A DNA stretch of 64,000 nucleotides, taken from the sequence record PP400784; one strand, 5' to 3'. The DNA is from Escherichia phage FL38. The notes beneath the pieces were generated by a model. That model was not told the DNA's origin and made no database searches. It saw only the letters and a program-made list of their open reading frames with translations. Positions 1-64,000 of the stretch are shown here, in pieces. The translations under genes and the position numbers were made by a program. Positions within the stretch are counted from its first letter, which is position 1; the number at the start of each line of letters is the position of its first letter.

Positions 1-1604
1 AGAATGCACAGCGTTTGAAAGTAGATCCGACTCAGGGGCTTAACCTTACTGGTGATTTGTGGCAAGGTATCATGATCAGCGGTCTGGATGCAACCGAAGA
101 CACAAAAGGTGTCGCTAAAGTTGCTACTACTCAGCTTACTGACGCTGGTCAAGATGATACTACAATCATCACGCCTAAAAAGCTGCAAGGCAAAAAGGCC
201 ACCGAAGGTAAAGAAGGCATTATCCGAGTTGGTACTCAAGCCGAAACCGTGGCTGGTATTATGGACAATGTAGCAATTTCTCCGAAGAACTTCAAATATG
301 TTGTTCAGACAGAGGATACATGGAAAGCAACCGAAGCGCGTCGTGGCTTCTTGAAAGTTGCTACTCAGGAAAACTGTTTTGTTGGTGATAATCTGCAAGG
401 TTCTACTCAAGAACTAGGAAACTACCAGCATGACGGAATTGCTGTTACTCCGAAAGGATTAAACTACGCACTTGCTAATTTCTTACCTAAGATGGCAACC
501 GCTCAGAATAGTTTGAAATTGGGTAACGTAGAGGCCGCTAAATGGGCGCGTAGAGACATTGACCAGACCATAGAGAGCAATTACACGTTTAATAAAAAAG
601 TTAACGTGAAGGGCGATTTAGAGTGCTTAAAATCAGGTTCCTTTGAAACTCTGTCTGTGACTAAGAACTCGACCGATGTTCCGAGTAATGGTCATCTGGT
701 GTTGGGTGAGCGTGGAGTTGACGGTCACACCGGAATTACTCTGCATGGCACAACCGCATCGGAAGGCATGAAAAACTCTTGGTCTATTATCGTTGGTGGT
801 ACTGGAACAGCGCAAGTTGTTGATAGTGATGCTATCGCTTTCGGTAAAATCAATGATGGTGGAGTCGTTGAGCATTACGCCTTTGCTATGAAACACAATG
901 GCGACGCGACAGCATATCGAGACTTTATTGCAGGTCGTAACCTGTATGCGAAACAAGGCGGTTTATACATTGTTGACCAGTCTAATCCGGCAATGACTCG
1001 TTCCCCAGATGGTATGCTGAATATCGGTCACGGTGGAAGTGTTAACATCAAGGCAGGGCATCAAACGTTAACTACAGAGATCGCCGGACAGAAGTATCAG
1101 ATCGTACATGCAGGAAACGCTGACGAAGTTCTTAACCGTCAGTTTGTTAAGAATGCTGGCGATACAATGGTCGGTAAGCTGACTATGGATAATGCGCCTA
1201 TTGTTTCTGTTAAGCATGAAGCTAGCGCGGCAACCGCTCCGGCAATCGGTAACATCGGTTTCTGGAATATGCGAGTTACTACCCAGAACATCAAAGAAAC
1301 TTATCCAGAGAAGAAAAACGGTACTCTGATGCAATGGGGTACTGACGCGGACGGGCTTACCCAGCTTTGGTCCCCTGATGGTACTCATAAACATTATATC
1401 CGTTCCGGTACTGGTGGTCAATGGACCGCATGGGGTGAAATTTACACCAAACAGAACAAGCCTACCGCTCAGGAAATTGGGGCAGTGGTTGCCGAAGGTG
1501 GTTTGATGAACTCTATGACGGTTCGTGATTGGATCAAAGTTGGTAATGTTAAAATCATCGCCAATAATCTGACTCGTACCGTAGACTTTATCTGGGAAGA
1601 CTAA
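1..1604 (+). CDS. 34: long tail fiber proximal subunit (gp34-like), C-terminal part; 5' end lies outside the window
   Basis: Frame open from window start to TAA at 1602-1604; first codon in track is TTG, not a real start. Position immediately upstream of 35-36-37-t. Carries the tail-fibre motif YTKQNKPTAQEIG near its C-terminus. Confidence 0.55.
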   Translation, partial: NAQRLKVDPTQGLNLTGDLWQGIMISGLDATEDTKGVAKVATTQLTDAGQDDTTIITPKKLQGKKATEGKEGIIRVGTQAETVAGIMDNVAISPKNFKYVVQTEDTWKATEARRGFLKVATQENCFVGDNLQGSTQELGNYQHDGIAVTPKGLNYALANFLPKMATAQNSLKLGNVEAAKWARRDIDQTIESNYTFNKKVNVKGDLECLKSGSFETLSVTKNSTDVPSNGHLVLGERGVDGHTGITLHGTTASEGMKNSWSIIVGGTGTAQVVDSDAIAFGKINDGGVVEHYAFAMKHNGDATAYRDFIAGRNLYAKQGGLYIVDQSNPAMTRSPDGMLNIGHGGSVNIKAGHQTLTTEIAGQKYQIVHAGNADEVLNRQFVKNAGDTMVGKLTMDNAPIVSVKHEASAATAPAIGNIGFWNMRVTTQNIKETYPEKKNGTLMQWGTDADGLTQLWSPDGTHKHYIRSGTGGQWTAWGEIYTKQNKPTAQEIGAVVAEGGLMNSMTVRDWIKVGNVKIIANNLTRTVDFIWED

Positions 1605-1609
1605 TTAAA

Positions 1610-1625
1610 GGGGGCGAAAGCCCCC
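1610..1625 (+). other. GC-rich GAAA-tetraloop hairpin (GGGGGC-GAAA-GCCCCC) between genes 34 and 35, no U-run
   Basis: Perfect 6-bp stem read directly; lies between the gene 34 stop and the gene 35 start; likely an RNA structure rather than a terminator. Confidence 0.4.
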
Positions 1626-1637
1626 TATGGGGTTATT

Positions 1638-2777
1638 ATGACACAAGATATAGAATTACGCAATACTGGAATTAGGTTTGCGCATTTCGACGAAGACTCT
1701 GCGACATTTACCAGCATTTCAGAAAATAACTCTGTGATGTATAAGCTGGAAGTGCGCGGATCTAATGCGGATTCTACCAAACCAGCAAGGATTAGATTTA
1801 ATGGAGTGGAGATCGTTGGCACTGGCTATGAAAATGGCCTAAATTTTAAAGTTCTTACTCCAACTGGACAACTACACGAAGAAAAGGTATTCTATGGTCG
1901 CGGTGCTGTTTTGGCAATGCGTGATTATCTTTCTTTGCTGAAAGGTGACTATATCATTGCGATGGCAACGCATGGAGAATTGTTTGCAGATCCGATCAGT
2001 GATGGTGTATTCTCTAAGCTGGGATCTGTATCATTCCCGAATCACATTTTGCTACAGCAAATGCCTCGTGTATCCTATGCAGCAATTTATTCTACTAAAA
2101 TGGGTAAAATTGTGTGCGAAGGGATGCAAGCAACTCACGGGGAAGGACAAGATTCATCTATACAAATTGAGAAAGTCTATGATACTATAGATGATCTTGC
2201 TATAACAGGAACACCACAACGATTTTTAGATTATCCGGTTGAGTATGTTAGCGAAGATTCCGAACATTTCGAGCTAATACAATGGCCTCGTGATGAGACC
2301 AGCGCCCCACTTGAGGATTTTAACATAAAGGCAGGTGACAAACTATCAATATCCTTTGAATTGTTCCGTGATAGTGCCGCAGCCGCAGCCAACGTAACAG
2401 CGCGTTTCTATCACAACTACTTCACCGATGGACAATATCAAACTGGTGTTCGATACAATGCCAGCAAAAAAGACCAATGGGAAAAGTTTGAAGCCGTCTA
2501 TACCGTACCGGAAGGAGTTGATAGTGTAGTAACTGGTTGTATCAGATATCCAACCAACTCCAATGAAGGTATTGTTAAAATTAGAAACATACTAATAACG
2601 CCGATCAGTGGAGTCGTCAAAACTACTGGTCCTACTTCATTTGGTGTTAATGGTGTTAGAACAACTCATATTCAGGATAACGGTGATTTTACTAACCCTG
2701 TAATGAGTCTTCTTAAACTACCCAGAGATAATAAACACATCACATCCAACAACTTTAAAGAGTTCGATGTTGATTAA
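1638..2777 (+). CDS. 35: long tail fiber hinge connector (gp35-like), 379 aa
   Basis: ATG at 1638; size close to T4 gp35 (372 aa); position between 34 and 36; followed by a terminator. Confidence 0.55.
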   Translation: MTQDIELRNTGIRFAHFDEDSATFTSISENNSVMYKLEVRGSNADSTKPARIRFNGVEIVGTGYENGLNFKVLTPTGQLHEEKVFYGRGAVLAMRDYLSLLKGDYIIAMATHGELFADPISDGVFSKLGSVSFPNHILLQQMPRVSYAAIYSTKMGKIVCEGMQATHGEGQDSSIQIEKVYDTIDDLAITGTPQRFLDYPVEYVSEDSEHFELIQWPRDETSAPLEDFNIKAGDKLSISFELFRDSAAAAANVTARFYHNYFTDGQYQTGVRYNASKKDQWEKFEAVYTVPEGVDSVVTGCIRYPTNSNEGIVKIRNILITPISGVVKTTGPTSFGVNGVRTTHIQDNGDFTNPVMSLLKLPRDNKHITSNNFKEFDVD

Positions 2778-2789
2778 CATTTTTTAACA

Positions 2790-2820
2790 AGCCGATCCAT
2801 GTGGTCGGCTTTATTTTTAT
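2790..2820 (+). terminator. rho-independent terminator after gene 35
   Basis: Hairpin AGCCGA-(9 nt)-TCGGCT followed by TTATTTTTAT. Confidence 0.75.
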
Positions 2821-2940
2821 ACAGTTGGTTAAAATGTAACCAAAACGAAGAAAGATCTTTAGAATAATAGAAAATTTGTTTCGGTTAAAAATTAGTCAGT
2901 GCCTACGGCACGTCGCGAAGCGATATTTTTGTTAACATTC

Positions 2941-2948
2941 TATAAATA
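2941..2948 (+). promoter_or_regulatory. T4-type late promoter -10 box TATAAATA upstream of gene 36
   Basis: Exact TATAAATA ending 35 nt upstream of the gene 36 ATG; a GAGG Shine-Dalgarno lies in between. Confidence 0.6.
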
Positions 2949-2982
2949 CTCGGAACTATAACTAATTTTTTGAGGTTACTTT

Positions 2983-4473
2983 ATGGCAGATTTGAAATAT
3001 GGATCTACTGTAGGTGGATCTCCCATTTGGACGCAAGGAAACTTGACGATCCAGCCAGCGGGGGATCAGCTTTTCTACAAAGGTCATAAAATCTATACCG
3101 CTTTTGATAGACCTTCGGCTACCGATTTTGATGCTGTTAGTGCATCCGAAGGTGGCACATTTCAAAAGCAAGTTCATTTCGAGGAAGGTTTAAGCGTAGG
3201 TAGCGCATCGGCTGGAGAAACCAAAAAGAATGGTATCTTTAAAGGTCAGAGCGACGCTGCTAATTTTGACGGCGTAAGCTGGGGTTTGCATTCATGGAAG
3301 TCAATCGGCTTTGTTAATGCCCGTGATGGCGTTATTATGGCGTATATTGACACCACAACGGGCGAATTTAAGTCTAAAGGGACTATCGAAGGGACAACCA
3401 TTAAAGACACAGGTCAACGCGTCTATAGCCCTGTTAATAAACCAACGAATAATGATTTAGATTTGGTGTCTCGTCGCGGTGATACCCTCACAGGAACATA
3501 TAATTTAAACACTGTCACTGTTAAACTATCGGTTGATTCGAAATTAATTGCAAGGGAACGTGATTTAATTAATTTTGATGCGACTAAGATCTATTATGGT
3601 AACGTTCTTGACACGTTGGTCTTCCGAAGTAAAGATGAGCCTACCATTTTTGTTAATGACAGAGAAGGTCGTTTTTATCACACCAACAATAAACCAACTA
3701 AAGCCGATGTTGGACTAGGCAATGTCACCAATGATGCACAGGTTAAACGTGCTGGTGATATTATGGAAGGTAACTTGCAAGCGCCTAGAATGTTGGCGAC
3801 AAACGATCCTGCTGGTCCTAATGAATTGGTTCGTTTGAGCTACTTTGAGAGAAAATCAATGGTAGCAAATCCAACCATCATTGGAAACGTTGATTGGAAC
3901 ACTCTTATTAATCGCGGTATCTATCGTGTGGAAAATGCTGGATCAGGTACTAATAAACCGTCTGATAGCTATTATAACGGCGTTTTGATGGTATATCGCC
4001 CAGAAGATGCTGTTGGTACTCGTCGAATTGTTCAGGTGTATTATCCTGAATCTATTGACCATCCGATGTGCTGGCGTTCGTGTTCTAATGAATCATGGAC
4101 TGCATGGAACTATGTAGATCACCGTAAATTGGCTGATATTCTCTATGTTAACGTCACTGGCGATACCATGACAGGACCGTTAACTGTTCCGGCTGCAAAC
4201 GGTGTTAGAACAGCTAAAACTAACTATAACGGGGATAACTGTTATGCGGCGTTAAGCGGTGCTGATGGTACTGCTATGATTCACCGCATTAGTGATATTA
4301 AAGGGACCGAAAAGCTGGGGATCACCCACGACTCAAAGGTCGTGTTTTTCCGTTCTCGAAACAATACTCAAACCGTGGACCGCTATCAGCTTTATCATGA
4401 AGGTAATAAACCTACTCCGGCTGATGTTGGAGCGGTTCCACTTAATGCGGTGATTGATTTTGGTACTTTCTAA
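2983..4473 (+). CDS. 36: long tail fiber distal connector subunit (gp36-like), 496 aa
   Basis: ATG at 2983 after the late promoter; synteny; contains two copies of the tail-fibre motif (YHTNNKPTKADVG, YHEGNKPTPADVG) shared with genes 34 and 37. Confidence 0.55.
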   Translation: MADLKYGSTVGGSPIWTQGNLTIQPAGDQLFYKGHKIYTAFDRPSATDFDAVSASEGGTFQKQVHFEEGLSVGSASAGETKKNGIFKGQSDAANFDGVSWGLHSWKSIGFVNARDGVIMAYIDTTTGEFKSKGTIEGTTIKDTGQRVYSPVNKPTNNDLDLVSRRGDTLTGTYNLNTVTVKLSVDSKLIARERDLINFDATKIYYGNVLDTLVFRSKDEPTIFVNDREGRFYHTNNKPTKADVGLGNVTNDAQVKRAGDIMEGNLQAPRMLATNDPAGPNELVRLSYFERKSMVANPTIIGNVDWNTLINRGIYRVENAGSGTNKPSDSYYNGVLMVYRPEDAVGTRRIVQVYYPESIDHPMCWRSCSNESWTAWNYVDHRKLADILYVNVTGDTMTGPLTVPAANGVRTAKTNYNGDNCYAALSGADGTAMIHRISDIKGTEKLGITHDSKVVFFRSRNNTQTVDRYQLYHEGNKPTPADVGAVPLNAVIDFGTF

Positions 4474-4478
4474 TTTTA

Positions 4479-4503
4479 GCGGGGATTATCTCCCCGCTTT
4501 TCT
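4479..4503 (+). terminator. rho-independent terminator after gene 36
   Basis: Hairpin GCGGGGA-ttatc-TCCCCGC followed by TTTTCT. Confidence 0.75.
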
Positions 4504-4509
4504 AAATAA
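4502..4509 (+). promoter_or_regulatory. possible late promoter variant (CTAAATAA) upstream of gene 37
   Basis: One mismatch to TATAAATA; ends 35 nt before the gene 37 ATG, the same spacing as the gene 36 promoter. Confidence 0.35.
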
Positions 4510-4543
4510 TATTATTCTAATAACCGTTTAAGGATTTTATAAA

Positions 4544-7333
4544 ATGGCAGATTTAAGCAGAATCCAATTTAAACGCACTAGCACTAAAGGTCGTAAACCT
4601 GATGCTAGTACGATGAATCCGGGGGAATTGGCAATCAACCTTGCGGATCAATATCTTCTTACTAAAAATGATTCCGGTGCTATTATCAATTTAAGTTGTC
4701 CTCCTGTTTATGACCGCGATGTTACAATGGCGGGTAAGGTTAAAGGTAATAATTATATCTTAAGTAAAACCGCTAACTATCTGGAAGATCAGACCGCACG
4801 AGATCTTAATTACTTTGGTGCTTTCCGAACTAATGGACAAGATGGTCTTTTAGATCTAACTCTTAATGTTCCTCATTCTGCTGGCATTAATCATGGTCGA
4901 GGATTTACTTTCCGTTATGCGACTGGCGGATCTCGTGTTGAAACCTATGGGTATAATGCACAGGGACAAAAAGCATTTAGCTATAAAATGTATCACGAAG
5001 GTGATAAACCAACTCCAGGAGAATTGAACGTCTATAGCAAACAAGAAATTGACCGGATGTTTGTTAAGAACGTTAAAATGGTTGTTCCTTCTGGTGGTAC
5101 AAACCGTGGTTATTTTAAAATTGCATCCGCAATGATCCCGCAGAGTGGTCGGATGGCGTTTCTGCGAATCTATGGTGGTAATGGATATAATGTAAACTCA
5201 TATGACCAAGTTGATTTTCTTGAAATTGTTATTCGTAGTGGTAATAATAACCCTAAAGGCGTTAGTATTGCTGCATATCGTCGAAATTCTTTGAACGTCC
5301 ATGAAGTATTTGCAATTAATACTTCCGGTGATAGCTATGACATTTATGTTAACTATGGTCGTTACACTGATAACGTTATTGTAGAGTTTGGAAAAACTGT
5401 TGACGTCGCATTGACTGTTCATGATGTTCCTGAATTTTCGGCGACTAAACCAGAAACCGGAACTAAATTTGATGCTCGTGTTATTACGATGTTCAACACC
5501 GAAAACAAAGCCGGAACATTGATGTTTGATAATAACAATCAGTTAACCTATGATATTGTTAGCCTTAGCAATGGTCCTGATGATGTTAGAAATTATCTGC
5601 GTAAATTCCGAAGTAAAGCGGGTGAAATGATTTGGCATGAAACCGTTCAGGGTGCTGTATATCGTCTTGCTACTGGAACTACTGATTCTACGGAAGTTCT
5701 TAGAGTTGATTCTAACAGTGCTCTCCCGGGTAGCTATAAAGGATATGTAATTACTGGTAAAATGGAATTGCACGGTAGCGGTAGTGCGATGAATTTACAC
5801 CGCCAGACTGGTCAAGCTGCATATATGGCGTGGTGGGATCGTCGTGATGGTAAAAACCAACGTAGTGGTTATATCGGCCATGCGGATGGTACTACTGATG
5901 GTTTTGTGTGGCGTAATGATGTTGGTGCGAACTCATTTGATTTGGAAAGTAGTGGACAAGTAAATTTGACTACAGGAAAAACAAAAATTGTATATACCAA
6001 CGGACAATATTATTCCGCTAACTCTGATGCATTCCGTATGATTTACGGCAATTATGGCGCATTCTGGCGTAATGACGGCACTAAAGTTTATCTTCTTTCT
6101 ACTGCCGAAAATGATCGTTTTGGTGGATGGAACGGCAACCGACCATTCATTTACGATTTGACTTCCGGTAACGTTCAATTAGGCGGTGACGGTAACGAAG
6201 CTGCATTAACGTTAGAACGTGCAAGCAAAGCCGCTCGTTTTACGGGTGATGTTTATGTAGAAAAAGGTTTCCTTCATTTCTCTAGTGGACGATTAGGATC
6301 TCGTGATTTCTTTAAAATCAACCATTGGGGTGATAGCAATAACGGTCGTGATAACATTTTGCAGTTTGAAGACAATAGCGGTGCACACTTCACAACTGAA
6401 CGTAAAATGGCAACCGGTGAAATTACTGCGCGATTTAAAGGATTTGTGCGTGTAGAATCTGGCGAAATTACATTCCATGCTAACCGTGGTTCTTCTTCGC
6501 AATTTAGTCTCAATACATGGGGTAATGAATCACGAAAACAAGTTTTTGAATGTAAGGATGCAACAAGTTATCATTGGTATACCGAACGTACTGCGGGTGG
6601 AACTGGTCCGGTTAAGTTCTCTGTTGCAGGTTCTTTCTATAGCGGAAGCGATGCTAACGTAGGCGGTAGTCTGAATTTTGGTAATGCTATTCAACGCGGC
6701 GCTAGCGTCATTACTATAGATTCTGGTTCTGCGGGTGCTGGTTCTTTTGCATCTCAACATGATGATAACGTCAAAGCACCTATTTTCCAACGTTTAGACC
6801 GTGGTGATGCGTCTACATATGTTCCTTTGATCAAGCAACGTTATGTTCAAGGTGCAGTAACATTCTCGTTGGGTATGCTTCTTAATGAAGGTTCATGGCG
6901 AGTTCATGTTAAAGGTTCTGGTGTTGAATCTAATACTACCTTCTATAAAAACGGCGATTTCCAAGCTGGACGCAATGGTAACTTTAACGACGTTTACATT
7001 CGCTCTGATGCTCGCCTTAAAATCAACAAGGAAGAGTATAAGGAGAATGCCACTGATAAAGTTAATCGCTTGACGGTATACACCTATGACAAGGTTAAAT
7101 CTTTAACCGACCGTACTGTCATTGCTCATGAAGTTGGTATTATTGCTCAGGATCTTGAAAAAGAATTACCGGAAGCAGTAACAACTTCTAACATCGGCGA
7201 TCCCGATAAGCCAGAAGAGATCTTAACAATTTCTAACTCTGCTGTCAACGCTCTTTTAATTAAGGCGTTTCAGGAAATGAGCGAAGAATTGAATGCCGTT
7301 AAAGCTGAACTAGCGGAACTTAAAAAGAATTAA
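4544..7333 (+). CDS. 37: long tail fiber distal subunit (gp37-like) with a C-terminal intramolecular-chaperone-like domain, 929 aa
   Basis: ATG at 4544; synteny 34-35-36-37-t; motif YHEGDKPTPGEL near the N-terminus; the last ~110 aa begin with SDARLK, which matches the autoproteolytic chaperone domain of T5 pb1 and endosialidase tailspikes. Confidence 0.75.
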   Translation: MADLSRIQFKRTSTKGRKPDASTMNPGELAINLADQYLLTKNDSGAIINLSCPPVYDRDVTMAGKVKGNNYILSKTANYLEDQTARDLNYFGAFRTNGQDGLLDLTLNVPHSAGINHGRGFTFRYATGGSRVETYGYNAQGQKAFSYKMYHEGDKPTPGELNVYSKQEIDRMFVKNVKMVVPSGGTNRGYFKIASAMIPQSGRMAFLRIYGGNGYNVNSYDQVDFLEIVIRSGNNNPKGVSIAAYRRNSLNVHEVFAINTSGDSYDIYVNYGRYTDNVIVEFGKTVDVALTVHDVPEFSATKPETGTKFDARVITMFNTENKAGTLMFDNNNQLTYDIVSLSNGPDDVRNYLRKFRSKAGEMIWHETVQGAVYRLATGTTDSTEVLRVDSNSALPGSYKGYVITGKMELHGSGSAMNLHRQTGQAAYMAWWDRRDGKNQRSGYIGHADGTTDGFVWRNDVGANSFDLESSGQVNLTTGKTKIVYTNGQYYSANSDAFRMIYGNYGAFWRNDGTKVYLLSTAENDRFGGWNGNRPFIYDLTSGNVQLGGDGNEAALTLERASKAARFTGDVYVEKGFLHFSSGRLGSRDFFKINHWGDSNNGRDNILQFEDNSGAHFTTERKMATGEITARFKGFVRVESGEITFHANRGSSSQFSLNTWGNESRKQVFECKDATSYHWYTERTAGGTGPVKFSVAGSFYSGSDANVGGSLNFGNAIQRGASVITIDSGSAGAGSFASQHDDNVKAPIFQRLDRGDASTYVPLIKQRYVQGAVTFSLGMLLNEGSWRVHVKGSGVESNTTFYKNGDFQAGRNGNFNDVYIRSDARLKINKEEYKENATDKVNRLTVYTYDKVKSLTDRTVIAHEVGIIAQDLEKELPEAVTTSNIGDPDKPEEILTISNSAVNALLIKAFQEMSEELNAVKAELAELKKN
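7004..7333 (+). other. predicted intramolecular chaperone (peptidase S74-like) domain at the C-terminus of gp37
   Basis: RSDARLKINKEEYKEN...AELAELKKN; the Ser of SDARLK is codon 821 (7004-7006), in frame with the 4544 start. Confidence 0.6.
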
Positions 7334-7373
7334 GGAAACTCCCAGGGAAGGGAACTACTAAGGAGAAACGGCT

Positions 7374-7613
7374 ATGGTCTATAATATCGTCATTGGTGCT
7401 TTGTCTAATTTCGGAATGAAATTATTGTCAAAGTTAATTAGTGAAAAGATGCTCACTAAAATTTTCTTCTATTGCGCTCGTCGTCTTGCGGATTATACCA
7501 ATACGCCAATTGATGATCGTTTTGTGGAAGAACTTTATAAGGAGTTTAATAAAGATCAGTCAGAAGATAGTAACGAGCAAGATAAACCTAGTGATAGTCA
7601 ACTACCTAAATAA
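7374..7613 (+). CDS. hypothetical protein, 79 aa (hydrophobic N-terminus, acidic C-terminus)
   Basis: ATG at 7374 preceded by AAGGAG; sits where T2/T4-type phages have gene 38. Confidence 0.4.
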   Translation: MVYNIVIGALSNFGMKLLSKLISEKMLTKIFFYCARRLADYTNTPIDDRFVEELYKEFNKDQSEDSNEQDKPSDSQLPK

Positions 7614-7646
7614 GAGTACACTGTCATAGTTATCTTAGGGCATTAT

Positions 7647-8303
7647 ATGCAAGTTTCTGAAAAAGGGAAAGACTTTGCTATCTCAAATGTCCTGCGCGCT
7701 ATTTTCACAACTAAAAGCACGGAGTTGCTCGTACTTCGTGTTTTTGCTGCCGTCGTGTTGTCCATATTAGCATTTGTCGTTTATAGTAAAAACGAGTTAT
7801 TTGCGCTTTATAAAGAGACTCGTTATGAGACTTATGCTCACATTCTCCAGGTAGAGAAAGACCGCAATTTTGATAATGCAGCACAGGAGCAGTTACAGAT
7901 AGTTCATGTGTCGGCTGATGCCGATTTTTCTGCTGTTTTTAGTTTTCGTCCGAAAAACCTAAACTATTTTGTTGATTTGGTGGCATATGAAGGAAAGCTA
8001 CCGCATACAATCGATGAAAAAAATTTAGGTGGATTCCCTATCAATAAAACGAGTGAAGAATATCGTAGGCATCTTTTAGGTAAATCCTATTTTACCGATA
8101 AAGATTTCCAGTATATTCCATCAAGAGAAAAGAAATTAGAGAATATCGATATAGGTTTCATGTATTCTTGTCCTATATTCAATCTCGATAATGTCTATTC
8201 TGGTAGTATCGCCATTTCATGGAAGAATAAACCGGATATTGACATTGAGAATTTAGATACTCTTTGCAATCAATCTGCCAGAATCCTCGGAAGGATTAGA
8301 TAA
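7647..8303 (+). CDS. t: holin T, 218 aa
   Basis: Same length as T4 holin t; N-terminal transmembrane segment; long stretches match remembered T4 T (QLQIVH.S..ADFSAV.SFRPKNLNYFVD..AYEGKLP, MYSCP.FNLDN.Y.G, ARILGR). Confidence 0.9.
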   Translation: MQVSEKGKDFAISNVLRAIFTTKSTELLVLRVFAAVVLSILAFVVYSKNELFALYKETRYETYAHILQVEKDRNFDNAAQEQLQIVHVSADADFSAVFSFRPKNLNYFVDLVAYEGKLPHTIDEKNLGGFPINKTSEEYRRHLLGKSYFTDKDFQYIPSREKKLENIDIGFMYSCPIFNLDNVYSGSIAISWKNKPDIDIENLDTLCNQSARILGRIR

Positions 8304-8308
8304 CTTAA

Positions 8309-8340
8309 AGGGGAAGCCTTTCGGCCTCCCCTTCTTTTTA
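8309..8340. terminator. bidirectional terminator hairpin between t (+) and the first minus-strand gene
   Basis: AGGGGAAGCC-tttc-GGCCTCCCCT followed by TCTTTTTA on the + strand; convergent genes end on both sides. Confidence 0.7.
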
Positions 8341-8586
8341 TTGGCGCATAGACGCGCCTGAATCGCATTTTGACGCTGTATGATGAAAACAGGTAGCGTA
8401 CCAGTCATCGGCTTGTTTGTCTTCGTCAGAAAACGCGTAATTGCGTTGTATGCCGTTTTCTACTTTGACCAGTGCAATAGCTGTTTCTGGAAGATCAATC
8501 AATCGGACAAAATCGCCATCTTCCCATTCTACACGAGCAATATCATAACCCATCTCAAAATAAACAATCACTTGCTCTAATCTCAT
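8338..8586 (-). CDS. hypothetical protein, 82 aa
   Basis: ATG at 8586 overlaps the stop of the upstream gene (ATGA coupling). Confidence 0.35.
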   Translation of the reverse strand: MRLEQVIVYFEMGYDIARVEWEDGDFVRLIDLPETAIALVKVENGIQRNYAFSDEDKQADDWYATCFHHTASKCDSGASMRQ

Positions 8587-8930
8587 TCTGGAAACTTCCC
8601 GTAAACATTCTCTGCCAACTTACGTGCATCGCTAATAATATCTTTCATGTGATGGTCGTATTGCTTTGCCATAATAAGAATACAATCAATGAAGAATGAA
8701 TAACGTCTAGAATTTACTAAAAAGTTTTTACCTAGTGAATCAAACGGATCTGGATCATCAAGTTCGATAGATTCTCTAACTTTAGACAATTCTTTCATTA
8801 CAAGGTTTACATCGTTTATAATATCTTTTGATTTATATGCGCCTTTCTTTAACAATATGGCGGTCAATTCTGACGCAGTTTCTTGAAATTCTTTCTGATA
8901 AGCTGAGTTTACATCATCGATATTAAACAT
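8583..8930 (-). CDS. hypothetical protein, 115 aa; paralog of 8940..9272
   Basis: Both proteins start MFN(I/F)D and share helical pattern and a C-terminal ENxYG; tandem duplicates. Confidence 0.45.
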   Translation of the reverse strand: MFNIDDVNSAYQKEFQETASELTAILLKKGAYKSKDIINDVNLVMKELSKVRESIELDDPDPFDSLGKNFLVNSRRYSFFIDCILIMAKQYDHHMKDIISDARKLAENVYGKFPE

Positions 8931-8939
8931 AATCGCCTC

Positions 8940-9272
8940 TCAAATATTGCCGTAAATGTTTTCAGTCATGGTTCTTGCTTCTTCCAGCATTTTGGTCATG
9001 CTCATGGTGTAGTTGTTATCTCGTACAGACTTAATAACGACAAGCAAGGAATCTAGGAAAACTTTATATACTCTCCATTTTACGCTATTGTTGAATAGTT
9101 TTATATCTTCTACTTTATCGATCAGATAACCTAAAACAGATAGCGCCTCGTTCACTTCTTCCGTTACTTTACTGCCACTAAACCAGATGGGGTAAAGCTG
9201 GATTGACAGCGACCGTGCTGCCTCTTTCAGTTCGGTCGCCTTCCATGATTCATATTGATCAAAGTTAAACAT
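8940..9272 (-). CDS. hypothetical protein, 110 aa; paralog of 8583..8930
   Basis: See 8583..8930. Confidence 0.45.
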   Translation of the reverse strand: MFNFDQYESWKATELKEAARSLSIQLYPIWFSGSKVTEEVNEALSVLGYLIDKVEDIKLFNNSVKWRVYKVFLDSLLVVIKSVRDNNYTMSMTKMLEEARTMTENIYGNI

Positions 9273-9284
9273 TATAGAATACCA

Positions 9285-9617
9285 TTACAGATGAAAACCT
9301 GTTACGATCACCGCATCGATCATACCGCTAGGAATAAACGGTTCGCCCTCTTTTATTTCAACTTTGAATTGATGCCATTTCGCTAATACTTCTTCCGGTA
9401 CACCCAGCGATTTGGCGTCTGCTTTAGTTTCATCCATAATCCAACTAGGCTGCATGAGAGCATAGTTTACATAGTCCATTTCTGGGGTCATGTCATCAAT
9501 GTTAATATATTTGCAGTTGACGCGTTTCAGAATTTCAAATTCTTTATTGTCAACCTGTACCATGTATAATTCAGTAGTTTCTGGAATCAGTTCCCACACA
9601 ACCAGTACATTTTTCAT
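9285..9617 (-). CDS. hypothetical protein, 110 aa
   Basis: Track ORF in the minus-strand gene train; start not individually verified. Confidence 0.4.
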   Translation of the reverse strand: MKNVLVVWELIPETTELYMVQVDNKEFEILKRVNCKYINIDDMTPEMDYVNYALMQPSWIMDETKADAKSLGVPEEVLAKWHQFKVEIKEGEPFIPSGMIDAVIVTGFHL

Positions 9618-9625
9618 AGTTCACC

Positions 9626-9994
9626 TCACTTAACAAAGATTTTCTTTAATGCTTTCAGGATCGTTGCTTCCGGTGCTTCTTCCGGTGGAGGAAGCAATTC
9701 TACCACTTCCTCTTCCAACTCGATATAGTCTACCAGATATTCTACATAGAATGCAAGTGCTTCCATGAAATTAGATGCTACATCCGATTCACCACAAGCG
9801 CCTACATGCATTGTATAAACATCACTGCGATCAAGTTTGTGGATGCTTCCCAGATAGTTTCGGTTATACCAGACTTCCCACACTTTCAGCTTTCCGGTTT
9901 TGGTTGCTGTTTTATAATCGGTTTCGTAATGATGCAATTGACGTTGCAGATCATTGATAATAACACATTTTTCGTAATTGTTTTGAATTTCCAT
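9626..9994 (-). CDS. hypothetical protein, 122 aa
   Basis: Track ORF; AGGA upstream of start. Confidence 0.4.
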   Translation of the reverse strand: MEIQNNYEKCVIINDLQRQLHHYETDYKTATKTGKLKVWEVWYNRNYLGSIHKLDRSDVYTMHVGACGESDVASNFMEALAFYVEYLVDYIELEEEVVELLPPPEEAPEATILKALKKIFVK

Positions 9995-10004
9995 GATGTA
10001 ATCC

Positions 10005-10196
10005 TCACTTATCGTTAAGAAGTTCTAAAACTTTCTGTCGTACTTTGTCAATATTAGTTGATTCAAAAACTGTACGGTATCCCCAGCTTTGACCGTATGA
10101 GCGCGAGCAATCCCCATATCCCCATTGTTCAACCTGATAGTATTCAAGGAATGGGTGCTGCCGAACTATGATACCATCGCGATTAAAAATTACCAT
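10005..10196 (-). CDS. hypothetical protein, 63 aa
   Basis: Track ORF in the gene train. Confidence 0.3.
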   Translation of the reverse strand: MVIFNRDGIIVRQHPFLEYYQVEQWGYGDCSRSYGQSWGYRTVFESTNIDKVRQKVLELLNDK

Positions 10197-10219
10197 AATA
10201 TAATCCTCACGTCAAAAAC

Positions 10220-10507
10220 TTATTTTCGGTTGTGGTCACGATATGTTTTAAAATATCCCTCGTACCACGGTAAAATATCTGGATTTTTACCACTATACAG
10301 ACATTTAACCATCATGTCAATAAGGCCATCTGGTGTTTGATAGTTTCCAGCTTTTATAAGCTCTTTGATTAAAATCTCTCTGTATATGTCTTTCGGATCT
10401 TCGTAATCAACTTGTATTGTGGTTGTGGTCTCATTCAATTTGGTTTCTGGAGTATCTCGCATTGCATCCCACCAATCTTTTGTGACCTTCATGTTATTGA
10501 ATTGCAT
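10220..10507 (-). CDS. hypothetical protein, 95 aa
   Basis: Track ORF in the gene train. Confidence 0.35.
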   Translation of the reverse strand: MQFNNMKVTKDWWDAMRDTPETKLNETTTTIQVDYEDPKDIYREILIKELIKAGNYQTPDGLIDMMVKCLYSGKNPDILPWYEGYFKTYRDHNRK

Positions 10508-10518
10508 AATTTAACCTC

Positions 10519-11277
10519 TTACTTGCAAACGTATTGATCTACATCAATTGCGCCACCGAATGTAGGGTGACGTTTTTCAAATCGAATAGTTCCGTCGTTT
10601 GGTTCGAAAACGGAGTATTCATATAGATCTTTCTTGCCAACATTCTTATAAAACCCGCCTTTAGTCATAACGGTTTCTTGTACGTTTGCTTTGTGTACGT
10701 TGTATTCGTCAATGTATACAAAATCAACCATCTTCCCATTTTTAATGGTTACTTTAAGATCTCCTGGCTGGTTTCCATATTTTGCATACAGTGGAGCTTC
10801 TTTAATTTTGGTGGAAATTCCATCTTTAATACTCCACTCATAACGAACGGTGCATTGATAGGTAAAAGTTTCGACCTTCGGTTCTTCCACCATTTTTTCT
10901 TCCTGTTTCGGTTGTTCTTCTTCAACCTTCGCAGAAGTCTCTGAATCGCTTTCTGACGCGGTTTCTTCTTTAGGTAATACATTCATCAAGTTTTGGATTT
11001 GAGCGTTGTATACAGCCTCCAGTGGCTGAATCTGCCCGATATTGATCATTGTATCACGAACAGTTTTATTCCAGTTGAGTTGCTCTTGTTTAAGAGACGG
11101 ATCAATCTTAACAGCCTTAACATATACTTCATGAAGTTTCGAATCCAGTGCGGAGATTGACTCATTAGCACAAATAAACTTCTCTGATTTGGTAGTGGCT
11201 TTAGCGCAATCAAAGGACGCAGCATTAGCACCGAAAGCAGTAGCGGAAAGAACGATAGCAGCGATAATGTTTTTCAT
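10519..11277 (-). CDS. secreted protein with an LprI/DUF1311-like (lysozyme-inhibitor-like) N-terminal domain, 252 aa
   Basis: ATG at 11277 with GAGGA; signal peptide MKNIIAAIVLSATAFGANA; then FDCAKA..SEKFIC....SALDSKL.EVY, which resembles the DUF1311 two-cysteine signature; acidic linker; own early promoter. Confidence 0.55.
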   Translation of the reverse strand: MKNIIAAIVLSATAFGANAASFDCAKATTKSEKFICANESISALDSKLHEVYVKAVKIDPSLKQEQLNWNKTVRDTMINIGQIQPLEAVYNAQIQNLMNVLPKEETASESDSETSAKVEEEQPKQEEKMVEEPKVETFTYQCTVRYEWSIKDGISTKIKEAPLYAKYGNQPGDLKVTIKNGKMVDFVYIDEYNVHKANVQETVMTKGGFYKNVGKKDLYEYSVFEPNDGTIRFEKRHPTFGGAIDVDQYVCK

Positions 11278-11311
11278 AATATATTCCTCAATGTTTTGTC
11301 TTGATGGGAGT

Positions 11312-11340
11312 ATCTTACTACTCCCTTAATCCGGTGTCAA
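11312..11340 (-). promoter_or_regulatory. early sigma70-type promoter (TTGACA-N17-TAAGAT) with inverted repeat GGGAGTA/TACTCCC over the -10
   Basis: Read on the minus strand; drives 10519..11277. Confidence 0.6.
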
Positions 11341-11346
11341 CTATTT

Positions 11347-11502
11347 TTAAATTTCTTCTACAGTAAAGTCTTCAATGTTATTGTGCTCGGAGAACGTTGC
11401 CAGACCAGCATTCCATGCATCATCCTCAGAGAAGAATACACCGTAACGTTCATATCCTTTAGCGCCTTCAAATTTAACCATTAATTTGTGAGTATGTTTC
11501 AT
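11347..11502 (-). CDS. hypothetical protein, 51 aa
   Basis: ATG at 11502 preceded by AAGGAGAATCAAA; track ORF extends further upstream from a non-ATG codon. Confidence 0.4.
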   Translation of the reverse strand: MKHTHKLMVKFEGAKGYERYGVFFSEDDAWNAGLATFSEHNNIEDFTVEEI

Positions 11503-11533
11503 TTTGATTCTCCTTCGTTGTCTTGATGAGTTC

Positions 11534-11562
11534 ATTGTAGGGGATCGGCGATCCCCTGTCAA
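11534..11562 (-). promoter_or_regulatory. early promoter TTGACA-[GGGGATCGCCGATCCCC]-TACAAT; the 17-nt spacer is a palindrome with two GATC sites
   Basis: Palindrome at 11540-11556; drives 11347..11502. Confidence 0.6.
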
Positions 11563-11572
11563 CAACTATTTT

Positions 11573-11785
11573 TTAATTTTTACCCGCTCGTGCATTAATA
11601 CGCATTTTCTGAATAGCCATGATCTGGCTTACTGCTTCTTCTTTACGTTCTTGCGTGATAACGTGACCAGATTCCGCAAACTCTCCCGCAACTTCTTCTA
11701 CGATCTCGCGAACTTGAGAACGTCCAAAGATGCGGTTTCCTTCGTAGCTCATAAACTCGGTTACTACTTGCTCGATAGATTTCAT
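11573..11785 (-). CDS. hypothetical protein, 70 aa
   Basis: ATG at 11785 with AAGGAGAATCAC upstream. Confidence 0.4.
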   Translation of the reverse strand: MKSIEQVVTEFMSYEGNRIFGRSQVREIVEEVAGEFAESGHVITQERKEEAVSQIMAIQKMRINARAGKN

Positions 11786-11815
11786 GTGATTCTCCTTTCG
11801 TTTCGGTGTGGGAGT

Positions 11816-11844
11816 ATGTTAATACTCCCATTTCTTTACGTCAA
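11816..11844 (-). promoter_or_regulatory. early promoter TTGACG-N17-TAACAT with inverted repeat GGGAGTAT/ATACTCCC
   Basis: Drives 11573..11785. Confidence 0.55.
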
Positions 11845-11851
11845 CCAGTTT

Positions 11852-12094
11852 TTAGAAATTTTTCGCTTCTTCTTCGGTCATCATCACCGCGCATTCGTGC
11901 ATAACTTTGAAAACCGGATCAATCATATCGAATGCTTCGCGGGACAGTTTACGAGAAGCGATTTTGATTGCTTCTACGTCTTCTACTACAGGAACAAAAA
12001 CAGTTTTCAGTTCATCGAGAACGGCAGCTTCTTTTTCATTCAGGAAGATACCAGCGTCATACAGTGCAACTTCGATAACATTAACTTTAACCAT
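11852..12094 (-). CDS. hypothetical protein, 80 aa
   Basis: ATG at 12094 with GGAGGAATTAAA upstream. Confidence 0.4.
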   Translation of the reverse strand: MVKVNVIEVALYDAGIFLNEKEAAVLDELKTVFVPVVEDVEAIKIASRKLSREAFDMIDPVFKVMHECAVMMTEEEAKNF

Positions 12095-12127
12095 TTTAAT
12101 TCCTCCAGTTCGTTTAGGTATGGGAGT

Positions 12128-12156
12128 ATAATACTACCGATGACCTTTGGCGTCAA
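12128..12156 (-). promoter_or_regulatory. early promoter TTGACG-N17-TATTAT
   Basis: Drives 11852..12094. Confidence 0.5.
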
Positions 12157-12358
12157 CTGCTTTTTTATTATTTTCGTGAAAATTTTTCGTCGCCTCATGT
12201 GCTTTTCGCTGGGCTTCTTGTTGTGCTTGCTGGCGTGCTGCCTCTTGTGAAGCCATAACGGAAGCATTTGCAGCAGTTACAGCCGCTACCATCGCTGCGG
12301 TATTAGCATTTACAGTACATGCACTAGCCAGCAAAGCAATTGCAATCATTTTCTTCAT
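12134..12358 (-). CDS. small secreted protein or lipoprotein, 74 aa
   Basis: ATG at 12358; N-terminal signal peptide MKKMIAIALLASACTVNA, then a Q/A-rich helical region. Confidence 0.45.
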   Translation of the reverse strand: MKKMIAIALLASACTVNANTAAMVAAVTAANASVMASQEAARQQAQQEAQRKAHEATKNFHENNKKAVDAKGHR

Positions 12359-12525
12359 AGTTTCCCCTTTAGGTTATCTTCGACCTTCACCCATTCCGCG
12401 TATTCTTGCGCGGCTACTTTCGGATTTAGTCCGTCTTCGTACATTGCTTCAAGTAATGCTTCGTCGGTGGGCTTATACCCTAGATAAGCCTCCACCTGAT
12501 TTTTCCAAATTTTATACCAGTTCAT
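12355..12525 (-). CDS. hypothetical protein, about 56 aa
   Basis: Start moved to the in-frame ATG at 12525 (GGTGA upstream), just after the upstream gene's stop. Confidence 0.3.
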   Translation of the reverse strand: MNWYKIWKNQVEAYLGYKPTDEALLEAMYEDGLNPKVAAQEYAEWVKVEDNLKGKL

Positions 12526-12529
12526 ATTA

Positions 12530-12802
12530 TCACCAGTCAAGAGCGCGTGTCTCTGCGTCTTCCCATGCTTGATCCATAACAGCCTTGAAAACATATTCTA
12601 AAGTATCATCTTTAGAGAATCCGAAGACCTTAGACGGAATATCTTCAATTGCTACTCCCGCGACTTCTGCATTACGCGCTTGGCAATAATGCAACTCTAA
12701 GTTATCGAGATAGCGACCGCCTAATTTCTCCATATCATCCCAGCATTTCCAGTAACCTACTTTATTTGCAATCGCTAACACCTTGCTGTTTTCGTTGTTC
12801 AT
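12530..12802 (-). CDS. hypothetical protein, 90 aa
   Basis: ATG at 12802 preceded by AAGGAGAATCAAAG; own promoter. Confidence 0.4.
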   Translation of the reverse strand: MNNENSKVLAIANKVGYWKCWDDMEKLGGRYLDNLELHYCQARNAEVAGVAIEDIPSKVFGFSKDDTLEYVFKAVMDQAWEDAETRALDW

Positions 12803-12833
12803 CTTTGATTCTCCTTTTGTTTGGTATGTGTGT

Positions 12834-12862
12834 ATTATGCAATGATGGATTTGTGAAGTCAA
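12834..12862 (-). promoter_or_regulatory. early promoter TTGACT-N17-CATAAT
   Basis: Drives 12530..12802. Confidence 0.5.
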
Positions 12863-12870
12863 CAACTTTT

Positions 12871-12902
12871 TAAAATAAAAAAGCCGACCACACGGATCGG
12901 CT
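12871..12902 (-). terminator. rho-independent terminator
   Basis: AGCCGA-(9 nt)-TCGGCT followed on the minus strand by a U-run; same stem sequence as the terminators after gene 35 and after nrdD. Confidence 0.75.
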
Positions 12903-12912
12903 TAATAATCAG

Positions 12913-13308
12913 TTACTTACTAAATTTCTTTTTGGCTTCGTCTACCGCATGAGATGCCAGTACCGCAGCCGCATGTGCACTTTTATCTGTGTTGCAGAGA
13001 ACGCCCAGATAAACATCACGCCAAAGTTTAATCATCTCGTAGATCATATCAATATCATTTTCTTGTTTGTTGGCGATGCTATTCGTCGTTATCTGGTAAG
13101 ATAACGGCTTGATCTGTACTGGTTCCGCCATCGGGCTAATCGGTTTCGGATCAGTCATAATAGGTGCTGTTGTGGGTGGTGTTTTCCATACGTCATTATT
13201 CCACGGTTTAATCGTTGTATCGTAAAGTTTATAAGGATTTTTGTCTGGATTAACCATCCAGGCATGATGAGTACCCAAACCATTTGAAGTGATGCGTCGT
13301 TCAGTCAT
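12913..13308 (-). CDS. hypothetical protein, 131 aa (proline-rich centre)
   Basis: Track ORF; start not verified. Confidence 0.4.
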   Translation of the reverse strand: MTERRITSNGLGTHHAWMVNPDKNPYKLYDTTIKPWNNDVWKTPPTTAPIMTDPKPISPMAEPVQIKPLSYQITTNSIANKQENDIDMIYEMIKLWRDVYLGVLCNTDKSAHAAAVLASHAVDEAKKKFSK

Positions 13309-13510
13309 ACTTTCCCTCCAAAAATTCTTTCATCAAATAGTCTATCGTTGCTCTGTGTTCTGGTGTGTTTGTTATCTCTGCTAACTTATTCAGAGATTCA
13401 ATAGTGATCCGGTTGGATTCTTCCAGTGTTTCAACGACAATTGGAACAATCTTTTTATTGTTGTACACAAATGCAATATAACCGCCTTCTGGATATTCTT
13501 TCATAATCAA
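13301..13510 (-). CDS. hypothetical protein, 69 aa
   Basis: Track ORF directly downstream of gp52. Confidence 0.4.
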   Translation of the reverse strand: MIMKEYPEGGYIAFVYNNKKIVPIVVETLEESNRITIESLNKLAEITNTPEHRATIDYLMKEFLEGKYD

Positions 13511-14853
13511 CCCTTCTTAAGTTCTTTAAGATCTTTCTTATATTCCTTCATTGCGGTCGTCTTTGTCCAATACTCATATTCACTATGATGTTTATCGGCA
13601 TCTTTGACCAGTCGATCATACTCTTCTTGAGTAACGCTATACAATGGCATAGAAACTAGCTTATCGGCGTATGGACGCAGTTTTTCATGTCCATTGATGG
13701 ATTGCATTACCTCGGCCTTTTTCTTGCCCTGTAGCTCGATTTCGCCCTTAATTACGCGGTCGATAAATTCAGCTTTAGCCATTGCATAATTGTATGCTTC
13801 CAGTGTTTCCGCTTGCATCAATTCAATGCGTTTATCGACATACCCTAATCGGATTTCGACGAATCGACGGATCAGATCGCTCGCTTTCTCGAATACTTCT
13901 ACTAAACCACGTTCATTAACCACTACGATATTCTGGGCTACTAACTGTGTTAGTTTAAAATCCTTCATGATTTGCTCATGTCGAGCGGATTCATCTTCGC
14001 TTTTGAAATAATCGCGTTTCAGTGTTACTTCAAATCTGAATCCATCCTTAGAGCAACGGTCATTATATGAGACAATCAGATCTTTTTCTTCCAGTGCATC
14101 CAGTACCGCTACATATTCTTCACGGTCGAACTTATAAGGAACTTCTGATATTGTCAGTTTAGTCTTGCCGTTTAGTTCATATGTACCCTCAAGAATCACA
14201 CCATCGCGATCATCTCGCGGGATAACTTTACCCGTGAATTTCGGGAATTGAACATTAGGTTCTTTATCCAGTTTTCCGGCAAGTGCTAGCTCTGTGCATT
14301 CAATGAGGCTTTCCAGTGAATGCGGTAAAATGTCAGTTTTATACCCTGAAGCAATACCACTAATACCATTAGCCAATACCATTGGCACAACTGGCAAGTA
14401 GAACGCTGGCGGGATGTGTTCCAGATCTTCGTGCTTAGGTGCGCAATTCATATCTTTATAGATTTTAAAGAAGTTTTCATGCACACGAGCAAAGATATAA
14501 CGTGCCGCTCCTGCTTTCTGGACTAAACGCGATCCGAAGTTACCTTGACCGTCAAGCAGTGGAGTATTATTGCTCCATGTATTCGCCATGAGTGATCCGG
14601 CTTCTACGGCATTAGTTTCGCCGTGGTGATACCCCAACTCAGCGACACCAGATCCAATATCTGCCATCTTACGGAATTTCTTACGGTCGCCTTTACTCTT
14701 TTGCAAAGCACATTCCATAACAAAGCGTTGCACTGGTTTAAGCCCATCCACTAATTGAGGAATCCCGCGTTCCTCGGCAGAATAGATCGCATATTCCTTA
14801 GCTTCATTATGTACAATGCTTTCAAGGCTGCGGTAAGTAACTGATTTATTCAT
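13507..14853 (-). CDS. 52: DNA topoisomerase II medium subunit (gp52), GyrA-like
   Basis: Strong match to remembered T4 gp52 (GFKPVQRF, LLDGQGNFGSR, YIFARV, HIPPAFYLP, EYWKTT). Start set to ATG 14853 after GAGGTGAAG; the track start 14868 is GTG. Confidence 0.9.
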   Translation of the reverse strand: MNKSVTYRSLESIVHNEAKEYAIYSAEERGIPQLVDGLKPVQRFVMECALQKSKGDRKKFRKMADIGSGVAELGYHHGETNAVEAGSLMANTWSNNTPLLDGQGNFGSRLVQKAGAARYIFARVHENFFKIYKDMNCAPKHEDLEHIPPAFYLPVVPMVLANGISGIASGYKTDILPHSLESLIECTELALAGKLDKEPNVQFPKFTGKVIPRDDRDGVILEGTYELNGKTKLTISEVPYKFDREEYVAVLDALEEKDLIVSYNDRCSKDGFRFEVTLKRDYFKSEDESARHEQIMKDFKLTQLVAQNIVVVNERGLVEVFEKASDLIRRFVEIRLGYVDKRIELMQAETLEAYNYAMAKAEFIDRVIKGEIELQGKKKAEVMQSINGHEKLRPYADKLVSMPLYSVTQEEYDRLVKDADKHHSEYEYWTKTTAMKEYKKDLKELKKG

Positions 14854-14860
14854 CTTCACC

Positions 14861-15223
14861 TCATACACGCTTACAAATCACATTCTTTACTTTATCAGAT
14901 TTATCAGCCCAATCCAATAGCCATTTTAACGGAAGGATTGACACAATAAACGGGGCAGCAATCAAAGCAAACATGATACACCTGATAATCAGGAAAACGC
15001 AAGTGACAAAACTAGCGATAGTGATCCCGACAAAACAAAATACCATAGAAAACAGAGTAATGATATATAAAGGCCAGAATACCCACTCCCGCATCTTAAC
15101 GCCTTTGTATTCTCTGAATTGCTTAAAATCTACAAACAACTCTCGGATAGACGCGTACAGGACCGAAAAATCATCTTTCATTGCTCTGAATGAGCAATCT
15201 TCTATTTTAGAATGACCTAGCAT
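14861..15223 (-). CDS. small membrane protein, 120 aa
   Basis: Two long hydrophobic segments (WVFWPLYIITLFSMVFCFVGITIASFVTCVFLIIRCIMFALIAAPFIVSILPL). Confidence 0.45.
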   Translation of the reverse strand: MLGHSKIEDCSFRAMKDDFSVLYASIRELFVDFKQFREYKGVKMREWVFWPLYIITLFSMVFCFVGITIASFVTCVFLIIRCIMFALIAAPFIVSILPLKWLLDWADKSDKVKNVICKRV

Positions 15224-15225
15224 TA

Positions 15226-15519
15226 TTAACCGCCTTTAACCATTGATACAGGAATTGTTTTCTGATTTGTGTATAAGTGGCCTACTTCAATTTTTTCTTG
15301 AATCACCACGACGTTACAATATCCACTGTCTTTAAGTTTTCTGATAATGACTCGCTTTTGTTCGTCGGTGATAGGATTGACTGTTCTCACCAATTCACCG
15401 CAAATAATAGCACCATCTTTACAATTACCAGTAACTTTCATGCTACGACCGTGAACAACAACCACGTCACCGTAAATCACATTTTCGTCGTCGTATTTGG
15501 TAATAACCGTGACCGTCAT
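15226..15519 (-). CDS. hypothetical protein, 97 aa
   Basis: Track ORF. Confidence 0.4.
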   Translation of the reverse strand: MTVTVITKYDDENVIYGDVVVVHGRSMKVTGNCKDGAIICGELVRTVNPITDEQKRVIIRKLKDSGYCNVVVIQEKIEVGHLYTNQKTIPVSMVKGG

Positions 15520-15564
15520 AATGTATTCCCTCTAAGAAAGGCCGCGCAAAGCGGCCTATGTTGA

Positions 15565-15891
15565 TTATTGTTCTACAGTATAACCGTTGTTTTCAAGCCA
15601 TGCAATAACAATCTTTTCGCCAATTTCATCGAGCATTTCATCAGCGCCATATTCTTTAATGAAAGTCGATGGATCATTATTGCTTACTACGTGCTGGATC
15701 ACAACATGTTCAGGAATTGCGTCTAGTAGTTCGCTATGATCATACTCATTAACGATATCTTCAACACTAACATTATTAACCAAATCAACATCATCCATAG
15801 TCACAGTAACGCGACCGGACGGACGCAATGAATATTGGCTACTTTCAACTTCAACATGTGCACTTTCGCAAGTAACTTTCATATCAACCAT
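15565..15891 (-). CDS. highly acidic protein, 108 aa
   Basis: ATG at 15891; about 23 D/E against 5 K/R. Confidence 0.4.
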   Translation of the reverse strand: MVDMKVTCESAHVEVESSQYSLRPSGRVTVTMDDVDLVNNVSVEDIVNEYDHSELLDAIPEHVVIQHVVSNNDPSTFIKEYGADEMLDEIGEKIVIAWLENNGYTVEQ

Positions 15892-15905
15892 AATTAATTC
15901 CTCTG

Positions 15906-16907
15906 TTAGTAATGGCTAAAACCTTCGGTTACATCTTCAACCACATAGTAACGATGACAGCGCATTTTGGCATTCGCATAATCTTTCGGGATACTTACAA
16001 CGTGACGCGGATCAACTTTACATTTAATGATTCGGCCTCGTCCACCGCCATAGTGCGGAATATAGTGTTTAGCTGCAACGTGGAGGCCATTAGAGCAAGT
16101 GCGATCATCATCTGGGTCCACGTCTTTACGCTTCATTTTAACCGTGCGACCTGGGCTATTATCAAACGTATGCGTAAAGAAATCTTTATAATCAACATCA
16201 ACACGTTTCCATGCATAGAAACAACCATCTTCCACGATCTCAATGTCGTTGTGCTCTAAGAAGTCAAATAGACGATCTACGGCCTTACGGCTAGGGTTTT
16301 TCTTGCACTTCTCAAAGAAGTTCAGATAGTGCGTATATGGCTTATTCTCTTTAATCGACTCCACAACTCGACGAGTCAGATTATTATCAAGAACAATATT
16401 ATGATAATACACAATACCATTTTCGATACGGAAAGCGCCGTGATAATATACTTCAACCGCTTTCTTAATGTCAATCAGCGTAATAGCTTTGATGAAATCA
16501 TTATGTTTAATCGCTTCCAGTGCTTCATTAAAGTTAACATGCGATGGATCAGCAGTATAAACAATGTCACCACATGTAATAGTAATAAACTTAGTTGAGG
16601 CTATTGCTACGATTTTTGAGGAAGTAGTCACGGGCTTTTTTGCGCGTTCACCGCCTTTTCCTTTACTGGTTTTACGGCGTGCTTTACGTTTTTCTAGTGC
16701 CTTGCGACCTTCCGCTACTGCGTCTTTCTGAATCAGTAATACACGGGAGGCAGTACGACGAGATACCCCAAATGCTGACGCAAGTGCTTCGCGGGTAGTA
16801 AACTTACCTTCGCCCCACTGTTTAGCCAGTTTGATTTGTTTCGCAGAATCCAGGCATTGAACGTTACGGTCAGAGCCGGTGATTTTTGCTTTAGTCATAG
16901 TATTCAT
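15906..16907 (-). CDS. rIIB: rIIB protein
   Basis: C-terminal half closely matches remembered T4 rIIB (AVDRLFDFL, YAWK, FDNSPG, HPRHVVSIP.DY.AKMR, YVVEDVTE); HTH-like N-terminus; position next to rIIA. Confidence 0.85.
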   Translation of the reverse strand: MNTMTKAKITGSDRNVQCLDSAKQIKLAKQWGEGKFTTREALASAFGVSRRTASRVLLIQKDAVAEGRKALEKRKARRKTSKGKGGERAKKPVTTSSKIVAIASTKFITITCGDIVYTADPSHVNFNEALEAIKHNDFIKAITLIDIKKAVEVYYHGAFRIENGIVYYHNIVLDNNLTRRVVESIKENKPYTHYLNFFEKCKKNPSRKAVDRLFDFLEHNDIEIVEDGCFYAWKRVDVDYKDFFTHTFDNSPGRTVKMKRKDVDPDDDRTCSNGLHVAAKHYIPHYGGGRGRIIKCKVDPRHVVSIPKDYANAKMRCHRYYVVEDVTEGFSHY

Positions 16908-16948
16908 TCCTCTATTAGTTGGGCGACTCTCGCCGCCCGATTCACATC

Positions 16949-16977
16949 ATTATACCAGAATTATTTTGCTTCTACAA
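16949..16977 (-). promoter_or_regulatory. promoter-like element TTGTAG-N17-TATAAT upstream of rIIB
   Basis: Lies inside the 3' end of the small HTH ORF; followed by hairpin GGGCG..CGCCC and GAGGA before the rIIB ATG. Confidence 0.45.
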
Positions 16978-17092
16978 CCTTGCGGATTGTGCGGTCTGAT
17001 ACATTATAGATTCGTGCCAGTTCGCCTTTAGTCAAGCCGCGAGCGTATTGTTTACGGATTGTTTCTTTCTGGATAGCGGTCAGTTTAGTCAT
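16961..17092 (-). CDS. small helix-turn-helix protein, 43 aa (not in ORF track)
   Basis: ATG 17092 with AAGAGGTGA upstream, directly after the rIIA stop; hand translation MTKLTAIQKETIRKQYARGLTKGELARIYNVSDRTIRKVVEAK. Confidence 0.45.
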   Translation of the reverse strand: MTKLTAIQKETIRKQYARGLTKGELARIYNVSDRTIRKVVEAK

Positions 17093-17103
17093 AATATCAC
17101 CTC

Positions 17104-19212
17104 TTAAAATTTAACATTCTTAACCAGTTTCATAAAGTCTTGTGCGCGTTTGTCATTATGCAGAATACGATACCAGTTATCTACAATATCATACAGTAAC
17201 GGGCTATTCTCTTTAAACTTCGCACAAACTGCTTTAATTCGTTCGTTTGCTACCGTGAATTTTTCATCACAAATCTTTTTAGTTTCTTCGTCCATAATCC
17301 AACGAGTACGAAGGAGTAACTTGGAAACCTCTTTATTATAATGACGACCGTACAGTCTGTCAATAAATTCTGGAACACAGCGTTCTAGTTCATCGTCATG
17401 AAACAACATAGTGATCACACCCAGATATTCGCCATACCCCAGATGATTGGTCTTAACCTTCTTAGCCAGACCAGCCAGCTTACCGCGAACAAATTCTAGC
17501 GCACATTCCAATTGTTCGTCAACGAGATATTTTTGTGTCTCGTTTCGAGTAATAATATACTTTGTTACCCCGAAGTAGTCAAGCGCCGTGTGTAATGTAT
17601 TTTCACTATGGATCGATTTACGACTACGGCTTTCGAATGAATCACCTACGCGGAACATGTGCAAGCCTGATAACTCGCGAATCTCTGCCGCTTTCATGTG
17701 ATGGCTGGTTTTATTCCAACTGTCACCAATCTTTTCCATGATATACACGTTAGGCAGCTTAGGAGTCGCTTCACGTTGTGTACGCTCGGTCTTCTCCGGT
17801 TTAACTGCTTTAGCACGCAGATCATCGGCCTCAGAAACTTTAATCACGGTCATTTCAGAATCATCATAATACTGTTTGATGTACTCGAAAGTTTCCATAT
17901 GTTTTTCGTTGCGCTGACGGAACACCAATACCTTTTTATTGATTCCGTATTCCTGGACCATGCCGTTAAGAGTCAGTGCACGCAGTTTCGGTTTATCGGT
18001 ATCATCAATAAGACACGTAATATCTTCTTTATGCATCCATACAAAATGCGTAATGTTGTATTGACTGCTAACGAAAGCAGGGCGCAATTTACTGATTGTG
18101 TTACGAGTACGATATAGAGTATACACCTGACCTTCTACGTCATTTGGCGAATCTTTACCCGCATTCACAAACTTATTATAGATTGCTACCGGATCATCCC
18201 ACTGCCCGATCTTACCCATCTTGCTAATAATATTGCGTTGAGTCGATGAATACTCGCTCATAAATTGCGCAAGTTTACGCTCTGTTTTAATGTTGGCGAT
18301 CTTCTCTTTAACCTTTTCCAACATCATTTCATTGATTTCTGCAATACGTTTTTCGATGTTCGCTTTAGTCTCAATTGACAAGTGAACTTCTTCACGCGAT
18401 GGCATCAGGTCCAGATCACCCAACTCAAAATTAATGTAAATGGTCTGGTGCTGGCGGTTTACAGCTTCTAACCATGTTCCGCGAACATATTCATACGGGA
18501 TCGGATACTGGATCTTACCCATGATTGCATATACTACATAGGAATCGTTATCACGCCCATTACAAACATAATAATTATCAAAGCTAGGGAAATAATTAAT
18601 TTCGATTGCATTGATATTAGGTTTGTGTTCCCCAAAATGACGCAGTACAAATTGCGCTTCTCGATGCCATGTCTGAATGTCTTTTTCTTTCACTGGAATA
18701 GTGATTTTCAGACCATTGTCTTCATAGGTCGGTTCGTCGAAAATCTGCACCATTTTCGGCATAGAGTTTTGCACAAATGCCGTAAAGCCATAAGCGCGAC
18801 CATTGTAATAGTTTACGATTGTAAAGGTGTCAGTGTAGCTATAAGCAGATTTCGCACCTAAACCAAAAGACCCGATATAGTCATTAGTCTGGTCTTTTGT
18901 TGATTCAAAGTAAACCGTAAACAGTTGTTCTAATTCTTTCTTAGACGGAATACCAGTACCATAATCACGCACAGAAAAATACGGTTCGATTGCAGTCGGT
19001 AAATGAATATCAAACGGACGATCTAAGGTTCCGGCTTCTTTGTGAGTGTCGGTAGCATTGCACGAATACTCACGGACGCAAGCACGCTCACAATATTGAT
19101 AAGTGTTCTTAGAAAGCACCATAAAAGCCTTGCTACTTGCTTTCAGTGAAAAATCAACCGCACCGCTCAGGTCACTGCCAAATACTTCTTCATTATCAAT
19201 ATGCATTTTCAT
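17104..19212 (-). CDS. rIIA: rIIA protein (GHKL-type ATPase fold)
   Basis: 702 aa; ATP-lid motif GSFGLGAKSAYSYTDTFTI matches remembered T4 rIIA (GGFGLGSKSPFSYTDTFSI); RDYGTGI G1 box; adjacent to rIIB. Confidence 0.85.
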   Translation of the reverse strand: MKMHIDNEEVFGSDLSGAVDFSLKASSKAFMVLSKNTYQYCERACVREYSCNATDTHKEAGTLDRPFDIHLPTAIEPYFSVRDYGTGIPSKKELEQLFTVYFESTKDQTNDYIGSFGLGAKSAYSYTDTFTIVNYYNGRAYGFTAFVQNSMPKMVQIFDEPTYEDNGLKITIPVKEKDIQTWHREAQFVLRHFGEHKPNINAIEINYFPSFDNYYVCNGRDNDSYVVYAIMGKIQYPIPYEYVRGTWLEAVNRQHQTIYINFELGDLDLMPSREEVHLSIETKANIEKRIAEINEMMLEKVKEKIANIKTERKLAQFMSEYSSTQRNIISKMGKIGQWDDPVAIYNKFVNAGKDSPNDVEGQVYTLYRTRNTISKLRPAFVSSQYNITHFVWMHKEDITCLIDDTDKPKLRALTLNGMVQEYGINKKVLVFRQRNEKHMETFEYIKQYYDDSEMTVIKVSEADDLRAKAVKPEKTERTQREATPKLPNVYIMEKIGDSWNKTSHHMKAAEIRELSGLHMFRVGDSFESRSRKSIHSENTLHTALDYFGVTKYIITRNETQKYLVDEQLECALEFVRGKLAGLAKKVKTNHLGYGEYLGVITMLFHDDELERCVPEFIDRLYGRHYNKEVSKLLLRTRWIMDEETKKICDEKFTVANERIKAVCAKFKENSPLLYDIVDNWYRILHNDKRAQDFMKLVKNVKF

Positions 19213-19226
19213 AATATAATCCTCAC

Positions 19227-19484
19227 TTAATTAAAATCTTCTTTGTCCATCTCTGCGTAGATTACATCCCACGCCCATAAATCAATAAACGCATTATATG
19301 TCACGGTGCAATCGTTGTCAATCACTTCTTTCGCATATTTCTTGATGTTTTCGTAGGAAACTTGCGGGTCAATTTTGTGTTTACGAAGGTGCGCATATTC
19401 ATATCTCAGACATTTCATAAACAGGTCCATCGATTTCTTTTCTCGATGACACTTGGCGATCATAAAATCAAAACTTCGACTCAT
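19227..19484 (-). CDS. hypothetical protein, 85 aa
   Basis: ATG at 19484 with AAGGAG upstream. Confidence 0.4.
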   Translation of the reverse strand: MSRSFDFMIAKCHREKKSMDLFMKCLRYEYAHLRKHKIDPQVSYENIKKYAKEVIDNDCTVTYNAFIDLWAWDVIYAEMDKEDFN

Positions 19485-19495
19485 TTTTCTACTCC

Positions 19496-19690
19496 TTATA
19501 CATTTTCAATTACCCATTGCAGATGGGCTTCTGCGTCAACCAGTTCAGCGCGGCTTTTCTCTAAGCACTTGCTGTATTCTTTACGTTCCCACTCGGCAAT
19601 TTCGTTTTTCAGGACTTCTTCATAGTAAGCAATTACGCCTTTCAGGTCTGAAACTTTACGGCTTGCCAATTCGATGTAATGGTTACGCAT
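19496..19690 (-). CDS. hypothetical protein, 64 aa
   Basis: ATG at 19690 with GGAGAATCAAA upstream. Confidence 0.35.
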   Translation of the reverse strand: MRNHYIELASRKVSDLKGVIAYYEEVLKNEIAEWERKEYSKCLEKSRAELVDAEAHLQWVIENV

Positions 19691-19877
19691 TTTGATTCTC
19701 CTTTGTTACTAGATAACGAATTTGGTCTTGCATTGCGATCAGTTCCCAGCGTGCTACTTTCATCATGGAAACTGACTCTTTGAACATAATATTAGCTTTT
19801 TCCTTCTCCCCTGTCAAGTAGATTTCTGCAATTTTTTCACAAAATTTTTGAGTTTCTTCATTCTTAAACGGTTTCAT
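19683..19877 (-). CDS. hypothetical protein, about 64 aa
   Basis: Start moved to ATG 19877 (track start is TTG); own promoter. Confidence 0.35.
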   Translation of the reverse strand: MKPFKNEETQKFCEKIAEIYLTGEKEKANIMFKESVSMMKVARWELIAMQDQIRYLVTKENQNA

Positions 19878-19907
19878 ATAAGTCAACCTTTTGTTTTCGA
19901 TGGGGAC

Positions 19908-19936
19908 ATTATGATATATCCCCGATCCAGTGTCAA
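19908..19936 (-). promoter_or_regulatory. early promoter TTGACA-N17-CATAAT with GGGGA..TCCCC inverted repeat over the -10
   Basis: Drives 19683..19877. Confidence 0.55.
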
Positions 19937-19943
19937 CAGATTT

Positions 19944-20243
19944 TTAATCTTTTTTCAATGCATCCATTACTCGCTCTGCGATCAGTTCTCGTAAGCACTG
20001 ATAACCATGATATTTGATGGCAATGTCACGCAGATCATTAACCAGTTCCCGTACTTCATGGTCTTTCAGATCGTCTCTGTATTTCGATTTAACCGTGTCT
20101 TTAGGTGGATTGTGGATAACCTGAAAACCTTGTTCTGCAATCACTGCGGCTTCTCGCTGGCGTTCATGTTGTACTGTATTTTTGATCAGGTCTACTTCCA
20201 TGAACTTTGTCATGCTCATCATCATGTTATTCTTTTTGCTCAT
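19944..20243 (-). CDS. hypothetical protein, about 99 aa
   Basis: Start set to ATG 20243 (GAGGA upstream), downstream of the promoter; the track ORF runs further upstream through the promoter. Confidence 0.35.
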   Translation of the reverse strand: MSKKNNMMMSMTKFMEVDLIKNTVQHERQREAAVIAEQGFQVIHNPPKDTVKSKYRDDLKDHEVRELVNDLRDIAIKYHGYQCLRELIAERVMDALKKD

Positions 20244-20277
20244 TATTAAATCCTCATAAACGAAAAGGGAGACTCCC

Positions 20278-20305
20278 ATTATAGAGAATCTCCCTTGTAT
20301 GTCAA
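20278..20305 (-). promoter_or_regulatory. early promoter TTGACA-N16-TATAAT followed by palindrome GGGAGTCTCCC
   Basis: Immediately downstream of the gp39 stop; drives 19944..20243. Confidence 0.55.
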
Positions 20306-20308
20306 GTG

Positions 20309-22132
20309 TTATGATTGCATCCAAATTTTGCGGCGGTCTGAATCTTCGCTATAGAGCAAATCGAATAGCTCTTTATAGTTTTCCGGTAACGTGATGATTT
20401 CCATTACAGGATCGTTGATCACGCGATGATAATCTGATTCTGTAAGAGATGCTAACCCTTTGATATATCGAATGCTATAACCTTTGATATTATCTCGGTC
20501 GTTCTCGAAATCTTCTAGGTCATAATACCATCGAACATCATCACCTTTCTTTGGTTCCGCAATGATAATAGGTGTTTTGATAAACCGGATTCGTCCATCT
20601 TCGAACAATTCAGGCCAACGTGCAAAGAAAGAGATCAGACTAGGTTTAATAGACCCGATCCCGTCAGTATCAGCGTCTGTCATAATCGCAATATTTTTGT
20701 ATTGCATAACTTCCAATGCATCAACACCAAATTGCAAACCAGTGATCGCCATGATGTTAAAAATTTCGGCGTTCTTAACGATCTTTGCCTCCGGTTGTTC
20801 CCACGTTGTAAGAGTTTTGCCTCGCAACGGGAAACCTCCATGTAAATCTGGATCACGTACAGAGACCAGATAGTTGATCGCGGAATCACCTTCCGTCAAA
20901 AACAGGGTAGTTTCTGCGTCAGTTCCAATAAGGTTAGCTTTAACGTGTTTTGCTACCTTAGCCCGTTTCGCTGCTTTGGCTGCCTTAGTCGCTGCCGCTT
21001 TATCTGCTGCCTCTTTGCGTGCCAGGACTACAGCAATAATAGGCATGATAATGTTTTCTTTCTTCGCAATGACTTTAGCCAGCTTTTTAAAATCAAGATC
21101 AATATGACGCTTGATATCACCAGTTGGATTAGTCAATCGTTCTTTTGTCTGTGAATCAAAACGAAGGTTAGGCAATTCACGAACAATAAGAATACAGGTC
21201 AATCCAGACTTAACCGCAGCTTTAGTAACATCAACCTTATGTTCTTTCTTGATTCGTTTTACAATCTCTTCACAAAGATCATCTGTCACGTAGTCTACGT
21301 GTGTTCCCCCGTTTTTGGTAAACAGACCATTAGCAAAGGATACTGATTTAAAACCTTCTCCCTCGACCGCAGGAACTAGGGCAAGTGAAAAGTTTTTATC
21401 TTCAATGACAAACGGATCATCATTGTATAGTTTAGCATAATCCTTGAACTTACTAACAATACGTTTACCATTAAACTTAAACGTGATCTTAGGAAAGATT
21501 ACGCTCAATGATTGCAGACGATCATGAACAATATCTAAAACAGAGTTGTCCATCATATAACCTTCGAAGTGGTCGAAGTCTGGACAAAATGTAACCTTCG
21601 TTCCCTTCAATTTTGATGGTTTTGATGACCATGTGATATTTTCAGCCCCGTTTGTGCATTGAACGGTCATTTCTGTTTCACCATCACAGGTCACACCAGT
21701 AAACCAATCGCTAAAGAAATTTGACAACGACGACCCCACACCGTTCATCCCTTGCGTTAATCGATTGGTATCATCAAAGTTAGACCCTGCTTTTGTTCGT
21801 GTCCATGCGGCTACAGGTTGCGGAATCTGCGTACCCTCTGGGGTAGTAACCATATGTTGAGGAATACCGCGACCATTGTCTGTTACCGTAACAATATTGT
21901 TTTGGATATCGACGCTAATCACATTGGCAAATTCAAAGTTAGTGCGGATCGCCTCGTCTACAGAGTTGTCGATGATCTCATCAATGATTTTAACCAGTCC
22001 AGGAACATATGAAATTTTTGTCCACTTACCGAACAGGAAACGTTGATGTTCTTCGTAAGTTGTTGATCCTATATACATTCCTGCACGCTTAAGGACATGT
22101 TCACGATCAGATAAAATGCGAAACTCACTCAT
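20309..22132 (-). CDS. 39: DNA topoisomerase II large subunit, GyrB-like ATPase; genes 39 and 60 as one uninterrupted ORF (607 aa)
   Basis: Long colinear match to remembered T4 gp39 (KRAGMYIGS, VPGLVK.IDEIIDNSVDE, DNGRGIP, GGNF, GMNGVGSSL, DSQTKERLT, LFLTEGDSA); extends through the region that is gene 60 in T4. Confidence 0.95.
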   Translation of the reverse strand: MSEFRILSDREHVLKRAGMYIGSTTYEEHQRFLFGKWTKISYVPGLVKIIDEIIDNSVDEAIRTNFEFANVISVDIQNNIVTVTDNGRGIPQHMVTTPEGTQIPQPVAAWTRTKAGSNFDDTNRLTQGMNGVGSSLSNFFSDWFTGVTCDGETEMTVQCTNGAENITWSSKPSKLKGTKVTFCPDFDHFEGYMMDNSVLDIVHDRLQSLSVIFPKITFKFNGKRIVSKFKDYAKLYNDDPFVIEDKNFSLALVPAVEGEGFKSVSFANGLFTKNGGTHVDYVTDDLCEEIVKRIKKEHKVDVTKAAVKSGLTCILIVRELPNLRFDSQTKERLTNPTGDIKRHIDLDFKKLAKVIAKKENIIMPIIAVVLARKEAADKAAATKAAKAAKRAKVAKHVKANLIGTDAETTLFLTEGDSAINYLVSVRDPDLHGGFPLRGKTLTTWEQPEAKIVKNAEIFNIMAITGLQFGVDALEVMQYKNIAIMTDADTDGIGSIKPSLISFFARWPELFEDGRIRFIKTPIIIAEPKKGDDVRWYYDLEDFENDRDNIKGYSIRYIKGLASLTESDYHRVINDPVMEIITLPENYKELFDLLYSEDSDRRKIWMQS

Positions 22133-22231
22133 TATTAAACCTCTTCATAACATAACCATAACTTACTGCAACCGCCACAAAGACGGCTGCAACAATCATA
22201 TTAAAAATTGAGTGATTGTCAAGTATATGAC

Positions 22232-22405
22232 TCATGACACGCGCACATTTTTATCATAGTACCCGCCATTAATCCCGCGCGGGGCAGTTAATCCCTGTTT
22301 GCATTCTTTACCACATTCAGGGCATTCTGCCTTTTCACGTTCGGAAATTTTGCGGATTTTCTGAAATTGACCGTGTTCTTCACAAGAATAATCATATAAT
22401 GGCAT
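22232..22405 (-). CDS. FmdB-like zinc-ribbon protein, 57 aa
   Basis: Start moved to ATG 22405 (AAGGGG upstream), directly after the dexA stop; MPLYDYSCEEHG...CPECGKEC resembles the FmdB zinc-ribbon family. Confidence 0.4.
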   Translation of the reverse strand: MPLYDYSCEEHGQFQKIRKISEREKAECPECGKECKQGLTAPRGINGGYYDKNVRVS

Positions 22406-22406
22406 A

Positions 22407-23075
22407 TTATCCCCTTTGTTTCTTAACTGAATTTGGATCTGGATTTTCTGGTAGGTCTTCCAGACCCATAGCATAACGTTGTGCATAGATTAGCATAAGA
22501 ATATCGCGAGCGCAATCATGAATTGCATCATGTGCGATAAAACCATCTAGCGTACCCATTGGTAACGGACACTCACACATCCCGCGATGCATCAATGTAC
22601 GCTCAATGGCGGTGCGAACATCTCGGATATTCCAGAATCGCACAGGTTCAAGGCTGAACGTCTCTCGTGTATTGTGTGCACGTCGAATCATATCAACTAG
22701 TAATGGAATATCAAACGCATTACCGCGTGACCACATTACGGATTTAACCGGATCTACCCCTACGGATTCACAGAATGCGTTAAAACGCGCTAAACCTTCT
22801 TTAGTTGATACTTCCGTACCATTTGTGATTAATTGCTTTCTCATGCCTTCTGAGGCGGTATTCTTCCACCATTCAACCACACCATGATCAAACACCCTTA
22901 CACCTTTCTGGGAAGGAATATCAAATTTTACCAGAAAGGAATTGTCAACCAGTTCTTTAAATGTAGGTGGATTGTGCGGATCTTCTTTAAATCCGATTGC
23001 CGCCATATTGATAACCGCCCCATCAGGCGGATAACCTAAACTTTCAAAGTCAATCATTAAATCCACTGGAAGCAT
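22407..23075 (-). CDS. dexA: exonuclease A (DexA), DEDDh-type 3'-5' exonuclease
   Basis: Start set to ATG 23075 (GGAGGA upstream); N-terminal IDFESLG exonuclease motif; size about 222 aa, close to T4 DexA; position between gp39 and dda. Confidence 0.75.
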   Translation of the reverse strand: MLPVDLMIDFESLGYPPDGAVINMAAIGFKEDPHNPPTFKELVDNSFLVKFDIPSQKGVRVFDHGVVEWWKNTASEGMRKQLITNGTEVSTKEGLARFNAFCESVGVDPVKSVMWSRGNAFDIPLLVDMIRRAHNTRETFSLEPVRFWNIRDVRTAIERTLMHRGMCECPLPMGTLDGFIAHDAIHDCARDILMLIYAQRYAMGLEDLPENPDPNSVKKQRG

Positions 23076-23076
23076 G

Positions 23077-23319
23077 TTAAATATCCTCCGCGATGTGCCG
23101 GAACAACTCCAGATCGTTTTTATCCAGAATGAAACCGCTACAATCAATAATCCCGTTACCGTAATTATCGGTTAACAGTCGTTCCGTTGCCATGTATGCG
23201 CGTACTTTGTTGTTAAAATTCATTACATGTTGTGCATAGTCACAATGAATCTTTTGACGGTTCCACGCGACAATTGATTGTAGATGTATTACATTAGCCA
23301 CATTATTAATAACAACCAT
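23077..23319 (-). CDS. hypothetical protein, 80 aa
   Basis: Start moved to ATG 23319; the upstream part of the track ORF belongs to the neighbouring small gene in another frame. Confidence 0.35.
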   Translation of the reverse strand: MVVINNVANVIHLQSIVAWNRQKIHCDYAQHVMNFNNKVRAYMATERLLTDNYGNGIIDCSGFILDKNDLELFRHIAEDI

Positions 23320-23320
23320 A

Positions 23321-23497
23321 TCAAAACCCTCGCTTAGTGGAATGTTCTGGCATTTTATTGATACATTCAGCTTGGTAGTCACGAGATTTTTTTGACGAAT
23401 TAAGAGCTACAGCCAAAAAATCCTGTAACTGTTCGTTTGTCATTTTTGGCTTACACCGCGTATCTAAACCCTTCGTTCTTCTAGCTTCATTAGCCAT
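23321..23497 (-). CDS. hypothetical small protein, 58 aa (not in track); paralog of 23499..23666
   Basis: ATG 23497 with GAGG upstream; ends AECINKMPEHSTKRGF; shares a roughly 52-bp near-identical module with the next gene. Confidence 0.3.
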   Translation of the reverse strand: MANEARRTKGLDTRCKPKMTNEQLQDFLAVALNSSKKSRDYQAECINKMPEHSTKRGF

Positions 23498-23498
23498 A

Positions 23499-23666
23499 TC
23501 AAAAACCTCGCTTAGTGAAATGCTCGATCATTTTATTGATACATGCAGCTTCACTATCGCCGGACACGTTCCAGCCGTATAGACCCCATCTAAAGCACAT
23601 GGTAACAGTTCCATTGTGACGGCTTACCGTCACATCATTAAATTCTGGGATACTTCGCATAATCAT
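23499..23666 (-). CDS. hypothetical small protein, 55 aa (not in track)
   Basis: ATG 23666 preceded by GAGGAAA overlapping the dda stop; ends AACINKMIEHFTKRGF. Confidence 0.3.
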   Translation of the reverse strand: MIMRSIPEFNDVTVSRHNGTVTMCFRWGLYGWNVSGDSEAACINKMIEHFTKRGF

Positions 23667-23676
23667 AATAATTTCC

Positions 23677-25068
23677 TCAAATATAGTCTACTCGATACCT
23701 CGCACGGGTAACACCCACATATAATAACTGCATTGCCAATTCAAAGTCAACATTGTCTGTACACATGCAAGGAGTATACAGGAACACGCGGTCTACGCTG
23801 ATCCCTTGTGACTTATGAATGGTGCAAGCTGGTAATGCTTTTACATTCAAGAACATACGCTTCATCGTCCAGAAGGAATCCCAATCTGGTTTAAATTTTG
23901 GATTCTCTTTCTTCATTTCGCGATATTGTCCGGCGACCGTATTCAGATAGATAGAGAAAATGTTCTTCTGACGTTGTTCTGTCAGAATGTTGATTTCTAC
24001 TAAATCTGGTTTATCTGTAGTGATTCCGACTGCATCTAAACCGACTTTCTGATTTAGGATTTCTTTGTCTTCGTCATCATCGACGCTTTCCACTTTCAGA
24101 GTATATCCTAAAACTGGTTGCGGATCTACCCCCGTGCAACGTAATGTAAATTCACGCGGGATGACCTCTTTAACTCGGATCATCTCACCATTGTTAAAAA
24201 TAACATTGGGAATCTTCTTCCCGCGTTCATCTCGCAGATATTCGATCAATGGTTCCTGAGTAACCAGAATTTCATCTACAATCACTGGTTCATCGGTGTT
24301 ATAAACGCGCTTACGTACAATTTCATTGAGTTTTTCGACGCTCTTGTTAGTGTAGGCCAGAATACGGTTTTCTAGAAGGTCTTCCGGCGTTTTAACGGTT
24401 TCGAAATAATGCTTCATAAACTCCGGCAGAGTTGAGCTATGGAATACACCCTCGTTACCGCACTGCTTTTCGAATACCCATTTACCATTACGGACAGCGG
24501 TCGCCACATCAATTATTGGAGCATTAGATCGTTTAATCTCTGTAAGTTCTACATTCTGAAACCTTTCATCGGTGAAGAAAGGAGAGATCGACGTTGCACC
24601 GCTCGGATCAACTGGTCGTAACTGGTTCAGATCACCCACGGCAATAATAACAATTCGACCGTTGATACTCTTCATGAGAATATCAAATAGTTTCTTATCG
24701 ACCATACTCGCTTCATCAACAATGATGATCTGAACATCATCTAGCTTAGGAGTATCTTTTTGCTCAAATACTTGAGTATCTTCATAGTTGGTCGGGTTTA
24801 GTCGCAGTAGTGCATGTAAAGTAAATGCTTGACGACCTACCGCTTTACTCAAAACTTTTTTAGCCTGGTGGGTAGGCGTTGCCAAAACCACACCAGTTAC
24901 CCCACGACGGACCATTTCCTGAACAATGAATTTCATCATTGCGGTTTTACCAGTACCCGCCGCACCACGGACAGTTGTATGCTTCTTTTGTTCAATACGT
25001 TTCATTAGAACATCAAAAGCATGTTTTTGCCCGTCTGTTAACATATCGAAAGTTAATACTCTGCTCAT
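23677..25068 (-). CDS. dda: Dda DNA helicase (SF1)
   Basis: Colinear match to remembered T4 Dda (GAAGTGKT, ATPTH.AKK.LSK, IIVDE.SM, LTE.KRSNAPIIDVAT.VRNGKW, ALPA.T.HK.QG.SVDR, LLYVGVTR.RY.V). Confidence 0.9.
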   Translation of the reverse strand: MSRVLTFDMLTDGQKHAFDVLMKRIEQKKHTTVRGAAGTGKTAMMKFIVQEMVRRGVTGVVLATPTHQAKKVLSKAVGRQAFTLHALLRLNPTNYEDTQVFEQKDTPKLDDVQIIIVDEASMVDKKLFDILMKSINGRIVIIAVGDLNQLRPVDPSGATSISPFFTDERFQNVELTEIKRSNAPIIDVATAVRNGKWVFEKQCGNEGVFHSSTLPEFMKHYFETVKTPEDLLENRILAYTNKSVEKLNEIVRKRVYNTDEPVIVDEILVTQEPLIEYLRDERGKKIPNVIFNNGEMIRVKEVIPREFTLRCTGVDPQPVLGYTLKVESVDDDEDKEILNQKVGLDAVGITTDKPDLVEINILTEQRQKNIFSIYLNTVAGQYREMKKENPKFKPDWDSFWTMKRMFLNVKALPACTIHKSQGISVDRVFLYTPCMCTDNVDFELAMQLLYVGVTRARYRVDYI

Positions 25069-25382
25069 TATCCTAAAATCCTCACCTTGCGAACACAGAT
25101 AGTATTGAGTTCTCGCCGTACCCGTTCTTTTTCATATTCAGGAATTTTATATTCGATACCATCCCGAACAATTTCAGAAGACCGGATTATGCCAAATTTT
25201 CGTTTAGGTACAACCTTGTATTTCGGTTCACCCGCCAATAGACTCTCACAATAATCTATCTGATCACACATTGACGCTAACGCAGCATCATGTGTTTCGC
25301 AAGTTAGGACGCGACCCTTCGCGTCCACTGAGTATTGAAAGAATCCGTCTTTATCACGATAACATACAGCAAATACATGCAT
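25068..25382 (-). CDS. hypothetical protein, 104 aa (dda.1 position)
   Basis: ATG at 25382; stop overlaps the dda start (TAATG). Confidence 0.4.
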   Translation of the reverse strand: MHVFAVCYRDKDGFFQYSVDAKGRVLTCETHDAALASMCDQIDYCESLLAGEPKYKVVPKRKFGIIRSSEIVRDGIEYKIPEYEKERVRRELNTICVRKVRILG

Positions 25383-26137
25383 TATAAACCTACCTTCGCT
25401 TTCATCAATTCAATCCACGACGCATCAATCGGAAGCCCGTATTTCACGCGTTCTTTTTGTGCTGGCGTTAAGTTCTCATACTTAGAAAGAGATTCAATCA
25501 AAACGCTGGTATATTTTAGCACGATTTCGGTATTGTTTGCAATAGCCTTAAGTTTTTCTTCTTTCTTGTTGATTTCGCTAAGTGCTTGCTTGAGATCTGC
25601 AATTTTCTGATAACGTTCTTCCATACGGAAGAGAGTATTTTTAATCGCTCGCTCGGCTGCCTCTGCTTTCTCCGGTTCGTTGTGCTTTTTATGGCGCTCG
25701 ATTGCTAATTTCTTTTCTTCGATTGCCATTTCCTGATTTTTGATGCGATTCTCGTTAAGTTCGATCCACTCGATGTACTTCGCACGTAGGGCAATTTCAT
25801 CATCAGAAAGTTTACCGTTAGTTCCTAGTTCCTGGATCTCTTTAAGAGATTCGATAGTGTGATTGCCACGGAAAGAATTGTATTTCAGTTTAACCGGAAT
25901 TACATTGCCATCAACATATCCCAGATTGCAATCAATGCGCTCTAAGGAGAGTCCGTCATCACCTTCACCGAAAGCCTCACCTGAATAGGCACAATGAGTC
26001 TGACGGTAAATGTTACGAACAGTGACTAAGCTCATAGAGAAGTCTTTGTTGCGACGTGAAGCACCAGCCATGATAGAGTTCAGCCGGAAAACAACCAGCG
26101 CCAATTCTTCGTTAGATTTAAAAGCAAACAGTTTCAT
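25382..26137 (-). CDS. hypothetical protein with a degenerate HNH-like motif and coiled-coil C-terminus, 251 aa
   Basis: ATG 26137 after AAGGAGAATCAATT; CAYSGEAF...LERID...GNVIPV...NSFRGN resembles an HNH core that has lost its zinc and histidine ligands; syntenic with the srd region of T4. Confidence 0.35.
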   Translation of the reverse strand: MKLFAFKSNEELALVVFRLNSIMAGASRRNKDFSMSLVTVRNIYRQTHCAYSGEAFGEGDDGLSLERIDCNLGYVDGNVIPVKLKYNSFRGNHTIESLKEIQELGTNGKLSDDEIALRAKYIEWIELNENRIKNQEMAIEEKKLAIERHKKHNEPEKAEAAERAIKNTLFRMEERYQKIADLKQALSEINKKEEKLKAIANNTEIVLKYTSVLIESLSKYENLTPAQKERVKYGLPIDASWIELMKAKVGL

Positions 26138-26165
26138 AATTGATTCTCCTTAGTTGGTATGTGTG

Positions 26166-26195
26166 TATTATTGTCTATCTGGTTTGTGCTGTCAA
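26166..26195 (-). promoter_or_regulatory. early promoter TTGACA-N17/18-(A)ATAAT
   Basis: Drives 25382..26137. Confidence 0.5.
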
Positions 26196-26198
26196 CAC

Positions 26199-26702
26199 TT
26201 AAATTAAAGAAAATTTGTAAATCTCTATCCGATCGCCATTACACGCGTAAACTTCCTCGATCTCATCAAGGATCATGGTCGTCCCTGTCTTGTATATGCA
26301 CTCGCGCTCATCTGCCAACATAGCATACAAAGACAGTCGAGTAGTCGGATTGTCATACTCTTTAGACACCACTCGGTCAATAGCATGTTCGTAATAATTC
26401 ATGCAAGGCTTGGTAGGTTTTATTGCAATAATCTTTCCTGTTGCATAAACATCGGTCGCAAAGTCCTCTGCTGTTGATTGCAGTGGCGTAAAGCTCATAG
26501 GACGCTCTACAACGAAAGAATCGCCTACAATTAAGGTATCCAGCTTACGACCTTCTCTTTTGCTCACACCGCGATACAAGGCTTCATGATGCACTAACCG
26601 CTCAGTCTTTTCGATCAATCCATTAAGGATCGACATATCGATATTTTCTTTAGAGTTCATCACTTCATCAATGATGTTAAGTTCTTCTGGTGTAAATTGC
26701 AT
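26199..26702 (-). CDS. mono-ADP-ribosyltransferase, ModA/ModB-like (R-S-E class), 167 aa
   Basis: ART triad in the right order and spacing: R in ALYRGVS, S-x-T in PMSFTP, E-x-E in ADERECIY; T4 modA/modB position between dda and gene 56. Confidence 0.55.
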   Translation of the reverse strand: MQFTPEELNIIDEVMNSKENIDMSILNGLIEKTERLVHHEALYRGVSKREGRKLDTLIVGDSFVVERPMSFTPLQSTAEDFATDVYATGKIIAIKPTKPCMNYYEHAIDRVVSKEYDNPTTRLSLYAMLADERECIYKTGTTMILDEIEEVYACNGDRIEIYKFSLI

Positions 26703-26735
26703 AATAAAAAAGCCTCCAATCTTTCGACGGGAGGC
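26703..26735 (-). terminator. hairpin GCCTCC-(12 nt)-GGAGGC plus U-run immediately upstream of the ART start codon
   Basis: GGAGGC TTTTTTATT ATG: the only Shine-Dalgarno for this gene is the 3' arm of the stem. Confidence 0.55.
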
Positions 26736-26771
26736 ATAATAAAACCATTATAGAGTAGTGTCAACTAATTT

Positions 26772-27296
26772 TTAGTAGCCGCGTTCTTGACGGGCGAAGT
26801 TTTCAGCATTTTTCAGATAGTACAGAATAAAGAGTTCTTGAGCGTCAATACCCAGCGGGATCATCTTTGACAGAATGAAGTGGATCGCGTCCACAAATTC
26901 AAATTTCACTTCAAGCTGATCTTCCGGTGACAGTTCAGAGAATTTACGCGCTCGCGCTTCTCCGTGGTTCTTTTTCCACATTTTCCAGATTGCACTTGCA
27001 TCTTTACCATTGGACATTCCACCCAGCGATGTGTAAAGCTCTCGTGTTTCGTCTGCGATAGCGTCATCCATCCGTTGCATCCAATCCAGCATTTCACCGC
27101 AAGTCTCTAGCTTAGTTGGATTTGGGACCCAATCAAATTTTTCGGATAATGCAACCTGCAAACCAGTTTGCATTTCGAGCATCACCTGAAACGGATCTTT
27201 ACCTTCTGCAATAGCGTGATGATATGCGGCGATAGCCGCGTTAATATCTTTTTCGTTAACCAGACCAGCACAAGAATTAAATTCTGACATATTCAC
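26772..27296 (-). CDS. 56: dCTP pyrophosphatase (gp56, MazG-like)
   Basis: 174 aa; long C-terminal match to remembered T4 gp56 (KDP.QVML.MQ, KLET.G, SPEDQLE.KFE..D..HF.L, LYYLKN.ENFARQ.RGY); adjacent to gene 61. Confidence 0.75.
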   Translation of the reverse strand: MNMSEFNSCAGLVNEKDINAAIAAYHHAIAEGKDPFQVMLEMQTGLQVALSEKFDWVPNPTKLETCGEMLDWMQRMDDAIADETRELYTSLGGMSNGKDASAIWKMWKKNHGEARARKFSELSPEDQLEVKFEFVDAIHFILSKMIPLGIDAQELFILYYLKNAENFARQERGY

Positions 27297-27304
27297 CTCA
27301 TTAA

Positions 27305-28333
27305 TTAAAATTTACAATATTTCATAAACCGCATTTTAGCCATCAGACCTTGTACGGTGTTCTCTTTGATGTATTCCATGATCTGGTCGCGTGTAGCGCC
27401 CTCGTCCTGAATCATGGCGTTAACGTCTTTAGAATGCCACGGGCAACGATCCCACAATACAATCTTTTCCCCTGCATTGATAAACTTTTCCAGTCGGTGC
27501 ATTGTATCGGCAGACCGTGGTTCCGCATCAAGTACAAACACTCGCTGGTCTGGGAAAGGGATTTCATCTAATCCCAAAGTACCGCCAGTAATTGCACACC
27601 CGTTATCAATAAACAATGAATCGATCGGACCTTCTAAGAAATACACTGGTTTACTCGGATCGGCGCGTTCAAGACCATAGACCTTACTCGCTAACTCGTG
27701 AGTTTTAATCGTCATATATTTGGTCTTTCCGTAATCCTTTCTCAATGCTCGCCCCTGAATGGATTCTATCTTGTTCTCGCGGTTAAAGATAGGAATCACT
27801 AAACGCGGTTCAGGTTGTGGATTCTTGAAAGTATCAGCCTTAATGTGATTTGCTACCTTTTGCCATTCTCTCGTGAAATACAGAAGATCCCATTTATCGT
27901 GAGGAATACAGCGATCACTGACATACTTTATTATAGGATGATTAGCCGGAAGAGTATCTAATCTCTCGCAGAAAGGCAATGTTTGCACTTTCTTAATCTC
28001 CGGCTTTTCTACCTTTTTCAGTGGCTTGAACGTGGTGTTCTTGTGGTCGCCTTGTTCCTTCCGTCGTTCCATAAGCCATTCCCTGAATAGGTCCGGCTTA
28101 TACTGTTTGAGAAATTCACCTAACGGCTGATTGTAGTTACAGTTGAAACAGCCGCAACGCAAACTATCCTTATAGGTATAGATACGGAATCGCGCTTGAG
28201 TATGATTTTTCTTTGAGTCACCGCAGATCGGACAACTACAGACCAGCGTAAATGAGCTAGTATGCAACCGTTTAAAATTTCGTTCGCCGTATATGGCTTT
28301 TTCCGCTATTTCATAATCTGCGTAGTAAATCAT
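27305..28333 (-). CDS. 61: DNA primase (gp61)
   Basis: 342 aa, same as T4 gp61; N-terminal Cys4 zinc-binding motif (CSCPICGDS...CGCFNC); between gene 56 and gene 41. Confidence 0.85.
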   Translation of the reverse strand: MIYYADYEIAEKAIYGERNFKRLHTSSFTLVCSCPICGDSKKNHTQARFRIYTYKDSLRCGCFNCNYNQPLGEFLKQYKPDLFREWLMERRKEQGDHKNTTFKPLKKVEKPEIKKVQTLPFCERLDTLPANHPIIKYVSDRCIPHDKWDLLYFTREWQKVANHIKADTFKNPQPEPRLVIPIFNRENKIESIQGRALRKDYGKTKYMTIKTHELASKVYGLERADPSKPVYFLEGPIDSLFIDNGCAITGGTLGLDEIPFPDQRVFVLDAEPRSADTMHRLEKFINAGEKIVLWDRCPWHSKDVNAMIQDEGATRDQIMEYIKENTVQGLMAKMRFMKYCKF

Positions 28334-28342
28334 ATTAACCTC

Positions 28343-28546
28343 TTATAGCTCAAATTTCATGAAAGTTCCTACACTTTCATTTTCATTCTCTCCGTTCTCA
28401 TCTAAGCCAAATTTGTAGACACTACCATCTGGCGATGTGTAAGAGAATACACGAAAACGGCCTACCGGATCAAGTTCTGTAAATTCATATTCTTTTCCGG
28501 CTTCAAAAAGTGCATATGTGCTTTTAAGACATTTCATCGTAATCAT
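28343..28546 (-). CDS. hypothetical protein, 67 aa
   Basis: ATG 28546 overlaps the stop of the small upstream ORF (ATGA). Confidence 0.4.
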   Translation of the reverse strand: MITMKCLKSTYALFEAGKEYEFTELDPVGRFRVFSYTSPDGSVYKFGLDENGENENESVGTFMKFEL

Positions 28547-28686
28547 TTAAGCGCCACCGACAACAGAATGAGAACTACACCAACATACATTGTGATCTCG
28601 GATAACTTTTCTGTTTTTGTTTTGTGTCCAGATAATCCGAAAACAACAACACCGATAATAGCGGACAGCAAGCCAACGATAAACAT
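28543..28686 (-). CDS. small membrane protein, 47 aa (not in track)
   Basis: Hand translation MFIVGLLSAIIGVVVFGLSGHKTKTEKLSEITMYVGVVLILLSVALK: two hydrophobic segments; weak RBS. Confidence 0.3.
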   Translation of the reverse strand: MFIVGLLSAIIGVVVFGLSGHKTKTEKLSEITMYVGVVLILLSVALK

Positions 28687-28693
28687 GATGATA

Positions 28694-28870
28694 CTAAGCA
28701 CCGTCTTTCTCCTTTTTGCGTTTTTCTTTACCCGCTACACTAGGTCCACGATTGGTAATAGATCCGCTCGTTTCACCTGCTGCGATCTTCTCAGGATTGC
28801 CGCCAGCATCGCCAGCGGTCATATCTTCTTTGAGTTTATTTTCTTCAACAAACTGTTTAAAGCCAATCAT
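28694..28870 (-). CDS. hypothetical small protein, 58 aa (not in track)
   Basis: ATG 28870 overlaps the stop of 28867..29244; glycine-rich, lysine-rich C-terminus. Confidence 0.25.
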   Translation of the reverse strand: MIGFKQFVEENKLKEDMTAGDAGGNPEKIAAGETSGSITNRGPSVAGKEKRKKEKDGA

Positions 28871-29244
28871 AGAATAATCTCTTTCAGTAAGTCAACAATC
28901 TGGTCTTTTGTCAGTTTATCCTGATTCTCTACAATCTTGATAACACAAGCGTTAACATCTTTTCTAGTCACGCGGGAGATCGTTTTAATCCGGTTAAATG
29001 GTTCGTAGAAATACACTGCTTCATTATAGAGAGCGGATACTTTACGACGCATTTGATCTTTATCTGACAAGAAAACAAGTGCTGTTTTATGACCTTCTAC
29101 ACCCGCCACGTTATATAGTTCAGCAACACCCCAGCGACCTTCCGGTTCAATCATTCCGGCGTGTTTACCGTCGATAAAAATAAGAATATCTCCGTTGAAT
29201 GCGGTTTTGAATGCTACATCTTCCGGTGCAATCATATTTTTCAT
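28867..29244 (-). CDS. hypothetical protein, 125 aa
   Basis: Track ORF between gene 41 and gene 61. Confidence 0.4.
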   Translation of the reverse strand: MKNMIAPEDVAFKTAFNGDILIFIDGKHAGMIEPEGRWGVAELYNVAGVEGHKTALVFLSDKDQMRRKVSALYNEAVYFYEPFNRIKTISRVTRKDVNACVIKIVENQDKLTKDQIVDLLKEIIL

Positions 29245-29274
29245 AATATAGTCTCCTTAGAGTTTCATTATAGA

Positions 29275-29910
29275 TCAATCGAATGTAGAAAGCAACTGTT
29301 TTGTTTCTTTCAGTTGTCGTTCAAGATTTTTGCGTTTCTCTTTAAGTTGCATTTTAGCATTATTTCGCTCTCTTGTAACCTCTTTATCAATGCTCTTATT
29401 CCAGTTATCAATATCAGAATAAGTTGGCATACCCAATTCTAGACCTAATGCGGTTGGATGCAGGGTAACAGTCCATAAACCGCTAATCTTCTTAAATAGG
29501 TCGGGGTGTAGTGTACTATCTACATCTTCCGGTGTCAACTCTTTTTCTTCTTTCAGTGGTGGGATCTCGTCATATGGTTCCAGTGCATTTACTTTAATAT
29601 CAGATACCTCATCAAAGAATCCGCGTACATCCGCAGGAAATACACAAGCAATTTCCCAACCGTGATCACGCAGAGAAGTAATATTTTTCACTCCCCCACC
29701 ATGTGTGATGATTGATGTGACATTGCCATCAAGGTCCACCGAATTTACGAGAAATGGCTTATCGTCTGTCAGATCATTATAAAACTGTGCTTCGGCTGTA
29801 GTCATCTCCAGAAACAGATCTCGGATCGGACGACCATCAGGTGCGTTACCTTCCTTGAGAGTATAAAAGCGACTTACGATCCATTTTGGCGGTAAAGCAT
29901 TAGCGATCAT
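29275..29910 (-). CDS. hypothetical protein, 211 aa
   Basis: Track ORF; preceded by GC-rich hairpin GCGCCC..GGGCGC and GGAG. Confidence 0.4.
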   Translation of the reverse strand: MIANALPPKWIVSRFYTLKEGNAPDGRPIRDLFLEMTTAEAQFYNDLTDDKPFLVNSVDLDGNVTSIITHGGGVKNITSLRDHGWEIACVFPADVRGFFDEVSDIKVNALEPYDEIPPLKEEKELTPEDVDSTLHPDLFKKISGLWTVTLHPTALGLELGMPTYSDIDNWNKSIDKEVTRERNNAKMQLKEKRKNLERQLKETKQLLSTFD

Positions 29911-29960
29911 GTTATATCTCCTATCAAATCATTCATCAGCGCCCCGCAGGGCGCATTTTA

Positions 29961-31373
29961 TTAGAAAGTCATGTTATTTGCTAGCTCGTCGAGTTTTTCT
30001 CGTTTCTCGGCTTGCTGTGCGCTTTGCGGTTTAACTTGTGCATTCTCCTGATCTGCGATCTGGTTTGGTACTTCATACCAACGCTGATTGCCTTTTTTCA
30101 CACCAACGTTAAACCGTGAATAATAGTTCTTGTCACCGTAACGAGACTTGATCTGCTTCATGAGTTGGACGCCCATTTTAGCCAGGTCTTCGGTTTCGAT
30201 AACACCCAACATAAAGTCGGCAGTAGCCGGAAGACCTGCTGATTCAGCGGTATCACTCATGTTAAGGTCGGAAGCATCCCAACCCGCGCGGGTAGTCTGT
30301 GCCGCAGTCCAACCAACAACATCCCACTTAACAAAAAATCCTCGCAGTTCTTCCGCAATCGCCTTAACTAGTGTGTAACTATTTTCAGAGTATACACGCA
30401 AGCGAGACGATGCGCAAATCCCCAGATAGTCAACAATCACAACATCAGGTTTAAACTGTTTCTTGAGTCGCAATTCATTCATTAACGCCTCAAAGTGATT
30501 GGAGTTCGCGCCACCAGTCGGATACTGCTTGATCATCAATTTTCCAACCGGACGATCTCCGATCTTCTTATTCTTAACACGCTTCATGCGTGCGGAATAT
30601 TCCGCAAAAGAAACATTACCATTATCCAATTCATCTAATGTAATGTCAAGCAAGTTTGCGTCGATACGTTTTGCTACTACATGCTCCGCCATCTCCATTG
30701 AGATATACAATACATCATAACCACATTCCATATAATCCGCAGCAAGAGAACACAATCCAAGCGATTTACCAACATTTACACCAGCAAGCAACACATTTAG
30801 CGTTTTTCTTTCCGCACCTCCTTTCGTGATTTTATTCAACATCGGCAGCTTAAACGGGATCTTATTCGCCTTAGTCTGATATAGCAAGAATCGTTTTTCA
30901 AAGTCATTAAACCAGTCATGACCTACATCAGAATCAAACGTAATGGATAGTGCTTCCTGCATGATCTCAGGAATAGCACCCTCACTCGGCAATTTCTTAT
31001 TCTGTTTCTCTTTTGGTAGTTGTGCGTTCGCCTGAATCTCTAGCGCCCGTGACATTGCATTGTACATAGCACGGTCACGAATAAATTTTTCGGTTTCCTT
31101 CATTAACCAATCAAGGTCTTCCGGTGTATTCTCCAGCGAATCGAGAAGAGTTTTAGCCCCTTCATATGTTGTCTGATTGCCTCTCTCCTTGTCTAAAGCA
31201 ATCTGTAATGCAGTTGGCGTAGGAATATTGGAATATTCGTCTACGTGCTTTTTAATCAGCTTATAAATCAGTTTTTCTTCGTCTTCGGTGAAGTAGTCCG
31301 CTTTAAGGTGAGGCCATACATTCGTAAAGAATGCGCCATTGTAAATCAACTGTGAAAAGATAGTTTTAATCAT
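29961..31373 (-). CDS. 41: replicative DNA helicase (gp41), DnaB family
   Basis: 470 aa; Walker A GVNVGKS; RecA-like DnaB C-terminal domain; between gene 61 and uvsX. Confidence 0.9.
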   Translation of the reverse strand: MIKTIFSQLIYNGAFFTNVWPHLKADYFTEDEEKLIYKLIKKHVDEYSNIPTPTALQIALDKERGNQTTYEGAKTLLDSLENTPEDLDWLMKETEKFIRDRAMYNAMSRALEIQANAQLPKEKQNKKLPSEGAIPEIMQEALSITFDSDVGHDWFNDFEKRFLLYQTKANKIPFKLPMLNKITKGGAERKTLNVLLAGVNVGKSLGLCSLAADYMECGYDVLYISMEMAEHVVAKRIDANLLDITLDELDNGNVSFAEYSARMKRVKNKKIGDRPVGKLMIKQYPTGGANSNHFEALMNELRLKKQFKPDVVIVDYLGICASSRLRVYSENSYTLVKAIAEELRGFFVKWDVVGWTAAQTTRAGWDASDLNMSDTAESAGLPATADFMLGVIETEDLAKMGVQLMKQIKSRYGDKNYYSRFNVGVKKGNQRWYEVPNQIADQENAQVKPQSAQQAEKREKLDELANNMTF

Positions 31374-31687
31374 ACATAGCCCCCAACTACACGCATAACA
31401 AAGGTCTTGAGTTTATACCAGAAAGTTTCTTTTTTCAACTTTTCTTCTGCTTCTTTGATCTGCGCGGTTAACGCCTTAATGACGTGTGGATATACCACAT
31501 CACGATCTGACGGCGTGGAGTAGTCGACCACAATACCTTTAGTGTCTGGATCGTATTCAACATTATGAATATAGACAATATGATGTTCTCCCTCTTCATC
31601 AACAATTATCAGTTCCTGGATAACTGTCTTCATTGCTTCTTGAATCAAGCTGTGTGCTTCTTCTAAACTTGTTGGTTTCTTATCCAT
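31370..31687 (-). CDS. hypothetical protein, 105 aa (gene 40 position)
   Basis: ATG 31687 after GAGAGGATTATATT; assignment by position between 41 and uvsX only. Confidence 0.35.
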   Translation of the reverse strand: MDKKPTSLEEAHSLIQEAMKTVIQELIIVDEEGEHHIVYIHNVEYDPDTKGIVVDYSTPSDRDVVYPHVIKALTAQIKEAEEKLKKETFWYKLKTFVMRVVGGYV

Positions 31688-31704
31688 AATATAATCCTCT
31701 CTAG

Positions 31705-31732
31705 ATATGAAAAAGGGGCACGTAGCCCCTTT
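31705..31732 (-). terminator. rho-independent terminator after uvsX
   Basis: AAAGGGGC-(5 nt)-GCCCCTTT followed by a U-rich stretch. Confidence 0.75.
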
Positions 31733-31742
31733 ACTACCATTG

Positions 31743-32813
31743 TTATGCTAACATATCTTCGATTTCTTTGTCAACTGCTTCGTCGCTGATCACTTGCCCC
31801 AGCTTATAATGATCGTTGATTGCTTCGTTAAACTTATCGTTTGTCAGAAGTGGTTTCCAGAACTCAATGCTATTGGTTTCTTTAGCACGGAACTTGCGTT
31901 CTTCGGTTTCCATCTCTCCGGTCTCGGTATTTAGGATTGAACGGGAATACCAGCCGTTTGACGGTTTCACTACCCAGCCTAACTCTACAGCCAATTCCAG
32001 CAAGCCGGAATAAGGATCGATGCCACCGCTAAATGTTACGCTAATCGGGAACTTCGATTTTTCTTTAACGGTTCGTGATTTTTCCGCATTCAGGATAAAA
32101 TCATAACCAGTAATTTCGGTTCCTTCTTTCTGCTGACGACGACCAATAATGAAAACTTCATTGGCTGAATACATCGCGCCCGTACCGCCGGACATAACGG
32201 TCTTACTAAACATTTCTTGCGTTTCGTAAGTGTGGTTAATAGCGATGCACGGGATATCATTCATAGTCAGATACGGCGTAACCATACGGAACAAGCCTTT
32301 AAGTGCTTTCGCTCGCGTCATATCCTGTGCGGATTTCTCATTAATCGCGTCTTCAACTTCTTTTTTACTTGCTAAGTTACCGATTGAGTCAATAAAGATG
32401 ATCACTTTATCTTCACGGGTAATTTGCTCAAGCTGGTTCATGATTTCAAATTTAAGTTCTTCGATGTTCTTGATTGGAACATGCACCACGCGATCAGGAT
32501 CTACACCCATAGATTCAAGATAAGCGGGTGTAATACCGAACTCAGAATCAAAGAACAAACACGCCGCATCAGGATTCTGTTTCATGTATGCACTAACACA
32601 AGTTAATCCCATGTTTGATTTAAAGTGCTTAGACGGACCAGCAAAGAAAATCAGACCAGATTGAAAGCCTTTTTTAAGATCACCTGAAAACGCAATATTC
32701 AGCATCGGGATCTTAGTGCGAGTATTTGTTTTTTCGTTAAAGAAGCTGGATTTAGACAGTACCGCAGTAGTTTTCAGGGTAGAGTTCTTTTTCAGTTTTT
32801 CCAGTACAGACAT
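31743..32813 (-). CDS. uvsX: UvsX recombinase (RecA/Rad51 family)
   Basis: Long colinear match to remembered T4 UvsX (AGPSK.FKSN.GLT.VS.YM.Q.PDA.CLF.DSEFGITPAYL.SMGVDP.RV.H.P, KSRTVKEKSKF). Confidence 0.9.
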   Translation of the reverse strand: MSVLEKLKKNSTLKTTAVLSKSSFFNEKTNTRTKIPMLNIAFSGDLKKGFQSGLIFFAGPSKHFKSNMGLTCVSAYMKQNPDAACLFFDSEFGITPAYLESMGVDPDRVVHVPIKNIEELKFEIMNQLEQITREDKVIIFIDSIGNLASKKEVEDAINEKSAQDMTRAKALKGLFRMVTPYLTMNDIPCIAINHTYETQEMFSKTVMSGGTGAMYSANEVFIIGRRQQKEGTEITGYDFILNAEKSRTVKEKSKFPISVTFSGGIDPYSGLLELAVELGWVVKPSNGWYSRSILNTETGEMETEERKFRAKETNSIEFWKPLLTNDKFNEAINDHYKLGQVISDEAVDKEIEDMLA

Positions 32814-32824
32814 TATTAATACCT

Positions 32825-33052
32825 CTATTCAGTTAATCCGTAATACTTTAATTGCTTCATTGTTATTCGATCTTTGTAGTGCTCTTGAATTAACTTTTTC
32901 ATCGCATCAACATCGATCGTCACAAATACTTCGTTGCTGTGATTTCCGTGAACTTTCTTGAAATGCTCTATGCCTTCCTCACGTTCACGTTTAATCTTTT
33001 CAATTTCTCTCATAGTATATTTCTCACGTTGGCGGGTATCGTCACCCAACAC
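32825..33052 (-). CDS. hypothetical protein, 75 aa
   Basis: The only ORF between uvsX and gene 43, where T4 carries beta-gt, gene 42 and imm. Confidence 0.35.
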   Translation of the reverse strand: MLGDDTRQREKYTMREIEKIKREREEGIEHFKKVHGNHSNEVFVTIDVDAMKKLIQEHYKDRITMKQLKYYGLTE

Positions 33053-33074
33053 CCGCCATTATACACACTTTATC

Positions 33075-35753
33075 TTAAATGTCAAACAGGTCTGTAAGAG
33101 ATGCCACTTTTTCATATTGCAGCTTTGCAGCCGTGGTAATGTTCTCCAGTGGTTTGACGAAAGTCTTATTAAACAACAAAGGCCAGTCTAACCACTTTAA
33201 CACCTCTGATTCAATTTCTGGAGGAATACGAGTACCGGACAACCAACCAAAACAGATTTCTCCAAACGGATTTCGATCTTTCAGCGGTACAATCATAACC
33301 TTCTCGCCTTCACGAATCGGATCTAGTCCGAATTTTCGAGCATTACGATTATAACACAATACACTCTTAACCGCATACGGACAACCCTTAATCGGATACC
33401 CGTTTGAATCGCTGTATTTCTGTAGGTTGTTTGCAGATGATACCGCAGCAACATCAAGATAGTCAAGTTTTCTAAATTCTTGCTCAAAAATACCGTAGTA
33501 TTCCTGCAATGACTCTTCACCTTCCTGCAACATACGGCGAATACATTCTTTCAGTGATTTCTGACATGCTTTAGGGGTGGAGCTACGTTGCGTTTCCAAG
33601 CCCATGATTTTTAGCTTAGGTTCAGCAAAGCGCGTTCCTTCCATATCCCAAACATTAAGAGCATAACGCTTTTTACCAGTCCAGAATCCACCGATACCCG
33701 CAGATTTCAATGGAGGACCAGCAATTGCCTCACGGTCCATAAACATCAAGTGCTCATAGTTGTTCATGTACTCGCATAACTCGCGATATCCCTTGTCGAT
33801 AATAGGTTCCATTCGATGTTTACCGAAATTATCAAGGAAGTCAACAAGTTTTTCGGTATCGTCGAAACGGTCTTCCCCGCCAACCTTATCAACAACATTG
33901 TTAACCAGCACATAAACGGAGTCAGTATCACAATAACGAACATATGCAAAATCGGTTGTTCCACAAAGCTCGTTTAAGTATTCGTTAATCTTACGCTCAA
34001 TCCACTGAATTGCAAGCTGACCAAACAAGGTGATCGCACTAGCGTTACGGAGATCATAAAAACGGAATTTAGGATTCCCCAACGCACCATAAAGGGAGTT
34101 GATCAAAACTTTACGAGAAAGCTGGTTTGTATTGCACAAGATCGACTCGTCTTTACATTCTTCCAGCAATTTCTCTAAGGCATCTTTACTTAATTCAGAA
34201 AGCATCGATTTAAACGCTTCATCAAAGTCGTGACGCACTTCAACGCTATAGTTAATGGTTCCTCCATAAACATGATTTTCATCGTGTAGAATCGCTTTAC
34301 AGAGTTCAGCATTGCGATCACATGCCAACATCATGTTTTTGTACTGCTTACGCTGATCGAATACCTTTTTAATCTCAATCGGTACGATACCGTGAATATC
34401 TTTTCTATACATCCATCCGTTAGGCGAGCAAGAATACTCATCACTCGGACGTGGTGCAGTTTTATTGATATACTCGTGCATCGGTGCAGCATCAAAAGAT
34501 CCAGCGATTGTTTCAGGCGAAATATTAACCTGTCGAATAATAGATGGGTACAGACTTGTTAAGTCAAAGCTCATCATCCAACGGTAAGCATTCGGCACAG
34601 GTTCTTTTACGAATGCGCCTGGATACGTCTGCTTAGGCTGTATCTTATTTTCCGGTACTACTTTACCCTCAGCTTTCAGAGATCCGAAGATAATAGCATC
34701 CCACACTTTCATCGGGTTATAAACATGGTTAAATTTAATCTTTGCATAGAAACATAGACTATACACCAGATCGATAAATCCACGCTTTTTATCAATCGCC
34801 AGAACACGATCAACGTCGCCGATGTTATAATCGATGTAAAGTTGATGGTTGTCATCACGCAATTTCTTTAACGGACCATCATAATCAACCTTACCGATTC
34901 CTGTCTCATATTCAGCAACATAATCTAATGCATATGTTGGTTGAGTCGTAAAGCTAAATTTCTTGTACAGGTCAATATAATCAAGGCTTTCGATCCCCAT
35001 GATCGTAAATGCTTCACGCTCGTTGCCAAAATCATCCTGTGAGATTCGGGATTTAATCTTACCGCACGGGCTTAGACGGTTAGCGGTTCTACTTCCGAAC
35101 TTATTACTGATACGTTTAATGATATATGGAATATCGAATGTTTCTGTGTTCCAGCCAGTGAAACCAACGGGTCGGTTTTCCTCAAAGAATCGGATGTATT
35201 CTAACAGCAATTCATCTTCTGTGTCATAGACGTTATAAACAACGCGCTCTACAATATCAGGTCGAAGAATAGACTTGCTAGATTCCCAGATTTCACCGTT
35301 TTTTCCTTTCAAATCAAATACAAAGAAACGATCATGTACGGAATCATAATGCGTAATTGCATCGATAGGATATTTCGCTTCTTCTGGTTTAGGAAATTCT
35401 GGGGCAGTGACCTCGATATCAACCCATGCTACACGGATTTTATTTCGGTCATATCGAATCTCTCCTTTATACGTATCAGACAGATAGGAGATGATAAAAT
35501 CATCCATCCCTAGCGCCTCTTGCCCCATTTCTCCCATCTTTTTACGCCATTTGTTGGCCTCGTTCATAGAGGGGAATTTTTTAGCAATGCAAGGCTTGCC
35601 ATAGATATCTTTATAATTCGTAACCATACCAGGCGCGGCATGATGAAATAAAGTTGGCGTATATTCAACGTAACGCTCTTGTTCTTGTCCAGCATCATCA
35701 ATATAACGCTCGTAGATCTTATCACCTACTCGCTCACATGACAGAAAATACAT
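33075..35753 (-). CDS. 43: DNA polymerase (gp43), family B with 3'-5' exonuclease
   Basis: Colinear match to remembered T4/RB69 gp43 (DIE, SFDLTSLYPSIIRQVNISPET, LINSLYGALGN, YCDTDS, KKRYALNV); start set to ATG 35753 after AAGGAG. Confidence 0.95.
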   Translation of the reverse strand: MYFLSCERVGDKIYERYIDDAGQEQERYVEYTPTLFHHAAPGMVTNYKDIYGKPCIAKKFPSMNEANKWRKKMGEMGQEALGMDDFIISYLSDTYKGEIRYDRNKIRVAWVDIEVTAPEFPKPEEAKYPIDAITHYDSVHDRFFVFDLKGKNGEIWESSKSILRPDIVERVVYNVYDTEDELLLEYIRFFEENRPVGFTGWNTETFDIPYIIKRISNKFGSRTANRLSPCGKIKSRISQDDFGNEREAFTIMGIESLDYIDLYKKFSFTTQPTYALDYVAEYETGIGKVDYDGPLKKLRDDNHQLYIDYNIGDVDRVLAIDKKRGFIDLVYSLCFYAKIKFNHVYNPMKVWDAIIFGSLKAEGKVVPENKIQPKQTYPGAFVKEPVPNAYRWMMSFDLTSLYPSIIRQVNISPETIAGSFDAAPMHEYINKTAPRPSDEYSCSPNGWMYRKDIHGIVPIEIKKVFDQRKQYKNMMLACDRNAELCKAILHDENHVYGGTINYSVEVRHDFDEAFKSMLSELSKDALEKLLEECKDESILCNTNQLSRKVLINSLYGALGNPKFRFYDLRNASAITLFGQLAIQWIERKINEYLNELCGTTDFAYVRYCDTDSVYVLVNNVVDKVGGEDRFDDTEKLVDFLDNFGKHRMEPIIDKGYRELCEYMNNYEHLMFMDREAIAGPPLKSAGIGGFWTGKKRYALNVWDMEGTRFAEPKLKIMGLETQRSSTPKACQKSLKECIRRMLQEGEESLQEYYGIFEQEFRKLDYLDVAAVSSANNLQKYSDSNGYPIKGCPYAVKSVLCYNRNARKFGLDPIREGEKVMIVPLKDRNPFGEICFGWLSGTRIPPEIESEVLKWLDWPLLFNKTFVKPLENITTAAKLQYEKVASLTDLFDI

Positions 35754-35785
35754 AATATAAACTCCTTCACTTACGAAAGACACTC

Positions 35786-35814
35786 ATTATAGGGGAATCG
35801 ACTTAGTTTGTCAA
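35786..35814 (-). promoter_or_regulatory. sigma70-type promoter TTGACA-N17-TATAAT upstream of gene 43, flanked by inverted repeat ATAGGGG/CCCCTAT
   Basis: Perfect consensus hexamers read on the minus strand. Confidence 0.65.
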
Positions 35815-35835
35815 TACCCCTATCCCATCAGTATC

Positions 35836-36198
35836 TTATCGCCCGATCTGATATTTCTCGATCAGCGTCCACTCTTCTTTCTGTTTGAAAGACAATACAC
35901 GGAAATTATTAACTTCGGTAGTTTCAAAATCACTATCAATCAGGGTACACAGATTCCACTGCGCCAGAAGTTTTGCAATGTTATTACGGCGTAATTCATC
36001 TTCCCACGTCATTTTAACACTACGACCATCTAATTTCAACAACTCCTTGAAATGAACGATGTAATAGCGCCCTTTCTTCTGGAGAATATGACAAGACTGA
36101 TACAGTGTCTTGTCTCGATTGTTGGCAATGCCGCAGCGGGTTAAAGTTTCCTTAATTTTAAGGAAGTTTTCAGGACTAATCAAATTAATTTCAATCAT
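35836..36198 (-). CDS. regA: translational repressor RegA
   Basis: 120 aa; strong match to remembered T4 RegA (LTR.GIANN.DK.LYQSCHILQKKG.YYIVHFKE, NNFRV.SFKQK.EW). Confidence 0.9.
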   Translation of the reverse strand: MIEINLISPENFLKIKETLTRCGIANNRDKTLYQSCHILQKKGRYYIVHFKELLKLDGRSVKMTWEDELRRNNIAKLLAQWNLCTLIDSDFETTEVNNFRVLSFKQKEEWTLIEKYQIGR

Positions 36199-36199
36199 T

Positions 36200-36778
36200 T
36201 TACCACCTTTCTATAATCTTTTTAAGTCGTTTCCTTTCTGTCTGATTCTTAGTAACACCCGCCAAAAGTTCATCGGTCGCATACGGTTTAATGTGCTTCA
36301 ATAACTTGTCCATATATCCCTTTTCATTAGCCAAATCGAGATAAAACCGGGCGTCATCCATATTTACACAATATGCTTTCGCCACTGCCATTAAAACCAA
36401 TTTTTGGTCCAATTCTTCTGTTAGTTTAGCCCATTTACCGTATCGTTTCCCCTTAGAAATACTCTGTAAGAGATAATCAAAATGCATTTGATCTGGGAGG
36501 CCATGACCGATTAAATTCATCACATACGCGCTATATAGGCAATCTGCGTGCTGGGAAAGAGCGGTGTTAATCCATCTCTGGTTATATGCAGAATTGTTTC
36601 CCACATTAACGCGCTGTTTATCTAAGGTGATATGATCCATCAGAGCAAATAATGCATTGTCGGTTTTCTCGGTGAATGTATCCGCTAATTCAGACACCTT
36701 TTCCCAATCACGAGAGCGCCATGCAATTTCATGCTCGTTTAATTGTGTATCATCTTCACCGAAAAATTGACCTAACAT
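36200..36778 (-). CDS. 62: clamp-loader small subunit (gp62)
   Basis: 192 aa; match to remembered T4 gp62 (QLNEH..AW.S.DW, KRYGKWAKL); between regA and gene 44. Confidence 0.8.
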   Translation of the reverse strand: MLGQFFGEDDTQLNEHEIAWRSRDWEKVSELADTFTEKTDNALFALMDHITLDKQRVNVGNNSAYNQRWINTALSQHADCLYSAYVMNLIGHGLPDQMHFDYLLQSISKGKRYGKWAKLTEELDQKLVLMAVAKAYCVNMDDARFYLDLANEKGYMDKLLKHIKPYATDELLAGVTKNQTERKRLKKIIERW

Positions 36779-37752
36779 TATACGAACTCCAATTCAACCA
36801 TTAATTGCATTAACAAAAAGACAATGTGAATCTCTTTATCAGCCGCGTGCGCAAACATCTGATTATTTTCACCGATAATCTCAGTGAGACGAATAATAGA
36901 AGCTGGCTTAACTTGAGTATACAACTCATTATAAAGTTTCTTGACAAATTGAGCGTATGTATTGGTATATCGCGGCGCAAGTTTACGCACATTAGCAAAC
37001 TGTTTAGTTTTAAGTGCTTCCACCACATCGGTTACTTCGGTATTGCTACTTTCGATAACCATGCTCAATACGCCAGCATCAATTTTACCATGTTTAGCGT
37101 AGCGGTCCAAAAGTTTCATTACGCGTCGGAAGTCTGGGAAGTTCTGTTTAACCAGTTCCGCTAATACGCGCATTTCTTCTACTGGCACACCTTCTTTATC
37201 AAGAATTGCTTTACACCGGACGATCATTTCTTTCATCATGCGAAGCTGATCATCTTTAGTCGGAGATCCAAACGTTATGGGGTCAAATCGAGATCGTAAC
37301 GCTGGGATAATACCTTCTAGATCGTTTGCTGTGATAATGAATGTCACATTGTTTGAGTATGCCTCAGAGAAACTACGCAAGTGTCTTTGAGCGTCAGCCA
37401 ACCCCGCTCGGTCATACTCATCGATAATAACAACTTTGCCTTTTTCTCTTTTTTCTTCATCGAGTGATACACTCTGCGCAAAGCGTGTAATCTCATCGCG
37501 GATAAAATCAATCTTACAATCTGCGCCGTTAACAAACAGATAATCAACACCCACATCTTCGCAAAGCGCCTTAGCAACGGTTGTTTTACCAGTACCCGGC
37601 GATGGGCTATGCAGGATCATAGAAGGGATTCGGCCTTGCTTAACAATCTGCGCGAAGATCTTTTTATCTGCTTCCGGCAGAATACATTCAGAAATTGATT
37701 TCGGACGGTATTTCTGTTCCCACTGAAACTCATTTTCATTAACACTCAGCAT
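36778..37752 (-). CDS. 44: clamp-loader large subunit (gp44), AAA+ ATPase
   Basis: Strong match to remembered T4 gp44 (EQKYRP, ILHSPSPGTGKTTVAKALC, VNG.DCKIDF, Q.SR, NFPDFR); start set to ATG 37752 after GAGAGGTGA. Confidence 0.9.
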   Translation of the reverse strand: MLSVNENEFQWEQKYRPKSISECILPEADKKIFAQIVKQGRIPSMILHSPSPGTGKTTVAKALCEDVGVDYLFVNGADCKIDFIRDEITRFAQSVSLDEEKREKGKVVIIDEYDRAGLADAQRHLRSFSEAYSNNVTFIITANDLEGIIPALRSRFDPITFGSPTKDDQLRMMKEMIVRCKAILDKEGVPVEEMRVLAELVKQNFPDFRRVMKLLDRYAKHGKIDAGVLSMVIESSNTEVTDVVEALKTKQFANVRKLAPRYTNTYAQFVKKLYNELYTQVKPASIIRLTEIIGENNQMFAHAADKEIHIVFLLMQLMVELEFV

Positions 37753-37818
37753 ATAATCACCTCTCACAAATTACATCATTAAAACGGGGAGTATTTTATA
37801 CTCCCCACAAACATTATA

Positions 37819-38508
37819 TTAGTCGGTGTAGCTGGAGTCAAGGTCACACGCGATCATATAAGATACGGTTTCACTTGCCAGCCATACAGCCTTACGGCGA
37901 GTGAAGCTCAGTTTGTAATCGCCGAAGTCAGTAGCAACCAGTTTCATGTTATCTTTACGAATAAAGAAATGGAAGTCTGCGGTTCCGGTATATTCGCCCA
38001 TATCAAGACAAAACATCTCATTAGGATTATTTTTGTCAATCTCTTCCCAACCTTTGATCATCAGACGACCATCAATCGGAAGAAATTCAAGGCGATCCAC
38101 TTTAAGCTGATTGCTCATTTTCATAAGCTGTTTCAGATCGTCATTGCTCAGTTCGTAATCTACATCGCTTGCAGGTGGAGTAACTCGGCCTTTCGGTGAT
38201 ACGATAGCAGCAGCACTAGCACCAGGGTAATTAATTTTCAGACGATCATTAGACACACGAATGTTACCAGTGCGGTCATCAACCGTAATATCTGCTTCAT
38301 CGCCTACCAGATTCAGAATACCCAAGAAAGAGTTAAGATCATAGATCCCAATTTCGTGTTCCAGTTCTTGATTCAGAGTCGCTTCACCATATACAACGTT
38401 TGTCATGTTTTTGGTGATCAGGACGTTTCCTTTTTTCAGGATGATACCTGGGTTAATAGCGGAAAAGTTTTTCAGGGTAGCAATGGTTTCTTTAGTCAGT
38501 TTCATCAA
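37819..38508 (-). CDS. 45: sliding clamp (gp45)
   Basis: 229 aa (T4 gp45 is 228); N-terminus LTKETIATLKNF..INPGI resembles T4 gp45; between 44 and rpbA. Confidence 0.85.
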   Translation of the reverse strand: MMKLTKETIATLKNFSAINPGIILKKGNVLITKNMTNVVYGEATLNQELEHEIGIYDLNSFLGILNLVGDEADITVDDRTGNIRVSNDRLKINYPGASAAAIVSPKGRVTPPASDVDYELSNDDLKQLMKMSNQLKVDRLEFLPIDGRLMIKGWEEIDKNNPNEMFCLDMGEYTGTADFHFFIRKDNMKLVATDFGDYKLSFTRRKAVWLASETVSYMIACDLDSSYTD

Positions 38509-38535
38509 ATCACCTTTATCATGTTAATCAATTAA

Positions 38536-38934
38536 TTACGGGTTTACTGCGTGTTCGTTACGAATCTTGAGCATTTTGTTTTGGAAGTTTTCCGCAGCTT
38601 GCTCATCAATAGCATGAGTATACTTAAATCCAATGTATGCTGTCAAGTATTGTTGCAGAGCATAGACAGTAACAGGATTCTTTGCGGTCTTCTTGCCTTC
38701 GAGATATATCAGATCACCACGAACATCAAACGCAAGTTTACGACGAATCACATTATCAACAAACTCATCAACAACAAAATGCCAAATGTTGCTATCGGTT
38801 CCAATATCAAAATTAATCACACAGCCTTGTTTGACATAATCAAACGGTATCGGGAATAGTTTATAGTCAAGTTCGATAAACATTAATTGTTCTTTTAAGC
38901 TCATACGTTTCATTCTATCACTTCCCATCAGCAA
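38536..38934 (-). CDS. hypothetical protein, 132 aa (rpbA position)
   Basis: Position between gene 45 and gene 46 and similar size to T4 RpbA; no sequence confirmation. Confidence 0.35.
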   Translation of the reverse strand: MLMGSDRMKRMSLKEQLMFIELDYKLFPIPFDYVKQGCVINFDIGTDSNIWHFVVDEFVDNVIRRKLAFDVRGDLIYLEGKKTAKNPVTVYALQQYLTAYIGFKYTHAIDEQAAENFQNKMLKIRNEHAVNP

Positions 38935-39310
38935 TTGCGATTAGACGAGTTACTACTACGCTAGCGGCTTCAATCAGCAGTTCATCAGTATCAATCTGAT
39001 AACCCTTTTCGAGAATATCTTTACCTCGAATAGTTTTAGCGCCTTTAGCAATTGAATCATCGTAATACTTGCGCATTGCCGCGATCCATTCTTTTTGCAC
39101 CATATCATCAATATGCGCGTACAGTTCAAAGCGTGCTTGCTGCGGGATAACCTTCATTTTAGCTTTCTCGCTTTCCGGCATTTGTAGTACCCACGCTTTA
39201 CGGATCTTGTTCATTGCTCGGTCAAATTCGAGACTGGTTTTCTTGTTCTGAATGTCTGCTACAGTAATTTTAGCCAGGTTTGCGGAAGTAGTCATAATAT
39301 TAATCTCCAA
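38918..39310 (-). CDS. hypothetical protein, 130 aa
   Basis: Track ORF. Confidence 0.35.
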   Translation of the reverse strand: MEINIMTTSANLAKITVADIQNKKTSLEFDRAMNKIRKAWVLQMPESEKAKMKVIPQQARFELYAHIDDMVQKEWIAAMRKYYDDSIAKGAKTIRGKDILEKGYQIDTDELLIEAASVVVTRLIAIADGK

Positions 39311-39325
39311 AATAAAATCAGTATA

Positions 39326-39556
39326 TCACGTTCTAAAGTTTGTTGCAACCCCAGCATCAGGGTAATCAAGTTTATCAAAGTTTGGGACCAGCATAAACTC
39401 ATGATGACGACAAGACAACATTTTTGTTATGTCTTCATCGCTGTATATGCTGTTTTTCATATCCCCCATACTAACTACATATTCTTCACCGGAATATAGA
39501 TTGATTAAGGTATACAATTCTAACTCCGGCTGCGTTACTCTGTCAAATGTTAACAT
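39326..39556 (-). CDS. hypothetical protein, 76 aa
   Basis: Track ORF; overlaps the gene 46 stop. Confidence 0.3.
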   Translation of the reverse strand: MLTFDRVTQPELELYTLINLYSGEEYVVSMGDMKNSIYSDEDITKMLSCRHHEFMLVPNFDKLDYPDAGVATNFRT

Positions 39557-41225
39557 TCATTTCAGTGAATCGCCCACGTTTAACCATCTTGAGATGACGG
39601 CTAAAATCATCAGGGTTATGGTCACGATGGCTGATAATATACACGTTATCATCTAACTTGTCAATGATGGAATCAAGTGCTTTTACGCCTTGAACGTCCG
39701 TAGCCCCATCATAAATTTCGTCGAGTACCAACAAAGAAATGTTAGTACCAGATACTTTACCAGCAACATCACGCCATGTAAAGAGCATCGCAAGGTCAAT
39801 ACGTGCTTTTTCGCCTTGACTGAACGATGTATACGAAAACGATTCACGCCCCCGTGATTTGATTGTTTCGTTAAACTCTTCATCTAGCGTAAAGATATAA
39901 TCCGCTTCCATGATATCAAGATAATACGCAATCCGATCATTGAAATATGGAATATATTTCTTGACGATAGACGCCTTAACACCGGAATCCTTCAACATTT
40001 CTGTTACAAATCCACGGTGATATTTTTCAAGAACTAGCTTTGATTTTTCATTAGTAATCTCTACCAGTTCGTGTTCCAGTTTAGCAAGTTCTTCGGAATT
40101 GTCAACCCTTTCTTTTTGTAATTCCTGAATTGCTTTCTGGATCTGTTTAGCCCGACCTACAGATGCCGTTAAATTCGCTCTCTGTGACTCTATAGCGCGT
40201 TTAATTTCCAAGACCTTAGTTTGTGCTGTCTGGAAAGAATTGGCTTTCTCTGCGTATTCTACGCGTTTCTCGTCAATAAGAGACAGTTTATGTTCGGCTT
40301 GTGCTTTTTGTTCGCGTACAGCCTGATCATTACCCTGAATGATCGGTTGTGTGCACGTAGGACAGATCCCGCCTTTCTCGTGCATATGGATAACACGGTC
40401 AAAGTTCTGGATCTGCGCACCAATCTGTGCGATAGCAGTATTAATTTTAGCCAATGCTGCGCTAGGATCTTCCGGCATAACAACAGACAATAGCTCATCG
40501 GTCAAGCGCGTTTCTTCGGCTTTAAACGCTTTAGCTGATTCTACTTCTTTCTCGTACATATTCTGCAAACGCTGTAGATTCTCGGCACTCGCCTTGCTAG
40601 CGTCTTCTATGTACTTTTTATGAGTGTTGATTTGTTGCTGAACGTGATTAGCTTTCATTTCCTGCATTTGGATATTCTGGGTTATCTCGCGCACATACGC
40701 TTTATTCAGTTTATCCATTTCACCTAGCGTAGCAATATCTAACAGGTCTTCTACCAGTTTACGGCGACCCGCTGCCGGAAGACTCATAAACGGAACATAA
40801 CCAGCAGTGCCTAAAACAACGATCTGTTTGAAGCTGGCTAGGTTCATTCCTATGATACCTTCAAAATATTCCTGAAAGTCTTTGGTGCTTGCGCTCTCGT
40901 CGATCTTTTGACCGTCGCGATGCACTTCGAATACTTCCGGTTTTTGACCACGTTTGATATAAAACTCTTTCCCGTCCAGTTCAAACCAGACTTCGACTAA
41001 CAGTTTCTTTTTGTTGACGCTGTTAATCAATTGGCCTTTCTTGATACTACGAAACGGTTTACCGAACAACACAAAGCAAAGCGCCTCGATCATTGTTGAT
41101 TTACCAGCACCGTTAACACCAGTGATTAGTGTCTTTTTGAATCCGTCTAGCTGAATCTCTACAGGTTCAGCACCCACGCTCATTATATTTTGATAGCGCA
41201 AGGTTTTAAAATTTAACTTTGCCAT
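39543..41225 (-). CDS. 46: recombination endonuclease subunit gp46 (SbcC/Rad50-like ATPase)
   Basis: Colinear match to remembered T4 gp46 (YQNIMSVG, KTLITG.NG.GKSTM.EA, IKRGQKP, QIVVLGTAGY.PFM, EKYHRG, MEADY.FTLDEEFNETIKSRGRE.FSY.SFSQGEKARID); start set to ATG 41225. Confidence 0.9.
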   Translation of the reverse strand: MAKLNFKTLRYQNIMSVGAEPVEIQLDGFKKTLITGVNGAGKSTMIEALCFVLFGKPFRSIKKGQLINSVNKKKLLVEVWFELDGKEFYIKRGQKPEVFEVHRDGQKIDESASTKDFQEYFEGIIGMNLASFKQIVVLGTAGYVPFMSLPAAGRRKLVEDLLDIATLGEMDKLNKAYVREITQNIQMQEMKANHVQQQINTHKKYIEDASKASAENLQRLQNMYEKEVESAKAFKAEETRLTDELLSVVMPEDPSAALAKINTAIAQIGAQIQNFDRVIHMHEKGGICPTCTQPIIQGNDQAVREQKAQAEHKLSLIDEKRVEYAEKANSFQTAQTKVLEIKRAIESQRANLTASVGRAKQIQKAIQELQKERVDNSEELAKLEHELVEITNEKSKLVLEKYHRGFVTEMLKDSGVKASIVKKYIPYFNDRIAYYLDIMEADYIFTLDEEFNETIKSRGRESFSYTSFSQGEKARIDLAMLFTWRDVAGKVSGTNISLLVLDEIYDGATDVQGVKALDSIIDKLDDNVYIISHRDHNPDDFSRHLKMVKRGRFTEMNVNI

Positions 41226-41469
41226 TAATCCACTCCGCAATCACACATTCCATAATATTAAATGCTAACACATCTTCATCAATGTTGTAAACACTTGCCG
41301 CCTTCACTTTAACTAATGTGTCTCTGCGATCTGGCAACATGATCACATAATCCAGTGTCGCAGGATCATATGTCATAAAGGGATCAACATAAATCCCTTT
41401 ATTCAATGCCAGATATTCGCGAAGACCTTCTATAACCCTGTGTCTAAGGTAGGTCATCGATAGAATCAT
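41206..41469 (-). CDS. hypothetical protein, 87 aa
   Basis: Track ORF. Confidence 0.35.
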   Translation of the reverse strand: MILSMTYLRHRVIEGLREYLALNKGIYVDPFMTYDPATLDYVIMLPDRRDTLVKVKAASVYNIDEDVLAFNIMECVIAEWINGKVKF

Positions 41470-42062
41470 TTTAGTTTATGTTCCTCTAAAAATTCTTCAA
41501 TTTCACCTTGCAGGTCTTCCGCTTGCTGTTCCAGAATATCGCGAAATTCACCTACAGTCAAGCGGTAATCACATTTCACCAGTCGATGCGGGAGAATATA
41601 CCCTTTATACATTGTCTCTGACGCTTCCAGGAATACCCCACTATGCATGACAGAGATCCAACCTGTTAACGTCAATGGAGTATTCGGAAAATAATACTTG
41701 CTGGATTGTTTCCACTGTACGAAAGCACCATATACAATCGGATTATATTCACCAACCACACTCTTAATAATGGATTCTACTTTGTCTTTTACAAAGTCGC
41801 CAATGTCCATAGTTACCATCAAATCCTGTGGATGAATCACTTTAAGGTAACGACGATAACCGTCATCATACCACATCTTAACCACTGGCGGACCCCACAT
41901 TTTAGCAATACTCGCTTTCAGATAGCCATAGATCGGATTCTTGCAATGTGATTGTTTTAGTGTGTATGTGTGCACCAATTTAATAAAATGTTCCATTACC
42001 AACAAATCAGAATCAGCCGCGACCATAGTCGTATTCATAATATGTTCCTCGTTCAATCTCAT
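41466..42062 (-). CDS. hypothetical protein, 198 aa
   Basis: Track ORF. Confidence 0.35.
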   Translation of the reverse strand: MRLNEEHIMNTTMVAADSDLLVMEHFIKLVHTYTLKQSHCKNPIYGYLKASIAKMWGPPVVKMWYDDGYRRYLKVIHPQDLMVTMDIGDFVKDKVESIIKSVVGEYNPIVYGAFVQWKQSSKYYFPNTPLTLTGWISVMHSGVFLEASETMYKGYILPHRLVKCDYRLTVGEFRDILEQQAEDLQGEIEEFLEEHKLK

Positions 42063-42330
42063 ATTGTTTCAGGTCTTCTAAAAGTTCATCCACTGCTTGT
42101 TTCAGTACATGACGCAGCGTAAAGTAATAGCTTTCATCAAATTCTATTTCCGCGCGAGGAATAGAGCGAAACTTACACTTAACGGTAGTATCAGTGAGTC
42201 GCTTTTCGACCATCATCCGAACTTCTTCATGCTCTTTGGAATACCATACATCAACGGAGATCCCCTTACGTCGAGCAAACATAGGCAATGCCTCATTAAA
42301 TTCCATTACCTTTTGTGCAAGTGTTTTCAT
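42013..42330 (-). CDS. hypothetical protein, 105 aa
   Basis: Track ORF; overlaps 41466..42062 by about 50 nt, so the true start may be internal. Confidence 0.3.
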   Translation of the reverse strand: MKTLAQKVMEFNEALPMFARRKGISVDVWYSKEHEEVRMMVEKRLTDTTVKCKFRSIPRAEIEFDESYYFTLRHVLKQAVDELLEDLKQYEIERGTYYEYDYGRG

Positions 42331-42578
42331 CGTACAGACCCCATAGATCCACGCGCAATAACATTCTGGGTAATATCAGCAACCTTACGGGATACGATGT
42401 TTGTTAGCCCCTCTTTGGTGATATTTTCACGATCAAATGGGATTTCGTCATGAGTCCACAAACCATAGTTAGATCGAAATGATAGCATATACTGACCATC
42501 TCGCACAACCTCAAATACATGGATCTTAGTGAATTTCGATAAACCTTCGTTGATTTCTTTCAATGCATTAGTAATCAT
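42327..42578 (-). CDS. hypothetical protein, about 83 aa
   Basis: Start moved to ATG 42578 (GGAGG upstream); own promoter. Confidence 0.3.
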   Translation of the reverse strand: MITNALKEINEGLSKFTKIHVFEVVRDGQYMLSFRSNYGLWTHDEIPFDRENITKEGLTNIVSRKVADITQNVIARGSMGSVR

Positions 42579-42603
42579 AACAACCTCCAATCAATTTTTA
42601 GAG

Positions 42604-42632
42604 AGTATAACGGGGATTTCTCCCCGCGTCAA
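42604..42632 (-). promoter_or_regulatory. early promoter TTGACG-[CGGGGA-gaaa-TCCCCG]-TATACT, palindromic spacer
   Basis: Starts directly after the gp47 stop; drives 42327..42578. Confidence 0.55.
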
Positions 42633-43658
42633 CTAACTTTTTGCGCTATTTACCTCGGCTAAAAGTTCATCAGAAATACGCTTGACCGCCGCAAGTTCTT
42701 CCGGTTCTAGGTTTTGTTCTTCCAGATATTCATATACCATCTGAATAGTGCTTTTAACTTCAATAACACCTGTTTCCTGTGATGCGCTACTCTCCAGTTT
42801 ATGGACCACTTTTAGCTTGTGTACAACGGCCTCTAACGCGCTTTCTAACTTAGTTAACCCATTATCAGCAACCGTTGCAATAAGACGCACACTAAGCCCC
42901 TTAAAGCGTTCTACATCGATTTTATCATCTGACGGGTAAGTGATACGCACATGATAAGTTTTGTCATTCTGGATAAACTCTTTTTTGTGTGTATCGGTAT
43001 CGAATACCCAAAACCCACGCGGATCGTTTTCGTCACCCGCCGTTAGTGTGTATGGTGTACCGATATACGTTACATTACCGCCATCGCTGATAGTATGAAA
43101 ATGACCGGAAAACACTTCACGGTATTTCTTGAGGAAGTCCGCGCTATAACCTTCGGATTTTAGCCCTTTATAGAAATAGTAACCGGACAATTCCCAATGG
43201 CCTACACAATATTCGCTGAATGAGTTTTGAATAAACTCTAAAATCTCTGATTTATTGTCATCACAAAACCACGGGAACAGATCAAATGATACACCATCAA
43301 AGGTAACTGTTTCCGGTTTATCGATAACCTTAATGCAATCATACTGGCTTAACACTTCACGCGGTGCGTTAGGCTGGATCTTGTTTCGTTTAAACATATC
43401 ATGGTTCCCGACCGTGATATAACAAGTAATTCCAGCCTCTTCCAGTAATGGGATGACCTTAGTACGGTTAAATTTCATGGTTTCATGGGTAATTGCTTTT
43501 CGGCAATCAAACCAATCCCCTGTTTGAATCCATGTCTTAATATTATGCTCTTTGGAGTATTCAACCGCCTTCTTGATGGTATCAAGAATATACTCATGCA
43601 CCCACGGATCATCGCCACCGATACCAGTATGCAGATCACCTAAAAGCAAAATTTTCAT
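42633..43658 (-). CDS. 47: recombination endonuclease subunit gp47 (SbcD/Mre11-like phosphoesterase)
   Basis: 341 aa; MKILLLGDLH metallophosphoesterase N-terminus, GNHD motif; adjacent to gene 46. Confidence 0.85.
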   Translation of the reverse strand: MKILLLGDLHTGIGGDDPWVHEYILDTIKKAVEYSKEHNIKTWIQTGDWFDCRKAITHETMKFNRTKVIPLLEEAGITCYITVGNHDMFKRNKIQPNAPREVLSQYDCIKVIDKPETVTFDGVSFDLFPWFCDDNKSEILEFIQNSFSEYCVGHWELSGYYFYKGLKSEGYSADFLKKYREVFSGHFHTISDGGNVTYIGTPYTLTAGDENDPRGFWVFDTDTHKKEFIQNDKTYHVRITYPSDDKIDVERFKGLSVRLIATVADNGLTKLESALEAVVHKLKVVHKLESSASQETGVIEVKSTIQMVYEYLEEQNLEPEELAAVKRISDELLAEVNSAKS

Positions 43659-43748
43659 AGTCTCTTCCTCTCTTCGTTTTCGATGCTCTCACTATATCAC
43701 AGAAAAATAAAAAGGGAAACCCCTTTCAGAGTCTCCCTTATAAAGCCA

Positions 43749-44036
43749 TTACAGCATACTTAATACCGTTTGCCGTGTACTAATCCACATAGCAGAAAGC
43801 AGTTCTGGCGTGTGTGGCTGTTTGTAGATATCACGTAACTTTCCGATAGCGTAGATATACGCATCACGGTTATCATCGATGATAGCTTGTTCAGCCCACC
43901 GCTTAAGGCGTGCAATCTCTCGCGAGTTCTTACGCAAGATCTTTTCCGCTTTCTTAGCGGCTTTAGCCTCTAGTTCTGCTTGTACTTTGTCTACTTCATT
44001 CACTGCAATCTGGTCATGCTGTTCATTGCAAGTCAT
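43749..44036 (-). CDS. hypothetical protein, 95 aa
   Basis: Track ORF in the region where T4 has alpha-gt. Confidence 0.3.
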   Translation of the reverse strand: MTCNEQHDQIAVNEVDKVQAELEAKAAKKAEKILRKNSREIARLKRWAEQAIIDDNRDAYIYAIGKLRDIYKQPHTPELLSAMWISTRQTVLSML

Positions 44037-44037
44037 A

Positions 44038-44271
44038 TTATTTTACCTCTGGGATATAATCAATTATTAAAGAAAATTCATCTTCTGATACATTATAGCT
44101 ATGTGAGATTGTACCCGTAAAGACCTCAAGATCCGGTGATTTGATATTGCACGGATCGATAATCACCGGAACGCCGCAATCTCTCAAAAATAATTTGGCG
44201 AAATACGGCACAAGGTCAGTTTCAAACTCTGCTTCTTCCAGCAAACGGGAAATGTTAATTTTCAATCTCAT
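44038..44271 (-). CDS. hypothetical protein, 77 aa
   Basis: Track ORF. Confidence 0.3.
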
Positions 44272-44788
44272 AAAATTGGTCCAAGCTAGGCAATTCCTCG
44301 GTCAATACATCTTCAACCTTTGGCGCTTTCGGTTTATTGACCGATTCCTCGTAGTTGTTGATTTTATCGTAAATGTCCTGTATGAATGCCTCATCAGCAA
44401 TCTGGCACATATCAGCGTCGCGTTCGTCATATACATGATGCACAAAATATTTGTATTTTGCGGCTGTCGCTGTTCTCTCTTTTTTAATGCGCTGTACAAA
44501 AGCATTAAAGCACGCTTGCGTGATGTAAGCATGAGGATTTTTATACTTTGTCTCGTCAAAATTAATCAAACCCTTGACCGCCGCTTCGATTCCGTCGTCG
44601 ATCATTTCTTCGCGCCACGTTTGACTATAACCAGAAAAGTTAAAACGACGTGATAGATTTTTAGAGATTTGCATAATTGCTAGGCCGATTTGATCGCTCA
44701 TTGGAACTTGCCGACCTTCTGCTGCAATTTGTTGTTTCCAACGGCAAATTTCTTCGTAAAGCTCTTTATTGTTTACATAATCAGACAC
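44255..44788 (-). CDS. 55: late-transcription sigma factor gp55
   Basis: 177 aa; match to remembered T4 gp55 (YVNNKEL...I..W near the N-terminus); position after gene 47. Confidence 0.85.
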
Positions 44789-44828
44789 TTCGCACCCTCG
44801 CTATTATTTAGGAAATAACCCTTTCGGG

Positions 44829-46298
44829 CTATTCCCCATTACCATTATACTTTCTTTGCTTAGTTATCCACACTCTAACCATCTCTACAGATTCGCCGTC
44901 AGACGGATCAAGAGTTTTTCCTTTTTTCTTCATGCGGTACTTAAATCCGTTAAATCTTGCATTCTCTTGCTCGTTAAAGTCGAACATCTTTTTAAATGAT
45001 TTTCGCCCTTTACGTTCACCACATTCTAGCGGAATCATTCGATCTGTTATTACATTGGCATTAGGCAGAAACGTTTTTAGATAATCCACCAACGCCCAAT
45101 CAGGAACATATAGATTAACATTCTCCTTGCTCTCGTTGTCTCTCAGGTTACAACGCAAACATAATTGAAATGCTGGTTCCAGATAATCAGACACATGACG
45201 CGCTTTCAAAAACTCGTTTGTCGGGAGATCACAACTATTAGCAAGACCTTTTAAAATATCAATCTCCCATCGTTGAGGGTTAAAGCTGAACATCACAGCA
45301 ACATTTTTATGATGAATGTAAGAGTTAAGACCATAAGACCCGTAAGGTATCCGCTCACCAATACCATTTGTACACGCTTCACGGTCCCGATTCACGGTAT
45401 AAATGAAGTCATCGCCACATTCATTTTTAACCATATCAACAAGACGTTCAAAGGTATTGTTTGTTTCTGACTGGTGACGCGACCATCGTTCAGAGTCCGT
45501 CATAAGGATGATATTAACTCTATCTGTATTTTTATACTCTTTGAAATATAGTCTGGATTCTAGCGCACTCGGAACAAAATCGCAATTTGCATAGTATCGT
45601 AGATACTTCCCACTATATGTATCAAAGAGATTTGCACATGCTATCGTAACCTTTTTAAAGTCTCCCCACGTACCGTGTTTGTTATCGTTCAAGAAAACAA
45701 TTTTCGACCCATTCTTCCGGTGTCCTTCGTTATGTTTTACCATAACGTTGATTTTCTTCTCTAATAACGCCTCATAAAGCCCTCTAAGAGAAGAATCGAT
45801 CATATCAGTACCATCCTTCGCACTTTCTATCTTTTCTTTGATAGCGGCCTTCTCAGAGTCTTTTAGAACTAAGTTCTGTAGGCATTCCGATTCGTCGGCG
45901 ATTGGTTCGCAATGCTTCGTGATAAGTTCAAGATTAGACTTAAACGGATACTCATTAAATTCAACCAGTTGAGGAACTTCATCAATGTAAAGAGCATAAT
46001 CACCAAACATTTTTGAACGTTCCATATTAGATAACGCTGTATGTGTAATGAATATCACATCAGCACCATCTTTAACTGATTGCATTATCGACGCTTGCAC
46101 TGTCTTAAGGCTTCTTAGTCTTGTGCTATCAATCAAGACAGCACGACCGCCCATTCTTTTAAACTTATTGTAAGATTGTTCACTTAAAACACGAGATGGC
46201 GAAGCAATAACCGCTTTTTCTTTTGTCTCTAGGACGTGGGAAAGTATAGCATCAGTTTTCCCCGCCGCTGGCAATGCGATTAATGTTTCAATCTTCAT
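44829..46298 (-). CDS. P-loop NTPase of unknown function, 489 aa
   Basis: ATG 46298 with AAGGG upstream; Walker A LPAAGKTD at residues 9-16, motif-Ia-like SPSRVL, Walker B/DExx YIDEVP about 95 aa later; no canonical helicase motifs beyond that. Confidence 0.5.
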   Translation of the reverse strand: MKIETLIALPAAGKTDAILSHVLETKEKAVIASPSRVLSEQSYNKFKRMGGRAVLIDSTRLRSLKTVQASIMQSVKDGADVIFITHTALSNMERSKMFGDYALYIDEVPQLVEFNEYPFKSNLELITKHCEPIADESECLQNLVLKDSEKAAIKEKIESAKDGTDMIDSSLRGLYEALLEKKINVMVKHNEGHRKNGSKIVFLNDNKHGTWGDFKKVTIACANLFDTYSGKYLRYYANCDFVPSALESRLYFKEYKNTDRVNIILMTDSERWSRHQSETNNTFERLVDMVKNECGDDFIYTVNRDREACTNGIGERIPYGSYGLNSYIHHKNVAVMFSFNPQRWEIDILKGLANSCDLPTNEFLKARHVSDYLEPAFQLCLRCNLRDNESKENVNLYVPDWALVDYLKTFLPNANVITDRMIPLECGERKGRKSFKKMFDFNEQENARFNGFKYRMKKKGKTLDPSDGESVEMVRVWITKQRKYNGNGE

Positions 46299-46585
46299 TA
46301 GAAACCCTTACGTCGTGCTTTCTGGCATTTCTTGATCATTTTATCAGAAATTTCGCGCTTAGGTGCAATCTCTTTCACACCGAAAGCACTAATGCCAAAT
46401 TCAGAGAGAATATATTCAACCAACAATTCACGCACACGCGCTTTACCGATATTCACGCCGTTATTTTTCAGATATGTCTGGCCTTCGACTTGCATCAGAT
46501 CTAAATCTGCGTCGGTAATATTGATTTCTTCCATGCGCCCAAATCGAGAATAAACCATGTGTGCGATTGCATTGTGTACTAACAT
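46298..46585 (-). CDS. hypothetical protein, about 95 aa
   Basis: Start moved to ATG 46585 (GAGGA upstream); track start is TTG. Confidence 0.35.
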   Translation of the reverse strand: MLVHNAIAHMVYSRFGRMEEINITDADLDLMQVEGQTYLKNNGVNIGKARVRELLVEYILSEFGISAFGVKEIAPKREISDKMIKKCQKARRKGF

Positions 46586-46606
46586 AATATATTCCTCACT
46601 CAAGAA

Positions 46607-46765
46607 TTACTTAATGATACTTACTTTACCAGATCCATGACAATGAGCGCAACACCCATCACCACGCAATCCTGTTCCGTTACAGTGTTTACACTTCTTC
46701 AACGGTAAAGCCATTATAGCAAATAAAGCAATAATGAATACCGAAACTAAATTCTCAATAATCAT
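46607..46765 (-). CDS. small membrane-anchored zinc-finger protein, 52 aa (not in track)
   Basis: ATG 46765 with GAGGG upstream; hydrophobic N-terminus then CKHCNGTG...CCAHCHGSG, two CxxCxGxG repeats as in DnaJ zinc fingers. Confidence 0.3.
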   Translation of the reverse strand: MIIENLVSVFIIALFAIMALPLKKCKHCNGTGLRGDGCCAHCHGSGKVSIIK

Positions 46766-47024
46766 AAATCGCCCTCAGTTCTTTATAGCCTCCAATGTGC
46801 TCGTTGTCAATGAATATCTGGGGGTATACAAATCGGAGGCTCTTTGAGTTCATCCTCCCCGCCAGTTCTTCAATCATATCACGGTCGGGAATAATGTCAA
46901 CCCCGACCTGCTTGAATACTGGTTTAAGTGTATACGGAATACCCAGATCATCCAGTAGCTTCATTGCACTAATACAACCATAACAATGATAAGCCTCTTT
47001 CGGTATACCGTATATCTCGATCAT
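46755..47024 (-). CDS. glutaredoxin-like protein (NrdH-like), 89 aa
   Basis: CYGC redox motif near the N-terminus; upstream of the nrdG/nrdD cluster. Confidence 0.55.
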   Translation of the reverse strand: MIEIYGIPKEAYHCYGCISAMKLLDDLGIPYTLKPVFKQVGVDIIPDRDMIEELAGRMNSKSLRFVYPQIFIDNEHIGGYKELRAIYDY

Positions 47025-47497
47025 TTCTCAGCCTTTAATCTTTCTAGTTCTTCTTCCAGTTCCTTGATCCGTTGGTCACGTTCAAAGTCACGCTGCAACT
47101 TAGTGGCGAATACTCGTTTAAACTGATTGTAATCATCGATTTTAAACACTTCTTCTTCGCCATAGCGACGCACAGAAACTTCGTAGTTATTGAAGAATTG
47201 TTGCATCATTGCTTCGGATGATAGCTCTGCTGATACCACTTTAAAATATTGATCTTCTGTAGGCGAAAACCAATTACAAGCATAAAGATAAACCTTTTCA
47301 TTGTCTGGACACTGGTAAGCCTTACCATCGATTTCAATCACAGAAACATATTCAGGTATACTAGATGAATCAATAGCTAAGACTTTAAACGCACGGTCCC
47401 CGATAAACTCGGAGATCACACGATTCGCATCACTGGTTGCAAATGCTTTACGCGCTTGTTCGTTTTTCCACTGATAGGTCATGCCAACAACAAACAT
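47021..47497 (-). CDS. member of the nrdGD-flanking paralog family (N-terminal beta domain plus C-terminal coiled coil)
   Basis: Start set to ATG 47497 (GAGG upstream); motifs GMTYQWK, IEIDG and a C-terminal charged heptad region. Confidence 0.45.
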   Translation of the reverse strand: MFVVGMTYQWKNEQARKAFATSDANRVISEFIGDRAFKVLAIDSSSIPEYVSVIEIDGKAYQCPDNEKVYLYACNWFSPTEDQYFKVVSAELSSEAMMQQFFNNYEVSVRRYGEEEVFKIDDYNQFKRVFATKLQRDFERDQRIKELEEELERLKAEK

Positions 47498-47498
47498 A

Positions 47499-48323
47499 TT
47501 ACCAACCTCGCTCTTTACCAATCAAAAATTCAACTTCACGACGTTTAATGTCTTCTTGAAGGTCTTTAATCTTCTGGCGATCTTGCATGATTTCATCCAT
47601 CTTGTCAAGTGCCGCAATGAAATCATCGAAACGTTCAAAGGTTTTACCTTCATTTGCTTCGCCAAATTTAACCATTGTCAGGCCGTAACGACTACTAAAC
47701 AGACGTTTCAACTGTCCAACGATCTTAGAATCAGTGGTTATAACTTCCAATTCTTCTACTTCACGAAAGAATTTTCTATCAGAATCAATAAACCAGCTAG
47801 TTCCTTTATGGTCTCTATCTTCGGTTGCGCTCATTAGAGTATGGTCTTTACCATCAATTTCAATTACATCAATTTGCCCACATGGACGAACATTTTTAAC
47901 AGTAAAAGGTCTATAATTTATTGCTCGTGCAATAACATAATTAAGATTAGATACGTTTTCAGCATAATGACAGAAGTCGGTCATAGCATTCGCATCTTTC
48001 CAAGTATAAGTTTTACCAACTTCCCATTTCTGGGGAACTTCTTCAACTTCACGAAAGAATTTTCGATCGAATGGACTAAAGAAATATGTTGCAGTCCAAA
48101 TGTCTTTTCCTGTAGCAGTTTTCGCCGTATGATAAACACCGTCTAGCTCTATTGCATCAATCCAACCGTTACCATCGATCTCGATGATGGTAAATGGCTT
48201 GTCACCAATAGCTGCACTAATATCGCTGTTAAGTGGAGAAAGAACACCTTCTCCGTTAGTAATAAACTCAGTTTTAGCGTTTTCATCTTTCCAGGTGTAG
48301 GTTTTACCAATTTCCCATTTCAT
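47499..48323 (-). CDS. paralog family member with duplicated N-terminal domain, 274 aa
   Basis: KWE(I/V)GKTYTWKD...IEIDG...RKFFREVEE occurs twice, followed by a coiled-coil tail. Confidence 0.5.
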   Translation of the reverse strand: MKWEIGKTYTWKDENAKTEFITNGEGVLSPLNSDISAAIGDKPFTIIEIDGNGWIDAIELDGVYHTAKTATGKDIWTATYFFSPFDRKFFREVEEVPQKWEVGKTYTWKDANAMTDFCHYAENVSNLNYVIARAINYRPFTVKNVRPCGQIDVIEIDGKDHTLMSATEDRDHKGTSWFIDSDRKFFREVEELEVITTDSKIVGQLKRLFSSRYGLTMVKFGEANEGKTFERFDDFIAALDKMDEIMQDRQKIKDLQEDIKRREVEFLIGKERGW

Positions 48324-48335
48324 AATATATTCCCC

Positions 48336-48821
48336 TTAACCGATTTTATCAAGTTCGTTTAATGCTTTCTCTGCTTCCTGTATAGCTTGCACCCTTTCCG
48401 GCATTTTGTCAAGAAAATCTTTCAACTCTTCAAAACTGGAGATATGACGCAATGCGTTAGCACCGATAGCCGCATGTGATTTGCATTCAAAGCGGATTTT
48501 ATAATTATCCATCGCCAATTTGAGAAGGTCTATTAGATCATATTCATGACCAGGCAATAAAACTTCTTTGAAGCACGCTCGGTCGCCATCGGAAAACCAT
48601 ATATTATCACCAACATCGATAGAACTAATATAATCCCCTTCGTGATTATAGATTGAACGTACATTACCCCAACGGTCTACCGTAGCGACAGTAAATGGTT
48701 TATCTAGATATGTAAACACACCATCAATATTAGGTTTTTGTTCGTAACGCCAACAATCACGCAAAATGCGCTTTTCGTCCTCACCAACCAACTTATATGT
48801 CTTCCCTTCTTCCCATTTCAT
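48336..48821 (-). CDS. paralog family member, about 161 aa
   Basis: Starts MKWEEGKTYKL at ATG 48821; coiled-coil C-terminus. Confidence 0.45.
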   Translation of the reverse strand: MKWEEGKTYKLVGEDEKRILRDCWRYEQKPNIDGVFTYLDKPFTVATVDRWGNVRSIYNHEGDYISSIDVGDNIWFSDGDRACFKEVLLPGHEYDLIDLLKLAMDNYKIRFECKSHAAIGANALRHISSFEELKDFLDKMPERVQAIQEAEKALNELDKIG

Positions 48822-48825
48822 AATA

Positions 48826-49353
48826 TCATCTCTCATTTTTGATACGTGATTCTAATTGGATCATACGGTCGCGCGTTTGTTTGTATTCTCGGATAGCACC
48901 GATCCGGCTAGGCATACCATCCAGTACGCTCTTAATACCTTCTAGGGTAGTGATTTTAGCAATGCTATTATGCAACCCCATCTTATCGATCAACTGAATG
49001 TCGTAGGCTTCCATAAGCAGACCCAGACGTTCTAAAGTTAGGTCTTCTTCTTTTTCTTCAGAATCTGGAATCTTAGGTTCAATAATAACTTCGGTAAAGA
49101 AACGACGCTCACCCGACCAAAACCACACACCGGAACAGCCAATAGGGGATTCTTTTAACGTCATAGAGTCGAAATCACTACCGATAATAGTAATTTCTCT
49201 AACATCACCATCATCGTCAATGTCTTCTACCCTAAACGGGCGACCAGCCAACAAGTCAACAATACATCTGTTAATAGACGACGAAAATTTAGTCAGTTCG
49301 GCTTTCGACGCTTCGCATTCAATCTTGTAAGTTTTACCAACTTCCCATTCCAT
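48826..49353 (-). CDS. paralog family member, about 175 aa
   Basis: Starts MEWEVGKTYKI at ATG 49353 (GAGGTGA upstream); coiled-coil C-terminus. Confidence 0.45.
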   Translation of the reverse strand: MEWEVGKTYKIECEASKAELTKFSSSINRCIVDLLAGRPFRVEDIDDDGDVREITIIGSDFDSMTLKESPIGCSGVWFWSGERRFFTEVIIEPKIPDSEEKEEDLTLERLGLLMEAYDIQLIDKMGLHNSIAKITTLEGIKSVLDGMPSRIGAIREYKQTRDRMIQLESRIKNER

Positions 49354-49363
49354 AATAATCACC

Positions 49364-49873
49364 TCAAATAATTTTCACTGGAATACTATTAACAATCTTG
49401 TATTGTACTTGATTGTCAGATCCCCGCCACGGCTTCTTCGTTGGCATATCTTTAATATAACGCCCATCGATGAACATGTCAACTGATTCTACAATTTTTC
49501 TTTGCTCATCATTCAATTGGTCAAGGGTATAACCGGACCATAGCCAAATATCTTTATTTGGCATCCATGATTTTACTTCATCGATGATCCGCTGTACACC
49601 CTTTAAATTGCGTTTATACAGTGGATCGCCACCTAAGAATGTTAGCCCCTGAATAAAATCAGGTCTAAGCAGATCCAGAATCAATCCCATTGTATCATCG
49701 GTGAATGGTTCCCCGTTCTTAGGATTGAGTAGGCTAGCATTAAAGCAACCATCACATGCATGTGAACATCCGGTAACGTAAAGGGAGACTCTCACTCCCT
49801 CACCGTTAACCATATCACAATCTTTAATATCGGCATAGCGTAGTTTGCCGTATGTATCAGAACTCATATTCAA
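49364..49873 (-). CDS. nrdG: anaerobic ribonucleotide reductase activating protein NrdG (radical SAM)
   Basis: CxxxCxxC cluster (GCSHACDGC); 169 aa; close to nrdD. Confidence 0.85.
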   Translation of the reverse strand: MNMSSDTYGKLRYADIKDCDMVNGEGVRVSLYVTGCSHACDGCFNASLLNPKNGEPFTDDTMGLILDLLRPDFIQGLTFLGGDPLYKRNLKGVQRIIDEVKSWMPNKDIWLWSGYTLDQLNDEQRKIVESVDMFIDGRYIKDMPTKKPWRGSDNQVQYKIVNSIPVKII

Positions 49874-50009
49874 TTACCCCGAACTCGTTTACAATCTGCG
49901 CTTTATAGTAACCACCGCGAGATGCTAATAGATAAGCTGGGCTTAGGTATTCGTATTCACGGATTTCTACTTGTGCGTTTTCAGTTTCCCAAATCAGTAA
50001 AGTCCACAT
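49857..50009 (-). CDS. hypothetical small protein, about 50 aa
   Basis: Start moved to ATG 50009 after AGGAGAATCAAAT; overlaps the nrdG start by 17 nt. Confidence 0.3.
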   Translation of the reverse strand: MWTLLIWETENAQVEIREYEYLSPAYLLASRGGYYKAQIVNEFGVIEYEF

Positions 50010-50051
50010 ATTTGATTCTCCTGTAAAGTTGTATCTCGTCTTGATGAATAT

Positions 50052-50080
50052 AGTATAGGGGATCTCGCGATCCCCGTCAA
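50052..50080 (-). promoter_or_regulatory. early promoter TTGAC-[GGGGATC-TCGC-GATCCCC]-TATACT, palindromic spacer with two GATC sites
   Basis: Palindrome at 50058-50075; drives 49857..50009 and nrdG. Confidence 0.55.
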
Positions 50081-50084
50081 GCAT

Positions 50085-50612
50085 TTATTTTAAATTTTTT
50101 CGAATGTAGTCAGACCATTCCTTCCCTGTCAGTTCGGTCCCATTCTGGAAACTGAAATATTCATACGGCATCGAGTCAAGATAAAACAGGATCATACATC
50201 GCGCCATATAATACCAATCACGATTAAAGTAAACTACGTTATCACCAGTACCATCAACCCCTTTATCATAACCATCGCGGGTACGGGCGACCCATTGAAT
50301 AGTATCATTTTTCTCGCGGATCGTAACAGGTTCCCAATATCCAGCACATCCAGCATGACCACACGAACAAGTCAGGAAATATTGACCTTTTGCTTTGTTG
50401 TCATCCCATTCACGATGGATTGGTTCGATCTCGTGAAACAGTGCTAAGCAATCATGATTATGCAACACTGGCTTACCATCAATCAATGCATGGAATGTAT
50501 ACAAACGACCAGTAGACAAATAGCTATCCTCACGCTCAACCAGTTCAATAGCAATCTTTTTAGCTCGTTCTTTGTGTCGTTGTGCTTTACGCTTACGGTT
50601 TAATGATTTCAT
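50085..50612 (-). CDS. hypothetical protein, about 175 aa (Cys/His-rich centre)
   Basis: Start moved to ATG 50612 (GAGGTGA upstream). Confidence 0.4.
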   Translation of the reverse strand: MKSLNRKRKAQRHKERAKKIAIELVEREDSYLSTGRLYTFHALIDGKPVLHNHDCLALFHEIEPIHREWDDNKAKGQYFLTCSCGHAGCAGYWEPVTIREKNDTIQWVARTRDGYDKGVDGTGDNVVYFNRDWYYMARCMILFYLDSMPYEYFSFQNGTELTGKEWSDYIRKNLK

Positions 50613-50629
50613 ATTCACCTCACACATTA

Positions 50630-51169
50630 TCAAAGGTCGCGATATAGTACATTATGAAAATGAGAACTTGCATTACCAATATTGTAGATAATAAATTCTT
50701 CATCCGGCGCTTGCGCTACAAATTGAGTATGAGCAACCGCCACAACCTTAAAAATACGATCCGTGATCTTGTGTTTAATTTCTGCCCCTACTTCCATAGG
50801 AACATATTCATTTGTTTCTGTTTCAGTCGCAAAACAGCCATCTTCTTCATAAGCACGAACAAATCGATCGCAATCAGTACGCTTAACAAATTCAAGAGTA
50901 TACAATTCTCGTGAATTGTCGGTATAGACCAATACAGAATTATTATGATAGCGAATCACATACAGGTTATTATCATCGTCAATTACGCAAAAGCTACGGA
51001 TTCCTTCGCCTTGACTCCAGCAGATATTAACCACCGTTCCTCTAATAAAAAAACTTTCCTTTAAATTAAAACTAGTCAATGTGCTAGCGTGCATTTTAAC
51101 AACAACACCATCGCCAATTTCCAGTTTACGAAGTTTAACTTCTTTGTTCAGTACACAAAACATCATCAT
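50630..51169 (-). CDS. hypothetical protein, 179 aa
   Basis: Triple ATG at 51161-51169 preceded by GAGAGGA. Confidence 0.4.
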   Translation of the reverse strand: MMMFCVLNKEVKLRKLEIGDGVVVKMHASTLTSFNLKESFFIRGTVVNICWSQGEGIRSFCVIDDDNNLYVIRYHNNSVLVYTDNSRELYTLEFVKRTDCDRFVRAYEEDGCFATETETNEYVPMEVGAEIKHKITDRIFKVVAVAHTQFVAQAPDEEFIIYNIGNASSHFHNVLYRDL

Positions 51170-51198
51170 GTTGTCCTCTCGTTGTTTTCGATGTGAGC

Positions 51199-51226
51199 AT
51201 TATACATTAGCTAATCATGTTGTCAA
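51199..51226 (-). promoter_or_regulatory. early promoter TTGACA-N16-TATAAT
   Basis: Drives 50630..51169. Confidence 0.6.
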
Positions 51227-51232
51227 CACCCC

Positions 51233-51264
51233 AAAACGAAAAAGCCGACCCTTTCGGATCGGCT
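51233..51264 (-). terminator. rho-independent terminator after nrdD
   Basis: AGCCGA-(10 nt)-TCGGCT followed by a U-run. Confidence 0.75.
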
Positions 51265-51269
51265 GAAAA

Positions 51270-53132
51270 TTACATGTGCTTAACGCGGTTTACCATCTCG
51301 GAGTGTTTCCCGTGGTTAAATGGACGCAGATCAACAGATCCAAGATATCCACTAACGCGACGGATAACATTCATCTTTTCCAGATTGTCATTGCCGCAAT
51401 CAGGGCAAACAAAACCAGACTCGGTCGCTCTCATTTCCTTATTAGATCCGCATACATGACATACATCAGAAGGAGTATTAACACCGAAGTAGTGCAATTT
51501 ATCCATTGCATAGTCTACTACAGTTTCAAGACCTTTCAGGTTGTTTTTCATGTCTGGGAACTCAACATAAGAGATCATGCCACCGGACGCCAGCCAGTGA
51601 TAATCTTTCTCAAAGTCGATTTTCTCAAATGGTGTGACTTTCCGGTCTACGTCAAGGTGGAATGAGTTGGTGTACCAGTCTTTATCGGTAGCACCCTTAA
51701 CAATACCAAATTTCTCTCTGTCCAGTCGATTAAATCGATAGCAAAGACTCTCGGCTGGCGTACCGTAAAGACTAAACCCAAGTCCGGTTTCGTCCTTCCA
51801 TTTTTCAGTATAATGACGCAAGATCTTAAGAATATGTTTACCGTATCGCTGCGCATCTTCCGAATCAAACGGATGAACACCAAACAGGACGCTCAATACC
51901 TCATGTAAACCAATATATCCAAGAGAGATACTAGCGCGACCATCTTTCAGCACTTCCAAAATTTCATCGTTTTGATGAATACGGAAAAATGCACCTTCGG
52001 TATACAGTACAGGAGCAACATTGGCTTTAGCCCCTTTTAAAGCGTCTACGCGACTCATAAGCGCATCAAAACAAATAGGCAGACGATTCGCTAGCTCTTG
52101 TTCGAATAGCTCAATTCTGCGCATTACAGACGCTTTACCAGCACGACGCGCGGCAATAAGGGCAATACGCGGAAGATTCAGAGTCACAACACCTAAGTTA
52201 TTACGTCCGTCTAATACTTCTTCGCCTTTCTCATTATGCCACACACCCAGGAAGCTACGACAACCCATCGGGCTAACCGGAACACTAGATCCAGTGATGC
52301 TACGGTTATTCTTCGCAGAGATATAATCAGGGTAAAGACGCTTACTCGAACATTCCAATGCAAGTTGCTTAATGTCGTAGTTCGGATCTTCCGGTTTAAG
52401 GTTTAATCCTTCTTCTAAGAACATCACCAGCTTAGGAAACACCGGAGTTATACCGTCTTTACCTAAACCTTTAGTTCGAACTTTCAGGATCGCTTTCTGA
52501 ATCAGTTTTTCTTCCCAGCTAGTACCCATACCAAAGGTTAAAGTCACAAAAGGCGTTTGACCGTTGGTGGAGAACAAAGTGTTGATTTCATATTCCAACG
52601 CTTGATACCCGTCTAAAGTTTCTTTTTCTGTCTTCTCTTGTGCATAGAGAGTATCAGCTTTGATTCCGTAGGTTTCGGCATCAGCAAGGTGTTTATGATA
52701 TGTTTTCTCAACGTATGGCGCTAAAACCTGATCGATGTTTGCAATTGTGGTCCCGCCATATTGATGACTTGCCACCTGTGCGATAATTTGAGCGGTTACA
52801 GCACAAGCAACGCCGATTGATTTCGGACTTTCGATTTGTGCGCTACCCAATTTAAAACCATTCTCTAACATGTCTTTGAGATTAACAAGACAGCAGTTAG
52901 TAAACGGCATAGCTGGTGCATAATCCATATCATGATAATGAATATCACCGTCTACATGCGCTTTATAGATGTGCTCAGGTAACACGGTTTTAGCAATCTG
53001 TTTAGACACAGCGCCAGCAATCAGATCTCGACGTGTCGGGAATGTTCGCGCGTCTTTGTTCGCGTTCTCTTTGCTTACTTCGTTTTCTTTACCCGTTGCG
53101 ATCTCTGTAATGTCTTTGATTAGTTTTTCCAT
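51270..53132 (-). CDS. nrdD: anaerobic ribonucleoside-triphosphate reductase NrdD (glycyl radical enzyme)
   Basis: 620 aa; C-terminal glycyl-radical motif RVSGYLGS; four-Cys zinc motif before it; uninterrupted ORF. Confidence 0.95.
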   Translation of the reverse strand: MEKLIKDITEIATGKENEVSKENANKDARTFPTRRDLIAGAVSKQIAKTVLPEHIYKAHVDGDIHYHDMDYAPAMPFTNCCLVNLKDMLENGFKLGSAQIESPKSIGVACAVTAQIIAQVASHQYGGTTIANIDQVLAPYVEKTYHKHLADAETYGIKADTLYAQEKTEKETLDGYQALEYEINTLFSTNGQTPFVTLTFGMGTSWEEKLIQKAILKVRTKGLGKDGITPVFPKLVMFLEEGLNLKPEDPNYDIKQLALECSSKRLYPDYISAKNNRSITGSSVPVSPMGCRSFLGVWHNEKGEEVLDGRNNLGVVTLNLPRIALIAARRAGKASVMRRIELFEQELANRLPICFDALMSRVDALKGAKANVAPVLYTEGAFFRIHQNDEILEVLKDGRASISLGYIGLHEVLSVLFGVHPFDSEDAQRYGKHILKILRHYTEKWKDETGLGFSLYGTPAESLCYRFNRLDREKFGIVKGATDKDWYTNSFHLDVDRKVTPFEKIDFEKDYHWLASGGMISYVEFPDMKNNLKGLETVVDYAMDKLHYFGVNTPSDVCHVCGSNKEMRATESGFVCPDCGNDNLEKMNVIRRVSGYLGSVDLRPFNHGKHSEMVNRVKHM

Positions 53133-53142
53133 TGTATCACCT

Positions 53143-53166
53143 ATGAAAAAGCGGGATTTCTCCCGC
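53143..53166 (-). terminator. terminator-like hairpin just upstream of the nrdD ribosome-binding site
   Basis: GCGGGA-gaaa-TCCCGC then UUUUUC, then AGGTGA and the ATG. Confidence 0.6.
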
Positions 53167-53176
53167 TCGTTGATAG

Positions 53177-53671
53177 TTATTTTACCAGTTCTGCTAATTC
53201 TTTTTCTTTAGCTTCTAGTTCAGCTTTAAGCTGTTTAATCTCTTGTCGCTTCTTATTAGCGGCTTCTTGCTTACTATTTCGGATAACCTGATCTAGATAC
53301 AACTCCCAATCCTGAATATTTTTGATAATGTAACCGTCAACATTAATTGGTCGGAGATTCAGTACAGCTTCCAGTTTAGTCGCAAAAACTTTAATTGCTG
53401 GTGTGAAGTATTCATATTCGTTATCTTCAAACCAATAACCTAGACTTGCATTATCAATACGAAGACGAAGTTCAAGATCAAGGTCTTTATCTTCGGTGTA
53501 AAGATCTTTCACCTGACCCAGCGAACTAACAACAACTTTAAAACGAATTTTATCTACACCACCAAACACATCAGTAAGGATACCAGCAATTGAGCTATTA
53601 GCGCAAGATTGGTCGCTGAATGCGTCAAGGTTTTCTTTAGTTACAGTATACCAAACATCTTGTACCCACAT
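53177..53671 (-). CDS. paralog family member (coiled-coil C-terminus), 164 aa
   Basis: ATG 53671 after GAGAGGATTATATT; C-terminal QEIKQLKAELEAKEKELAEL. Confidence 0.45.
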   Translation of the reverse strand: MWVQDVWYTVTKENLDAFSDQSCANSSIAGILTDVFGGVDKIRFKVVVSSLGQVKDLYTEDKDLDLELRLRIDNASLGYWFEDNEYEYFTPAIKVFATKLEAVLNLRPINVDGYIIKNIQDWELYLDQVIRNSKQEAANKKRQEIKQLKAELEAKEKELAELVK

Positions 53672-53701
53672 AATATAATCCTCTCGTTGTTAAGTGGGAG
53701 T

Positions 53702-53729
53702 ATTATAGCATACTCCCTTCGCATGTCAA
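53702..53729 (-). promoter_or_regulatory. early promoter TTGACA-N16-TATAAT with inverted repeat GGGAGTA/TACTCCC around the -10
   Basis: The -35 overlaps the stop of the upstream gene; drives 53177..53671. Confidence 0.6.
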
Positions 53730-54904
53730 GCACTAACTTTTTTCTTTACTGCTTTCACCTTCTGGCGAATTGCTCGAATCTCTTCGATCTCTTTTTCAGT
53801 CTCTTTAACAATTTCTTTGCGATTCTGAATATCTGTATCTAGATTATCATCAAGTTTAGGCAGCATGTCAATCAAGAACTTTTTAAAGTCTTTCAGGTTT
53901 CGGATAACAGCACCTTCACCCATTACCGCCACGCCTACACCATCCGGCAGATCACCAAACAGCTTAACCAGTTCAGACAGATGATCATGATCTTCTAGTG
54001 CTTCTTCCGGTTCAGATGGCAGTTCAACAAAGTTATAACGTTCATCATTGCTGATCAGGTGATACCAGCAAAGCCCAAAAGATTTAGGAGTATATTCTAC
54101 ACCACCAACTTCAACTGCGTCAACACTTCCGAAAGAATCTACTTTAGTTACCTTAAATCCATGTTCCAGCGTTTTAATAATTTCAATAACATGACTGGAT
54201 ACGGTTTCAGTATTAAACCAATGAGGCAAATTATGTGGATTTGGCTTGTATCGTTCGCCTACTTTAAATCTCTGACCACGCTCTTGCATACGGACATATT
54301 CAACTCGCGTGATTTCCGCGAAGTATTCAAATTCGCTACCGTCAAACAAGCAATTCCATTGATCACAAAAACGGTCCGCCTTGACGGTTTCACCTTTCGC
54401 GGTGATCATGGTAGCTGATCCGTGCAATTCTTCTTCAACTAAAAAGCCATATTCGACAAAATCAACAAGTTTCATGGCTTCTTTGTGCTCTGGGTCATGC
54501 TCTCCCCAGAATCGCTTAAATTCTTGCAAACCTTCTGGGGTAAACGAATAACATTTACCTTTTTCAAAGTAAGTCGGCATTGCATCCTCTTTCTTGTTCA
54601 TCGCTTCGTATGCCTCTTTTGAGATACGTTTAAAGTATTTGCGCTCATTGTGCATAATCATAGTAGACCAATAATAAACGATATCCTCAGCGGAATAAAC
54701 TACATCTCCAGCTTCAATAGTAATAACATGACCGTGGTCATCTTTTTCTAATACTTTAAAGCCCTTTTCTACGATTTCAGCAACCCGAATATGACCACGG
54801 CGCGAAGCATCGGTCAGAATAATTGAATAGCGAGAAAAGTCTAGAAACTCATCTTTACCGCCTTCACGGAATGCATAGTAATGACCTTCAAAGAATTTAG
54901 CCAT
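53726..54904 (-). CDS. paralog family member with repeated N-terminal domains, 392 aa
   Basis: Several internal repeats of the beta-domain motif (ERKYFKRI, HGFKV..V) and a coiled-coil tail. Confidence 0.5.
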   Translation of the reverse strand: MAKFFEGHYYAFREGGKDEFLDFSRYSIILTDASRRGHIRVAEIVEKGFKVLEKDDHGHVITIEAGDVVYSAEDIVYYWSTMIMHNERKYFKRISKEAYEAMNKKEDAMPTYFEKGKCYSFTPEGLQEFKRFWGEHDPEHKEAMKLVDFVEYGFLVEEELHGSATMITAKGETVKADRFCDQWNCLFDGSEFEYFAEITRVEYVRMQERGQRFKVGERYKPNPHNLPHWFNTETVSSHVIEIIKTLEHGFKVTKVDSFGSVDAVEVGGVEYTPKSFGLCWYHLISNDERYNFVELPSEPEEALEDHDHLSELVKLFGDLPDGVGVAVMGEGAVIRNLKDFKKFLIDMLPKLDDNLDTDIQNRKEIVKETEKEIEEIRAIRQKVKAVKKKVSA

Positions 54905-54935
54905 AATATAATCCTCTCGTTGTTTAGATGGGAGT

Positions 54936-54964
54936 ATCTTACTACTCCCGTTTCATCATGTCAA
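54936..54964 (-). promoter_or_regulatory. early promoter TTGACA-N17-TAAGAT with inverted repeat GGGAGTA/TACTCCC
   Basis: Nearly identical cassette to those at 11306-11340 and 55840-55874. Confidence 0.6.
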
Positions 54965-55527
54965 GCGTTAAATGACTTTTGGATCTCTTTCAGTTCAGCT
55001 ACTTTATCTGCGCTGAATTTAGCGTAGGTATCATGTCGAATAATTTCACTTTCAAGAAAGGTTTCCAGTCGAGATCTATTTTCAATAAGGAACTCTTTCA
55101 GGTCTTCCGCGTTCTTGACAAAGATTTTATTGTCGGTAATGTCATCTTCAATCGCAAAGGAGATAGAGCGAACTTTACCAAACAAGTTAATCAGATCTTC
55201 CAGAGATTCTTCTTTCTTAACTGGTTTCATTTCTTCAAACTGCTTTTTAGTGATGCGTTTAAAGTATTTGCGCTCGCTTGCATCAATCATGATTGACGCA
55301 CCCTCATAATCATGAGTTTCTACCAAATACACTTTACCCATAACATTAACCGTAAGAACTTTAAAGCCCCTGTGAAGCACACCATACAGGAACTTGTTAT
55401 GTTGTGGGTAGCGTTTAACAAATTCCTCTGCGGACTCAGCATTACGGAAAGTGTAATAACGACCTCGTTCAAAAACAGCATCATTTGAAGACTTAGCCGG
55501 ATACAATTTATACGTTTTCTGTACCAT
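54961..55527 (-). CDS. paralog family member, about 188 aa
   Basis: Start set to ATG 55527 (GAGGATTATATT upstream); motifs RGFKVL, ERKYFKRI. Confidence 0.45.
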   Translation of the reverse strand: MVQKTYKLYPAKSSNDAVFERGRYYTFRNAESAEEFVKRYPQHNKFLYGVLHRGFKVLTVNVMGKVYLVETHDYEGASIMIDASERKYFKRITKKQFEEMKPVKKEESLEDLINLFGKVRSISFAIEDDITDNKIFVKNAEDLKEFLIENRSRLETFLESEIIRHDTYAKFSADKVAELKEIQKSFNA

Positions 55528-55541
55528 AATATAATCCTCTA

Positions 55542-55814
55542 TCATTTCACTAATTGAACAGCACGGAACAGAATGCGCTCACACGGAAGCAGCATAAATT
55601 CCCAACGCGGATCAAAGTCTTTAGCGGTGTATGTTTTCCCATCAACCGAGATTTCACTTACATAACCAACAGGTGACACTTTAAGAACAGTAAACCCATT
55701 CTTGATGACTTCGTAGGTATATTTCACCCCTTCGTATTCATCATCTAAGAAGTCTTTATGTGCTTGCTCAGATTTAAAAACATAGGCAACACCGGATTTA
55801 AACATCTTACGCAT
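55542..55814 (-). CDS. paralog family member (N-terminal domain only), 90 aa
   Basis: Start set to ATG 55814 after AAGGAGAATCAACA; NGFTVLKV...DGKTYTAKDF. Confidence 0.45.
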   Translation of the reverse strand: MRKMFKSGVAYVFKSEQAHKDFLDDEYEGVKYTYEVIKNGFTVLKVSPVGYVSEISVDGKTYTAKDFDPRWEFMLLPCERILFRAVQLVK

Positions 55815-55845
55815 TGTTGATTCTCCTTCTTGATTAGATGGGAGT

Positions 55846-55874
55846 ATTTTACTACTCCCATTTCTTATTGTCAA
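55846..55874 (-). promoter_or_regulatory. early promoter TTGACA-N17-TAAAAT with inverted repeat GGGAGTA/TACTCCC
   Basis: Immediately downstream of the gp49 stop. Confidence 0.6.
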
Positions 55875-55877
55875 CTA

Positions 55878-56351
55878 CTATCTTAATCTTTGTATGAATT
55901 GTTTCTTATACTTCTTCGTGATTTCTTCTCGTGTATCAGCGTCGCAGTAATCGAAACCTTCTGCGTCCATAATATCAACCATCTCCGCGCGTGTCAAGCG
56001 TGAAAATCGTTTTACTTTATCAACAGCATATTGAGGATGTAAATGATTGTTGGTGTAGTCTCCTTTGATGTAATTAACATAGTTTGTAGCCCAAACAACG
56101 AAATCAGCACCTAAAGCACCAACACCAAACCGTTTAAAGTCTCCGGTCAACGATCCTTCTAGGCGGTTGCAACACGAATGAAGCAATCCCCTTACGCGGC
56201 CTTGCCCTTTCCCATCTAGATCGTGGTCGTGGTCAAGATGGTTTTTGCTCATATCCTCAAAAAGTGGCAATTGACAAAGGGGGCAAATGCCCCCCTGTTT
56301 TTCGAATAGTTCTTGTTTGTACTCTTTAGCACTCTTAGCAGTCAGTAACAT
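55878..56351 (-). CDS. 49: endonuclease VII (gp49), Holliday-junction resolvase
   Basis: Match to remembered T4 endo VII (C.LCQ, NHLDHDH.L.G...G.VRGLL, Y...N..HP, TR.EM); start set to ATG 56351 after GGAGGGTGA. Confidence 0.85.
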   Translation of the reverse strand: MLLTAKSAKEYKQELFEKQGGICPLCQLPLFEDMSKNHLDHDHDLDGKGQGRVRGLLHSCCNRLEGSLTGDFKRFGVGALGADFVVWATNYVNYIKGDYTNNHLHPQYAVDKVKRFSRLTRAEMVDIMDAEGFDYCDADTREEITKKYKKQFIQRLR

Positions 56352-56375
56352 AAATTCACCCTCCAAAGAAGGTAT

Positions 56376-56657
56376 TTAACCATTAATCTTGTTTTTGACT
56401 ACAAAGGATCGGAACTCATCAAAGCCACCGATATAATCACCATCATAGAAAATCTGCGGCATGGTGGCAATAACTTCTACCCCTGCGCGATCCTGAATAT
56501 CGGCAATGATAGAATCAATCTTTACCGGACGACCGTTTTCGTCCACACCATCATTAACCGGAATGTAGATGTAAGGGATCTTACGCGATTCACAAAGGCG
56601 CTTTGCATTCTGGCAATACTTACAGTTGTAACCTTCAAAACCAAAAATTTCTACCAT
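56376..56657 (-). CDS. nrdC: thioredoxin/glutaredoxin NrdC
   Basis: CKYC redox motif near the N-terminus (T4 NrdC has CVYC); about 93 aa; start set to ATG 56657 after GAGGT. Confidence 0.65.
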   Translation of the reverse strand: MVEIFGFEGYNCKYCQNAKRLCESRKIPYIYIPVNDGVDENGRPVKIDSIIADIQDRAGVEVIATMPQIFYDGDYIGGFDEFRSFVVKNKING

Positions 56658-56665
56658 GTTATACC

Positions 56666-57478
56666 TCAATCTACGTTAGTTACATAAACTTCTTGTGTAT
56701 CAGAAGACTTGCCACCTGAACGATCTAGGCAATAGGTCTTATTCAACAGGACGCAGTTTAAATCATTCCGCTTGATAAAGTCAAGAAGATGATCATTTAC
56801 CTTTCCCTTATGATGTGTGACATTACTGATACCAAACTGAAAACCACGCGCCATAATAGATTCTACCCACTGATAGAATTTAATCTCTTCCTCGTCACTC
56901 CAGAACTTATTATATTCCGCAGAAGTGATAAGGTACGGCGGGTCCAAATAAACGAAATCACCCGGCAAGATCTCGATCTCGTCATAACGACCAGACGTAA
57001 AACTGATTCGACCGTCTTTGTTTTCTTCCTTAAAATTCAGGACACGCTCTACCGCGTTTTCGTTAAAAGTCCGGCGACCAAAATTAGCATTAAATTCGCC
57101 CTTCCGGTTATGACGGTTAATGTTGCTAAAACTATGCTGAATCAACACAAACAGCGATAGCGGATCTGGATTCTCGTTATACTTCTTGCGGAATGCCATA
57201 TAAGAATCTTTATCATCACGAGACAAACCATTTTCGGCAATAATCCTCTTGATCATAAAAACCGGATCAGGACACTCATCAATGGCCTTGTAAGCGTCAA
57301 TTAAGCGGTGATCATAGTCATTAGCCAGCACATCCCCTTCGACGTACAGAGACACGCTCAAGCCACCACAAAAGGCATCGACAAAGCGGTTATAGTGCTT
57401 AGGGAAATACTTACTAACACCAGGCAATAACTTTTCCTTATTGCCCGTATAGGGAATTAAACCTAATGCTTTCTTCAT
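56666..57478 (-). CDS. dam: DNA adenine methyltransferase (Dam, GATC-specific N6-adenine MTase)
   Basis: 270 aa; SAM motif DAFCGGLS and catalytic DPPY (YLDPPYL) in Dam order; T4 Dam is of similar size. Confidence 0.8.
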   Translation of the reverse strand: MKKALGLIPYTGNKEKLLPGVSKYFPKHYNRFVDAFCGGLSVSLYVEGDVLANDYDHRLIDAYKAIDECPDPVFMIKRIIAENGLSRDDKDSYMAFRKKYNENPDPLSLFVLIQHSFSNINRHNRKGEFNANFGRRTFNENAVERVLNFKEENKDGRISFTSGRYDEIEILPGDFVYLDPPYLITSAEYNKFWSDEEEIKFYQWVESIMARGFQFGISNVTHHKGKVNDHLLDFIKRNDLNCVLLNKTYCLDRSGGKSSDTQEVYVTNVD

Positions 57479-57912
57479 TATCCCTTCCTCAAATAAGTTC
57501 TTTCAATTTCTACCAGTTCGAAAAATTCTTCCCAATCACACGGAAAATTGCAGTTTCCAAAATGGTCTTCATTGTAAAGTTCTTTACCGGATGGCAACTT
57601 AATATCTGTTACAGTATACCAACCGCAACAATCGCAATCACCCTCAGCAACAGAAACTTTCGTAGGAATTTGCATCATTGCAAGATACAAAGGCACGTCG
57701 GACTGTTCAAAGATCATGTAACCTTCATGGTCAAACGAAACAAAATTATCATCACCCAAAAAAGGGATATAGTGGTCATAGTCAGTAACAGGTTGACCGT
57801 GTAATTCCCATTCTACAATATTAATCTTACCGCTAAAAGTGATACCCATCATATCAACCATAAAATGGGTATCATCGATGTAAATCTTACTAGGAGTTGG
57901 ATAAACCATCAT
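57478..57912 (-). CDS. cysteine-rich hypothetical protein, 144 aa
   Basis: CDCCGW...CNFPCDW cluster suggests metal binding. Confidence 0.35.
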   Translation of the reverse strand: MMVYPTPSKIYIDDTHFMVDMMGITFSGKINIVEWELHGQPVTDYDHYIPFLGDDNFVSFDHEGYMIFEQSDVPLYLAMMQIPTKVSVAEGDCDCCGWYTVTDIKLPSGKELYNEDHFGNCNFPCDWEEFFELVEIERTYLRKG

Positions 57913-57919
57913 ATAATCC

Positions 57920-58216
57920 TCATATCTCAGAGAATAGAATCTCTGTTAATCGTACTGACTGCTCTCTGAATGTTAGCGTATACTCGAAAGGAAAGTCAAC
58001 ACCTAATTTCATAAGAGAATAGCCTACCGCCTCTTTATGCTTGTCTGTTAGGGCAATCCTAACCAATTCCCGTTGAATCTCTTTAGGCGGTGAATGGATA
58101 GTAACACGGGTATCGTGCAATGTCCAGTCACCATTACGAATCAAGATTAACGGTTTATCGTCATTGAAGATCACCGACCCCTTTCCGGTCGGTGAGTGTT
58201 TTATACTAATCATCAA
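57920..58216 (-). CDS. hypothetical protein, 98 aa
   Basis: Track ORF. Confidence 0.35.
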   Translation of the reverse strand: MMISIKHSPTGKGSVIFNDDKPLILIRNGDWTLHDTRVTIHSPPKEIQRELVRIALTDKHKEAVGYSLMKLGVDFPFEYTLTFREQSVRLTEILFSEI

Positions 58217-58427
58217 ACTCTAAGAAATATTCTGGAACGATATACCCGTTAAAGTCATTGCACTTATAAAAGTGTGGTGCATTTAATGCTGGATGAGCAT
58301 TAGTAAAGAGTTTACCCTCTAGAAACAGAATGTAATTAATAGGTCTAATACCTACAGAATCAGGGTCTAAACCTTTTTCTTTCAGTTCAGCCAGCGTTAA
58401 AACTCGTCCAGATCGTAACTTAGCCAT
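58206..58427 (-). CDS. hypothetical protein, 73 aa
   Basis: Track ORF. Confidence 0.3.
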   Translation of the reverse strand: MAKLRSGRVLTLAELKEKGLDPDSVGIRPINYILFLEGKLFTNAHPALNAPHFYKCNDFNGYIVPEYFLEFDD

Positions 58428-58713
58428 GATTTACCCCTAATTCATCAAGATTATGTCTCAGCATTTCAGAGTATTTTTCTACTTCCTTGATCTTAGTGTG
58501 GATCTCCACGATCTCATCTTCACTATCAGATAGTTTAATGGCAATAGCGAGCGTGCTTTTACCAGCTTTCATAGTCTCTTTCCGTTCAACCAATAGATCC
58601 GCGTGTTTCAATAGCAATTCTTCACGTCGAACATAAGCGACGGTCAAAGCCTCATCAGCGATTTCTAAAGCATTTTCAGCGACACCAACAACCATTTTAC
58701 GAGTAGACAGCAT
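58420..58713 (-). CDS. hypothetical protein, 97 aa
   Basis: Track ORF. Confidence 0.35.
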   Translation of the reverse strand: MLSTRKMVVGVAENALEIADEALTVAYVRREELLLKHADLLVERKETMKAGKSTLAIAIKLSDSEDEIVEIHTKIKEVEKYSEMLRHNLDELGVNHG

Positions 58714-58727
58714 AAATTCACCTCACA

Positions 58728-59036
58728 TTATTTCACGTTAACGCCGTTATCAATCCAGCCGACGCTATTTGGTTTAACAGTTTTACCATAGGATGCATAC
58801 TTAATCAAGCATGGTTTAACATCATTATCAAATCTTCCTAAACGTACTCCCAAATCAGGAATATCCATGTATGCGGCTTTATATCCCCATGTACCGTATT
58901 CAGAATCAATCTCAACCGGACGGCCTTTAAAAGCATACACTACACCGTGACGGTCAACGATAACATAGCGATAGCCAGCCGGAAGATACACAGTTTCGCC
59001 GTAAACTTTAACTGGAGTAGCAGAAGAGATAAACAT
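58728..59036 (-). CDS. hypothetical protein, 102 aa
   Basis: ATG 59036 after GAGGATTATATT; own promoter. Confidence 0.4.
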   Translation of the reverse strand: MFISSATPVKVYGETVYLPAGYRYVIVDRHGVVYAFKGRPVEIDSEYGTWGYKAAYMDIPDLGVRLGRFDNDVKPCLIKYASYGKTVKPNSVGWIDNGVNVK

Positions 59037-59070
59037 AATATAATCCTCACATCGTTCATTTGATGCGGTT

Positions 59071-59099
59071 ATTATATGATAACCGCATTTTCATGTCAA
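59071..59099 (-). promoter_or_regulatory. early promoter TTGACA-N17-TATAAT with inverted repeat GCGGTTAT/ATAACCGC around the -10
   Basis: Drives 58728..59036. Confidence 0.6.
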
Positions 59100-59105
59100 C
59101 AGTTT

Positions 59106-59480
59106 TTAAAAATCTTCTTCCGGTTTATATCGACCGTCGTCTTCTTGTTTTGGAGTAAATCCTTTATGCGTGCGCGGCTTCGCTTCCGGTTTACCCGCGA
59201 TCGATAGTCCAAGCCATTTAAGAAGTTTGTATGAGTAAGCGATGATCACAACTACCCACGTTAAAGGCCATACAATAGAACAAATGGCATATGCTCCAGT
59301 ATCGACCGCTTTGGTGTCCTTGTCGAATCTGGCGTATAAGCAAATTATAAGATAGGTGATCATTGCACCAGTAGGCCAGATATAAAGCACATTAACAATA
59401 TCTTGTGTTGTCAAATTGTCCTCCTTACATGTCTTGCAGTGCATAAAAGCATTTTTCTTCGTAGTCATAGAAAATGTCAA
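59106..59480 (-). CDS. small membrane protein, up to 124 aa
   Basis: Long hydrophobic segments; true start probably internal because the 5' part overlaps the upstream gene. Confidence 0.35.
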   Translation of the reverse strand: MTFSMTTKKNAFMHCKTCKEDNLTTQDIVNVLYIWPTGAMITYLIICLYARFDKDTKAVDTGAYAICSIVWPLTWVVVIIAYSYKLLKWLGLSIAGKPEAKPRTHKGFTPKQEDDGRYKPEEDF

Positions 59481-59703
59481 AGTATGCTTTTTCTACATAC
59501 TCGCCATTGATCCAAGCGGCAGTAACAATCAGAGTGGTCCAGGTAGATCCGCTCTCAACGGTAAAGGTTTTAATACCCAGCTTCGCTGCCAAGTCGAACG
59601 CAAACCGGACGCAACCACGACAGGAAGTGATGTTGGAAGTTTTGATTTTAAAGCCACCGCGAGTTTTAGAAATTTCTACTTTAGCGAAAGACAGGTTGCT
59701 CAT
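59425..59703 (-). CDS. hypothetical protein, 92 aa
   Basis: Start set to ATG 59703 after AAGGAGAATCAAA; the track ORF begins at GTG inside the promoter. Confidence 0.4.
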   Translation of the reverse strand: MSNLSFAKVEISKTRGGFKIKTSNITSCRGCVRFAFDLAAKLGIKTFTVESGSTWTTLIVTAAWINGEYVEKAYFDIFYDYEEKCFYALQDM

Positions 59704-59745
59704 TTTGATTCTCCTTAAGAAAGTGTGTTTCGTTTTGATGTGTGT

Positions 59746-59774
59746 AGTATAGGGGATCACCGATCCCCTGTCAA
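59746..59774 (-). promoter_or_regulatory. early promoter TTGACA-[GGGGATC-ACC-GATCCCC]-TATACT, palindromic spacer with two GATC sites
   Basis: Palindrome at 59752-59768; near-identical to the cassette at 11534-11562. Confidence 0.6.
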
Positions 59775-59790
59775 CAACTTTTTTATGATT

Positions 59791-60045
59791 TTAGTGAATT
59801 AACTCTACACCAAAATGAGGCACAGAGAACGCCTTACAAAACACATATTCATCATGTTTAGGAATCGCCCCTAACCGCTCTATTTCGCTCGCTAACACTA
59901 TAAACTGTTTATCTGGTGCATATGCCTTGCGTGCTTCAACAACGCACGGAAAACGCGTTTTAGAGAGTTCTGGATAGTTTTCCGAATCCAGCAGGACAAT
60001 GAATACCCTGTTACATTGATTGTAGAATCCTGTTTTTGATTTCAT
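59791..60045 (-). CDS. hypothetical protein, about 84 aa
   Basis: Start moved to ATG 60045 (GAGAGGAAA upstream). Confidence 0.35.
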   Translation of the reverse strand: MKSKTGFYNQCNRVFIVLLDSENYPELSKTRFPCVVEARKAYAPDKQFIVLASEIERLGAIPKHDEYVFCKAFSVPHFGVELIH

Positions 60046-60349
60046 CAAGTTTTCCTCTCAGTACAATTCGTGAAATCTTCCCTTCATGATTTCGTTGGTT
60101 CTTGTCTTCACAGTTTACCCATTCAACAAGGTCTTTACCTAACTCGAAAGCCCATTCTCGGTCCTGCTTTACGTTTTGTAGGTATGGACTTTCTGACACT
60201 CTACGAAGTGATGTTGTCGTAACAAGAATGATCCCAGGAATGGTCGGATGTTCCTTGCCATATACAATAGGACGCGAGTCACTATCAATACCTTGTAAGA
60301 AGGTGTATCCTGAATCACTTAGAATCATATACTTTTTCATTTCACACAT
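60011..60349 (-). CDS. hypothetical protein, about 112 aa
   Basis: Start moved to ATG 60349 (GAGGAAA upstream), overlapping the upstream stop. Confidence 0.35.
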   Translation of the reverse strand: MCEMKKYMILSDSGYTFLQGIDSDSRPIVYGKEHPTIPGIILVTTTSLRRVSESPYLQNVKQDREWAFELGKDLVEWVNCEDKNQRNHEGKISRIVLRGKLDEIKNRILQSM

Positions 60350-60606
60350 CACAGTTTCCTCAACCAGTTATTCAAGCGAGTAAACCATGATGCTTTTCGT
60401 GCTTCTTTTACTTTATGTGCACGTAAACCACTGAAACACCATTCATAATCATCACTGAAACATGATTCAACAGGAACACCCGCATTTCGTAGTTCTCTGG
60501 TCTTTATCATGAATCCTTGACATAAGGGGCGACCTTCAACAATGATAGGAAGTTTAACTTTTTCCATGAAAGTATACCCAGCACGGTCAATAATTTCAAT
60601 TTTCAT
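60349..60606 (-). CDS. hypothetical protein, 85 aa
   Basis: Track ORF. Confidence 0.35.
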   Translation of the reverse strand: MKIEIIDRAGYTFMEKVKLPIIVEGRPLCQGFMIKTRELRNAGVPVESCFSDDYEWCFSGLRAHKVKEARKASWFTRLNNWLRKL

Positions 60607-60850
60607 TTACATTATCTCCATAGATCTTTCCAGCAATATCAATTTCACCAGCGCGAACATCTAGGATAAGATGCGGTAGGTGTATGCAGTTTTCCCACCC
60701 CACTCGCTTCATTTCTTCTACGGTAATATAAGCCCACCCGTTCGCTGTAATAAAGTCTACTTCAACCTTGAGAGGAAAGCAAGACTTTTCTATGTCTTCG
60801 AATCCGATAATGTGTTTTGTCGTTGAATATGGAATATATCCGGTGATCAT
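60596..60850 (-). CDS. hypothetical protein, 84 aa
   Basis: Track ORF. Confidence 0.35.
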   Translation of the reverse strand: MITGYIPYSTTKHIIGFEDIEKSCFPLKVEVDFITANGWAYITVEEMKRVGWENCIHLPHLILDVRAGEIDIAGKIYGDNVNEN

Positions 60851-61308
60851 TTTGTGATCTCCTTATACTCAACACACCATAAGCGGGTAGCCCATGATAA
60901 ACGCTCATAACGCTGGCAGAAATCGGACCATAGATATTGTGCACCGTTCGGCATAGTTGAAATATGCGTTTTCTCTCCAACTTTCACGAAAGAAGTATTC
61001 GATTTTGTGATCTCGACCGGAGTATATCCGAAAGCGGGTTCCAAGCCAACATCTGAACTAAATGCCAATTTAACAGAATTTGTTTTTCTGACCGCTGTCC
61101 GGTTTCCTTCTGGGTATAGCACAGCAGGTTTAGCGCCTAAGCGGATAAACTCAGTGTTTTTAATAAACAGAATATCATGATAACCGTCATATTCCGACAC
61201 TTCCATAGTAACAGGAAAATCGACATGTGCTAAACCTGGTAGATCTCGCATATCATGAAAGGTCGCCATCAACTTTTTCATTCTATATTCCTCACTCTTC
61301 TGTTTCAT
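60847..61308 (-). CDS. hypothetical protein, 153 aa
   Basis: Track ORF. Confidence 0.35.
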   Translation of the reverse strand: MKQKSEEYRMKKLMATFHDMRDLPGLAHVDFPVTMEVSEYDGYHDILFIKNTEFIRLGAKPAVLYPEGNRTAVRKTNSVKLAFSSDVGLEPAFGYTPVEITKSNTSFVKVGEKTHISTMPNGAQYLWSDFCQRYERLSWATRLWCVEYKEITK

Positions 61309-61528
61309 TTCTTTTATATGGTACTATAACCGGATTAATACAGCAAGCACCAATTACGTTATGAGCACCACAATTTAAGCATTTATAATCATGGAACTTA
61401 TTAAGGAATCGCCCGAACTCATAACCGACTAGCGCCGCATGTACTTGAGTCTCGATCTCATCCATATCAGCCAATGTTTTAACCTTCATAATATAATCCT
61501 CAAATTGTAGTTTTGCGAAGATGGTCAT
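61292..61528 (-). CDS. hypothetical Cys-containing protein, up to 78 aa
   Basis: CLNCGAHNVIGACC; start may be an internal ATG. Confidence 0.3.
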   Translation of the reverse strand: MTIFAKLQFEDYIMKVKTLADMDEIETQVHAALVGYEFGRFLNKFHDYKCLNCGAHNVIGACCINPVIVPYKRNETEE

Positions 61529-61790
61529 TACATGCTTTTAATGCATCGGTCGCGGTGTCATAGCGAGTATTATCATAGCACCAATAACCATCTGTCAACT
61601 GATAAATTAATCCATCCTTTTTAGCTTCGATGAAAGATAACTCTTTGAAAGTTTCTACTTTCTTTGCTGATAATCCACGGTCACGGCGCTTATAGAGTTT
61701 AGCCAAAATGCGTTCAGCTTGTTCCTCTTTATCACCAGACAGATCCCAGATGATGTTTCGGATATGCTTGATTAATTGTTCAGTGGTCAT
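61500..61790 (-). CDS. hypothetical protein, 96 aa
   Basis: ATG 61790 after AAGGAGAATCAAAG; own promoter. Confidence 0.4.
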   Translation of the reverse strand: MTTEQLIKHIRNIIWDLSGDKEEQAERILAKLYKRRDRGLSAKKVETFKELSFIEAKKDGLIYQLTDGYWCYDNTRYDTATDALKACNDHLRKTTI

Positions 61791-61819
61791 CTTTGATTCT
61801 CCTTAGTTGGTATGCGTGC

Positions 61820-61847
61820 ATTATAGCATTGTGATTATCTTTGTCAA
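61820..61847 (-). promoter_or_regulatory. early promoter TTGACA-N16-TATAAT
   Basis: Drives 61500..61790. Confidence 0.6.
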
Positions 61848-61852
61848 CACCC

Positions 61853-61884
61853 AAAAACAAAAAAGGCTACCCCGAAGGATAGCC
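61853..61884 (-). terminator. strong rho-independent terminator after the gp38-like gene
   Basis: 8-bp stem GGCUAUCC/GGGUAGCC with UUCG tetraloop followed by UUUUUUGUUUUU. Confidence 0.85.
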
Positions 61885-61891
61885 CATAAAA

Positions 61892-62677
61892 TTACACGCG
61901 AGCACCGTAGATCGTGCCTACTTTATCCCAGCGAGGGGCATTACCAGTAACAGCTTTACCCGCAGCACCACCCGAGTGAACAGTTCCACCAGTACCACCT
62001 TTAATATATGAAGATTTGCCAGCAGCTCCCAAATCTCCACCATCTCCTCCATAATGAACCCCAGAAACAGTGCCTTTACCTGGGGCAGAAATTGTACCAG
62101 CAGATGCTGCCGCTGCGCCGCCTCCTGCCGCACCCGCAGCACCAAATGGACGGCCTCCACCGCCGCCAAATTTCATATCCATTTGAGGGAAAGGATTGTA
62201 TCTAGCACCAGCACCGCCACCACCGCCACCACCAATAATACCATTATTGTTTATTCTTAAACGAGTTCCAATTCCGTTATTTATTGCATTTCCTCCTGCT
62301 CCACCAGCAGAGTTACTTCCGCCATTTCCTCCACGACCTAATACATGAACACCAGAGTTAATAATGAGTGTTACATATTCGTTTGTCAGTGAGTTAGGGA
62401 AATCAAGACAAGGAACGCCAGTAGATTGGGAAACAATATTACCCGTGATAGTAATTACTACCGGAGTAGATCCTTGTGCTTTCATCCAGTTAATAAGAGT
62501 GTCTTTATTGTAAGAGTTACTAGCACCAATGCTATAATGAATCTCTTTAGAGCGTCCGACCATTGCCGACATATACGCCGGACGACCTAAGCGAACAGCT
62601 TGCATTGCGGCGCTCATCCACCGTTGACCAGTCTCGGACACAGCAGATGATCCTACCCATCCAGAAGATATTGCCAT
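61892..62677 (-). CDS. gp38-type glycine-rich adhesin-like protein (T2/S16-type receptor-recognising protein architecture), 261 aa
   Basis: ATG 62677 with GAGG upstream; N-terminus MAISSGWVGSSAVSETGQRWMS closely matches the remembered gp38 adhesin N-terminal domain (GWIGSSAVNETGQRWMS); C-terminal half is a series of poly-Gly motifs (GRGGNGGSNS, GGGGGGGAGA, GGGGGRPFG, GGDGGDLGAAG) between short variable segments. Confidence 0.65.
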   Translation of the reverse strand: MAISSGWVGSSAVSETGQRWMSAAMQAVRLGRPAYMSAMVGRSKEIHYSIGASNSYNKDTLINWMKAQGSTPVVITITGNIVSQSTGVPCLDFPNSLTNEYVTLIINSGVHVLGRGGNGGSNSAGGAGGNAINNGIGTRLRINNNGIIGGGGGGGAGARYNPFPQMDMKFGGGGGRPFGAAGAAGGGAAAASAGTISAPGKGTVSGVHYGGDGGDLGAAGKSSYIKGGTGGTVHSGGAAGKAVTGNAPRWDKVGTIYGARV

Positions 62678-62690
62678 AAAATTTCCTCAC

Positions 62691-62713
62691 AAGAAAAGCC
62701 CCAATTAAGGGGC
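62691..62713 (-). terminator. terminator-like hairpin upstream of the gp38-like gene
   Basis: GCCCC-uuaauu-GGGGC followed by UUUUCUU, 14 nt before the RBS. Confidence 0.6.
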
Positions 62714-62731
62714 ATTGATTGATAATATTAC

Positions 62732-62953
62732 TTAGATGACCTCTGCTTCACCATTCAGGAAGAAAGACCATGTTTTGTTAGGATAGCGAAGCGCCCATGA
62801 TTCAGCGGTTTTAACACCAGCTTCGAACAATTGACGGCTGGTTACTTTAGCCATACCATCTTCGATGGCAACGTTTTCAATAATCATCGGGTACTTAGCG
62901 CCACGCATGAAACCGAAGCCAGCGGAAGATTTGATAATTTTAACCGTTGCCAT
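62732..62953 (-). CDS. hypothetical protein, 73 aa
   Basis: ATG 62953 after AGGAGAATCAAAA; own promoter. Confidence 0.4.
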   Translation of the reverse strand: MATVKIIKSSAGFGFMRGAKYPMIIENVAIEDGMAKVTSRQLFEAGVKTAESWALRYPNKTWSFFLNGEAEVI

Positions 62954-62994
62954 TTTTGATTCTCCTAGAAAGTGTATCTCGTTTCGATGTGTGT

Positions 62995-63023
62995 ATTATG
63001 CAATAACACAGGATCGCTGTCAA
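62995..63023 (-). promoter_or_regulatory. early promoter TTGACA-N17-CATAAT
   Basis: Drives 62732..62953 and, by read-through, the gp38-like gene. Confidence 0.55.
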
Positions 63024-63041
63024 CACTTTCTAAGAAAAATT

Positions 63042-63326
63042 TTAAATTAATCGAATATAGCCCAGAATTTCAGCACTTTTAGCCAGATCTAAAACTTCCC
63101 AGTCAAGGTCGCCGTAGTCATAATTTGCAACCATCAACTGACCATTTTTCATGCAGCAATCATGGGAGAAAATTTGCCCCGCATAAACTACGATAGTGAT
63201 AAACTTTCCTGATTCTGGCGGTGTGGAAGACAAAGCGACCATATGACCATTCAGCTTAGTCACCAGTGATGGAACAATAAAATTCGGGCTTACCTTAATA
63301 CCGTTAACTTCGTTTGTGTCTTTCAT
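63042..63326 (-). CDS. hypothetical protein, 94 aa
   Basis: Track ORF. Confidence 0.35.
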   Translation of the reverse strand: MKDTNEVNGIKVSPNFIVPSLVTKLNGHMVALSSTPPESGKFITIVVYAGQIFSHDCCMKNGQLMVANYDYGDLDWEVLDLAKSAEILGYIRLI

Positions 63327-63673
63327 GCCAGACCTCGCAAAACACTAATAGCATAATCATGCTGGTTATTCATAATATCGATTGCATTGTGATAGCGAGC
63401 TAAACCATCAAGGATAAATTCTTGTTTATCCTGTTTCAGTTTGGTATCACGCGCAGCCATAAGAGCATCAAGAACAGGTCCAAAGTGATTATCTAATTCA
63501 TCTTCGGTTGCAATGTTTCCTATCGCCTCGTCGATCCGTGATTCTAATGCTTGCTTTTCGTTGATCACTTGCTGGGTATATTCCAACACATCAAGAATAT
63601 CGCGGGTAACGTCGCCATGATAAGGTATTCCCGCATGAAGGTGATCAATTAGTCGTTGAATGTCAATGTTCAT
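63323..63673 (-). CDS. hypothetical protein, 116 aa
   Basis: Track ORF. Confidence 0.35.
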   Translation of the reverse strand: MNIDIQRLIDHLHAGIPYHGDVTRDILDVLEYTQQVINEKQALESRIDEAIGNIATEDELDNHFGPVLDALMAARDTKLKQDKQEFILDGLARYHNAIDIMNNQHDYAISVLRGLA

Positions 63674-64000
63674 TTGTAACCCTCCTCTGAAAGCACATCC
63701 CAGATCGTTGAGTCAAGGTGCATTAAATTCCACATAATAGAGTCATAACTACCGAAGCCAGAAGTAAAAATTACATCACACTGGCGATAGGTCTTATGAA
63801 AATCGGTGGCTGTCTCTGCATCAATAGGCATATCGTCACCGGAAAGCACCAGACATTTAAGAATCATAACTCTGTTAGCCGTTGGCGCTTGCTTAGTCTT
63901 TTCAGCATATTTTTCGATGATCCGTTTTGCCTTTTCTTCTTTGATACGTCCAGACCAAATCCGGTTTCGGTATTGATTCATAATAATTTCAATCACATCA
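63670..64000 (-). CDS. hypothetical protein; 5' end may lie beyond the window edge
   Basis: The track start is a GTG 4 nt from the window end and the frame is still open there; an in-frame ATG lies at about 63981. Confidence 0.3.
   Translation of the reverse strand, partial: DVIEIIMNQYRNRIWSGRIKEEKAKRIIEKYAEKTKQAPTANRVMILKCLVLSGDDMPIDAETATDFHKTYRQCDVIFTSGFGSYDSIMWNLMHLDSTIWDVLSEEGYK

Follow-up and report, generated by a model that had tools for sequence, protein, structure and literature searches.

The window analysed here is a stretch of 64,000 nucleotides from Escherichia phage FL38 (PP400784). It belongs to Krischvirus and shares 95-99% identity with RB49, phi1 and about 56 further records of that genus. 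A sequence-only reading had placed palindromes of the form GGGGATC-N3/4-GATCCCC at 11540-11556, 50058-50075 and 59752-59768, and a check of the sequence located one at each position. Searching the window for GGGGATC-N2-6-GATCCCC returned exactly these three matches, with none in 100 dinucleotide-preserving shuffles. At all three sites the palindrome is flanked by -35 and -10 hexamers on the minus strand, which bears out the proposal of early sigma70-type promoters with a GC-clamped palindromic spacer (Table 1). All three promoters are intergenic, the 25 nt upstream of each are 72-84% A+T, and 31-42 nt beyond each lies the GGAGAATCAA-ATG of a small gene. The spacer had also been described as a perfect palindrome over its whole length, which holds for the 7-bp arms, perfect inverted repeats that reach 8 bp at sites 1 and 3 if flanking A/T is counted, and fails for the centres GGT and GCGA, which are not palindromic. 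Nor is the palindrome confined to the spacer at site 2, the counterpart of the RB49p054/p053 intergenic region, where the final base of the -35 hexamer is also the first of the stem.

The window also encodes the predicted Dam methyltransferase, a minus-strand ORF with a match to the Pfam D12 N6-adenine methyltransferase family (1e-29) and with T4 Dam as its best solved relative (3e-65, full length). Every Krischvirus relative found carries dam, so that these genomes provide no natural contrast for Dam dependence. Further promoter-hairpin elements are present, among them the GATC-less palindrome CGGGGAGAAATCCCCG at 42611-42626 and the GC-clamp inverted repeats ATAGGGG (35823-35817) and CCCCTAT (35795-35789) near the gene 43 promoter, both as the earlier reading had it. 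Inspection of the sequence revealed another hairpin after gene 43 (33057-33031); PeSLs, the cassette type described below, are reported to border g43 (PMC2839356). A single GATC beside a G-run occurs in a few other spacers, such as CTGGATCGGGG at 19936.

Table 1. Promoter-hairpin elements, small downstream genes and dam in the window.
Feature	Coordinates	Strand	Details
PeSL site 1	11534..11562	-	-35 TTGACA 11562-11557; spacer and palindrome GGGGATCGCCGATCCCC 11556-11540, two GATC; -10 TACAAT 11539-11534
Small gene, 51 aa, MKHTHKLMVKF...	11347..11502	-	Function unknown; predicted to be driven by site 1; SD GGAG; ATG 11502-11500
PeSL site 2	50052..50080	-	-35 TTGACG 50080-50075; GGGATCGCGAGATCCCC; palindrome GGGGATC-GCGA-GATCCCC 50075-50058, two GATC, sense-strand loop GNRA; -10 TATACT 50057-50052
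Small gene, 50 aa, MWTLLIWETEN...	49857..50009	-	Predicted to be driven by site 2; ATG 50009-50007; immediately upstream of nrdG
PeSL site 3	59746..59774	-	-35 TTGACA 59774-59769; GGGGATCGGTGATCCCC; palindrome GGGGATC-GGT-GATCCCC 59768-59752, two GATC; -10 TATACT 59751-59746
Small gene, 92 aa, MSNLSFAKVE...	59425..59703	-	Predicted to be driven by site 3; ATG 59703-59701
PeSL, spacer-hairpin class without GATC	42604..42632	-	TTGACG, CGGGGA-GAAA-TCCCCG (42626-42611), TATACT
PeSL, -10-overlapping class	11306..11340	-	TTGACA ... GGGAGTAG-TAAGAT-ACTCCC; -10 hexamer enclosed by hairpin
PeSL, -10-overlapping class	53696..53729	-	GGGAGTATGC-TATAAT-ACTCCC
PeSL, -10-overlapping class	54930..54964	-	GGGAGTAG-TAAGAT-ACTCCC
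PeSL, -10-overlapping class	55838..55874	-	ATGGGAGTAG-TAAAAT-ACTCCCAT
PeSL, -10-overlapping class	59063..59099	-	ATGCGGTTATCA-TATAAT-AACCGCAT; consensus TTGACA-17-TATAAT
Gene 43 promoter	35786..35823	-	TTGACA-17-TATAAT inside inverted repeat ATAGGGG ... CCCCTAT
Promoter after gene 43	33031..33085	-	TTGACA-16-TATAAT; hairpin GGCGGGT...ACCCGCC directly downstream of -10
T4-type Dam (GATC N6-adenine methyltransferase), 270 aa	56666..57478	-	Pfam D12 and T4 Dam matches

PeSLs (promoter-early stem-loops) by definition combine a promoter matching the sigma70 consensus with AT-rich sequence upstream of it and a polyG/polyC stem-loop, mostly located between -35 and -10, and they are intergenic and upstream of ORFans (PMC2839356). 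The window sites have all of these features. The best explanation as a whole, to which we assign a probability of about 85%, is that the three sites form one paralogous subfamily of PeSLs, the promoter/terminator cassettes of RB49-like phages (Krischvirus). The match to the elements of RB49 and phi1 (Arbiol et al. 2010, PMC2839356; Comeau et al. 2014, PMC4122927) is complete and within the same genus, comprising TTGACA-N17-TATAAT, the AT-rich upstream region, Gn-loop-Cn between -35 and -10, an intergenic location upstream of ORFans and a role as recombination junctions, with no structural difference. Analogues rather than homologues are the PeSLs of PST/T4 and nt-1/KVP40 and the promoter-associated stem-loops at the T-even internal-protein loci, which combine promoter, hairpin and variable gene cassettes in the same design but use promoters of the types TTTACW... 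and TTGYVH... and stems of the types AGNA-loop-TCNT and A3-4G3-loop-C3T3-4 (PMC4122927).

GGGGATC-type spacers occur in the RB49 and phi1 records at PeSL206/205, at the cassette upstream of ORF210 and at PeSL210/209, and two of the PeSLs assayed in PMC2839356 carry them. PeSL206/205 reads TTGACA-GGGGATCGGTGATCCCC-TATAAT in the RB49 record, with a spacer identical to that of site 3, and GGGGATCACCGATCCCC in phi1. Without infection or any phage factor, it was reported to act in E. coli as a very strong promoter, at about 13,000 Miller units for a single wild-type clone; nearly all other clones isolated had mutations in the -35 or -10 hexamer (PMC2839356). PeSL211/210 is the one-GATC variant GGGGATCACGTATCCCC in RB49, and its phi1 counterpart, upstream of ORF210 in a record that has no ORF211, is GGGGATCGGTGATCCCC. 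Termination by the PeSL211/210 stem-loop, the single one assayed, was comparable to that by rrnB T1 (PMC2839356). Family membership, sequence anatomy, conservation pattern and recombination junctions are observed in the present analysis, and we infer that the three window copies act like the assayed GGGGATC-type elements in promoter strength and terminator activity.

The sense-strand four-base loops are GNRA tetraloops (GAAA, GCGA and GGGA), which points to an RNA hairpin; the non-GNRA flip TCGC appears in one genome only. For site 1, the RNA hairpin was calculated at -16.3 kcal/mol for a 61-nt context (z = -4.2). The suggestion that the palindromes act as attenuating hairpins in read-through transcripts agrees with the published, experimentally backed reading of the PeSL class (PMC2839356). 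The elements share two features with Rho-independent terminators, a 7-8 bp GC-rich stem closed by a tri- or tetraloop and a location at the 3' end of the gene upstream, and one hairpin of the family was reported, as noted above, to terminate as well as rrnB T1. Unlike such terminators, they lack a U-tract: no T-run follows the hairpin at any of the three sites, the stem is followed by the -10 hexamer (UAUACU or UACAAU), and a consensus terminator scan calls none of them. Termination, if it occurs, would take place without a canonical U-tract, with the A/U-rich -10 hexamer directly after the stem.

We also considered whether GATC is itself the selected feature. Because GATC is its own reverse complement, a copy in one arm of an inverted repeat forces a second in the other, and the two sites per palindrome are not independent events. 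Across the genome GATC is neither avoided nor enriched (362 sites, observed/expected 1.02). The proposed count of GATC in promoter spacers did exceed chance, by 3.3-3.6x, but the excess comes entirely from one paralogous family: the window spacers hold 9 against 2.6 expected and, without the GGGGATC family, 3 against 2.4, and the spacers of a whole related genome hold 20 against 5.6 and, without it, 8 against 5.0. The most enriched spacer tetramers are instead GGGG, GGGA, CCCC and TCCC, at 6.5-18x. Both GATCs are kept at site 2 in 11/11 sources and at site 1 in all 6 sources that have the cassette, whereas the second GATC of site 3 is lost in 5/11 relatives. Relatives also differ in the hairpin that precedes one shared gene, which is of the GATC type in some and lacks GATC in others. 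The complete relative OZ035808 has 11 spacer-hairpin PeSLs, with the stems GGGGATC (5), GGGGAT with one GATC (2), GGGGAG (2) and (G)CGGGGA (2); between GGGGAT..ATCCCC and GGGGAG..CTCCCC, the sixth stem pair changes from T-A to G-C, which is compensatory. The comparison was widened to 54 distinct TTGACA-GGGG-N9/10-CCCC-TA spacers found on IMG/VR viral contigs, most of them not from Krischvirus. Their three inner positions are paired 57% of the time (92/162) versus 27% in a shuffle control (43.5 +/- 5.6 of 162), and eight different inner triplets occur, with ATC in Krischvirus only. A weak selective preference for GATC may exist, since GGGGATC is the commonest spacer-hairpin type (5-7/11 in one genome) and sites 1 and 2 keep both GATCs.

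The GGGGA...TCCCC inverted repeat could alternatively be the site of a dimeric phage protein, either one repressing early promoters or one that acts in recombination and is directed to PeSLs, the latter a speculation of the PeSL authors themselves (PMC2839356). A GGGG...CCCC core common to all spacer-hairpin families and to many other hairpins in these genomes would suit such a protein, as would the demonstrable role of PeSLs as recombination junctions. We nevertheless consider this unlikely: depending on the family, the half-sites are separated by as little as 4 or as much as 8 bp, unlike a fixed-geometry operator, the classes differ in where the hairpin lies with respect to the hexamers, and the inner positions of the stem show covariation, not conservation. 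Furthermore, the GNRA loops are an RNA-level signature, the measured promoter and terminator activities required no phage proteins, and no candidate protein was identified.

The sequence-only reading had suggested regulation by Dam. Under such a scheme the spacer GATCs would be fully methylated when the DNA is injected and hemimethylated or unmethylated just after replication, and this change would alter binding of RNA polymerase or SeqA and so tune or shut off early promoters, possibly with feedback on phage dam, which lies about 2.3 kb downstream of site 3. Two GATCs 7-8 bp apart in each of the three promoters, a phage-encoded T4-type Dam, unmodified cytosines in RB49 DNA (PMC4041780), the spacer enrichment and the retention of both GATCs at sites 1 and 2 in all relatives examined are compatible with it. 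Any self-complementary tetramer placed in an inverted repeat is, however, bound to occur as a pair, and the family origin of the enrichment, the losses at site 3, the one-GATC stem-loop of the assayed RB49 terminator and the interchange of hairpin types argue against a methylation switch, which we regard as very unlikely. In E. coli, moreover, local Dam-site methylation generally leaves local transcription unaltered (PMC12369378). Neither PMC2839356 nor PMC4122927 mentions GATC, Dam or methylation. The sites resemble the Dam-sensitive promoters IS10 transposase pIN, dnaA P2, pap and agn43 in having GATC in a promoter of a Dam-methylated genome, but in the window both GATCs of a site are confined to the spacer, leave the -35 and -10 hexamers untouched, are inconsistently conserved and have no known regulator. 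In classical cases, GATC overlaps a hexamer or the site of a regulator such as Lrp or OxyR. A spacing of 7-8 bp also puts the pair on different helical faces, which would be suboptimal for SeqA, and the promoter with the site 3 spacer was reported as very strong in DH5alpha, a dam+ strain. The GATCs are probably functionally neutral.

Extrusion of the palindrome as a supercoil-sensing DNA cruciform that switches the promoter off or on is highly improbable, for although the inverted repeat fills the whole spacer and flipped loops indicate DNA-level palindrome behaviour at least occasionally, arms of 7-8 bp with 3-4-nt centres are short for extrusion in vivo, the flips are rare evolutionary events that template switching during replication can produce, and a cruciform would not impose the strand-specific GNRA bias.

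The loop flips are an observation in their own right: between relatives, hairpin loops change to their exact reverse complement with the stem unchanged, and we found no description of this for PeSLs in the literature. Minute inversions, in which a loop flip-flops between short inverted repeats, are familiar from chloroplast non-coding DNA and viral terminal hairpins. The GGGGATC palindromes are similar in that their loops occur in both orientations among close relatives; the flip here is a side observation and not the function of the element. Recombination at the cassette itself is evident in LF73P4, in which the gene after site 1 is missing, the junction falls right after TTGACA, exactly at the PeSL, and site 1 is fused to the next PeSL (11306..11340, the recombination partner). 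Relatives also vary in the type of hairpin found upstream of the MNFNE gene.

As PeSLs, the three sites would work as follows. The near-consensus sigma70 promoter with its A-rich upstream element would fire on host RNA polymerase right after infection and drive the small downstream gene. The 17-bp spacer holds the G-clamped hairpin, which would lie outside the transcript begun at that promoter and be transcribed only by polymerases coming from the upstream gene, whose transcript the very stable RNA hairpin would end or attenuate and probably stabilise at its 3' end, which would insulate neighbouring gene cassettes. The conserved 60-90 bp cassette could also serve as a homology patch for recombination by which small genes are inserted, deleted or swapped. 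The two GATCs would follow from the subfamily stem happening to be GGGGATC; along with the 350-odd others in the window, they are probable substrates of host and phage Dam and would have no dedicated regulatory role.

The cassette type is already described and partly tested in RB49-like coliphages and is hence a known element; PMC2839356 and PMC4122927 describe neither the GATC content of its GGGGATC subfamily nor the loop flips. Taken together, we conclude that the conserved trait is the hairpin and not GATC, and that the paired Dam sites seem to be a side effect of one variant of the hairpin rather than a methylation switch.

The sequence-only reading had described three perfect palindromes with two GATC sites each in early-promoter spacers, and all three were borne out at the positions listed in the table below, which defines sites 1-3. 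The pattern GGGGATC-N2-6-GATCCCC matched three times in the window and zero times in 100 dinucleotide-preserving shuffles, which rules out a chance origin of the palindromes. On the minus strand, which is the coding strand of all genes here, the palindromes occupy the spacers of near-consensus sigma70 promoters (TTGACA-N17-TATAAT), with hexamers that match the consensus at 10-11 of 12 positions and a spacer of 17 bp. An A-rich stretch (72-84% A+T over 25 nt) lies upstream of each promoter, the upstream ORFs stop 5-17 nt before the -35 hexamer, and GGAGAATCAA-ATG follows 31-42 nt past the -10 hexamer, at the head of genes for hypothetical proteins of 50-92 aa. The stems are perfect over 7-8 bp, and folding of their 61-nt contexts gave energies of -13.8 to -16.3 kcal/mol, with z from -2.4 to -4.2. 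The GATCs lie at spacer positions 4-7 and 11-14, or, at site 2, at positions 3-6 and 11-14. In some GenBank records, the gene after site 2 appears as a 75-aa ORF with its start upstream of the promoter (e.g., Sf20 38445-38672 and Skers 39773-40000), which places the palindrome in the "translated" sequence (…DGDREIP…). The RB49 and kaaroe records give a 50-aa version whose start lies past the Shine-Dalgarno sequence, and the 75-aa version is probably an annotation artefact.

Coordinates of promoters, hairpins, and associated genes in the window. Palindromes are given on the plus strand.
Feature	Coordinates	Strand	Palindrome	Sequence or remark
Site 1 promoter	11534..11562	-	GGGGATCGGCGATCCCC, 11540-11556	TTGACA-GGGGATCGCCGATCCCC-TACAAT
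Site 2 promoter	50052..50080	-	GGGGATCTCGCGATCCCC, 50058-50075	TTGACG-GGGATCGCGAGATCCCC-TATACT; last G of -35 shared with stem
Site 3 promoter	59746..59774	-	GGGGATCACCGATCCCC, 59752-59768	TTGACA-GGGGATCGGTGATCCCC-TATACT
Spacer hairpin without GATC	42604..42632	-	42611-42626	
Hairpins enclosing the -10 hexamer	11306-11340; 53696-53729; 54930-54964; 55838-55874; 59063-59099			no GATC in stem
Promoters with a single GATC near the spacer 5' end	19936-19908; 46643-46614; 63023-62995			
Terminator followed by promoter	51199-51264	-		AGCCGATCCGAAAGGGTCGGCT then TTTTCGTTTT; promoter TTGACA-16-TATAAT at 51226-51199
Gene after site 2, 75-aa version	49857-50084			
dam	56666-57478	-		

The window comes from a Krischvirus (RB49/phi1-like T4-type coliphages) and shares 95-99% identity with 58 GenBank records; RB49 DNA contains ordinary cytosines (PMC4041780). 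Arbiol et al. (2010) reported that the RB49 and phi1 genomes each have about 50 repeated motifs, the promoter-early stem-loops (PeSLs), which are intergenic and mostly lie before ORFans of hyperplastic regions (PMC2839356). The RB49-type PeSL consists of Gn-loop-Cn with TTGACA-N17-TATAAT (Comeau et al., 2014; PMC4122927), and sites 1-3 have every structural feature of a PeSL. In PeSL naming, site 2 is PeSL054/053 and site 3 is PeSL071/070. In RB49, the ORF206/205 region contains TTGACA-GGGGATCGGTGATCCCC-TATAAT, with a spacer identical to that of site 3, the ORF211/210 region contains TTGACA-GGGGATCACGTATCCCC-TATACT, and the ORF210/209 region contains GGGGATCACCGATCCCC. The same three loci of phi1 contain GGGGATCACCGATCCCC (206/205), GGGGATCGGTGATCCCC (upstream of ORF210), and GGGGATCGGGAGATCCCC (210/209). 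In both phages, the cassettes before ORF210 and at 210/209 are thus of the GGGGATC type. PeSL206/205 and PeSL211/210 are among the loci assayed by lacZ: the PeSL206/205 promoter yielded ~13,000 Miller units from a single wild-type clone, mutations in the -35 or -10 hexamer were present in nearly all the remaining promoter clones isolated, and the PeSL211/210 stem-loop lowered downstream lacZ about as much as rrnB T1 (PMC2839356). The RB49 early-promoter consensus agrees with 5'-end mapping, and RB49 has neither MotA nor middle promoters (PMC1524935). Rfam returned no family match anywhere in the window. We conclude that the three sites are a rediscovery of a known, partly characterised element, and that the observation itself is correct and far from chance.

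Stems and GATCs were compared among PeSL copies and among relatives. The related phage OZ035808 contains 11 spacer-hairpin PeSLs: five have the GGGGATC stem with two GATCs, two have GGGGATCACGTATCCCC with one GATC, and two each have the GATC-free forms GGGGAG..CTCCCC and (G)CGGGGA-GAAA-TCCCCG(C). Stem pair 6 is T-A in the GGGGATC type and G-C in the GGGGAG type, a compensatory change by which the GATC is lost and the helix is kept. Orthologues were drawn from GenBank phage records because IMG/VR, queried with the genes adjoining sites 2 and 3, gave only two Krischvirus contigs. Site 2 had both GATCs in all 11 sources, as did site 1 in all six sources with the cassette, and the second GATC of site 3 was lost in 5 of 11 sources (GGGGATCACGTATCCCC in ECD7, LF73P4, Skers, and OZ035808; GGGGATCACATATCCCC in Sf20). 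Upstream of a shared gene named MNFNE for its first residues, the GGGGATC hairpin occurs in ECD7, phi1, RB49, and one metagenomic contig, and GATC-less forms occur in LF73P4 (GGGGAGGTTAAACTCCCC) and, shortened, in OZ035808 (GGGAGGTTAAACTCCCC). An IMG/VR scan with TTGACA-GGGG-N9/10-CCCC-TA, in which the G-clamp alone is fixed, yielded 54 different spacers, most of them on viral contigs without Krischvirus PeSL flanks. Pairing at the three inner positions of these spacers is seen in 92 of 162 cases, compared with 43.5 +/- 5.6 in shuffles, and eight different inner triplets occur, with ATC (and hence GATC) restricted to Krischvirus. Taken together, these results indicate that the selected feature is the helix and that GATC is one of several ways of building it.

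Two broader patterns were of little use. The bare GGGGATC-N3/4-GATCCCC was uninformative in IMG/VR, since the matches listed were unrelated contigs and a 14-base palindrome is expected by chance in so large a collection. The hairpin-agnostic TTGACR-N17-TAYAMT-N5-CATCAARAC matched at least 120 metagenomic loci, two of them Krischvirus among the matches listed; most promoters among the matches listed had no spacer hairpin, and the pattern is very generic and serves as background only. The related elements of the window that had been noted as GC-clamp repeats around gene 43 and as a GATC-less palindrome were both confirmed. The orthologue of the latter in kaaroe (~17890-17910) carries in its stem (CGTGGAGAAATCCCCG) a G-to-T change that is not compensated, which indicates that individual PeSL hairpins can decay. 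In a second PeSL class, with five members in the window, the hairpin encloses the -10 hexamer, in the form GGGAGTAG...ACTCCC or ATGCGGTTAT...AACCGCAT.

Each hairpin is situated before the transcription start of its own promoter. It can therefore become RNA only when transcription reads through from the upstream gene, and such RNA would form a 7-8 bp G-clamped stem. On the sense (transcribed) strand, the four-base loops of the spacer hairpins at site 2, at the GATC-less palindrome, and at related loci are all GNRA (GAAA, GCGA, and GGGA), with the sole exception of the reverse complement TCGC (RNA UCGC) in one genome. This strand specificity favours a function at the RNA level over a double-stranded operator or a cruciform and points to selection on the RNA hairpin; the compensatory stem changes, together with the GNRA loops, add support for a hairpin that acts as RNA. 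The stems of sites 1-3 are followed by no T-run, and a consensus terminator scan reported no site there. We therefore dropped the label "canonical intrinsic terminator" for these GC-rich hairpins without a U-tract; any termination would have to use the A/U-rich -10 hexamer after the stem. By analogy with the published assay of one family member, sites 1-3 may terminate transcription. A canonical terminator is present elsewhere on the minus strand of the window, with a consensus promoter directly after it. This arrangement follows the same terminator-then-promoter logic as a PeSL and differs in that its parts lie side by side. The proposal that a dimeric DNA-binding protein occupies the inverted repeat, which the PeSL authors raised for recombination (PMC2839356), is unlikely to account for the palindromes, as it fits poorly with half-sites spaced 4-8 bp apart, the shifting position of the hairpin, and covariation.

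The GATC pairs had led the sequence-only reading to propose that the promoters may be regulated by Dam. GATC occurs often in the window and without bias, at 362 sites and an observed/expected ratio of 1.02. Because GATC is self-complementary, any copy within one arm of an inverted repeat brings a second copy in the other arm, and the "paired Dam sites" therefore represent one event rather than two. We counted GATC in the spacers of candidate early promoters, defined by at most two hexamer mismatches, a Shine-Dalgarno sequence, and a downstream ORF. The 33 promoters of the window contained 9 compared with 2.6 expected, and the 70 promoters in each of the complete genomes of OZ035808 and LF73P4 contained 20 (5.6 expected) and 19 (5.7 expected), respectively. 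Without the GGGGATC family, the counts were 3 compared with 2.4 (p = 0.42), 8 compared with 5.0 (p = 0.14), and 8 compared with 5.2 (p = 0.16), which traces the enrichment to one paralogous family. The idea of GATC-rich spacers thus held for the promoters overall and failed once that family was set aside. The top-enriched spacer tetramers were GGGG, GGGA, CCCC, and TCCC at 6.5-18x, and GATC reached 3.3-3.6x. A single GATC near the spacer 5' end, often beside a G-run (CTGGATCGGGG, CCGGATCGGGG, GCGATCC, CCAGATCC), occurs in three other early promoters of the window and in OZ035808 at 33422, 34691, 46674, and 136322. Such spacers, which may be leftovers of exchange between PeSL types, lack statistical enrichment across the whole genome (8 against 5.0).

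The predicted Dam gene is a D12-class adenine methyltransferase, with T4 Dam as its closest solved relative (3e-65, full length), and the same gene is present in all related GenBank records among the matches listed. The dam-nrdC region of Sf20, GEC-3S, JSE, and a few more relatives contains an inserted gene for an HNH homing endonuclease (at 45246-46001 in Sf20, between dam and nrdC); the window has no such insertion. Control of the three promoters by Dam is unsupported and very improbable. The presence of GATC is its only positive evidence; all GATCs at sites 1-3 lie within the spacer and overlap neither the hexamers nor a known regulator site, site 3 can do without one of them, very strong activity in an ordinary laboratory host is on record for a promoter that has the same spacer, and local Dam methylation rarely alters local transcription in E. 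coli (PMC12369378). A literature search on RB49 and PeSLs with GATC and Dam found neither a link between PeSLs and methylation nor dam-minus data. We assign a probability of roughly 0.06 to the reading that the GATC pair is a methylation sensor, at ~5-7 early promoters per genome, that couples early ORFan expression to the replication state of the template. Injected DNA would be fully methylated and newly replicated DNA transiently hemi- or unmethylated, and this difference would alter the binding of RNA polymerase or SeqA, or the behaviour of the hairpin or cruciform, with a possible link to the dam gene that the phage itself carries downstream of site 3. Although both GATCs are kept at sites 1 and 2 in every relative examined, nothing in the present analysis speaks for a sensor. 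Because hairpin symmetry and common descent explain the paired sites, they provide no evidence of epigenetic control. Cruciform switching is the least credible reading, given the short arms and the strand-specific GNRA bias.

Comparison of close relatives indicates that the DNA of the palindromes is itself dynamic, through both recombination junctions and loop flips. LF73P4 (~49003-49100) is missing the small gene after site 1 (window 11347-11562 region), and the deletion junction lies directly after TTGACA, joined to the next PeSL, which is of the GGGAGTAGTAAGATACTCCC type found at window 11306-11340. In kaaroe (~48731-48930) the site-1 cassette is absent, and homology stops ~20 nt before the -35 hexamer and gives way to unrelated sequence. 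PeSLs thus form junctions between close relatives both at site 1 and at the MNFNE gene, where the hairpin type is swapped, and the cassette probably doubles as a recombination substrate; loss of the site-1 gene corresponds to the modular shuffling described for PeSLs (PMC2839356). The palindrome loops also occur in both orientations with unchanged stems. At site 2 the loop is GCGA in 10 sources and TCGC in OZ035808 (~39100), at PeSL206/205 it is GGT in RB49 (record 3700-3730), ECD7, and one metagenomic contig and ACC in phi1 (record 2560-2590), LF73P4, and OZ035808, and GCC as well as GGC were found at each of sites 1 and 3. An origin of exact reverse-complement loops by two to three simultaneous point mutations is unlikely (in the two clearest cases, roughly 1/54 and 1/27), and the pattern suggests loop inversion through a DNA hairpin, either by arm-to-arm exchange or by switching templated by the hairpin. 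Three-base loops could instead have been acquired by gene conversion from paralogues. Loop flips are mentioned in neither PeSL paper (Arbiol et al., 2010; Comeau et al., 2014).

PeSLs were described in 2010 as promoter/terminator cassettes that drive gene shuffling in T4-like phages. The copies in the window belong to the same PeSL subfamily as the assayed elements; as it stands, the finding matters little, and its useful outcomes are negative or incremental. Dam dependence, if ever demonstrated, would mean that a lytic phage couples the control of its early promoters to methylation, which would be rare.

Follow-up and report, generated by a model that had tools for sequence, protein, structure and literature searches.

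The DNA analysed here (the window, 64 000 nt in length) comes from a Krischvirus (RB49-like) phage. Its rII locus lies on the minus strand and includes a small gene, referred to below as the mini-gene, between rIIA and rIIB. The coding features are as follows.

17104–19212, minus strand: rIIA, the upstream cistron, 702 aa, with a weak match to GHKL ATPases
17097–17103, minus strand: Shine-Dalgarno (SD) sequence GAGGTGA of the mini-gene, abutting the rIIA stop codon and 4 nt 5′ of the ATG
16961–17092, minus strand: the mini-gene (RB49p274/phrog_15481), encoding a free-standing three-helix helix-turn-helix (HTH) protein of 43 aa
15906–16898, minus strand: rIIB, 330 aa from the annotated ATG at 16898, with the SD sequence GAGGAA at 16912–16907
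16731–16847, minus strand: the HTH attached to RIIB (residues 18–56, ...REALASAFGVSRRTASRV...), a diverged paralogue of the mini-protein

The mini-gene is a 43-codon ORF (MTKLTAIQKETIRKQYARGLTKGELARIYNVSDRTIRKVVEAK) with its ATG at 17092, and the gap between this codon and the rIIA stop codon (TAA, 17106–17104) is 11 nt, compared to 4–11 nt in the relatives described below. AAGAGGTGA is found at 17105–17097, and an equivalent GAGGT(G/A)A adjoins the rIIA stop in the related lineages L007, L008, L010 and L015. An earlier examination of the letters alone (the sequence-only reading) had reported an ORF with a ribosome-binding site and ATG directly after the rIIA stop, and this ORF is real and on the minus strand. 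It had also been called unannotated, which is wrong, as public records list it as a 'hypothetical protein' (RB49p274/NP_891845.1, kvi_140, KNU01_gp160 and in the Phi1 record) and it matches phrog_15481, a PHROG of unknown function, over its entire length (E 3e-34, 117.7 bits; residues 1–43 on profile positions 1–43 of 43). Searches of the literature with the identifiers of the ORF found no paper that mentions it, and no transcriptome or proteome of a Krischvirus was found either. Downstream, the longest rIIB ORF extends to an ATG at 16907, directly on the SD sequence, while the public start is the ATG at 16898.

The mini-protein was found at full length and with at least 95 % amino acid identity in 58 Krischvirus records. 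Mini-genes encoding 43–45 aa proteins that share 69–86 % amino acid identity with it were also found between rIIA and rIIB in L007, L008/L009, L010/L011 and L015/L016, and the order rIIA–mini-gene–rIIB is common to five divergent metagenomic lineages. In T4, as the sequence-only reading had stated, no gene lies between rIIA and rIIB. A scan of IMG/VR using the mini-gene alignment recovered only two near-identical Krischvirus contigs and L014, which was dropped: this phage is unrelated, and its HTH protein, 100 aa in length, has just a short pattern in common with the alignment.

Conservation of the reading frame in related phages, on which the sequence-only reading had staked its proposal, proved to be strong. 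The dN/dS values for the mini-gene were 0.04–0.33, with pS of 0.48–0.89 and dS near saturation, and a core of 21 residues spanning helix 2 and helix 3, TKGELAR[IV]YNVSDRTIR[KR]VVE, is invariant among the mini-proteins. When the window was compared to its relatives, amino acid identity was highest for the mini-protein (73–86 %), while the RIIB core shared 61–66 %, the attached HTH 31–64 % and RIIA 39–44 %. Purifying selection has been stronger on the mini-gene than on rIIA or rIIB, and the mini-gene is the most constrained part of the rII locus. A non-functional leftover or a chance ORF might be suspected for a frame that is very short and lacks a functional annotation. However, length, frame, ribosome-binding site and position have been kept across lineages in which synonymous sites are near saturation, the product exceeds the other proteins of the locus in conservation and has a confidently predicted fold, and the dN/dS values and conservation essentially refute a chance ORF, making this explanation barely credible. 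The mini-gene is therefore a genuine gene, and the third cistron of the rII locus in RB49-like (Krischvirus-clade) phages.

Fold and relatives of the mini-protein

The HTH character attributed to the ORF by the sequence-only reading was borne out by a match to Pfam CENP-B_N above the cut-off (26.0 bits, cut-off 21.2) and by an AF2 model with three helices (residues 6–18, 22–28 and 33–41; pLDDT 85.9). Sigma70_r4, HTH_28, HTH_7 and other HTH families also matched, each below its cut-off. The net charge of the mini-protein is approximately +7. A Foldseek search using the model found DNA-bound HTHs of IstA, gamma-delta resolvase, NarL and CENP-B with TM scores of 0.7–0.82, though owing to the shortness of the domain the E values were no better than 0.1. 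DNA binding by a lone 43-aa monomeric HTH is usually weak. Pfam and PHROG scans of the mini-gene ORF detected only an HTH and no nuclease domain, and a sequence search of the PDB found nothing significant for either the mini-protein or RIIB. PADLOC matches (mad1 with the mini-protein, 16.8 bits; TmtA with RIIA, 19 bits) were marginal and were taken as noise.

The attached HTH in the RIIB model (AF2 pLDDT about 96) has the same three-helix fold as the model of the mini-protein, and is followed by a long helix (residues 58–79) and a disordered K/R-rich linker (80–93). When the RIIB model was compared to the PDB using Foldseek, the core had no fold match and the only matches were to HTHs, which gave no functional lead.

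The relationship to RIIB was examined with a profile of RIIB N-termini (RIIB-N) from other genera, built without the Krischvirus clade. Mini-proteins scored 48–57 bits against this profile (50.1–56.9 bits at Z = 1e6), compared to 52.6 bits for an attached unit of L007 and 28.6 bits for the attached HTH of the window RIIB. Among all 1024 six-frame segments of the window, the mini-gene ORF scored highest (50.9 bits), followed by the rIIB N-terminus (28.9 bits), and the next segment reached 8.7 bits, which puts the match of the ORF beyond chance. Alignment of the mini-protein to RIIB-N using hhalign gave a probability of 99.2 % (E 2e-19), and the best non-self tblastn matches in 50 697 phage records were RIIB N-termini, from Jiaodavirus (52 %), CC31, X20 and Bp7. 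The mini-protein shares 37–52 % identity with the RIIB N-termini of T4, Jiaodavirus and P0091 (41 % pairwise with T4). As judged from these profile comparisons, the mini-protein is a member of the HTH family of the RIIB N-terminal domain.

The sequence-only reading had seen the pattern of the mini-protein repeated in the rIIB HTH of the window. Homology to RIIB-N is supported by the profiles, but the direct resemblance is weak. Within single genomes the mini-protein and the attached HTH units share 21–30 % identity (28 % in the window), BLASTP produced no alignment between the mini-protein and the RIIB of the same phage, so that the relationship is seen only via profiles, and hhalign with the window's own rIIB HTH gave 91 % over 21 columns. 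In addition, nearly all RIIB-attached units carry a V-[KQ]-C-[LF] prefix that the mini-protein lacks. A recent local duplication was rejected, given the 21–30 % identity and the greater nearness of the mini-protein to RIIB N-termini of the T4 and Jiaodavirus type than to its own RIIB HTH. The mini-gene does represent an additional copy, since the RIIB of Krischvirus retains its own confidently folded HTH. Syntenic relatives that lack the mini-gene have one canonical HTH, and this is fused to RIIB.

The mini-gene sits exactly where rIIB begins in T4-type phages. The rIIA–rIIB gap in T4 is 11 nt, equal to the gap between rIIA and the mini-gene in the window. The mini-gene is not joined to the RIIB core, as it has its own stop codon (16961–16963), followed by a 62-nt spacer and a rIIB ATG in another frame, and the same is seen in five lineages. 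The sequence-only reading had proposed a detached or duplicated rIIB module. Of this, an extra RIIB-N homologue at the position of the T4 rIIB start stands, while recent local duplication does not, and descent from rIIB is favoured by position but not proven by sequence.

Descent rests on position rather than on sequence because HTHs of homing endonucleases match the mini-protein at least as well. In a search of 1.84 billion proteins with a profile of the mini-gene, HTH modules of HNH, GIY-YIG and T5orf172 proteins and unrelated tiny HTH proteins scored 40–48 bits over a single domain, and the best RIIB scored 34 bits, a comparison that is biased by pool size since the high generic scores represent the extreme tail of so large a pool. 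With this profile, RIIB N-termini thus do not stand out among HTH groups as the nearest relatives of the mini-gene. In the reverse test, the RIIB-N profile ranked the mini-protein above all 149 generic relatives. Alignment of the mini-gene to the endonuclease/generic set using hhalign gave an E value of 2e-26, for a set that had itself been selected for similarity. The C-terminal HTH modules of the homing endonucleases (HNH_3/NUMOD4, GIY-YIG, T5orf172; PHROGs 59, 1492 and 1872) resemble the mini-protein in profile at least as strongly as RIIB-N does, share the motif KLT..Q...I...Y..G.T..ELA..YNVS..TI..V with it, and also match phrog_15481 at the domain level. In contrast to these proteins, the mini-protein has no nuclease domain, and there is no room for one, and its HTH is N-terminal and stands alone. 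The mini-gene also occupies a conserved, syntenic site in the rII locus, whereas homing endonucleases are sporadically distributed.

These findings bear on a second explanation, in which the mini-gene is an independent HTH gene or a homing endonuclease remnant that was placed here by shuffling mediated by PeSLs (promoter and stem-loop cassettes) and then domesticated. The product would be a transcription factor or other DNA-binding factor working alone, and its link to rII would be positional only. It would account for the higher scores of the endonuclease modules and of free 49–60-aa HTH proteins, which outscore any RIIB with the mini-gene profile, and for the missing V-K-C-L prefix. It would also fit P0205 and P0251, free-standing relatives in non-rII contexts, on short contigs where no rII genes were seen by eye, and the PeSL, a known shuffling element of RB49 and phi1, that borders the mini-gene downstream. 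However, only one flanking PeSL is present, and upstream the 11-nt gap and the position of the SD sequence are those of T4 rIIB. Together, the ORF and the PeSL take up all 205 nt from rIIA to rIIB, so that there is no remnant of a nuclease. The nearest relatives within sequenced phages are RIIB N-termini, and both the ranking by the RIIB-N profile and the origin of the higher generic scores in the tail of a very large pool count against it. We regard this explanation as unlikely, though it deserves serious consideration. If the mini-gene should prove to be just a small HTH gene of independent origin, the result would be an ordinary one, and the gain would be an annotation of RB49p274/phrog_15481 as 'RIIB-N-like HTH protein'.

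Candidate promoters and the spacer upstream of rIIB

Several potential regulatory features flank the mini-gene.

17335–17363, minus strand: candidate promoter with the full sigma70 consensus (TTGACA-N17-TATAAT, 12/12), within the 3′ portion of rIIA and 271 nt upstream of the mini-gene ATG
16899–16960, minus strand: spacer of 62 nt between the mini-gene and rIIB, a PeSL-type cassette with putative promoter, GC stem-loop and SD sequence
16949–16957, minus strand: extended −10 element TGgTATAAT of the predicted rIIB promoter, 3 nt past the mini-gene stop
16921–16938, minus strand: hairpin GGGCGGC-GAGA-GTCGCCC, 7 bp with a GNRA-type loop and no U-run, the stem-loop of the PeSL

A promoter-like element for rIIB had been placed inside the 3′ end of the mini-gene by the sequence-only reading. 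Only a weak −35-like TTGTAG (16977–16972, 3/6 match) lies in the last codons, and the −10 element, which is a perfect match and carries a TG extension, is outside the gene, past its stop. The TGGTATAAT of the extended −10 is also found in L007. Folding of the spacer as a 74-nt sequence gave −18 kcal/mol (z −2.7), with the stem at 16921–16938 dominant. A GC stem of 7–9 bp is present at the spacer in all five lineages, with a different sequence in each. This sequence variation, set against an invariant recognition helix, led us to reject the inverted repeat by the rIIB promoter as an operator for the mini-protein. The suggestion of the sequence-only reading that the module could modulate rII expression is thus not directly supported. 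In L008 (11/12) and L010 (12/12), the promoter is a textbook TTGACA-N17/18-TA[CT]AAT, and the stem encloses the −10.

The architecture of the spacer matches that of the other cassettes of the window, which holds many. It also resembles the PeSLs of RB49 and phi1 (Arbiol et al. 2010, PMC2839356; Comeau et al. 2014, PMC4122927), in which a promoter of the sigma70 type, for which the spacer has a candidate, is combined with a G/C-rich stem-loop near or at the −10 and with the SD sequence and start codon of the next gene. The window and L007 differ from a textbook PeSL in having a degenerate −35 that overlaps coding sequence, a TG-extended −10 and a stem downstream of the −10, and there is no second PeSL upstream of the mini-gene. 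The rII locus is not mentioned in either of these papers. Promoter and terminator activity and cassette recombination have been established by experiments on other PeSLs of RB49 and phi1, the stem-loops of which terminate in vivo (PMC2839356). The hairpin at 16921–16938 is likely to be an attenuator or terminator of the transcript that includes rIIA and the mini-gene, and the PeSL cassette is predicted to separate rIIB transcriptionally from both. A search of 16700–17400 against Rfam found no match.

The promoter within rIIA occupies near-homologous columns of the rIIA alignment in L010, L015 and L008 and is further upstream in L007, but was absent at that place in the outgroups L017, L019, L020 and T4. 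It is a candidate for a dedicated promoter of the mini-gene. The mini-gene is probably linked to rIIA both transcriptionally and translationally, and is predicted to be expressed early in the phage infection cycle.

The position of the mini-gene directly upstream of rIIB raises a further explanation, that it is a cis-acting upstream ORF which sets rIIB expression by being translated and not through its product, or that it is joined to rIIB by readthrough, frameshifting, a bypass of the gene 60 type or splicing. In the window, there is an AAA-TAA site resembling a take-off site, an in-frame rIIB AAA 71 nt further on, and a hairpin in the gap. However, L007, L010 and L015 lack the corresponding take-off and landing codons. 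From the stop codon of the mini-gene to the rIIB ATG there are 65 nt, the two frames differ and another in-frame stop comes first, and each lineage provides rIIB with an SD sequence and ATG of its own. A group I intron would not fit into the 62-nt spacer, and the Rfam search gave no match. Readthrough, frameshifting, bypass and splicing were rejected on these grounds. A regulatory leader peptide was also rejected, as the peptide is strongly conserved in amino acid sequence and not in frame alone (the 21-residue core, dN/dS far below 1), and a predicted promoter and a terminator-type stem-loop intervene before rIIB. Overall, a cis-acting device appears very improbable.

Possible origin and role

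The explanation we favour, with a confidence only a little better than even, is that the mini-gene is a free HTH gene derived from rIIB that is co-expressed with rIIA and acts in trans in the rII system. The mini-gene would descend from the 5′ end of an ancestral rIIB, the part encoding the canonical HTH, and would have become a separate gene when a PeSL promoter/stem-loop cassette and a second, now diverged, HTH-bearing rIIB 5′ end landed downstream. The second 5′ end may have arisen by duplication or been acquired by recombination with another phage. The mini-gene would be expressed with rIIA, from the rIIA promoter and the conserved promoter within rIIA, and the stem-loop of the PeSL would end this transcript, with the PeSL promoter restarting transcription for rIIB. 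The mini-protein may then supply the RIIA/RIIB system in trans with its DNA-binding module, contacting nucleic acid via the invariant helix 3 (SDRTIRKVV), and as a free subunit could do the job of the fused HTH in T4 RIIB. A trans-acting DNA-binding subunit of the rII system is the most likely candidate role suggested by these comparisons.

The mini-protein belongs to the same HTH family and occupies the same genomic position as the N-terminal HTH of T4-type RIIB (a lysis inhibitor with a role in RexAB counter-defence; Pfam PF26926). It differs in being free-standing, as a stop codon and then a promoter/terminator cassette separate it from rIIB, in occurring alongside another, diverged HTH that has remained part of RIIB, and in being more conserved than RIIB itself. 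The recognition helix of the attached HTH is changed in most lineages, while the free copy keeps the canonical one. However, compensation for a degenerate attached HTH is not a sufficient account of the free copy, as the attached units of L007 keep canonical recognition helices. The RIIBs of L007 and of Aeromonas phage phiAS5 each carry three tandem HTH units, and in these multi-HTH RIIBs the HTH copy number is likewise altered, but all copies are fused, whereas here one is a separate gene.

The functions of rIIA and rIIB have been described as unknown in a review (PMC2993671). Expression of RIIB is toxic to Escherichia coli and RIIB triggers a CARD/gasdermin system of Lysobacter (bioRxiv 10.1101/2023.05.28.542683). 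This toxicity and triggering, together with the difference in the recognition helix between the free and attached copies in most lineages, suggest a further role for the mini-protein, as a decoy or modulator. The free HTH would compete with that of RIIB for binding to the same ligand, or to a host factor by which RIIB is sensed, either tuning the toxicity of RIIB or hiding it from defence systems that RIIB triggers. The conservation of the mini-protein beyond that of RIIA and RIIB would be expected if the target was a conserved host or phage molecule. However, L007 has canonical attached HTHs and yet keeps the free copy, and the reading is purely inferential. We consider it improbable.

Slighter still is the prospect that the mini-protein is a dedicated regulator, resembling sigma region 4, that aids the early transcription switch in phages which lack MotA and middle promoters. 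It would recognise either a host factor or some conserved element, for which the near-consensus sigma70/PeSL promoters are an example. The far greater conservation of the mini-protein than of RIIA and RIIB would then be explained, and the long-enigmatic N-terminal domain of RIIB might be transcription- or DNA-directed.

If the favoured origin from rIIB is correct, the locus is an example of a domain becoming a gene beside a PeSL shuffling cassette. An HTH of the RIIB type that is made as a separate, exceptionally conserved protein of 43 aa suggests that the module can act alone, and would provide a very small handle, one that can be synthesised, on what the RIIB HTH binds. The rII locus has been central in the history of genetics. 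The 'B1 segment' at the start of T4 rIIB was the site of the triplet-code frameshifts. It is deleted in r1589, which is a rIIA–rIIB fusion, and we take it to be dispensable for B function and probably to overlap the HTH.

Position and conservation of the mini-gene

The 43-codon ORF between rIIA and rIIB (here the mini-gene, encoding the mini-protein) is a conserved gene for a three-helix HTH of the RIIB N-terminal (RIIB-N) family, located at the position of the rIIB start and linked to rIIA. The window is a segment of a Krischvirus (RB49-like) genome, and for the 3.5 kb around the mini-gene 58 phage records matched at 97–99% identity, among them FL37, kvi, RB49 and KFS-EC. The sequence, RBS and coordinates initially proposed for the ORF were correct, but it lies on the minus strand.

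Features of the rII locus
17104–19212, minus strand, rIIA
17363–17335, minus strand, predicted sigma70 consensus promoter TTGACA-N17-TATAAT (12/12) in the 3' part of rIIA
17106–17104, minus strand, rIIA stop codon TAA
17103–17097, minus strand, mini-gene RBS GAGGTGA, directly after the rIIA stop and 4 nt before the ATG
16961–17092, minus strand, mini-gene, 43 codons
16957–16949, minus strand, extended -10 TGgTATAAT
16938–16921, minus strand, GC hairpin, 7 bp with GAGA loop, not followed by a U-run
16912–16907, minus strand, rIIB SD GAGGAA
15906–16898, minus strand, rIIB

The ORF had been described as unannotated, but it is already catalogued, as a 'hypothetical protein' in RB49 (RB49p274/NP_891845.1), kvi_140, KNU01_gp160 and the Phi1 record, and the mini-protein gave a full-length match to phrog_15481, a family of unknown function (E 3e-34). 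A literature search found it mentioned in no paper. A gene between rIIA and rIIB is unmentioned in the article that, judging from its domains, considers RIIB likely to be a specific transcription factor (PMC7824862), in that describing RB49 as lacking MotA and middle promoters (PMC1524935) and in the papers on PeSL, a cassette of promoter and GC stem-loop (PMC2839356, PMC4122927). What is new is that the mini-protein can be assigned to the RIIB-N HTH family and is exceptionally conserved, and that the rII locus of the Krischvirus clade has three cistrons with a PeSL-type cassette between cistrons. rIIB is publicly annotated from the ATG at 16898 (330 aa), which is properly spaced from the SD, while ORF calling gave an alternative start at ATG 16907 (333 aa), directly on the SD. 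RIIA showed only weak GHKL ATPase matches (HATPase_c_3, residues 77–140, below cut-off).

Versions of the mini-protein in a large protein database were 98, 86, 86, 77 and 69% identical and each exactly 43 aa long, and a 45-aa version was found upstream of an rIIB with 62% identity to the window rIIB. Conservation in related genomes, which the sequence-only reading had named as a check, was borne out in metagenomic relatives (L007, L008/L009, L010/L011 and L015/L016): the frame was kept, the order rIIA, mini-gene, rIIB was found without exception within a larger shared neighbourhood between topoisomerase subunit genes, and the RBS adjoining the rIIA stop was retained. Between lineages dN/dS was 0.04–0.33, with synonymous sites near saturation (pS 0.48–0.89), and the core TKGELAR[IV]YNVSDRTIR[KR]VVE was invariant. 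The mini-protein was the most conserved part of the locus, with 73–86% identity between the window and relatives, compared with 61–66% for the RIIB core, 31–64% for RIIB's own HTH and 39–44% for RIIA. The mini-gene is almost certainly a real gene and is probably translated; with such dN/dS values before us, we regard a non-functional remnant as extremely improbable.

The mini-gene was absent from the more distant syntenic relatives L017, L019 and L020 (rIIB 43–55% identical), which have one canonical HTH at the start of RIIB. Their rIIA–rIIB gap of 83–87 nt (L017:3418–3500, L019:3414–3500, L020:3414–3500) contains a terminator-like hairpin, a T-rich stretch and then a T4-early-type promoter (GTTTAC...TATAAT), an order of terminator and promoter opposite to that in the spacer of the window.

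Fold of the mini-protein and kinship with RIIB

The mini-protein matched the Pfam model CENP-B_N above cut-off and many other HTH models weakly. AlphaFold2, using a 28-sequence alignment, predicted helices at residues 6–18, 22–28 and 33–41 (pLDDT 86), and Foldseek retrieved the DNA-bound HTHs of IstA transposase, gamma-delta resolvase, NarL/LuxR proteins and CENP-B (TM 0.7–0.8), with the weak E-values expected at 43 residues. The mini-protein is strongly basic (net charge about +7, counted from the sequence), and is very likely an HTH.

In a tblastn search of 50,697 phage records, the best non-self matches were the RIIB N-termini of other Straboviridae (Jiaodavirus, 52%; Karamvirus CC31; Serratia X20; Bp7), and identity to T4 RIIB residues 7–45 was 41%. 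A profile of 60-residue N-termini from 118 RIIBs, all from outside the mini-gene clade, scored the mini-proteins at 48–57 bits and a bona fide attached HTH of L007, likewise left out of training, at 52.6 bits; the attached HTH of the window phage scored far lower (25–29 bits). When every six-frame segment of the window was scored, the mini-gene and the rIIB N-terminus alone stood out, the next segment reaching 8.7 bits. Alignment of the mini-gene and RIIB-N families with hhalign gave a probability of 99.2% (E 2e-19), and we consider homology at the family level highly probable.

The likeness to the window's own rIIB HTH seen in the sequence-only reading is visible only at the profile level: the mini-protein and the attached HTH of the same genome share only 21–30% identity, neither is nearer to the other than to RIIB N-termini of other genera, and BLASTP of the mini-protein against its own phage's RIIB gave no match. 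This low identity and the missing BLASTP match indicate that any duplication is old, or that the copies came from different phages. The window RIIB retains its own well-folded HTH (residues 18–56, pLDDT about 96); after it come a long helix, a K/R linker predicted to be disordered (80–93) and the core. This makes the mini-protein an additional copy of the module and not simply a cut-off one. Copy number of the module varies: L007 RIIB (459 aa; L007:4685–6064, plus strand) has three tandem HTH units (residues 1–43, 56–111 and 144–184), units 2 and 3 being 65% identical, with the free 43-aa gene present besides, and the RIIB of Aeromonas phage phiAS5 (P0076) also has three. The AlphaFold2 model of the window RIIB was confident overall (pLDDT 85). 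Its core (residues 96–330) had no fold match in the PDB using Foldseek and no sequence match to solved structures, and its basic linker (KTSKGKGGERAKKP), disordered by prediction, is clade-specific.

Promoters and the spacer before rIIB

The mini-gene ATG lies 11 nt from the rIIA stop, with an SD placed as in T4 rIIB (T4 rIIB, TAA-TAAGGAAAATT-ATG; mini-gene, TAA-GAGGTGATATT-ATG). The predicted promoter within rIIA is 271 nt upstream of this ATG and is reminiscent of T4's internal rIIB promoter. The rIIA alignment shows a near-consensus promoter in almost the same columns for L010, L015 and L008, and a little more upstream for L007; there was none at that position in L017, L019, L020 or T4.

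A spacer of 62 nt lies between the stop of the mini-gene and the ATG of rIIB. In each of five lineages this spacer contains a -10-like hexamer and a 7–9-bp GC stem without a U-run, and the stem sequences differ completely between all lineages; in L008 and L010 the promoter is TTGACA-N17/18-TA[CT]AAT and the stem encloses the -10, with the hexamer in the loop. The spacer corresponds to the PeSL cassette of RB49/phi1, a strong sigma70 promoter with a G(n)-loop-C(n) stem-loop that terminates transcription in vivo and mediates modular shuffling (PMC2839356, PMC4122927). The PeSL would insulate the mini-gene from rIIB and make rIIB a separate transcription unit, leaving the mini-gene grouped with rIIA. 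A cis-acting uORF, or a fusion to rIIB by recoding, is very unlikely. Many PeSL-type cassettes are found within the window, and it is plausible that PeSL-mediated recombination produced the present rII architecture. Since its sequence changes between lineages and the recognition helix stays constant, the inverted repeat is unlikely to serve the mini-protein as an operator. [quoted passage not shown]

Origin and possible role

When 1.84 billion representative proteins were searched exhaustively with a mini-gene profile, the best full-length scores were to proteins with 3–7 tandem copies of the HTH unit. The best single-domain scores (40–48 bits) were to C-terminal DNA-binding modules of HNH_3/NUMOD4, GIY-YIG and T5orf172 endonucleases and a few unrelated 49–60-aa HTH proteins; the best RIIB N-terminus reached 34 bits. 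The higher generic scores are drawn from the far end of a very much larger protein pool. In the reverse search, the RIIB-N profile placed the mini-protein above all 149 generic relatives. RIIB-N, mini-genes and endonuclease HTHs are mutual homologues at the profile level, and this, with the generic scores, makes the mini-protein a member of a broad family of phage HTHs to which RIIB-N also belongs. Two tiny free-standing HTH relatives (P0205 and P0251) occur in non-rII contexts. An independently acquired HTH gene or a domesticated endonuclease module is consistent with these searches, though we consider it unlikely. Sequence alone cannot show that the mini-gene was carved out of rIIB; position and synteny lead us to favour, slightly, derivation from rIIB.

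The canonical 5' end of rIIB would then have become a separate gene, whose product may act in trans, via the invariant helix 3, as a nucleic-acid-binding module of the RIIA/RIIB system. We lean narrowly towards this reading as a whole; that the mini-protein works with RII through DNA binding is, taken by itself, somewhat less likely than not. RIIB is toxic and is sensed by a gasdermin/CARD system, which prompts another reading, a decoy or modulator of RIIB; we consider it improbable.

Among the wider family, metagenomic proteins P0126–P0141 carry 4–7 tandem copies of the unit KLT..Q...I...Y..G.S..ELA..Y.VS..TI.R, in some cases with an HNH or GIY-YIG nuclease domain at the end, and P0183 (775 aa) combines an HTH of the tandem-unit type with a RIIB core. 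Genes called beside P0251 in L023 (355–612, 1269–1607 and 1653–1892) contain in-frame stops with table 11, which may be due to another genetic code or to shifted coordinates.

Follow-up and report, generated by a model that had tools for sequence, protein, structure and literature searches.

The small early genes of T4-like phages are mostly ORFans of unknown origin. In T4-like phages Dmd acts against RnlA and LsoA and is an orphan antitoxin-type counter-defence gene. Other genes of this type are AdfN, which acts against DarTG1 (PMC11825919), and TifA, which acts against ToxIN (PMC10853763). Judged from its sequence, the gene that we describe here, ORF009.1, would be similar to AdfN, TifA and Dmd in being small, early, related to an antitoxin and patchily distributed among close relatives. 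It differs from them in that it is a truncated ORF from an antitoxin position fused to a resident phage helix, is often frameshifted, and is known from sequence alone. The plasmid gene pair from which it seems to derive resembles the type II system YafN-YafO of E. coli, as the partner gene belongs to the Pfam family YafO_toxin and the order is antitoxin followed by toxin. Unlike in YafN-YafO, the upstream ORF is only 50 aa long with no YafN/Phd-type relative detected, and the toxin is 172 aa long and plasmid-borne. To our knowledge the YafO family has no demonstrated role as a phage defence.

In T4-type phages the rII deletions described by Singer and Westlye in 1988 are reportedly microhomology-mediated, and the amplification of the tifA locus in T4 is said to involve a microhomology-mediated (illegitimate) duplication. 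The events proposed here are similar to these, with joins at identities of 6-10 nt and with later precise deletion between short direct repeats. They would differ in that phage DNA was joined to plasmid DNA, resulting in a new in-frame chimeric gene.

The three small genes between dda and dexA have been described for phage Phi1, in which they occupy this locus as ORFan009.1, ORF009 and ORF010 (Arbiol et al. 2010, Genome Biol Evol; PMC2839356). The passages of that paper available to us present ORFan009.1 as an ORFan and make no mention of the 58-bp repeat, the chimeric structure or a plasmid origin. Shuffling in RB49/Phi1-type phages is known to proceed through PeSL cassettes, and in the available passages on these elements a small ORF is gained or lost between close phages via flanking short direct repeats (PMC2839356, PMC4122927), which is similar to the locus analysed here. 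Unlike in PeSL shuffling, the repeat at this locus is a duplicated coding sequence with a translational-coupling junction, apparently created by an insertion, and it is found at one locus only. That ORF009.1 is annotated as a gene is already known. What seems to be new is its chimeric structure and plasmid origin, the view of the repeat as a duplication generated by the insertion, and the loss of the gene through the repeat; the kinds of process involved are known ones. Comparison at nucleotide level reveals how this small gene originated, with the putative donor, the two joins, the duplicated 58 bp and what came after them, namely loss, conversion and decay.

The dda-dexA locus and its direct repeat

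The window, which is the whole 64-kb stretch of DNA that was analysed, was found to be 100% identical in this region to Escherichia phage Delraymugoa. It was 97-99% identical to Phi1, GEC-3S, ECD7, RB49 and JSE, all of them Krischvirus, and by its sequence the window belongs to a Krischvirus, an RB49/Phi1-like T4-type coliphage. All genes of the locus are on the minus strand. The helicase gene dda (23677-25068) forms the upstream flank and is followed by ORF010 (55 aa, 23499-23666), ORF009.1 (58 aa, 23321-23497; the ORFan009.1 of Phi1) and ORF009 (80 aa, 23077-23319), a conserved small gene upstream of dexA. The exonuclease A gene dexA (22407-23075) forms the downstream flank. The original prediction of three consecutive, coupled small genes of 80, 58 and 55 aa was borne out, as all three reading frames are intact in the window and are annotated CDSs; ORF010 is annotated in Phi1, RB49 and Delraymugoa, and ORF009.1 in Phi1 and in the GenBank record identical to the window. 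Only ORF010 and ORF009 are present between dda and dexA in RB49. The accompanying claim that T4 has no genes between dexA and dda was wrong, since T4 carries dexA.1 and dexA.2 at this position; no similarity was detected between these and ORF009 or ORF010.

Searches of the three small proteins against Pfam, PHROGs, NCBIfam and PADLOC returned only family-specific PHROGs of unknown function. ORF009 matched phrog_15021 and was absent from the more distant relative L024. ORF010 is a resident small early gene downstream of dda. Its distant homologs were found in Kagunavirus siphophages and in more divergent dda-linked phage contigs (L023 and L024), where they also lie downstream of dda. The large protein search gave few matches for ORF010, and an exhaustive HMMER search added two true distant homologs together with repetitive false positives. 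Even the most divergent ORF010 orthologs within the genus still shared 69% protein identity. The AlphaFold2 (AF2) model of ORF010 (pLDDT 85) consists of a three-stranded beta-sheet and a C-terminal helix at residues 39-51, and had no significant match in PDB or BFVD outside its own family. The motif A-x-C-I-N...T at the C terminus is the best-conserved part of the family, whose invariant columns include A40, C42, I43, N44 and T51, all within the C-terminal module.

Two near-identical segments of 52 bp had been predicted at this locus. The repeat is real but longer, with 58 nt in direct orientation at 23316-23373 (R1) and 23494-23551 (R2), of which 51 are identical (88%), and with 178 nt from start to start. 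As also predicted, each copy contains the C-terminal codons of a small minus-strand ORF, the last 15-16 (...A[A/E]CINKM[I/P]EH[F/S]TKRGF), and then TGA-T-ATG, which starts the next gene. On the minus strand R2 comprises the native 3' end of ORF010 with the codons of its C-terminal helix, a GAGG Shine-Dalgarno sequence, TGA, T and ATGG. R1, on the same strand, holds the duplicated ORF010 3' end, which serves as the C terminus of ORF009.1, together with the Shine-Dalgarno sequence and the start of ORF009. The repeat thus encodes a C-terminal helix, because the helix of the ORF010 model falls at residues 39-51, and the sequence comparison indicates that this C-terminal module is native to ORF010. 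Between phages R1 was more variable than R2. A degenerate 38-nt version of the motif occurred at two places only in the 64-kb window, with 0 expected from 100 shuffles. The number of repeat copies per phage genome in GenBank was never higher than two, both at the dda-dexA locus.

We also considered the repeat as a functional DNA or RNA element, either a promoter-terminator cassette of the PeSL type or a regulatory hairpin, that drives modular shuffling. Single-ORF indels bounded by direct repeats are, in the passages on PeSL available to us, a hallmark of this shuffling in the same phages, and the R2 region folded somewhat better than its shuffles (z = -2.17). However, R1 did not (z = +0.64), nor does it share the hairpin of R2. 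Neither copy contained a sigma-70-like promoter or a terminator-like site, no genome carried a copy elsewhere, and the repeat is the coding sequence of a conserved protein helix, all of which makes such an element very improbable. Extra or alternative cassettes between the repeat copies were not found in IMG/VR and metagenome contigs. Some records contained a second place matching the repeat, and a paralog elsewhere in the genome was considered and rejected, as the copy scan gave only the two copies at the locus. The second place is probably a cross-match of R2 to R1 via the exact run of 29 nt that they have in common.

Origin of the middle gene

The two repeat units are not homologous over their whole length. 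Beyond the 58 nt, which are 88% identical, the other 120 nt of ORF009.1 (U1; 23374-23493, minus strand, codons 2-41) agreed with ORF010 in register at 31% of positions. This is the random level and no better than at other offsets, and the N-terminal 40 aa of ORF009.1 are unrelated to ORF010. The original prediction of a local duplication creating a small paralog array therefore holds for the duplication but not for the array, as only the 58-bp 3' end and junction were duplicated. ORF009.1 matched phrog_16162, the family of ORF010, over residues 38-58 only (E=5.6e-6), i.e. the helix motif, and the beta-sheet body is absent, so that it would be a partial and chimeric member of this family. Its AF2 model was weak (pLDDT 65), with a disordered basic N terminus and two helices, and the large protein search for ORF009.1 returned only Krischvirus proteins.

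In the E. coli genome collection U1 matched two 3.1-kb E. coli plasmids, NZ_AP022094 and NZ_CP145632, with 88% identity (E=3e-34). No match to U1 was obtained in the rest of the window or in phages outside the dda-dexA locus. The plasmid sequence was even closer to the phage metagenome-assembled genome (MAG) L033, a 170-kb Krischvirus genome, with three differences in the unique stretch. The DNA identity between plasmid and phage over 117-120 nt ranged from 88% in the window to about 96-98% in L033. On the plasmids the match falls in a CDS of 50 aa, WP_024046379.1, whose sequence is MANEVRRTKRLDTRRKPKMTNEQLLAFLAAGINASKNRDYQADITLEAHH. Plasmid and phage proteins were about 71-77% identical over residues 1-43, and the last 8 residues of the plasmid protein are replaced in ORF009.1. 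Based on these matches, ORF009.1 is a chimera in which the start region is copied from ORF009, codons 1-43 come from the plasmid ORF, and codons 44-58 are a copy of the ORF010 C terminus.

It is hardly conceivable that instead the whole ORF010 unit of 178 bp was tandemly duplicated, after which the N-terminal part diverged and the C-terminal module was preserved. ORF010 and the 10-nt spacer upstream of it do add up to the 178-nt period, and the two C-terminal modules are 88% identical. However, identity drops sharply from 88% to the random 31% at the repeat boundary, and drift to randomness inside the genus is implausible with the most divergent ORF010 orthologs as similar as they are. The unique 120 nt have an external source at 88-98% identity, and on this comparison the plasmid homology already refutes a duplication of the whole unit.

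In each of the 15 contexts examined, which were small Rop/ColE1-type plasmids of E. coli and Enterobacter, a YafO-family toxin gene followed the 50-aa ORF at a distance of 36-39 nt. On the two 3.1-kb E. coli plasmids the gene 36 nt downstream (product WP_024046380.1) encodes 172 aa and matched PF13957 (YafO_toxin) with 35 bits (Pfam cut-off 25). Against the 132-position YafO equivalog model of NCBIfam this toxin scored 16.9 bits, far under the cut-off of 153. The plasmid ORF is listed on 777 contigs. The same pair was found on a Serratia plasmid, with the downstream gene shortened to 93 aa and adjoining a Tn3/TEM-1 element. Because the order in the YafO family is antitoxin and then toxin, the 50-aa ORF is in the antitoxin position, and the conserved gene order makes it a candidate antitoxin. 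It had no relative in Pfam, NCBIfam, PADLOC or PDB and no recognisable antitoxin domain, and neither the plasmid ORF family nor the toxin gave a meaningful match in profile searches of the PDB. In comparison to the plasmid ORF, which was paired at all 15 places, the phage gene is an orphan: its neighbours are ORF010 and ORF009, and no toxin gene lies close to it.

The local alignment of plasmid and phage extended from AGG-TTTYGATATGG to CCAAGCTG(A), with 131/150 positions matching for the window and 133/138 for L033. Exact shared runs of 7 nt are present at both ends of the plasmid homology, GATATGG at the 5' end and AAGCTGA at the 3' end. On the minus strand GATATGG (23494-23500) forms the last 7 nt of R2 and corresponds in the empty site to the junction of ORF010 stop and ORF009 start. 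AAGCTGA (23367-23373, minus strand) forms the first 7 nt of R1 and lies in the empty site 58 nt upstream, inside ORF010. As the alignment limits coincide with these two runs, the plasmid homology ends exactly at the repeat boundaries, and the 58-bp duplication would thus be a by-product of microhomology-mediated insertion.

We therefore consider it very probable that the middle gene arose by horizontal capture and not by gene duplication. An RB49-like ancestor would have had the order dda-ORF010-ORF009-dexA. When it infected a cell with a small ColE1-type plasmid, a piece of the plasmid gene of about 124-134 nt would have entered the ORF010/ORF009 junction through two microhomology-mediated joins, either template switches or illegitimate crossovers, one at GATATGG and the other at AAGCTGA, which lies within ORF010 and 58 nt further upstream. 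Such a two-join insertion is the most parsimonious interpretation. It could have taken the form of a copy-choice excursion from the phage template to the plasmid and back, and since the point of re-entry would be 58 nt upstream of the exit, a copy of these 58 nt would end up at either side of the insert. This would provide the insert with the ribosome-binding site and start of ORF009 and with the in-frame C terminus and stop of ORF010, and the product would be an expressed-looking chimera of 57-58 aa within the early operon. The length of the insert, 117 nt in the plasmid-like allele and 120 nt in the window, keeps the frame. Such a tight stop/start junction can make a promoterless foreign fragment a translatable gene in one event. 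The insertion is a reconstruction from sequence, and 7 nt of microhomology at each end is short. Other multi-step routes give the same product, for example integration of the whole plasmid followed by unequal exchange between the phage copies.

Nucleotide diversity among carriers was similar for U1 (pi 0.038) and ORF009 (0.034), so that the capture is not demonstrably recent. The alleles of the two MAGs, L033 and L034, are nearly identical to the plasmid and could go back to more than one capture, or to a conversion by the plasmid at a later time, instead of a single event.

The evidence on the direction of transfer favours the plasmid as the donor and the phage as the recipient. Purifying selection acts on the ORF among plasmids (pN/pS 0.12-0.45), whose alleles show deep divergence (pS of up to 0.67 between E. 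coli and Serratia). The phage alleles adjoin the E. coli plasmid allele (pS 0.04-0.12) and are graded away from it, with L033 closest, followed by 011D4 and the Makalu phages, and then the window. Within phages ORF009.1 was found at the dda-dexA locus only, and it was absent from the outgroup phages GoldenSnicker, L005, L006, L023 and L024. Homology by itself gives no direction, and the plasmid could in principle have acquired the segment from the phage. This reverse transfer is most unlikely, however, because the plasmid ORF is of full length, always paired with a YafO-family gene and present with deep synonymous divergence and under purifying selection on E. coli, Enterobacter and Serratia plasmids, whereas the phage version is chimeric and patchy, restricted to one locus of one subgroup, with outgroups that do not have the gene.

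Distribution, deletion and conversion

In total 17 of 58 Krischvirus records, corresponding to 14 distinct genomes, contained ORF009.1, and it was absent from the other 41. RB49, JSE and the other non-carriers lack exactly one 178-bp period, in line with the predicted copy-number variation among relatives. Carriers and non-carriers were found in both ORF010 haplotypes, and the flanks are mosaic. Since the capture the 58-bp copies would have served as recombination substrates, giving precise 178-bp deletions and exchange by gene conversion, and this repeat recombination would have led to the presence/absence polymorphism seen across the genus. Natural pairs that are distinguished by little more than the 178-bp unit are kvi and RB49, and Delraymugoa or G37-3 and kaaroe.

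Sequence traces of both processes were observed. In PHB13 the ORF010 body is joined to an R1-type copy with the same A5 frameshift as in R1 of 011D4. This shows that PHB13 arose directly from a crossover between R2 and R1 in which ORF009.1 was lost. The single repeat copy of kaaroe has an R2-like 5' end and an R1-like 3' end. In the Makalu phages R1 differs by 1 nt from their own R2 and has R2-type codons, and by this sequence pattern their R1 has been converted to the R2 type (gene conversion).

Decay and possible function of ORF009.1

The original prediction relied on the frames being kept in close relatives. This was the case for the flanking genes ORF009 and ORF010, which are intact in 19/19 genomes, but not for ORF009.1, which is frameshifted in 6 of the 14 distinct GenBank carriers and in both MAGs, and intact in 8 GenBank genomes. 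The frameshifts are at homopolymers: T6 to T5 in pEJ01, A7 to A8 in ECD7, A7 to A6 in three Makalu phages and A4 to A5 in 011D4. The A7 homopolymer (23387-23393, minus strand; T7 on the plus strand) is the main frameshift hot-spot in relatives, with A6 in Makalu, A8 in ECD7 and A5 in MAG L033 as compared to A6 in the plasmid. Truncated proteins matching the frameshifts recurred on several independent contigs. The pN/pS of ORF009.1 was 0.56, in comparison to 0.22 for ORF010 and 0.18 for ORF009. From plasmid to phage the ratio was about 1 (0.8-2.6, small counts), and within phages it was below 1 (0.1-0.8), on very few changes. ORF009.1 thus evolves near-neutrally and under weak constraint. All frameshifts but one are at or after codon 36, so that the first 36 residues, which derive from the plasmid, are usually still encoded. 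The position of the longest homopolymer coincides with this clustering, and the pattern may be purely mutational.

Most likely the ORF009.1 protein is an accessory product that the phage can do without and that is weakly constrained. There is about an even chance that ORF009.1 is a functionless passenger, decaying as a pseudogene in many genomes, that the repeat is an insertion scar, and that selection acts at most on the translation start of ORF009. The frameshifts in GenBank carriers and MAGs, the pN/pS of about 1 since capture, the absence of the gene from most records and the low-confidence AF2 model all agree with a passenger. On the other hand, the frame is intact in eight GenBank genomes, all frameshifts but one spare the first 36 residues, which derive from the plasmid, the within-phage pN/pS is below 1, albeit on very few changes, and the gene persists across the diversity of the group.

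The operon of dda and dexA is early in T4. Among possible functions we prefer, although the balance is against it, that of an orphan early protein resembling an antitoxin, which ORF009.1 would still be or would once have been, and which would benefit the phage only on hosts with YafO-type plasmids. That it is a working orphan antitoxin, which neutralises the plasmid YafO-family toxin during infection, is likewise doubtful, although conceivable from its source. If so, the plasmid module would act as an abortive-infection defence against T4-like phages, and the phage would have turned the antitoxin of the defence system itself into a counter-defence gene, through one microhomology-mediated event that is traceable at nucleotide level. 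A type II toxin family would then join the known phage defences, together with a natural phage antidote. No PADLOC model matched the plasmid toxin or the small ORF, and no paper was found that links Krischvirus, ORF009.1 and YafO.

Two further observations concern the state of the gene. The phage copy is without the last 8 residues of the plasmid protein and is often frameshifted, which speaks against a currently important function. The patchy distribution and frequent decay fit a conditionally useful accessory gene.

Slippage or programmed frameshifting at the A7 run, which would fuse ORF009.1 to ORF009, was considered and rejected. It is not conserved, and the frame runs into a TGA in Phi1 and Makalu. 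In the window the +1 frame is open into ORF009, forming an ORF of 101 aa.

Variation of the dda-dexA interval

The gene content between dda and dexA was found to differ between lineages. In a more distant relative, represented by the Logan contig SRR8048113 (1151-1370), dda is followed by a 51-aa homolog of ORF010 and then directly by dexA, with the homolog and dexA overlapping at ATGA. ORF009 is absent altogether between dda and dexA in this contig. As the ORF010 homolog occurs there alone, the interval contains one, two or three small genes depending on the lineage. The T4 interval differs in holding two genes, dexA.1 and dexA.2, that are unrelated to those described here.

In phage PHB13 (786-941 of the comparison sequence) deletion of ORF009.1 has left a frameshifted R1 end on ORF010. 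The protein is therefore 51 aa long and has the C terminus ...AECINKNARTFH instead of ...CINKMIEHFTKRGF, and PHB13 ORF010 is a natural mutant of the C-terminal helix in a viable phage.

Small changes and open frames in ORF009.1

A plasmid-like allele of ORF009.1 was detected in a metagenome Krischvirus (ENA ERZ28636463 scaffold_43, 2501-2653). This allele carries an additional 9-nt direct duplication, AGCGTTTAG, and its R1 has AAAA shortened by 1 nt; given both changes, the product is 50 aa. These changes suggest either that small-scale slippage is ongoing in the ORF009.1 segment or that the assembly contains an error.

The mechanical ORF list of the window also included a 101-aa ORF (23077-23382, minus strand), in which the +1 frame of ORF009.1, open in the window phage from a GTG at 23382, runs uninterrupted into ORF009. 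If the A7 run lost one base, ORF009.1 and ORF009 would consequently become a single reading frame. In Phi1 and Makalu a TGA interrupts the equivalent frame, indicating that the ORF009.1-ORF009 fusion is not conserved.

A candidate promoter and an RNA hairpin around ORF010

A sigma-70-like site (TTGACT, 18-nt spacer, TATTAT; 10/12 matches) lies on the minus strand at 23721-23750, within the 3' end of dda, with the start of ORF010 approximately 55 nt downstream. This site is a possible internal promoter of the mini-gene cluster; sigma-70-like sites were not in excess over shuffles in the region. The RNA around R2 (23478-23563, minus strand) contains a hairpin, GUGAAGCUGCAUG...CGAGCAUUUCAC, and folded somewhat better than shuffled sequences (z = -2.2), whereas the equivalent R1 region did not (z = +0.6).

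Distant matches in other phage genera

With the plasmid 50-aa ORF as query, tblastn showed a weak similarity in Gamaleyavirus AN24P2 (OZ035740.1 / OZ035810.1, 66184-66285; 47% across 34 aa, E=0.1), which is probably due to chance. For the BLAST match in Raoultella phage RP180, the NinH label reflects just a 2-nt overlap with the annotated gene. The match is a distant ORF010 homolog, an unannotated small ORF following the gene annotated as NinH (1474-1644 of the comparison sequence); its length ranges from 49 to 56 aa with the choice of start codon. It shares approximately 35% identity and the motif EF...WG.Y...GD..A.CIN with ORF010, and is positioned close to the end of Kagunavirus genomes.
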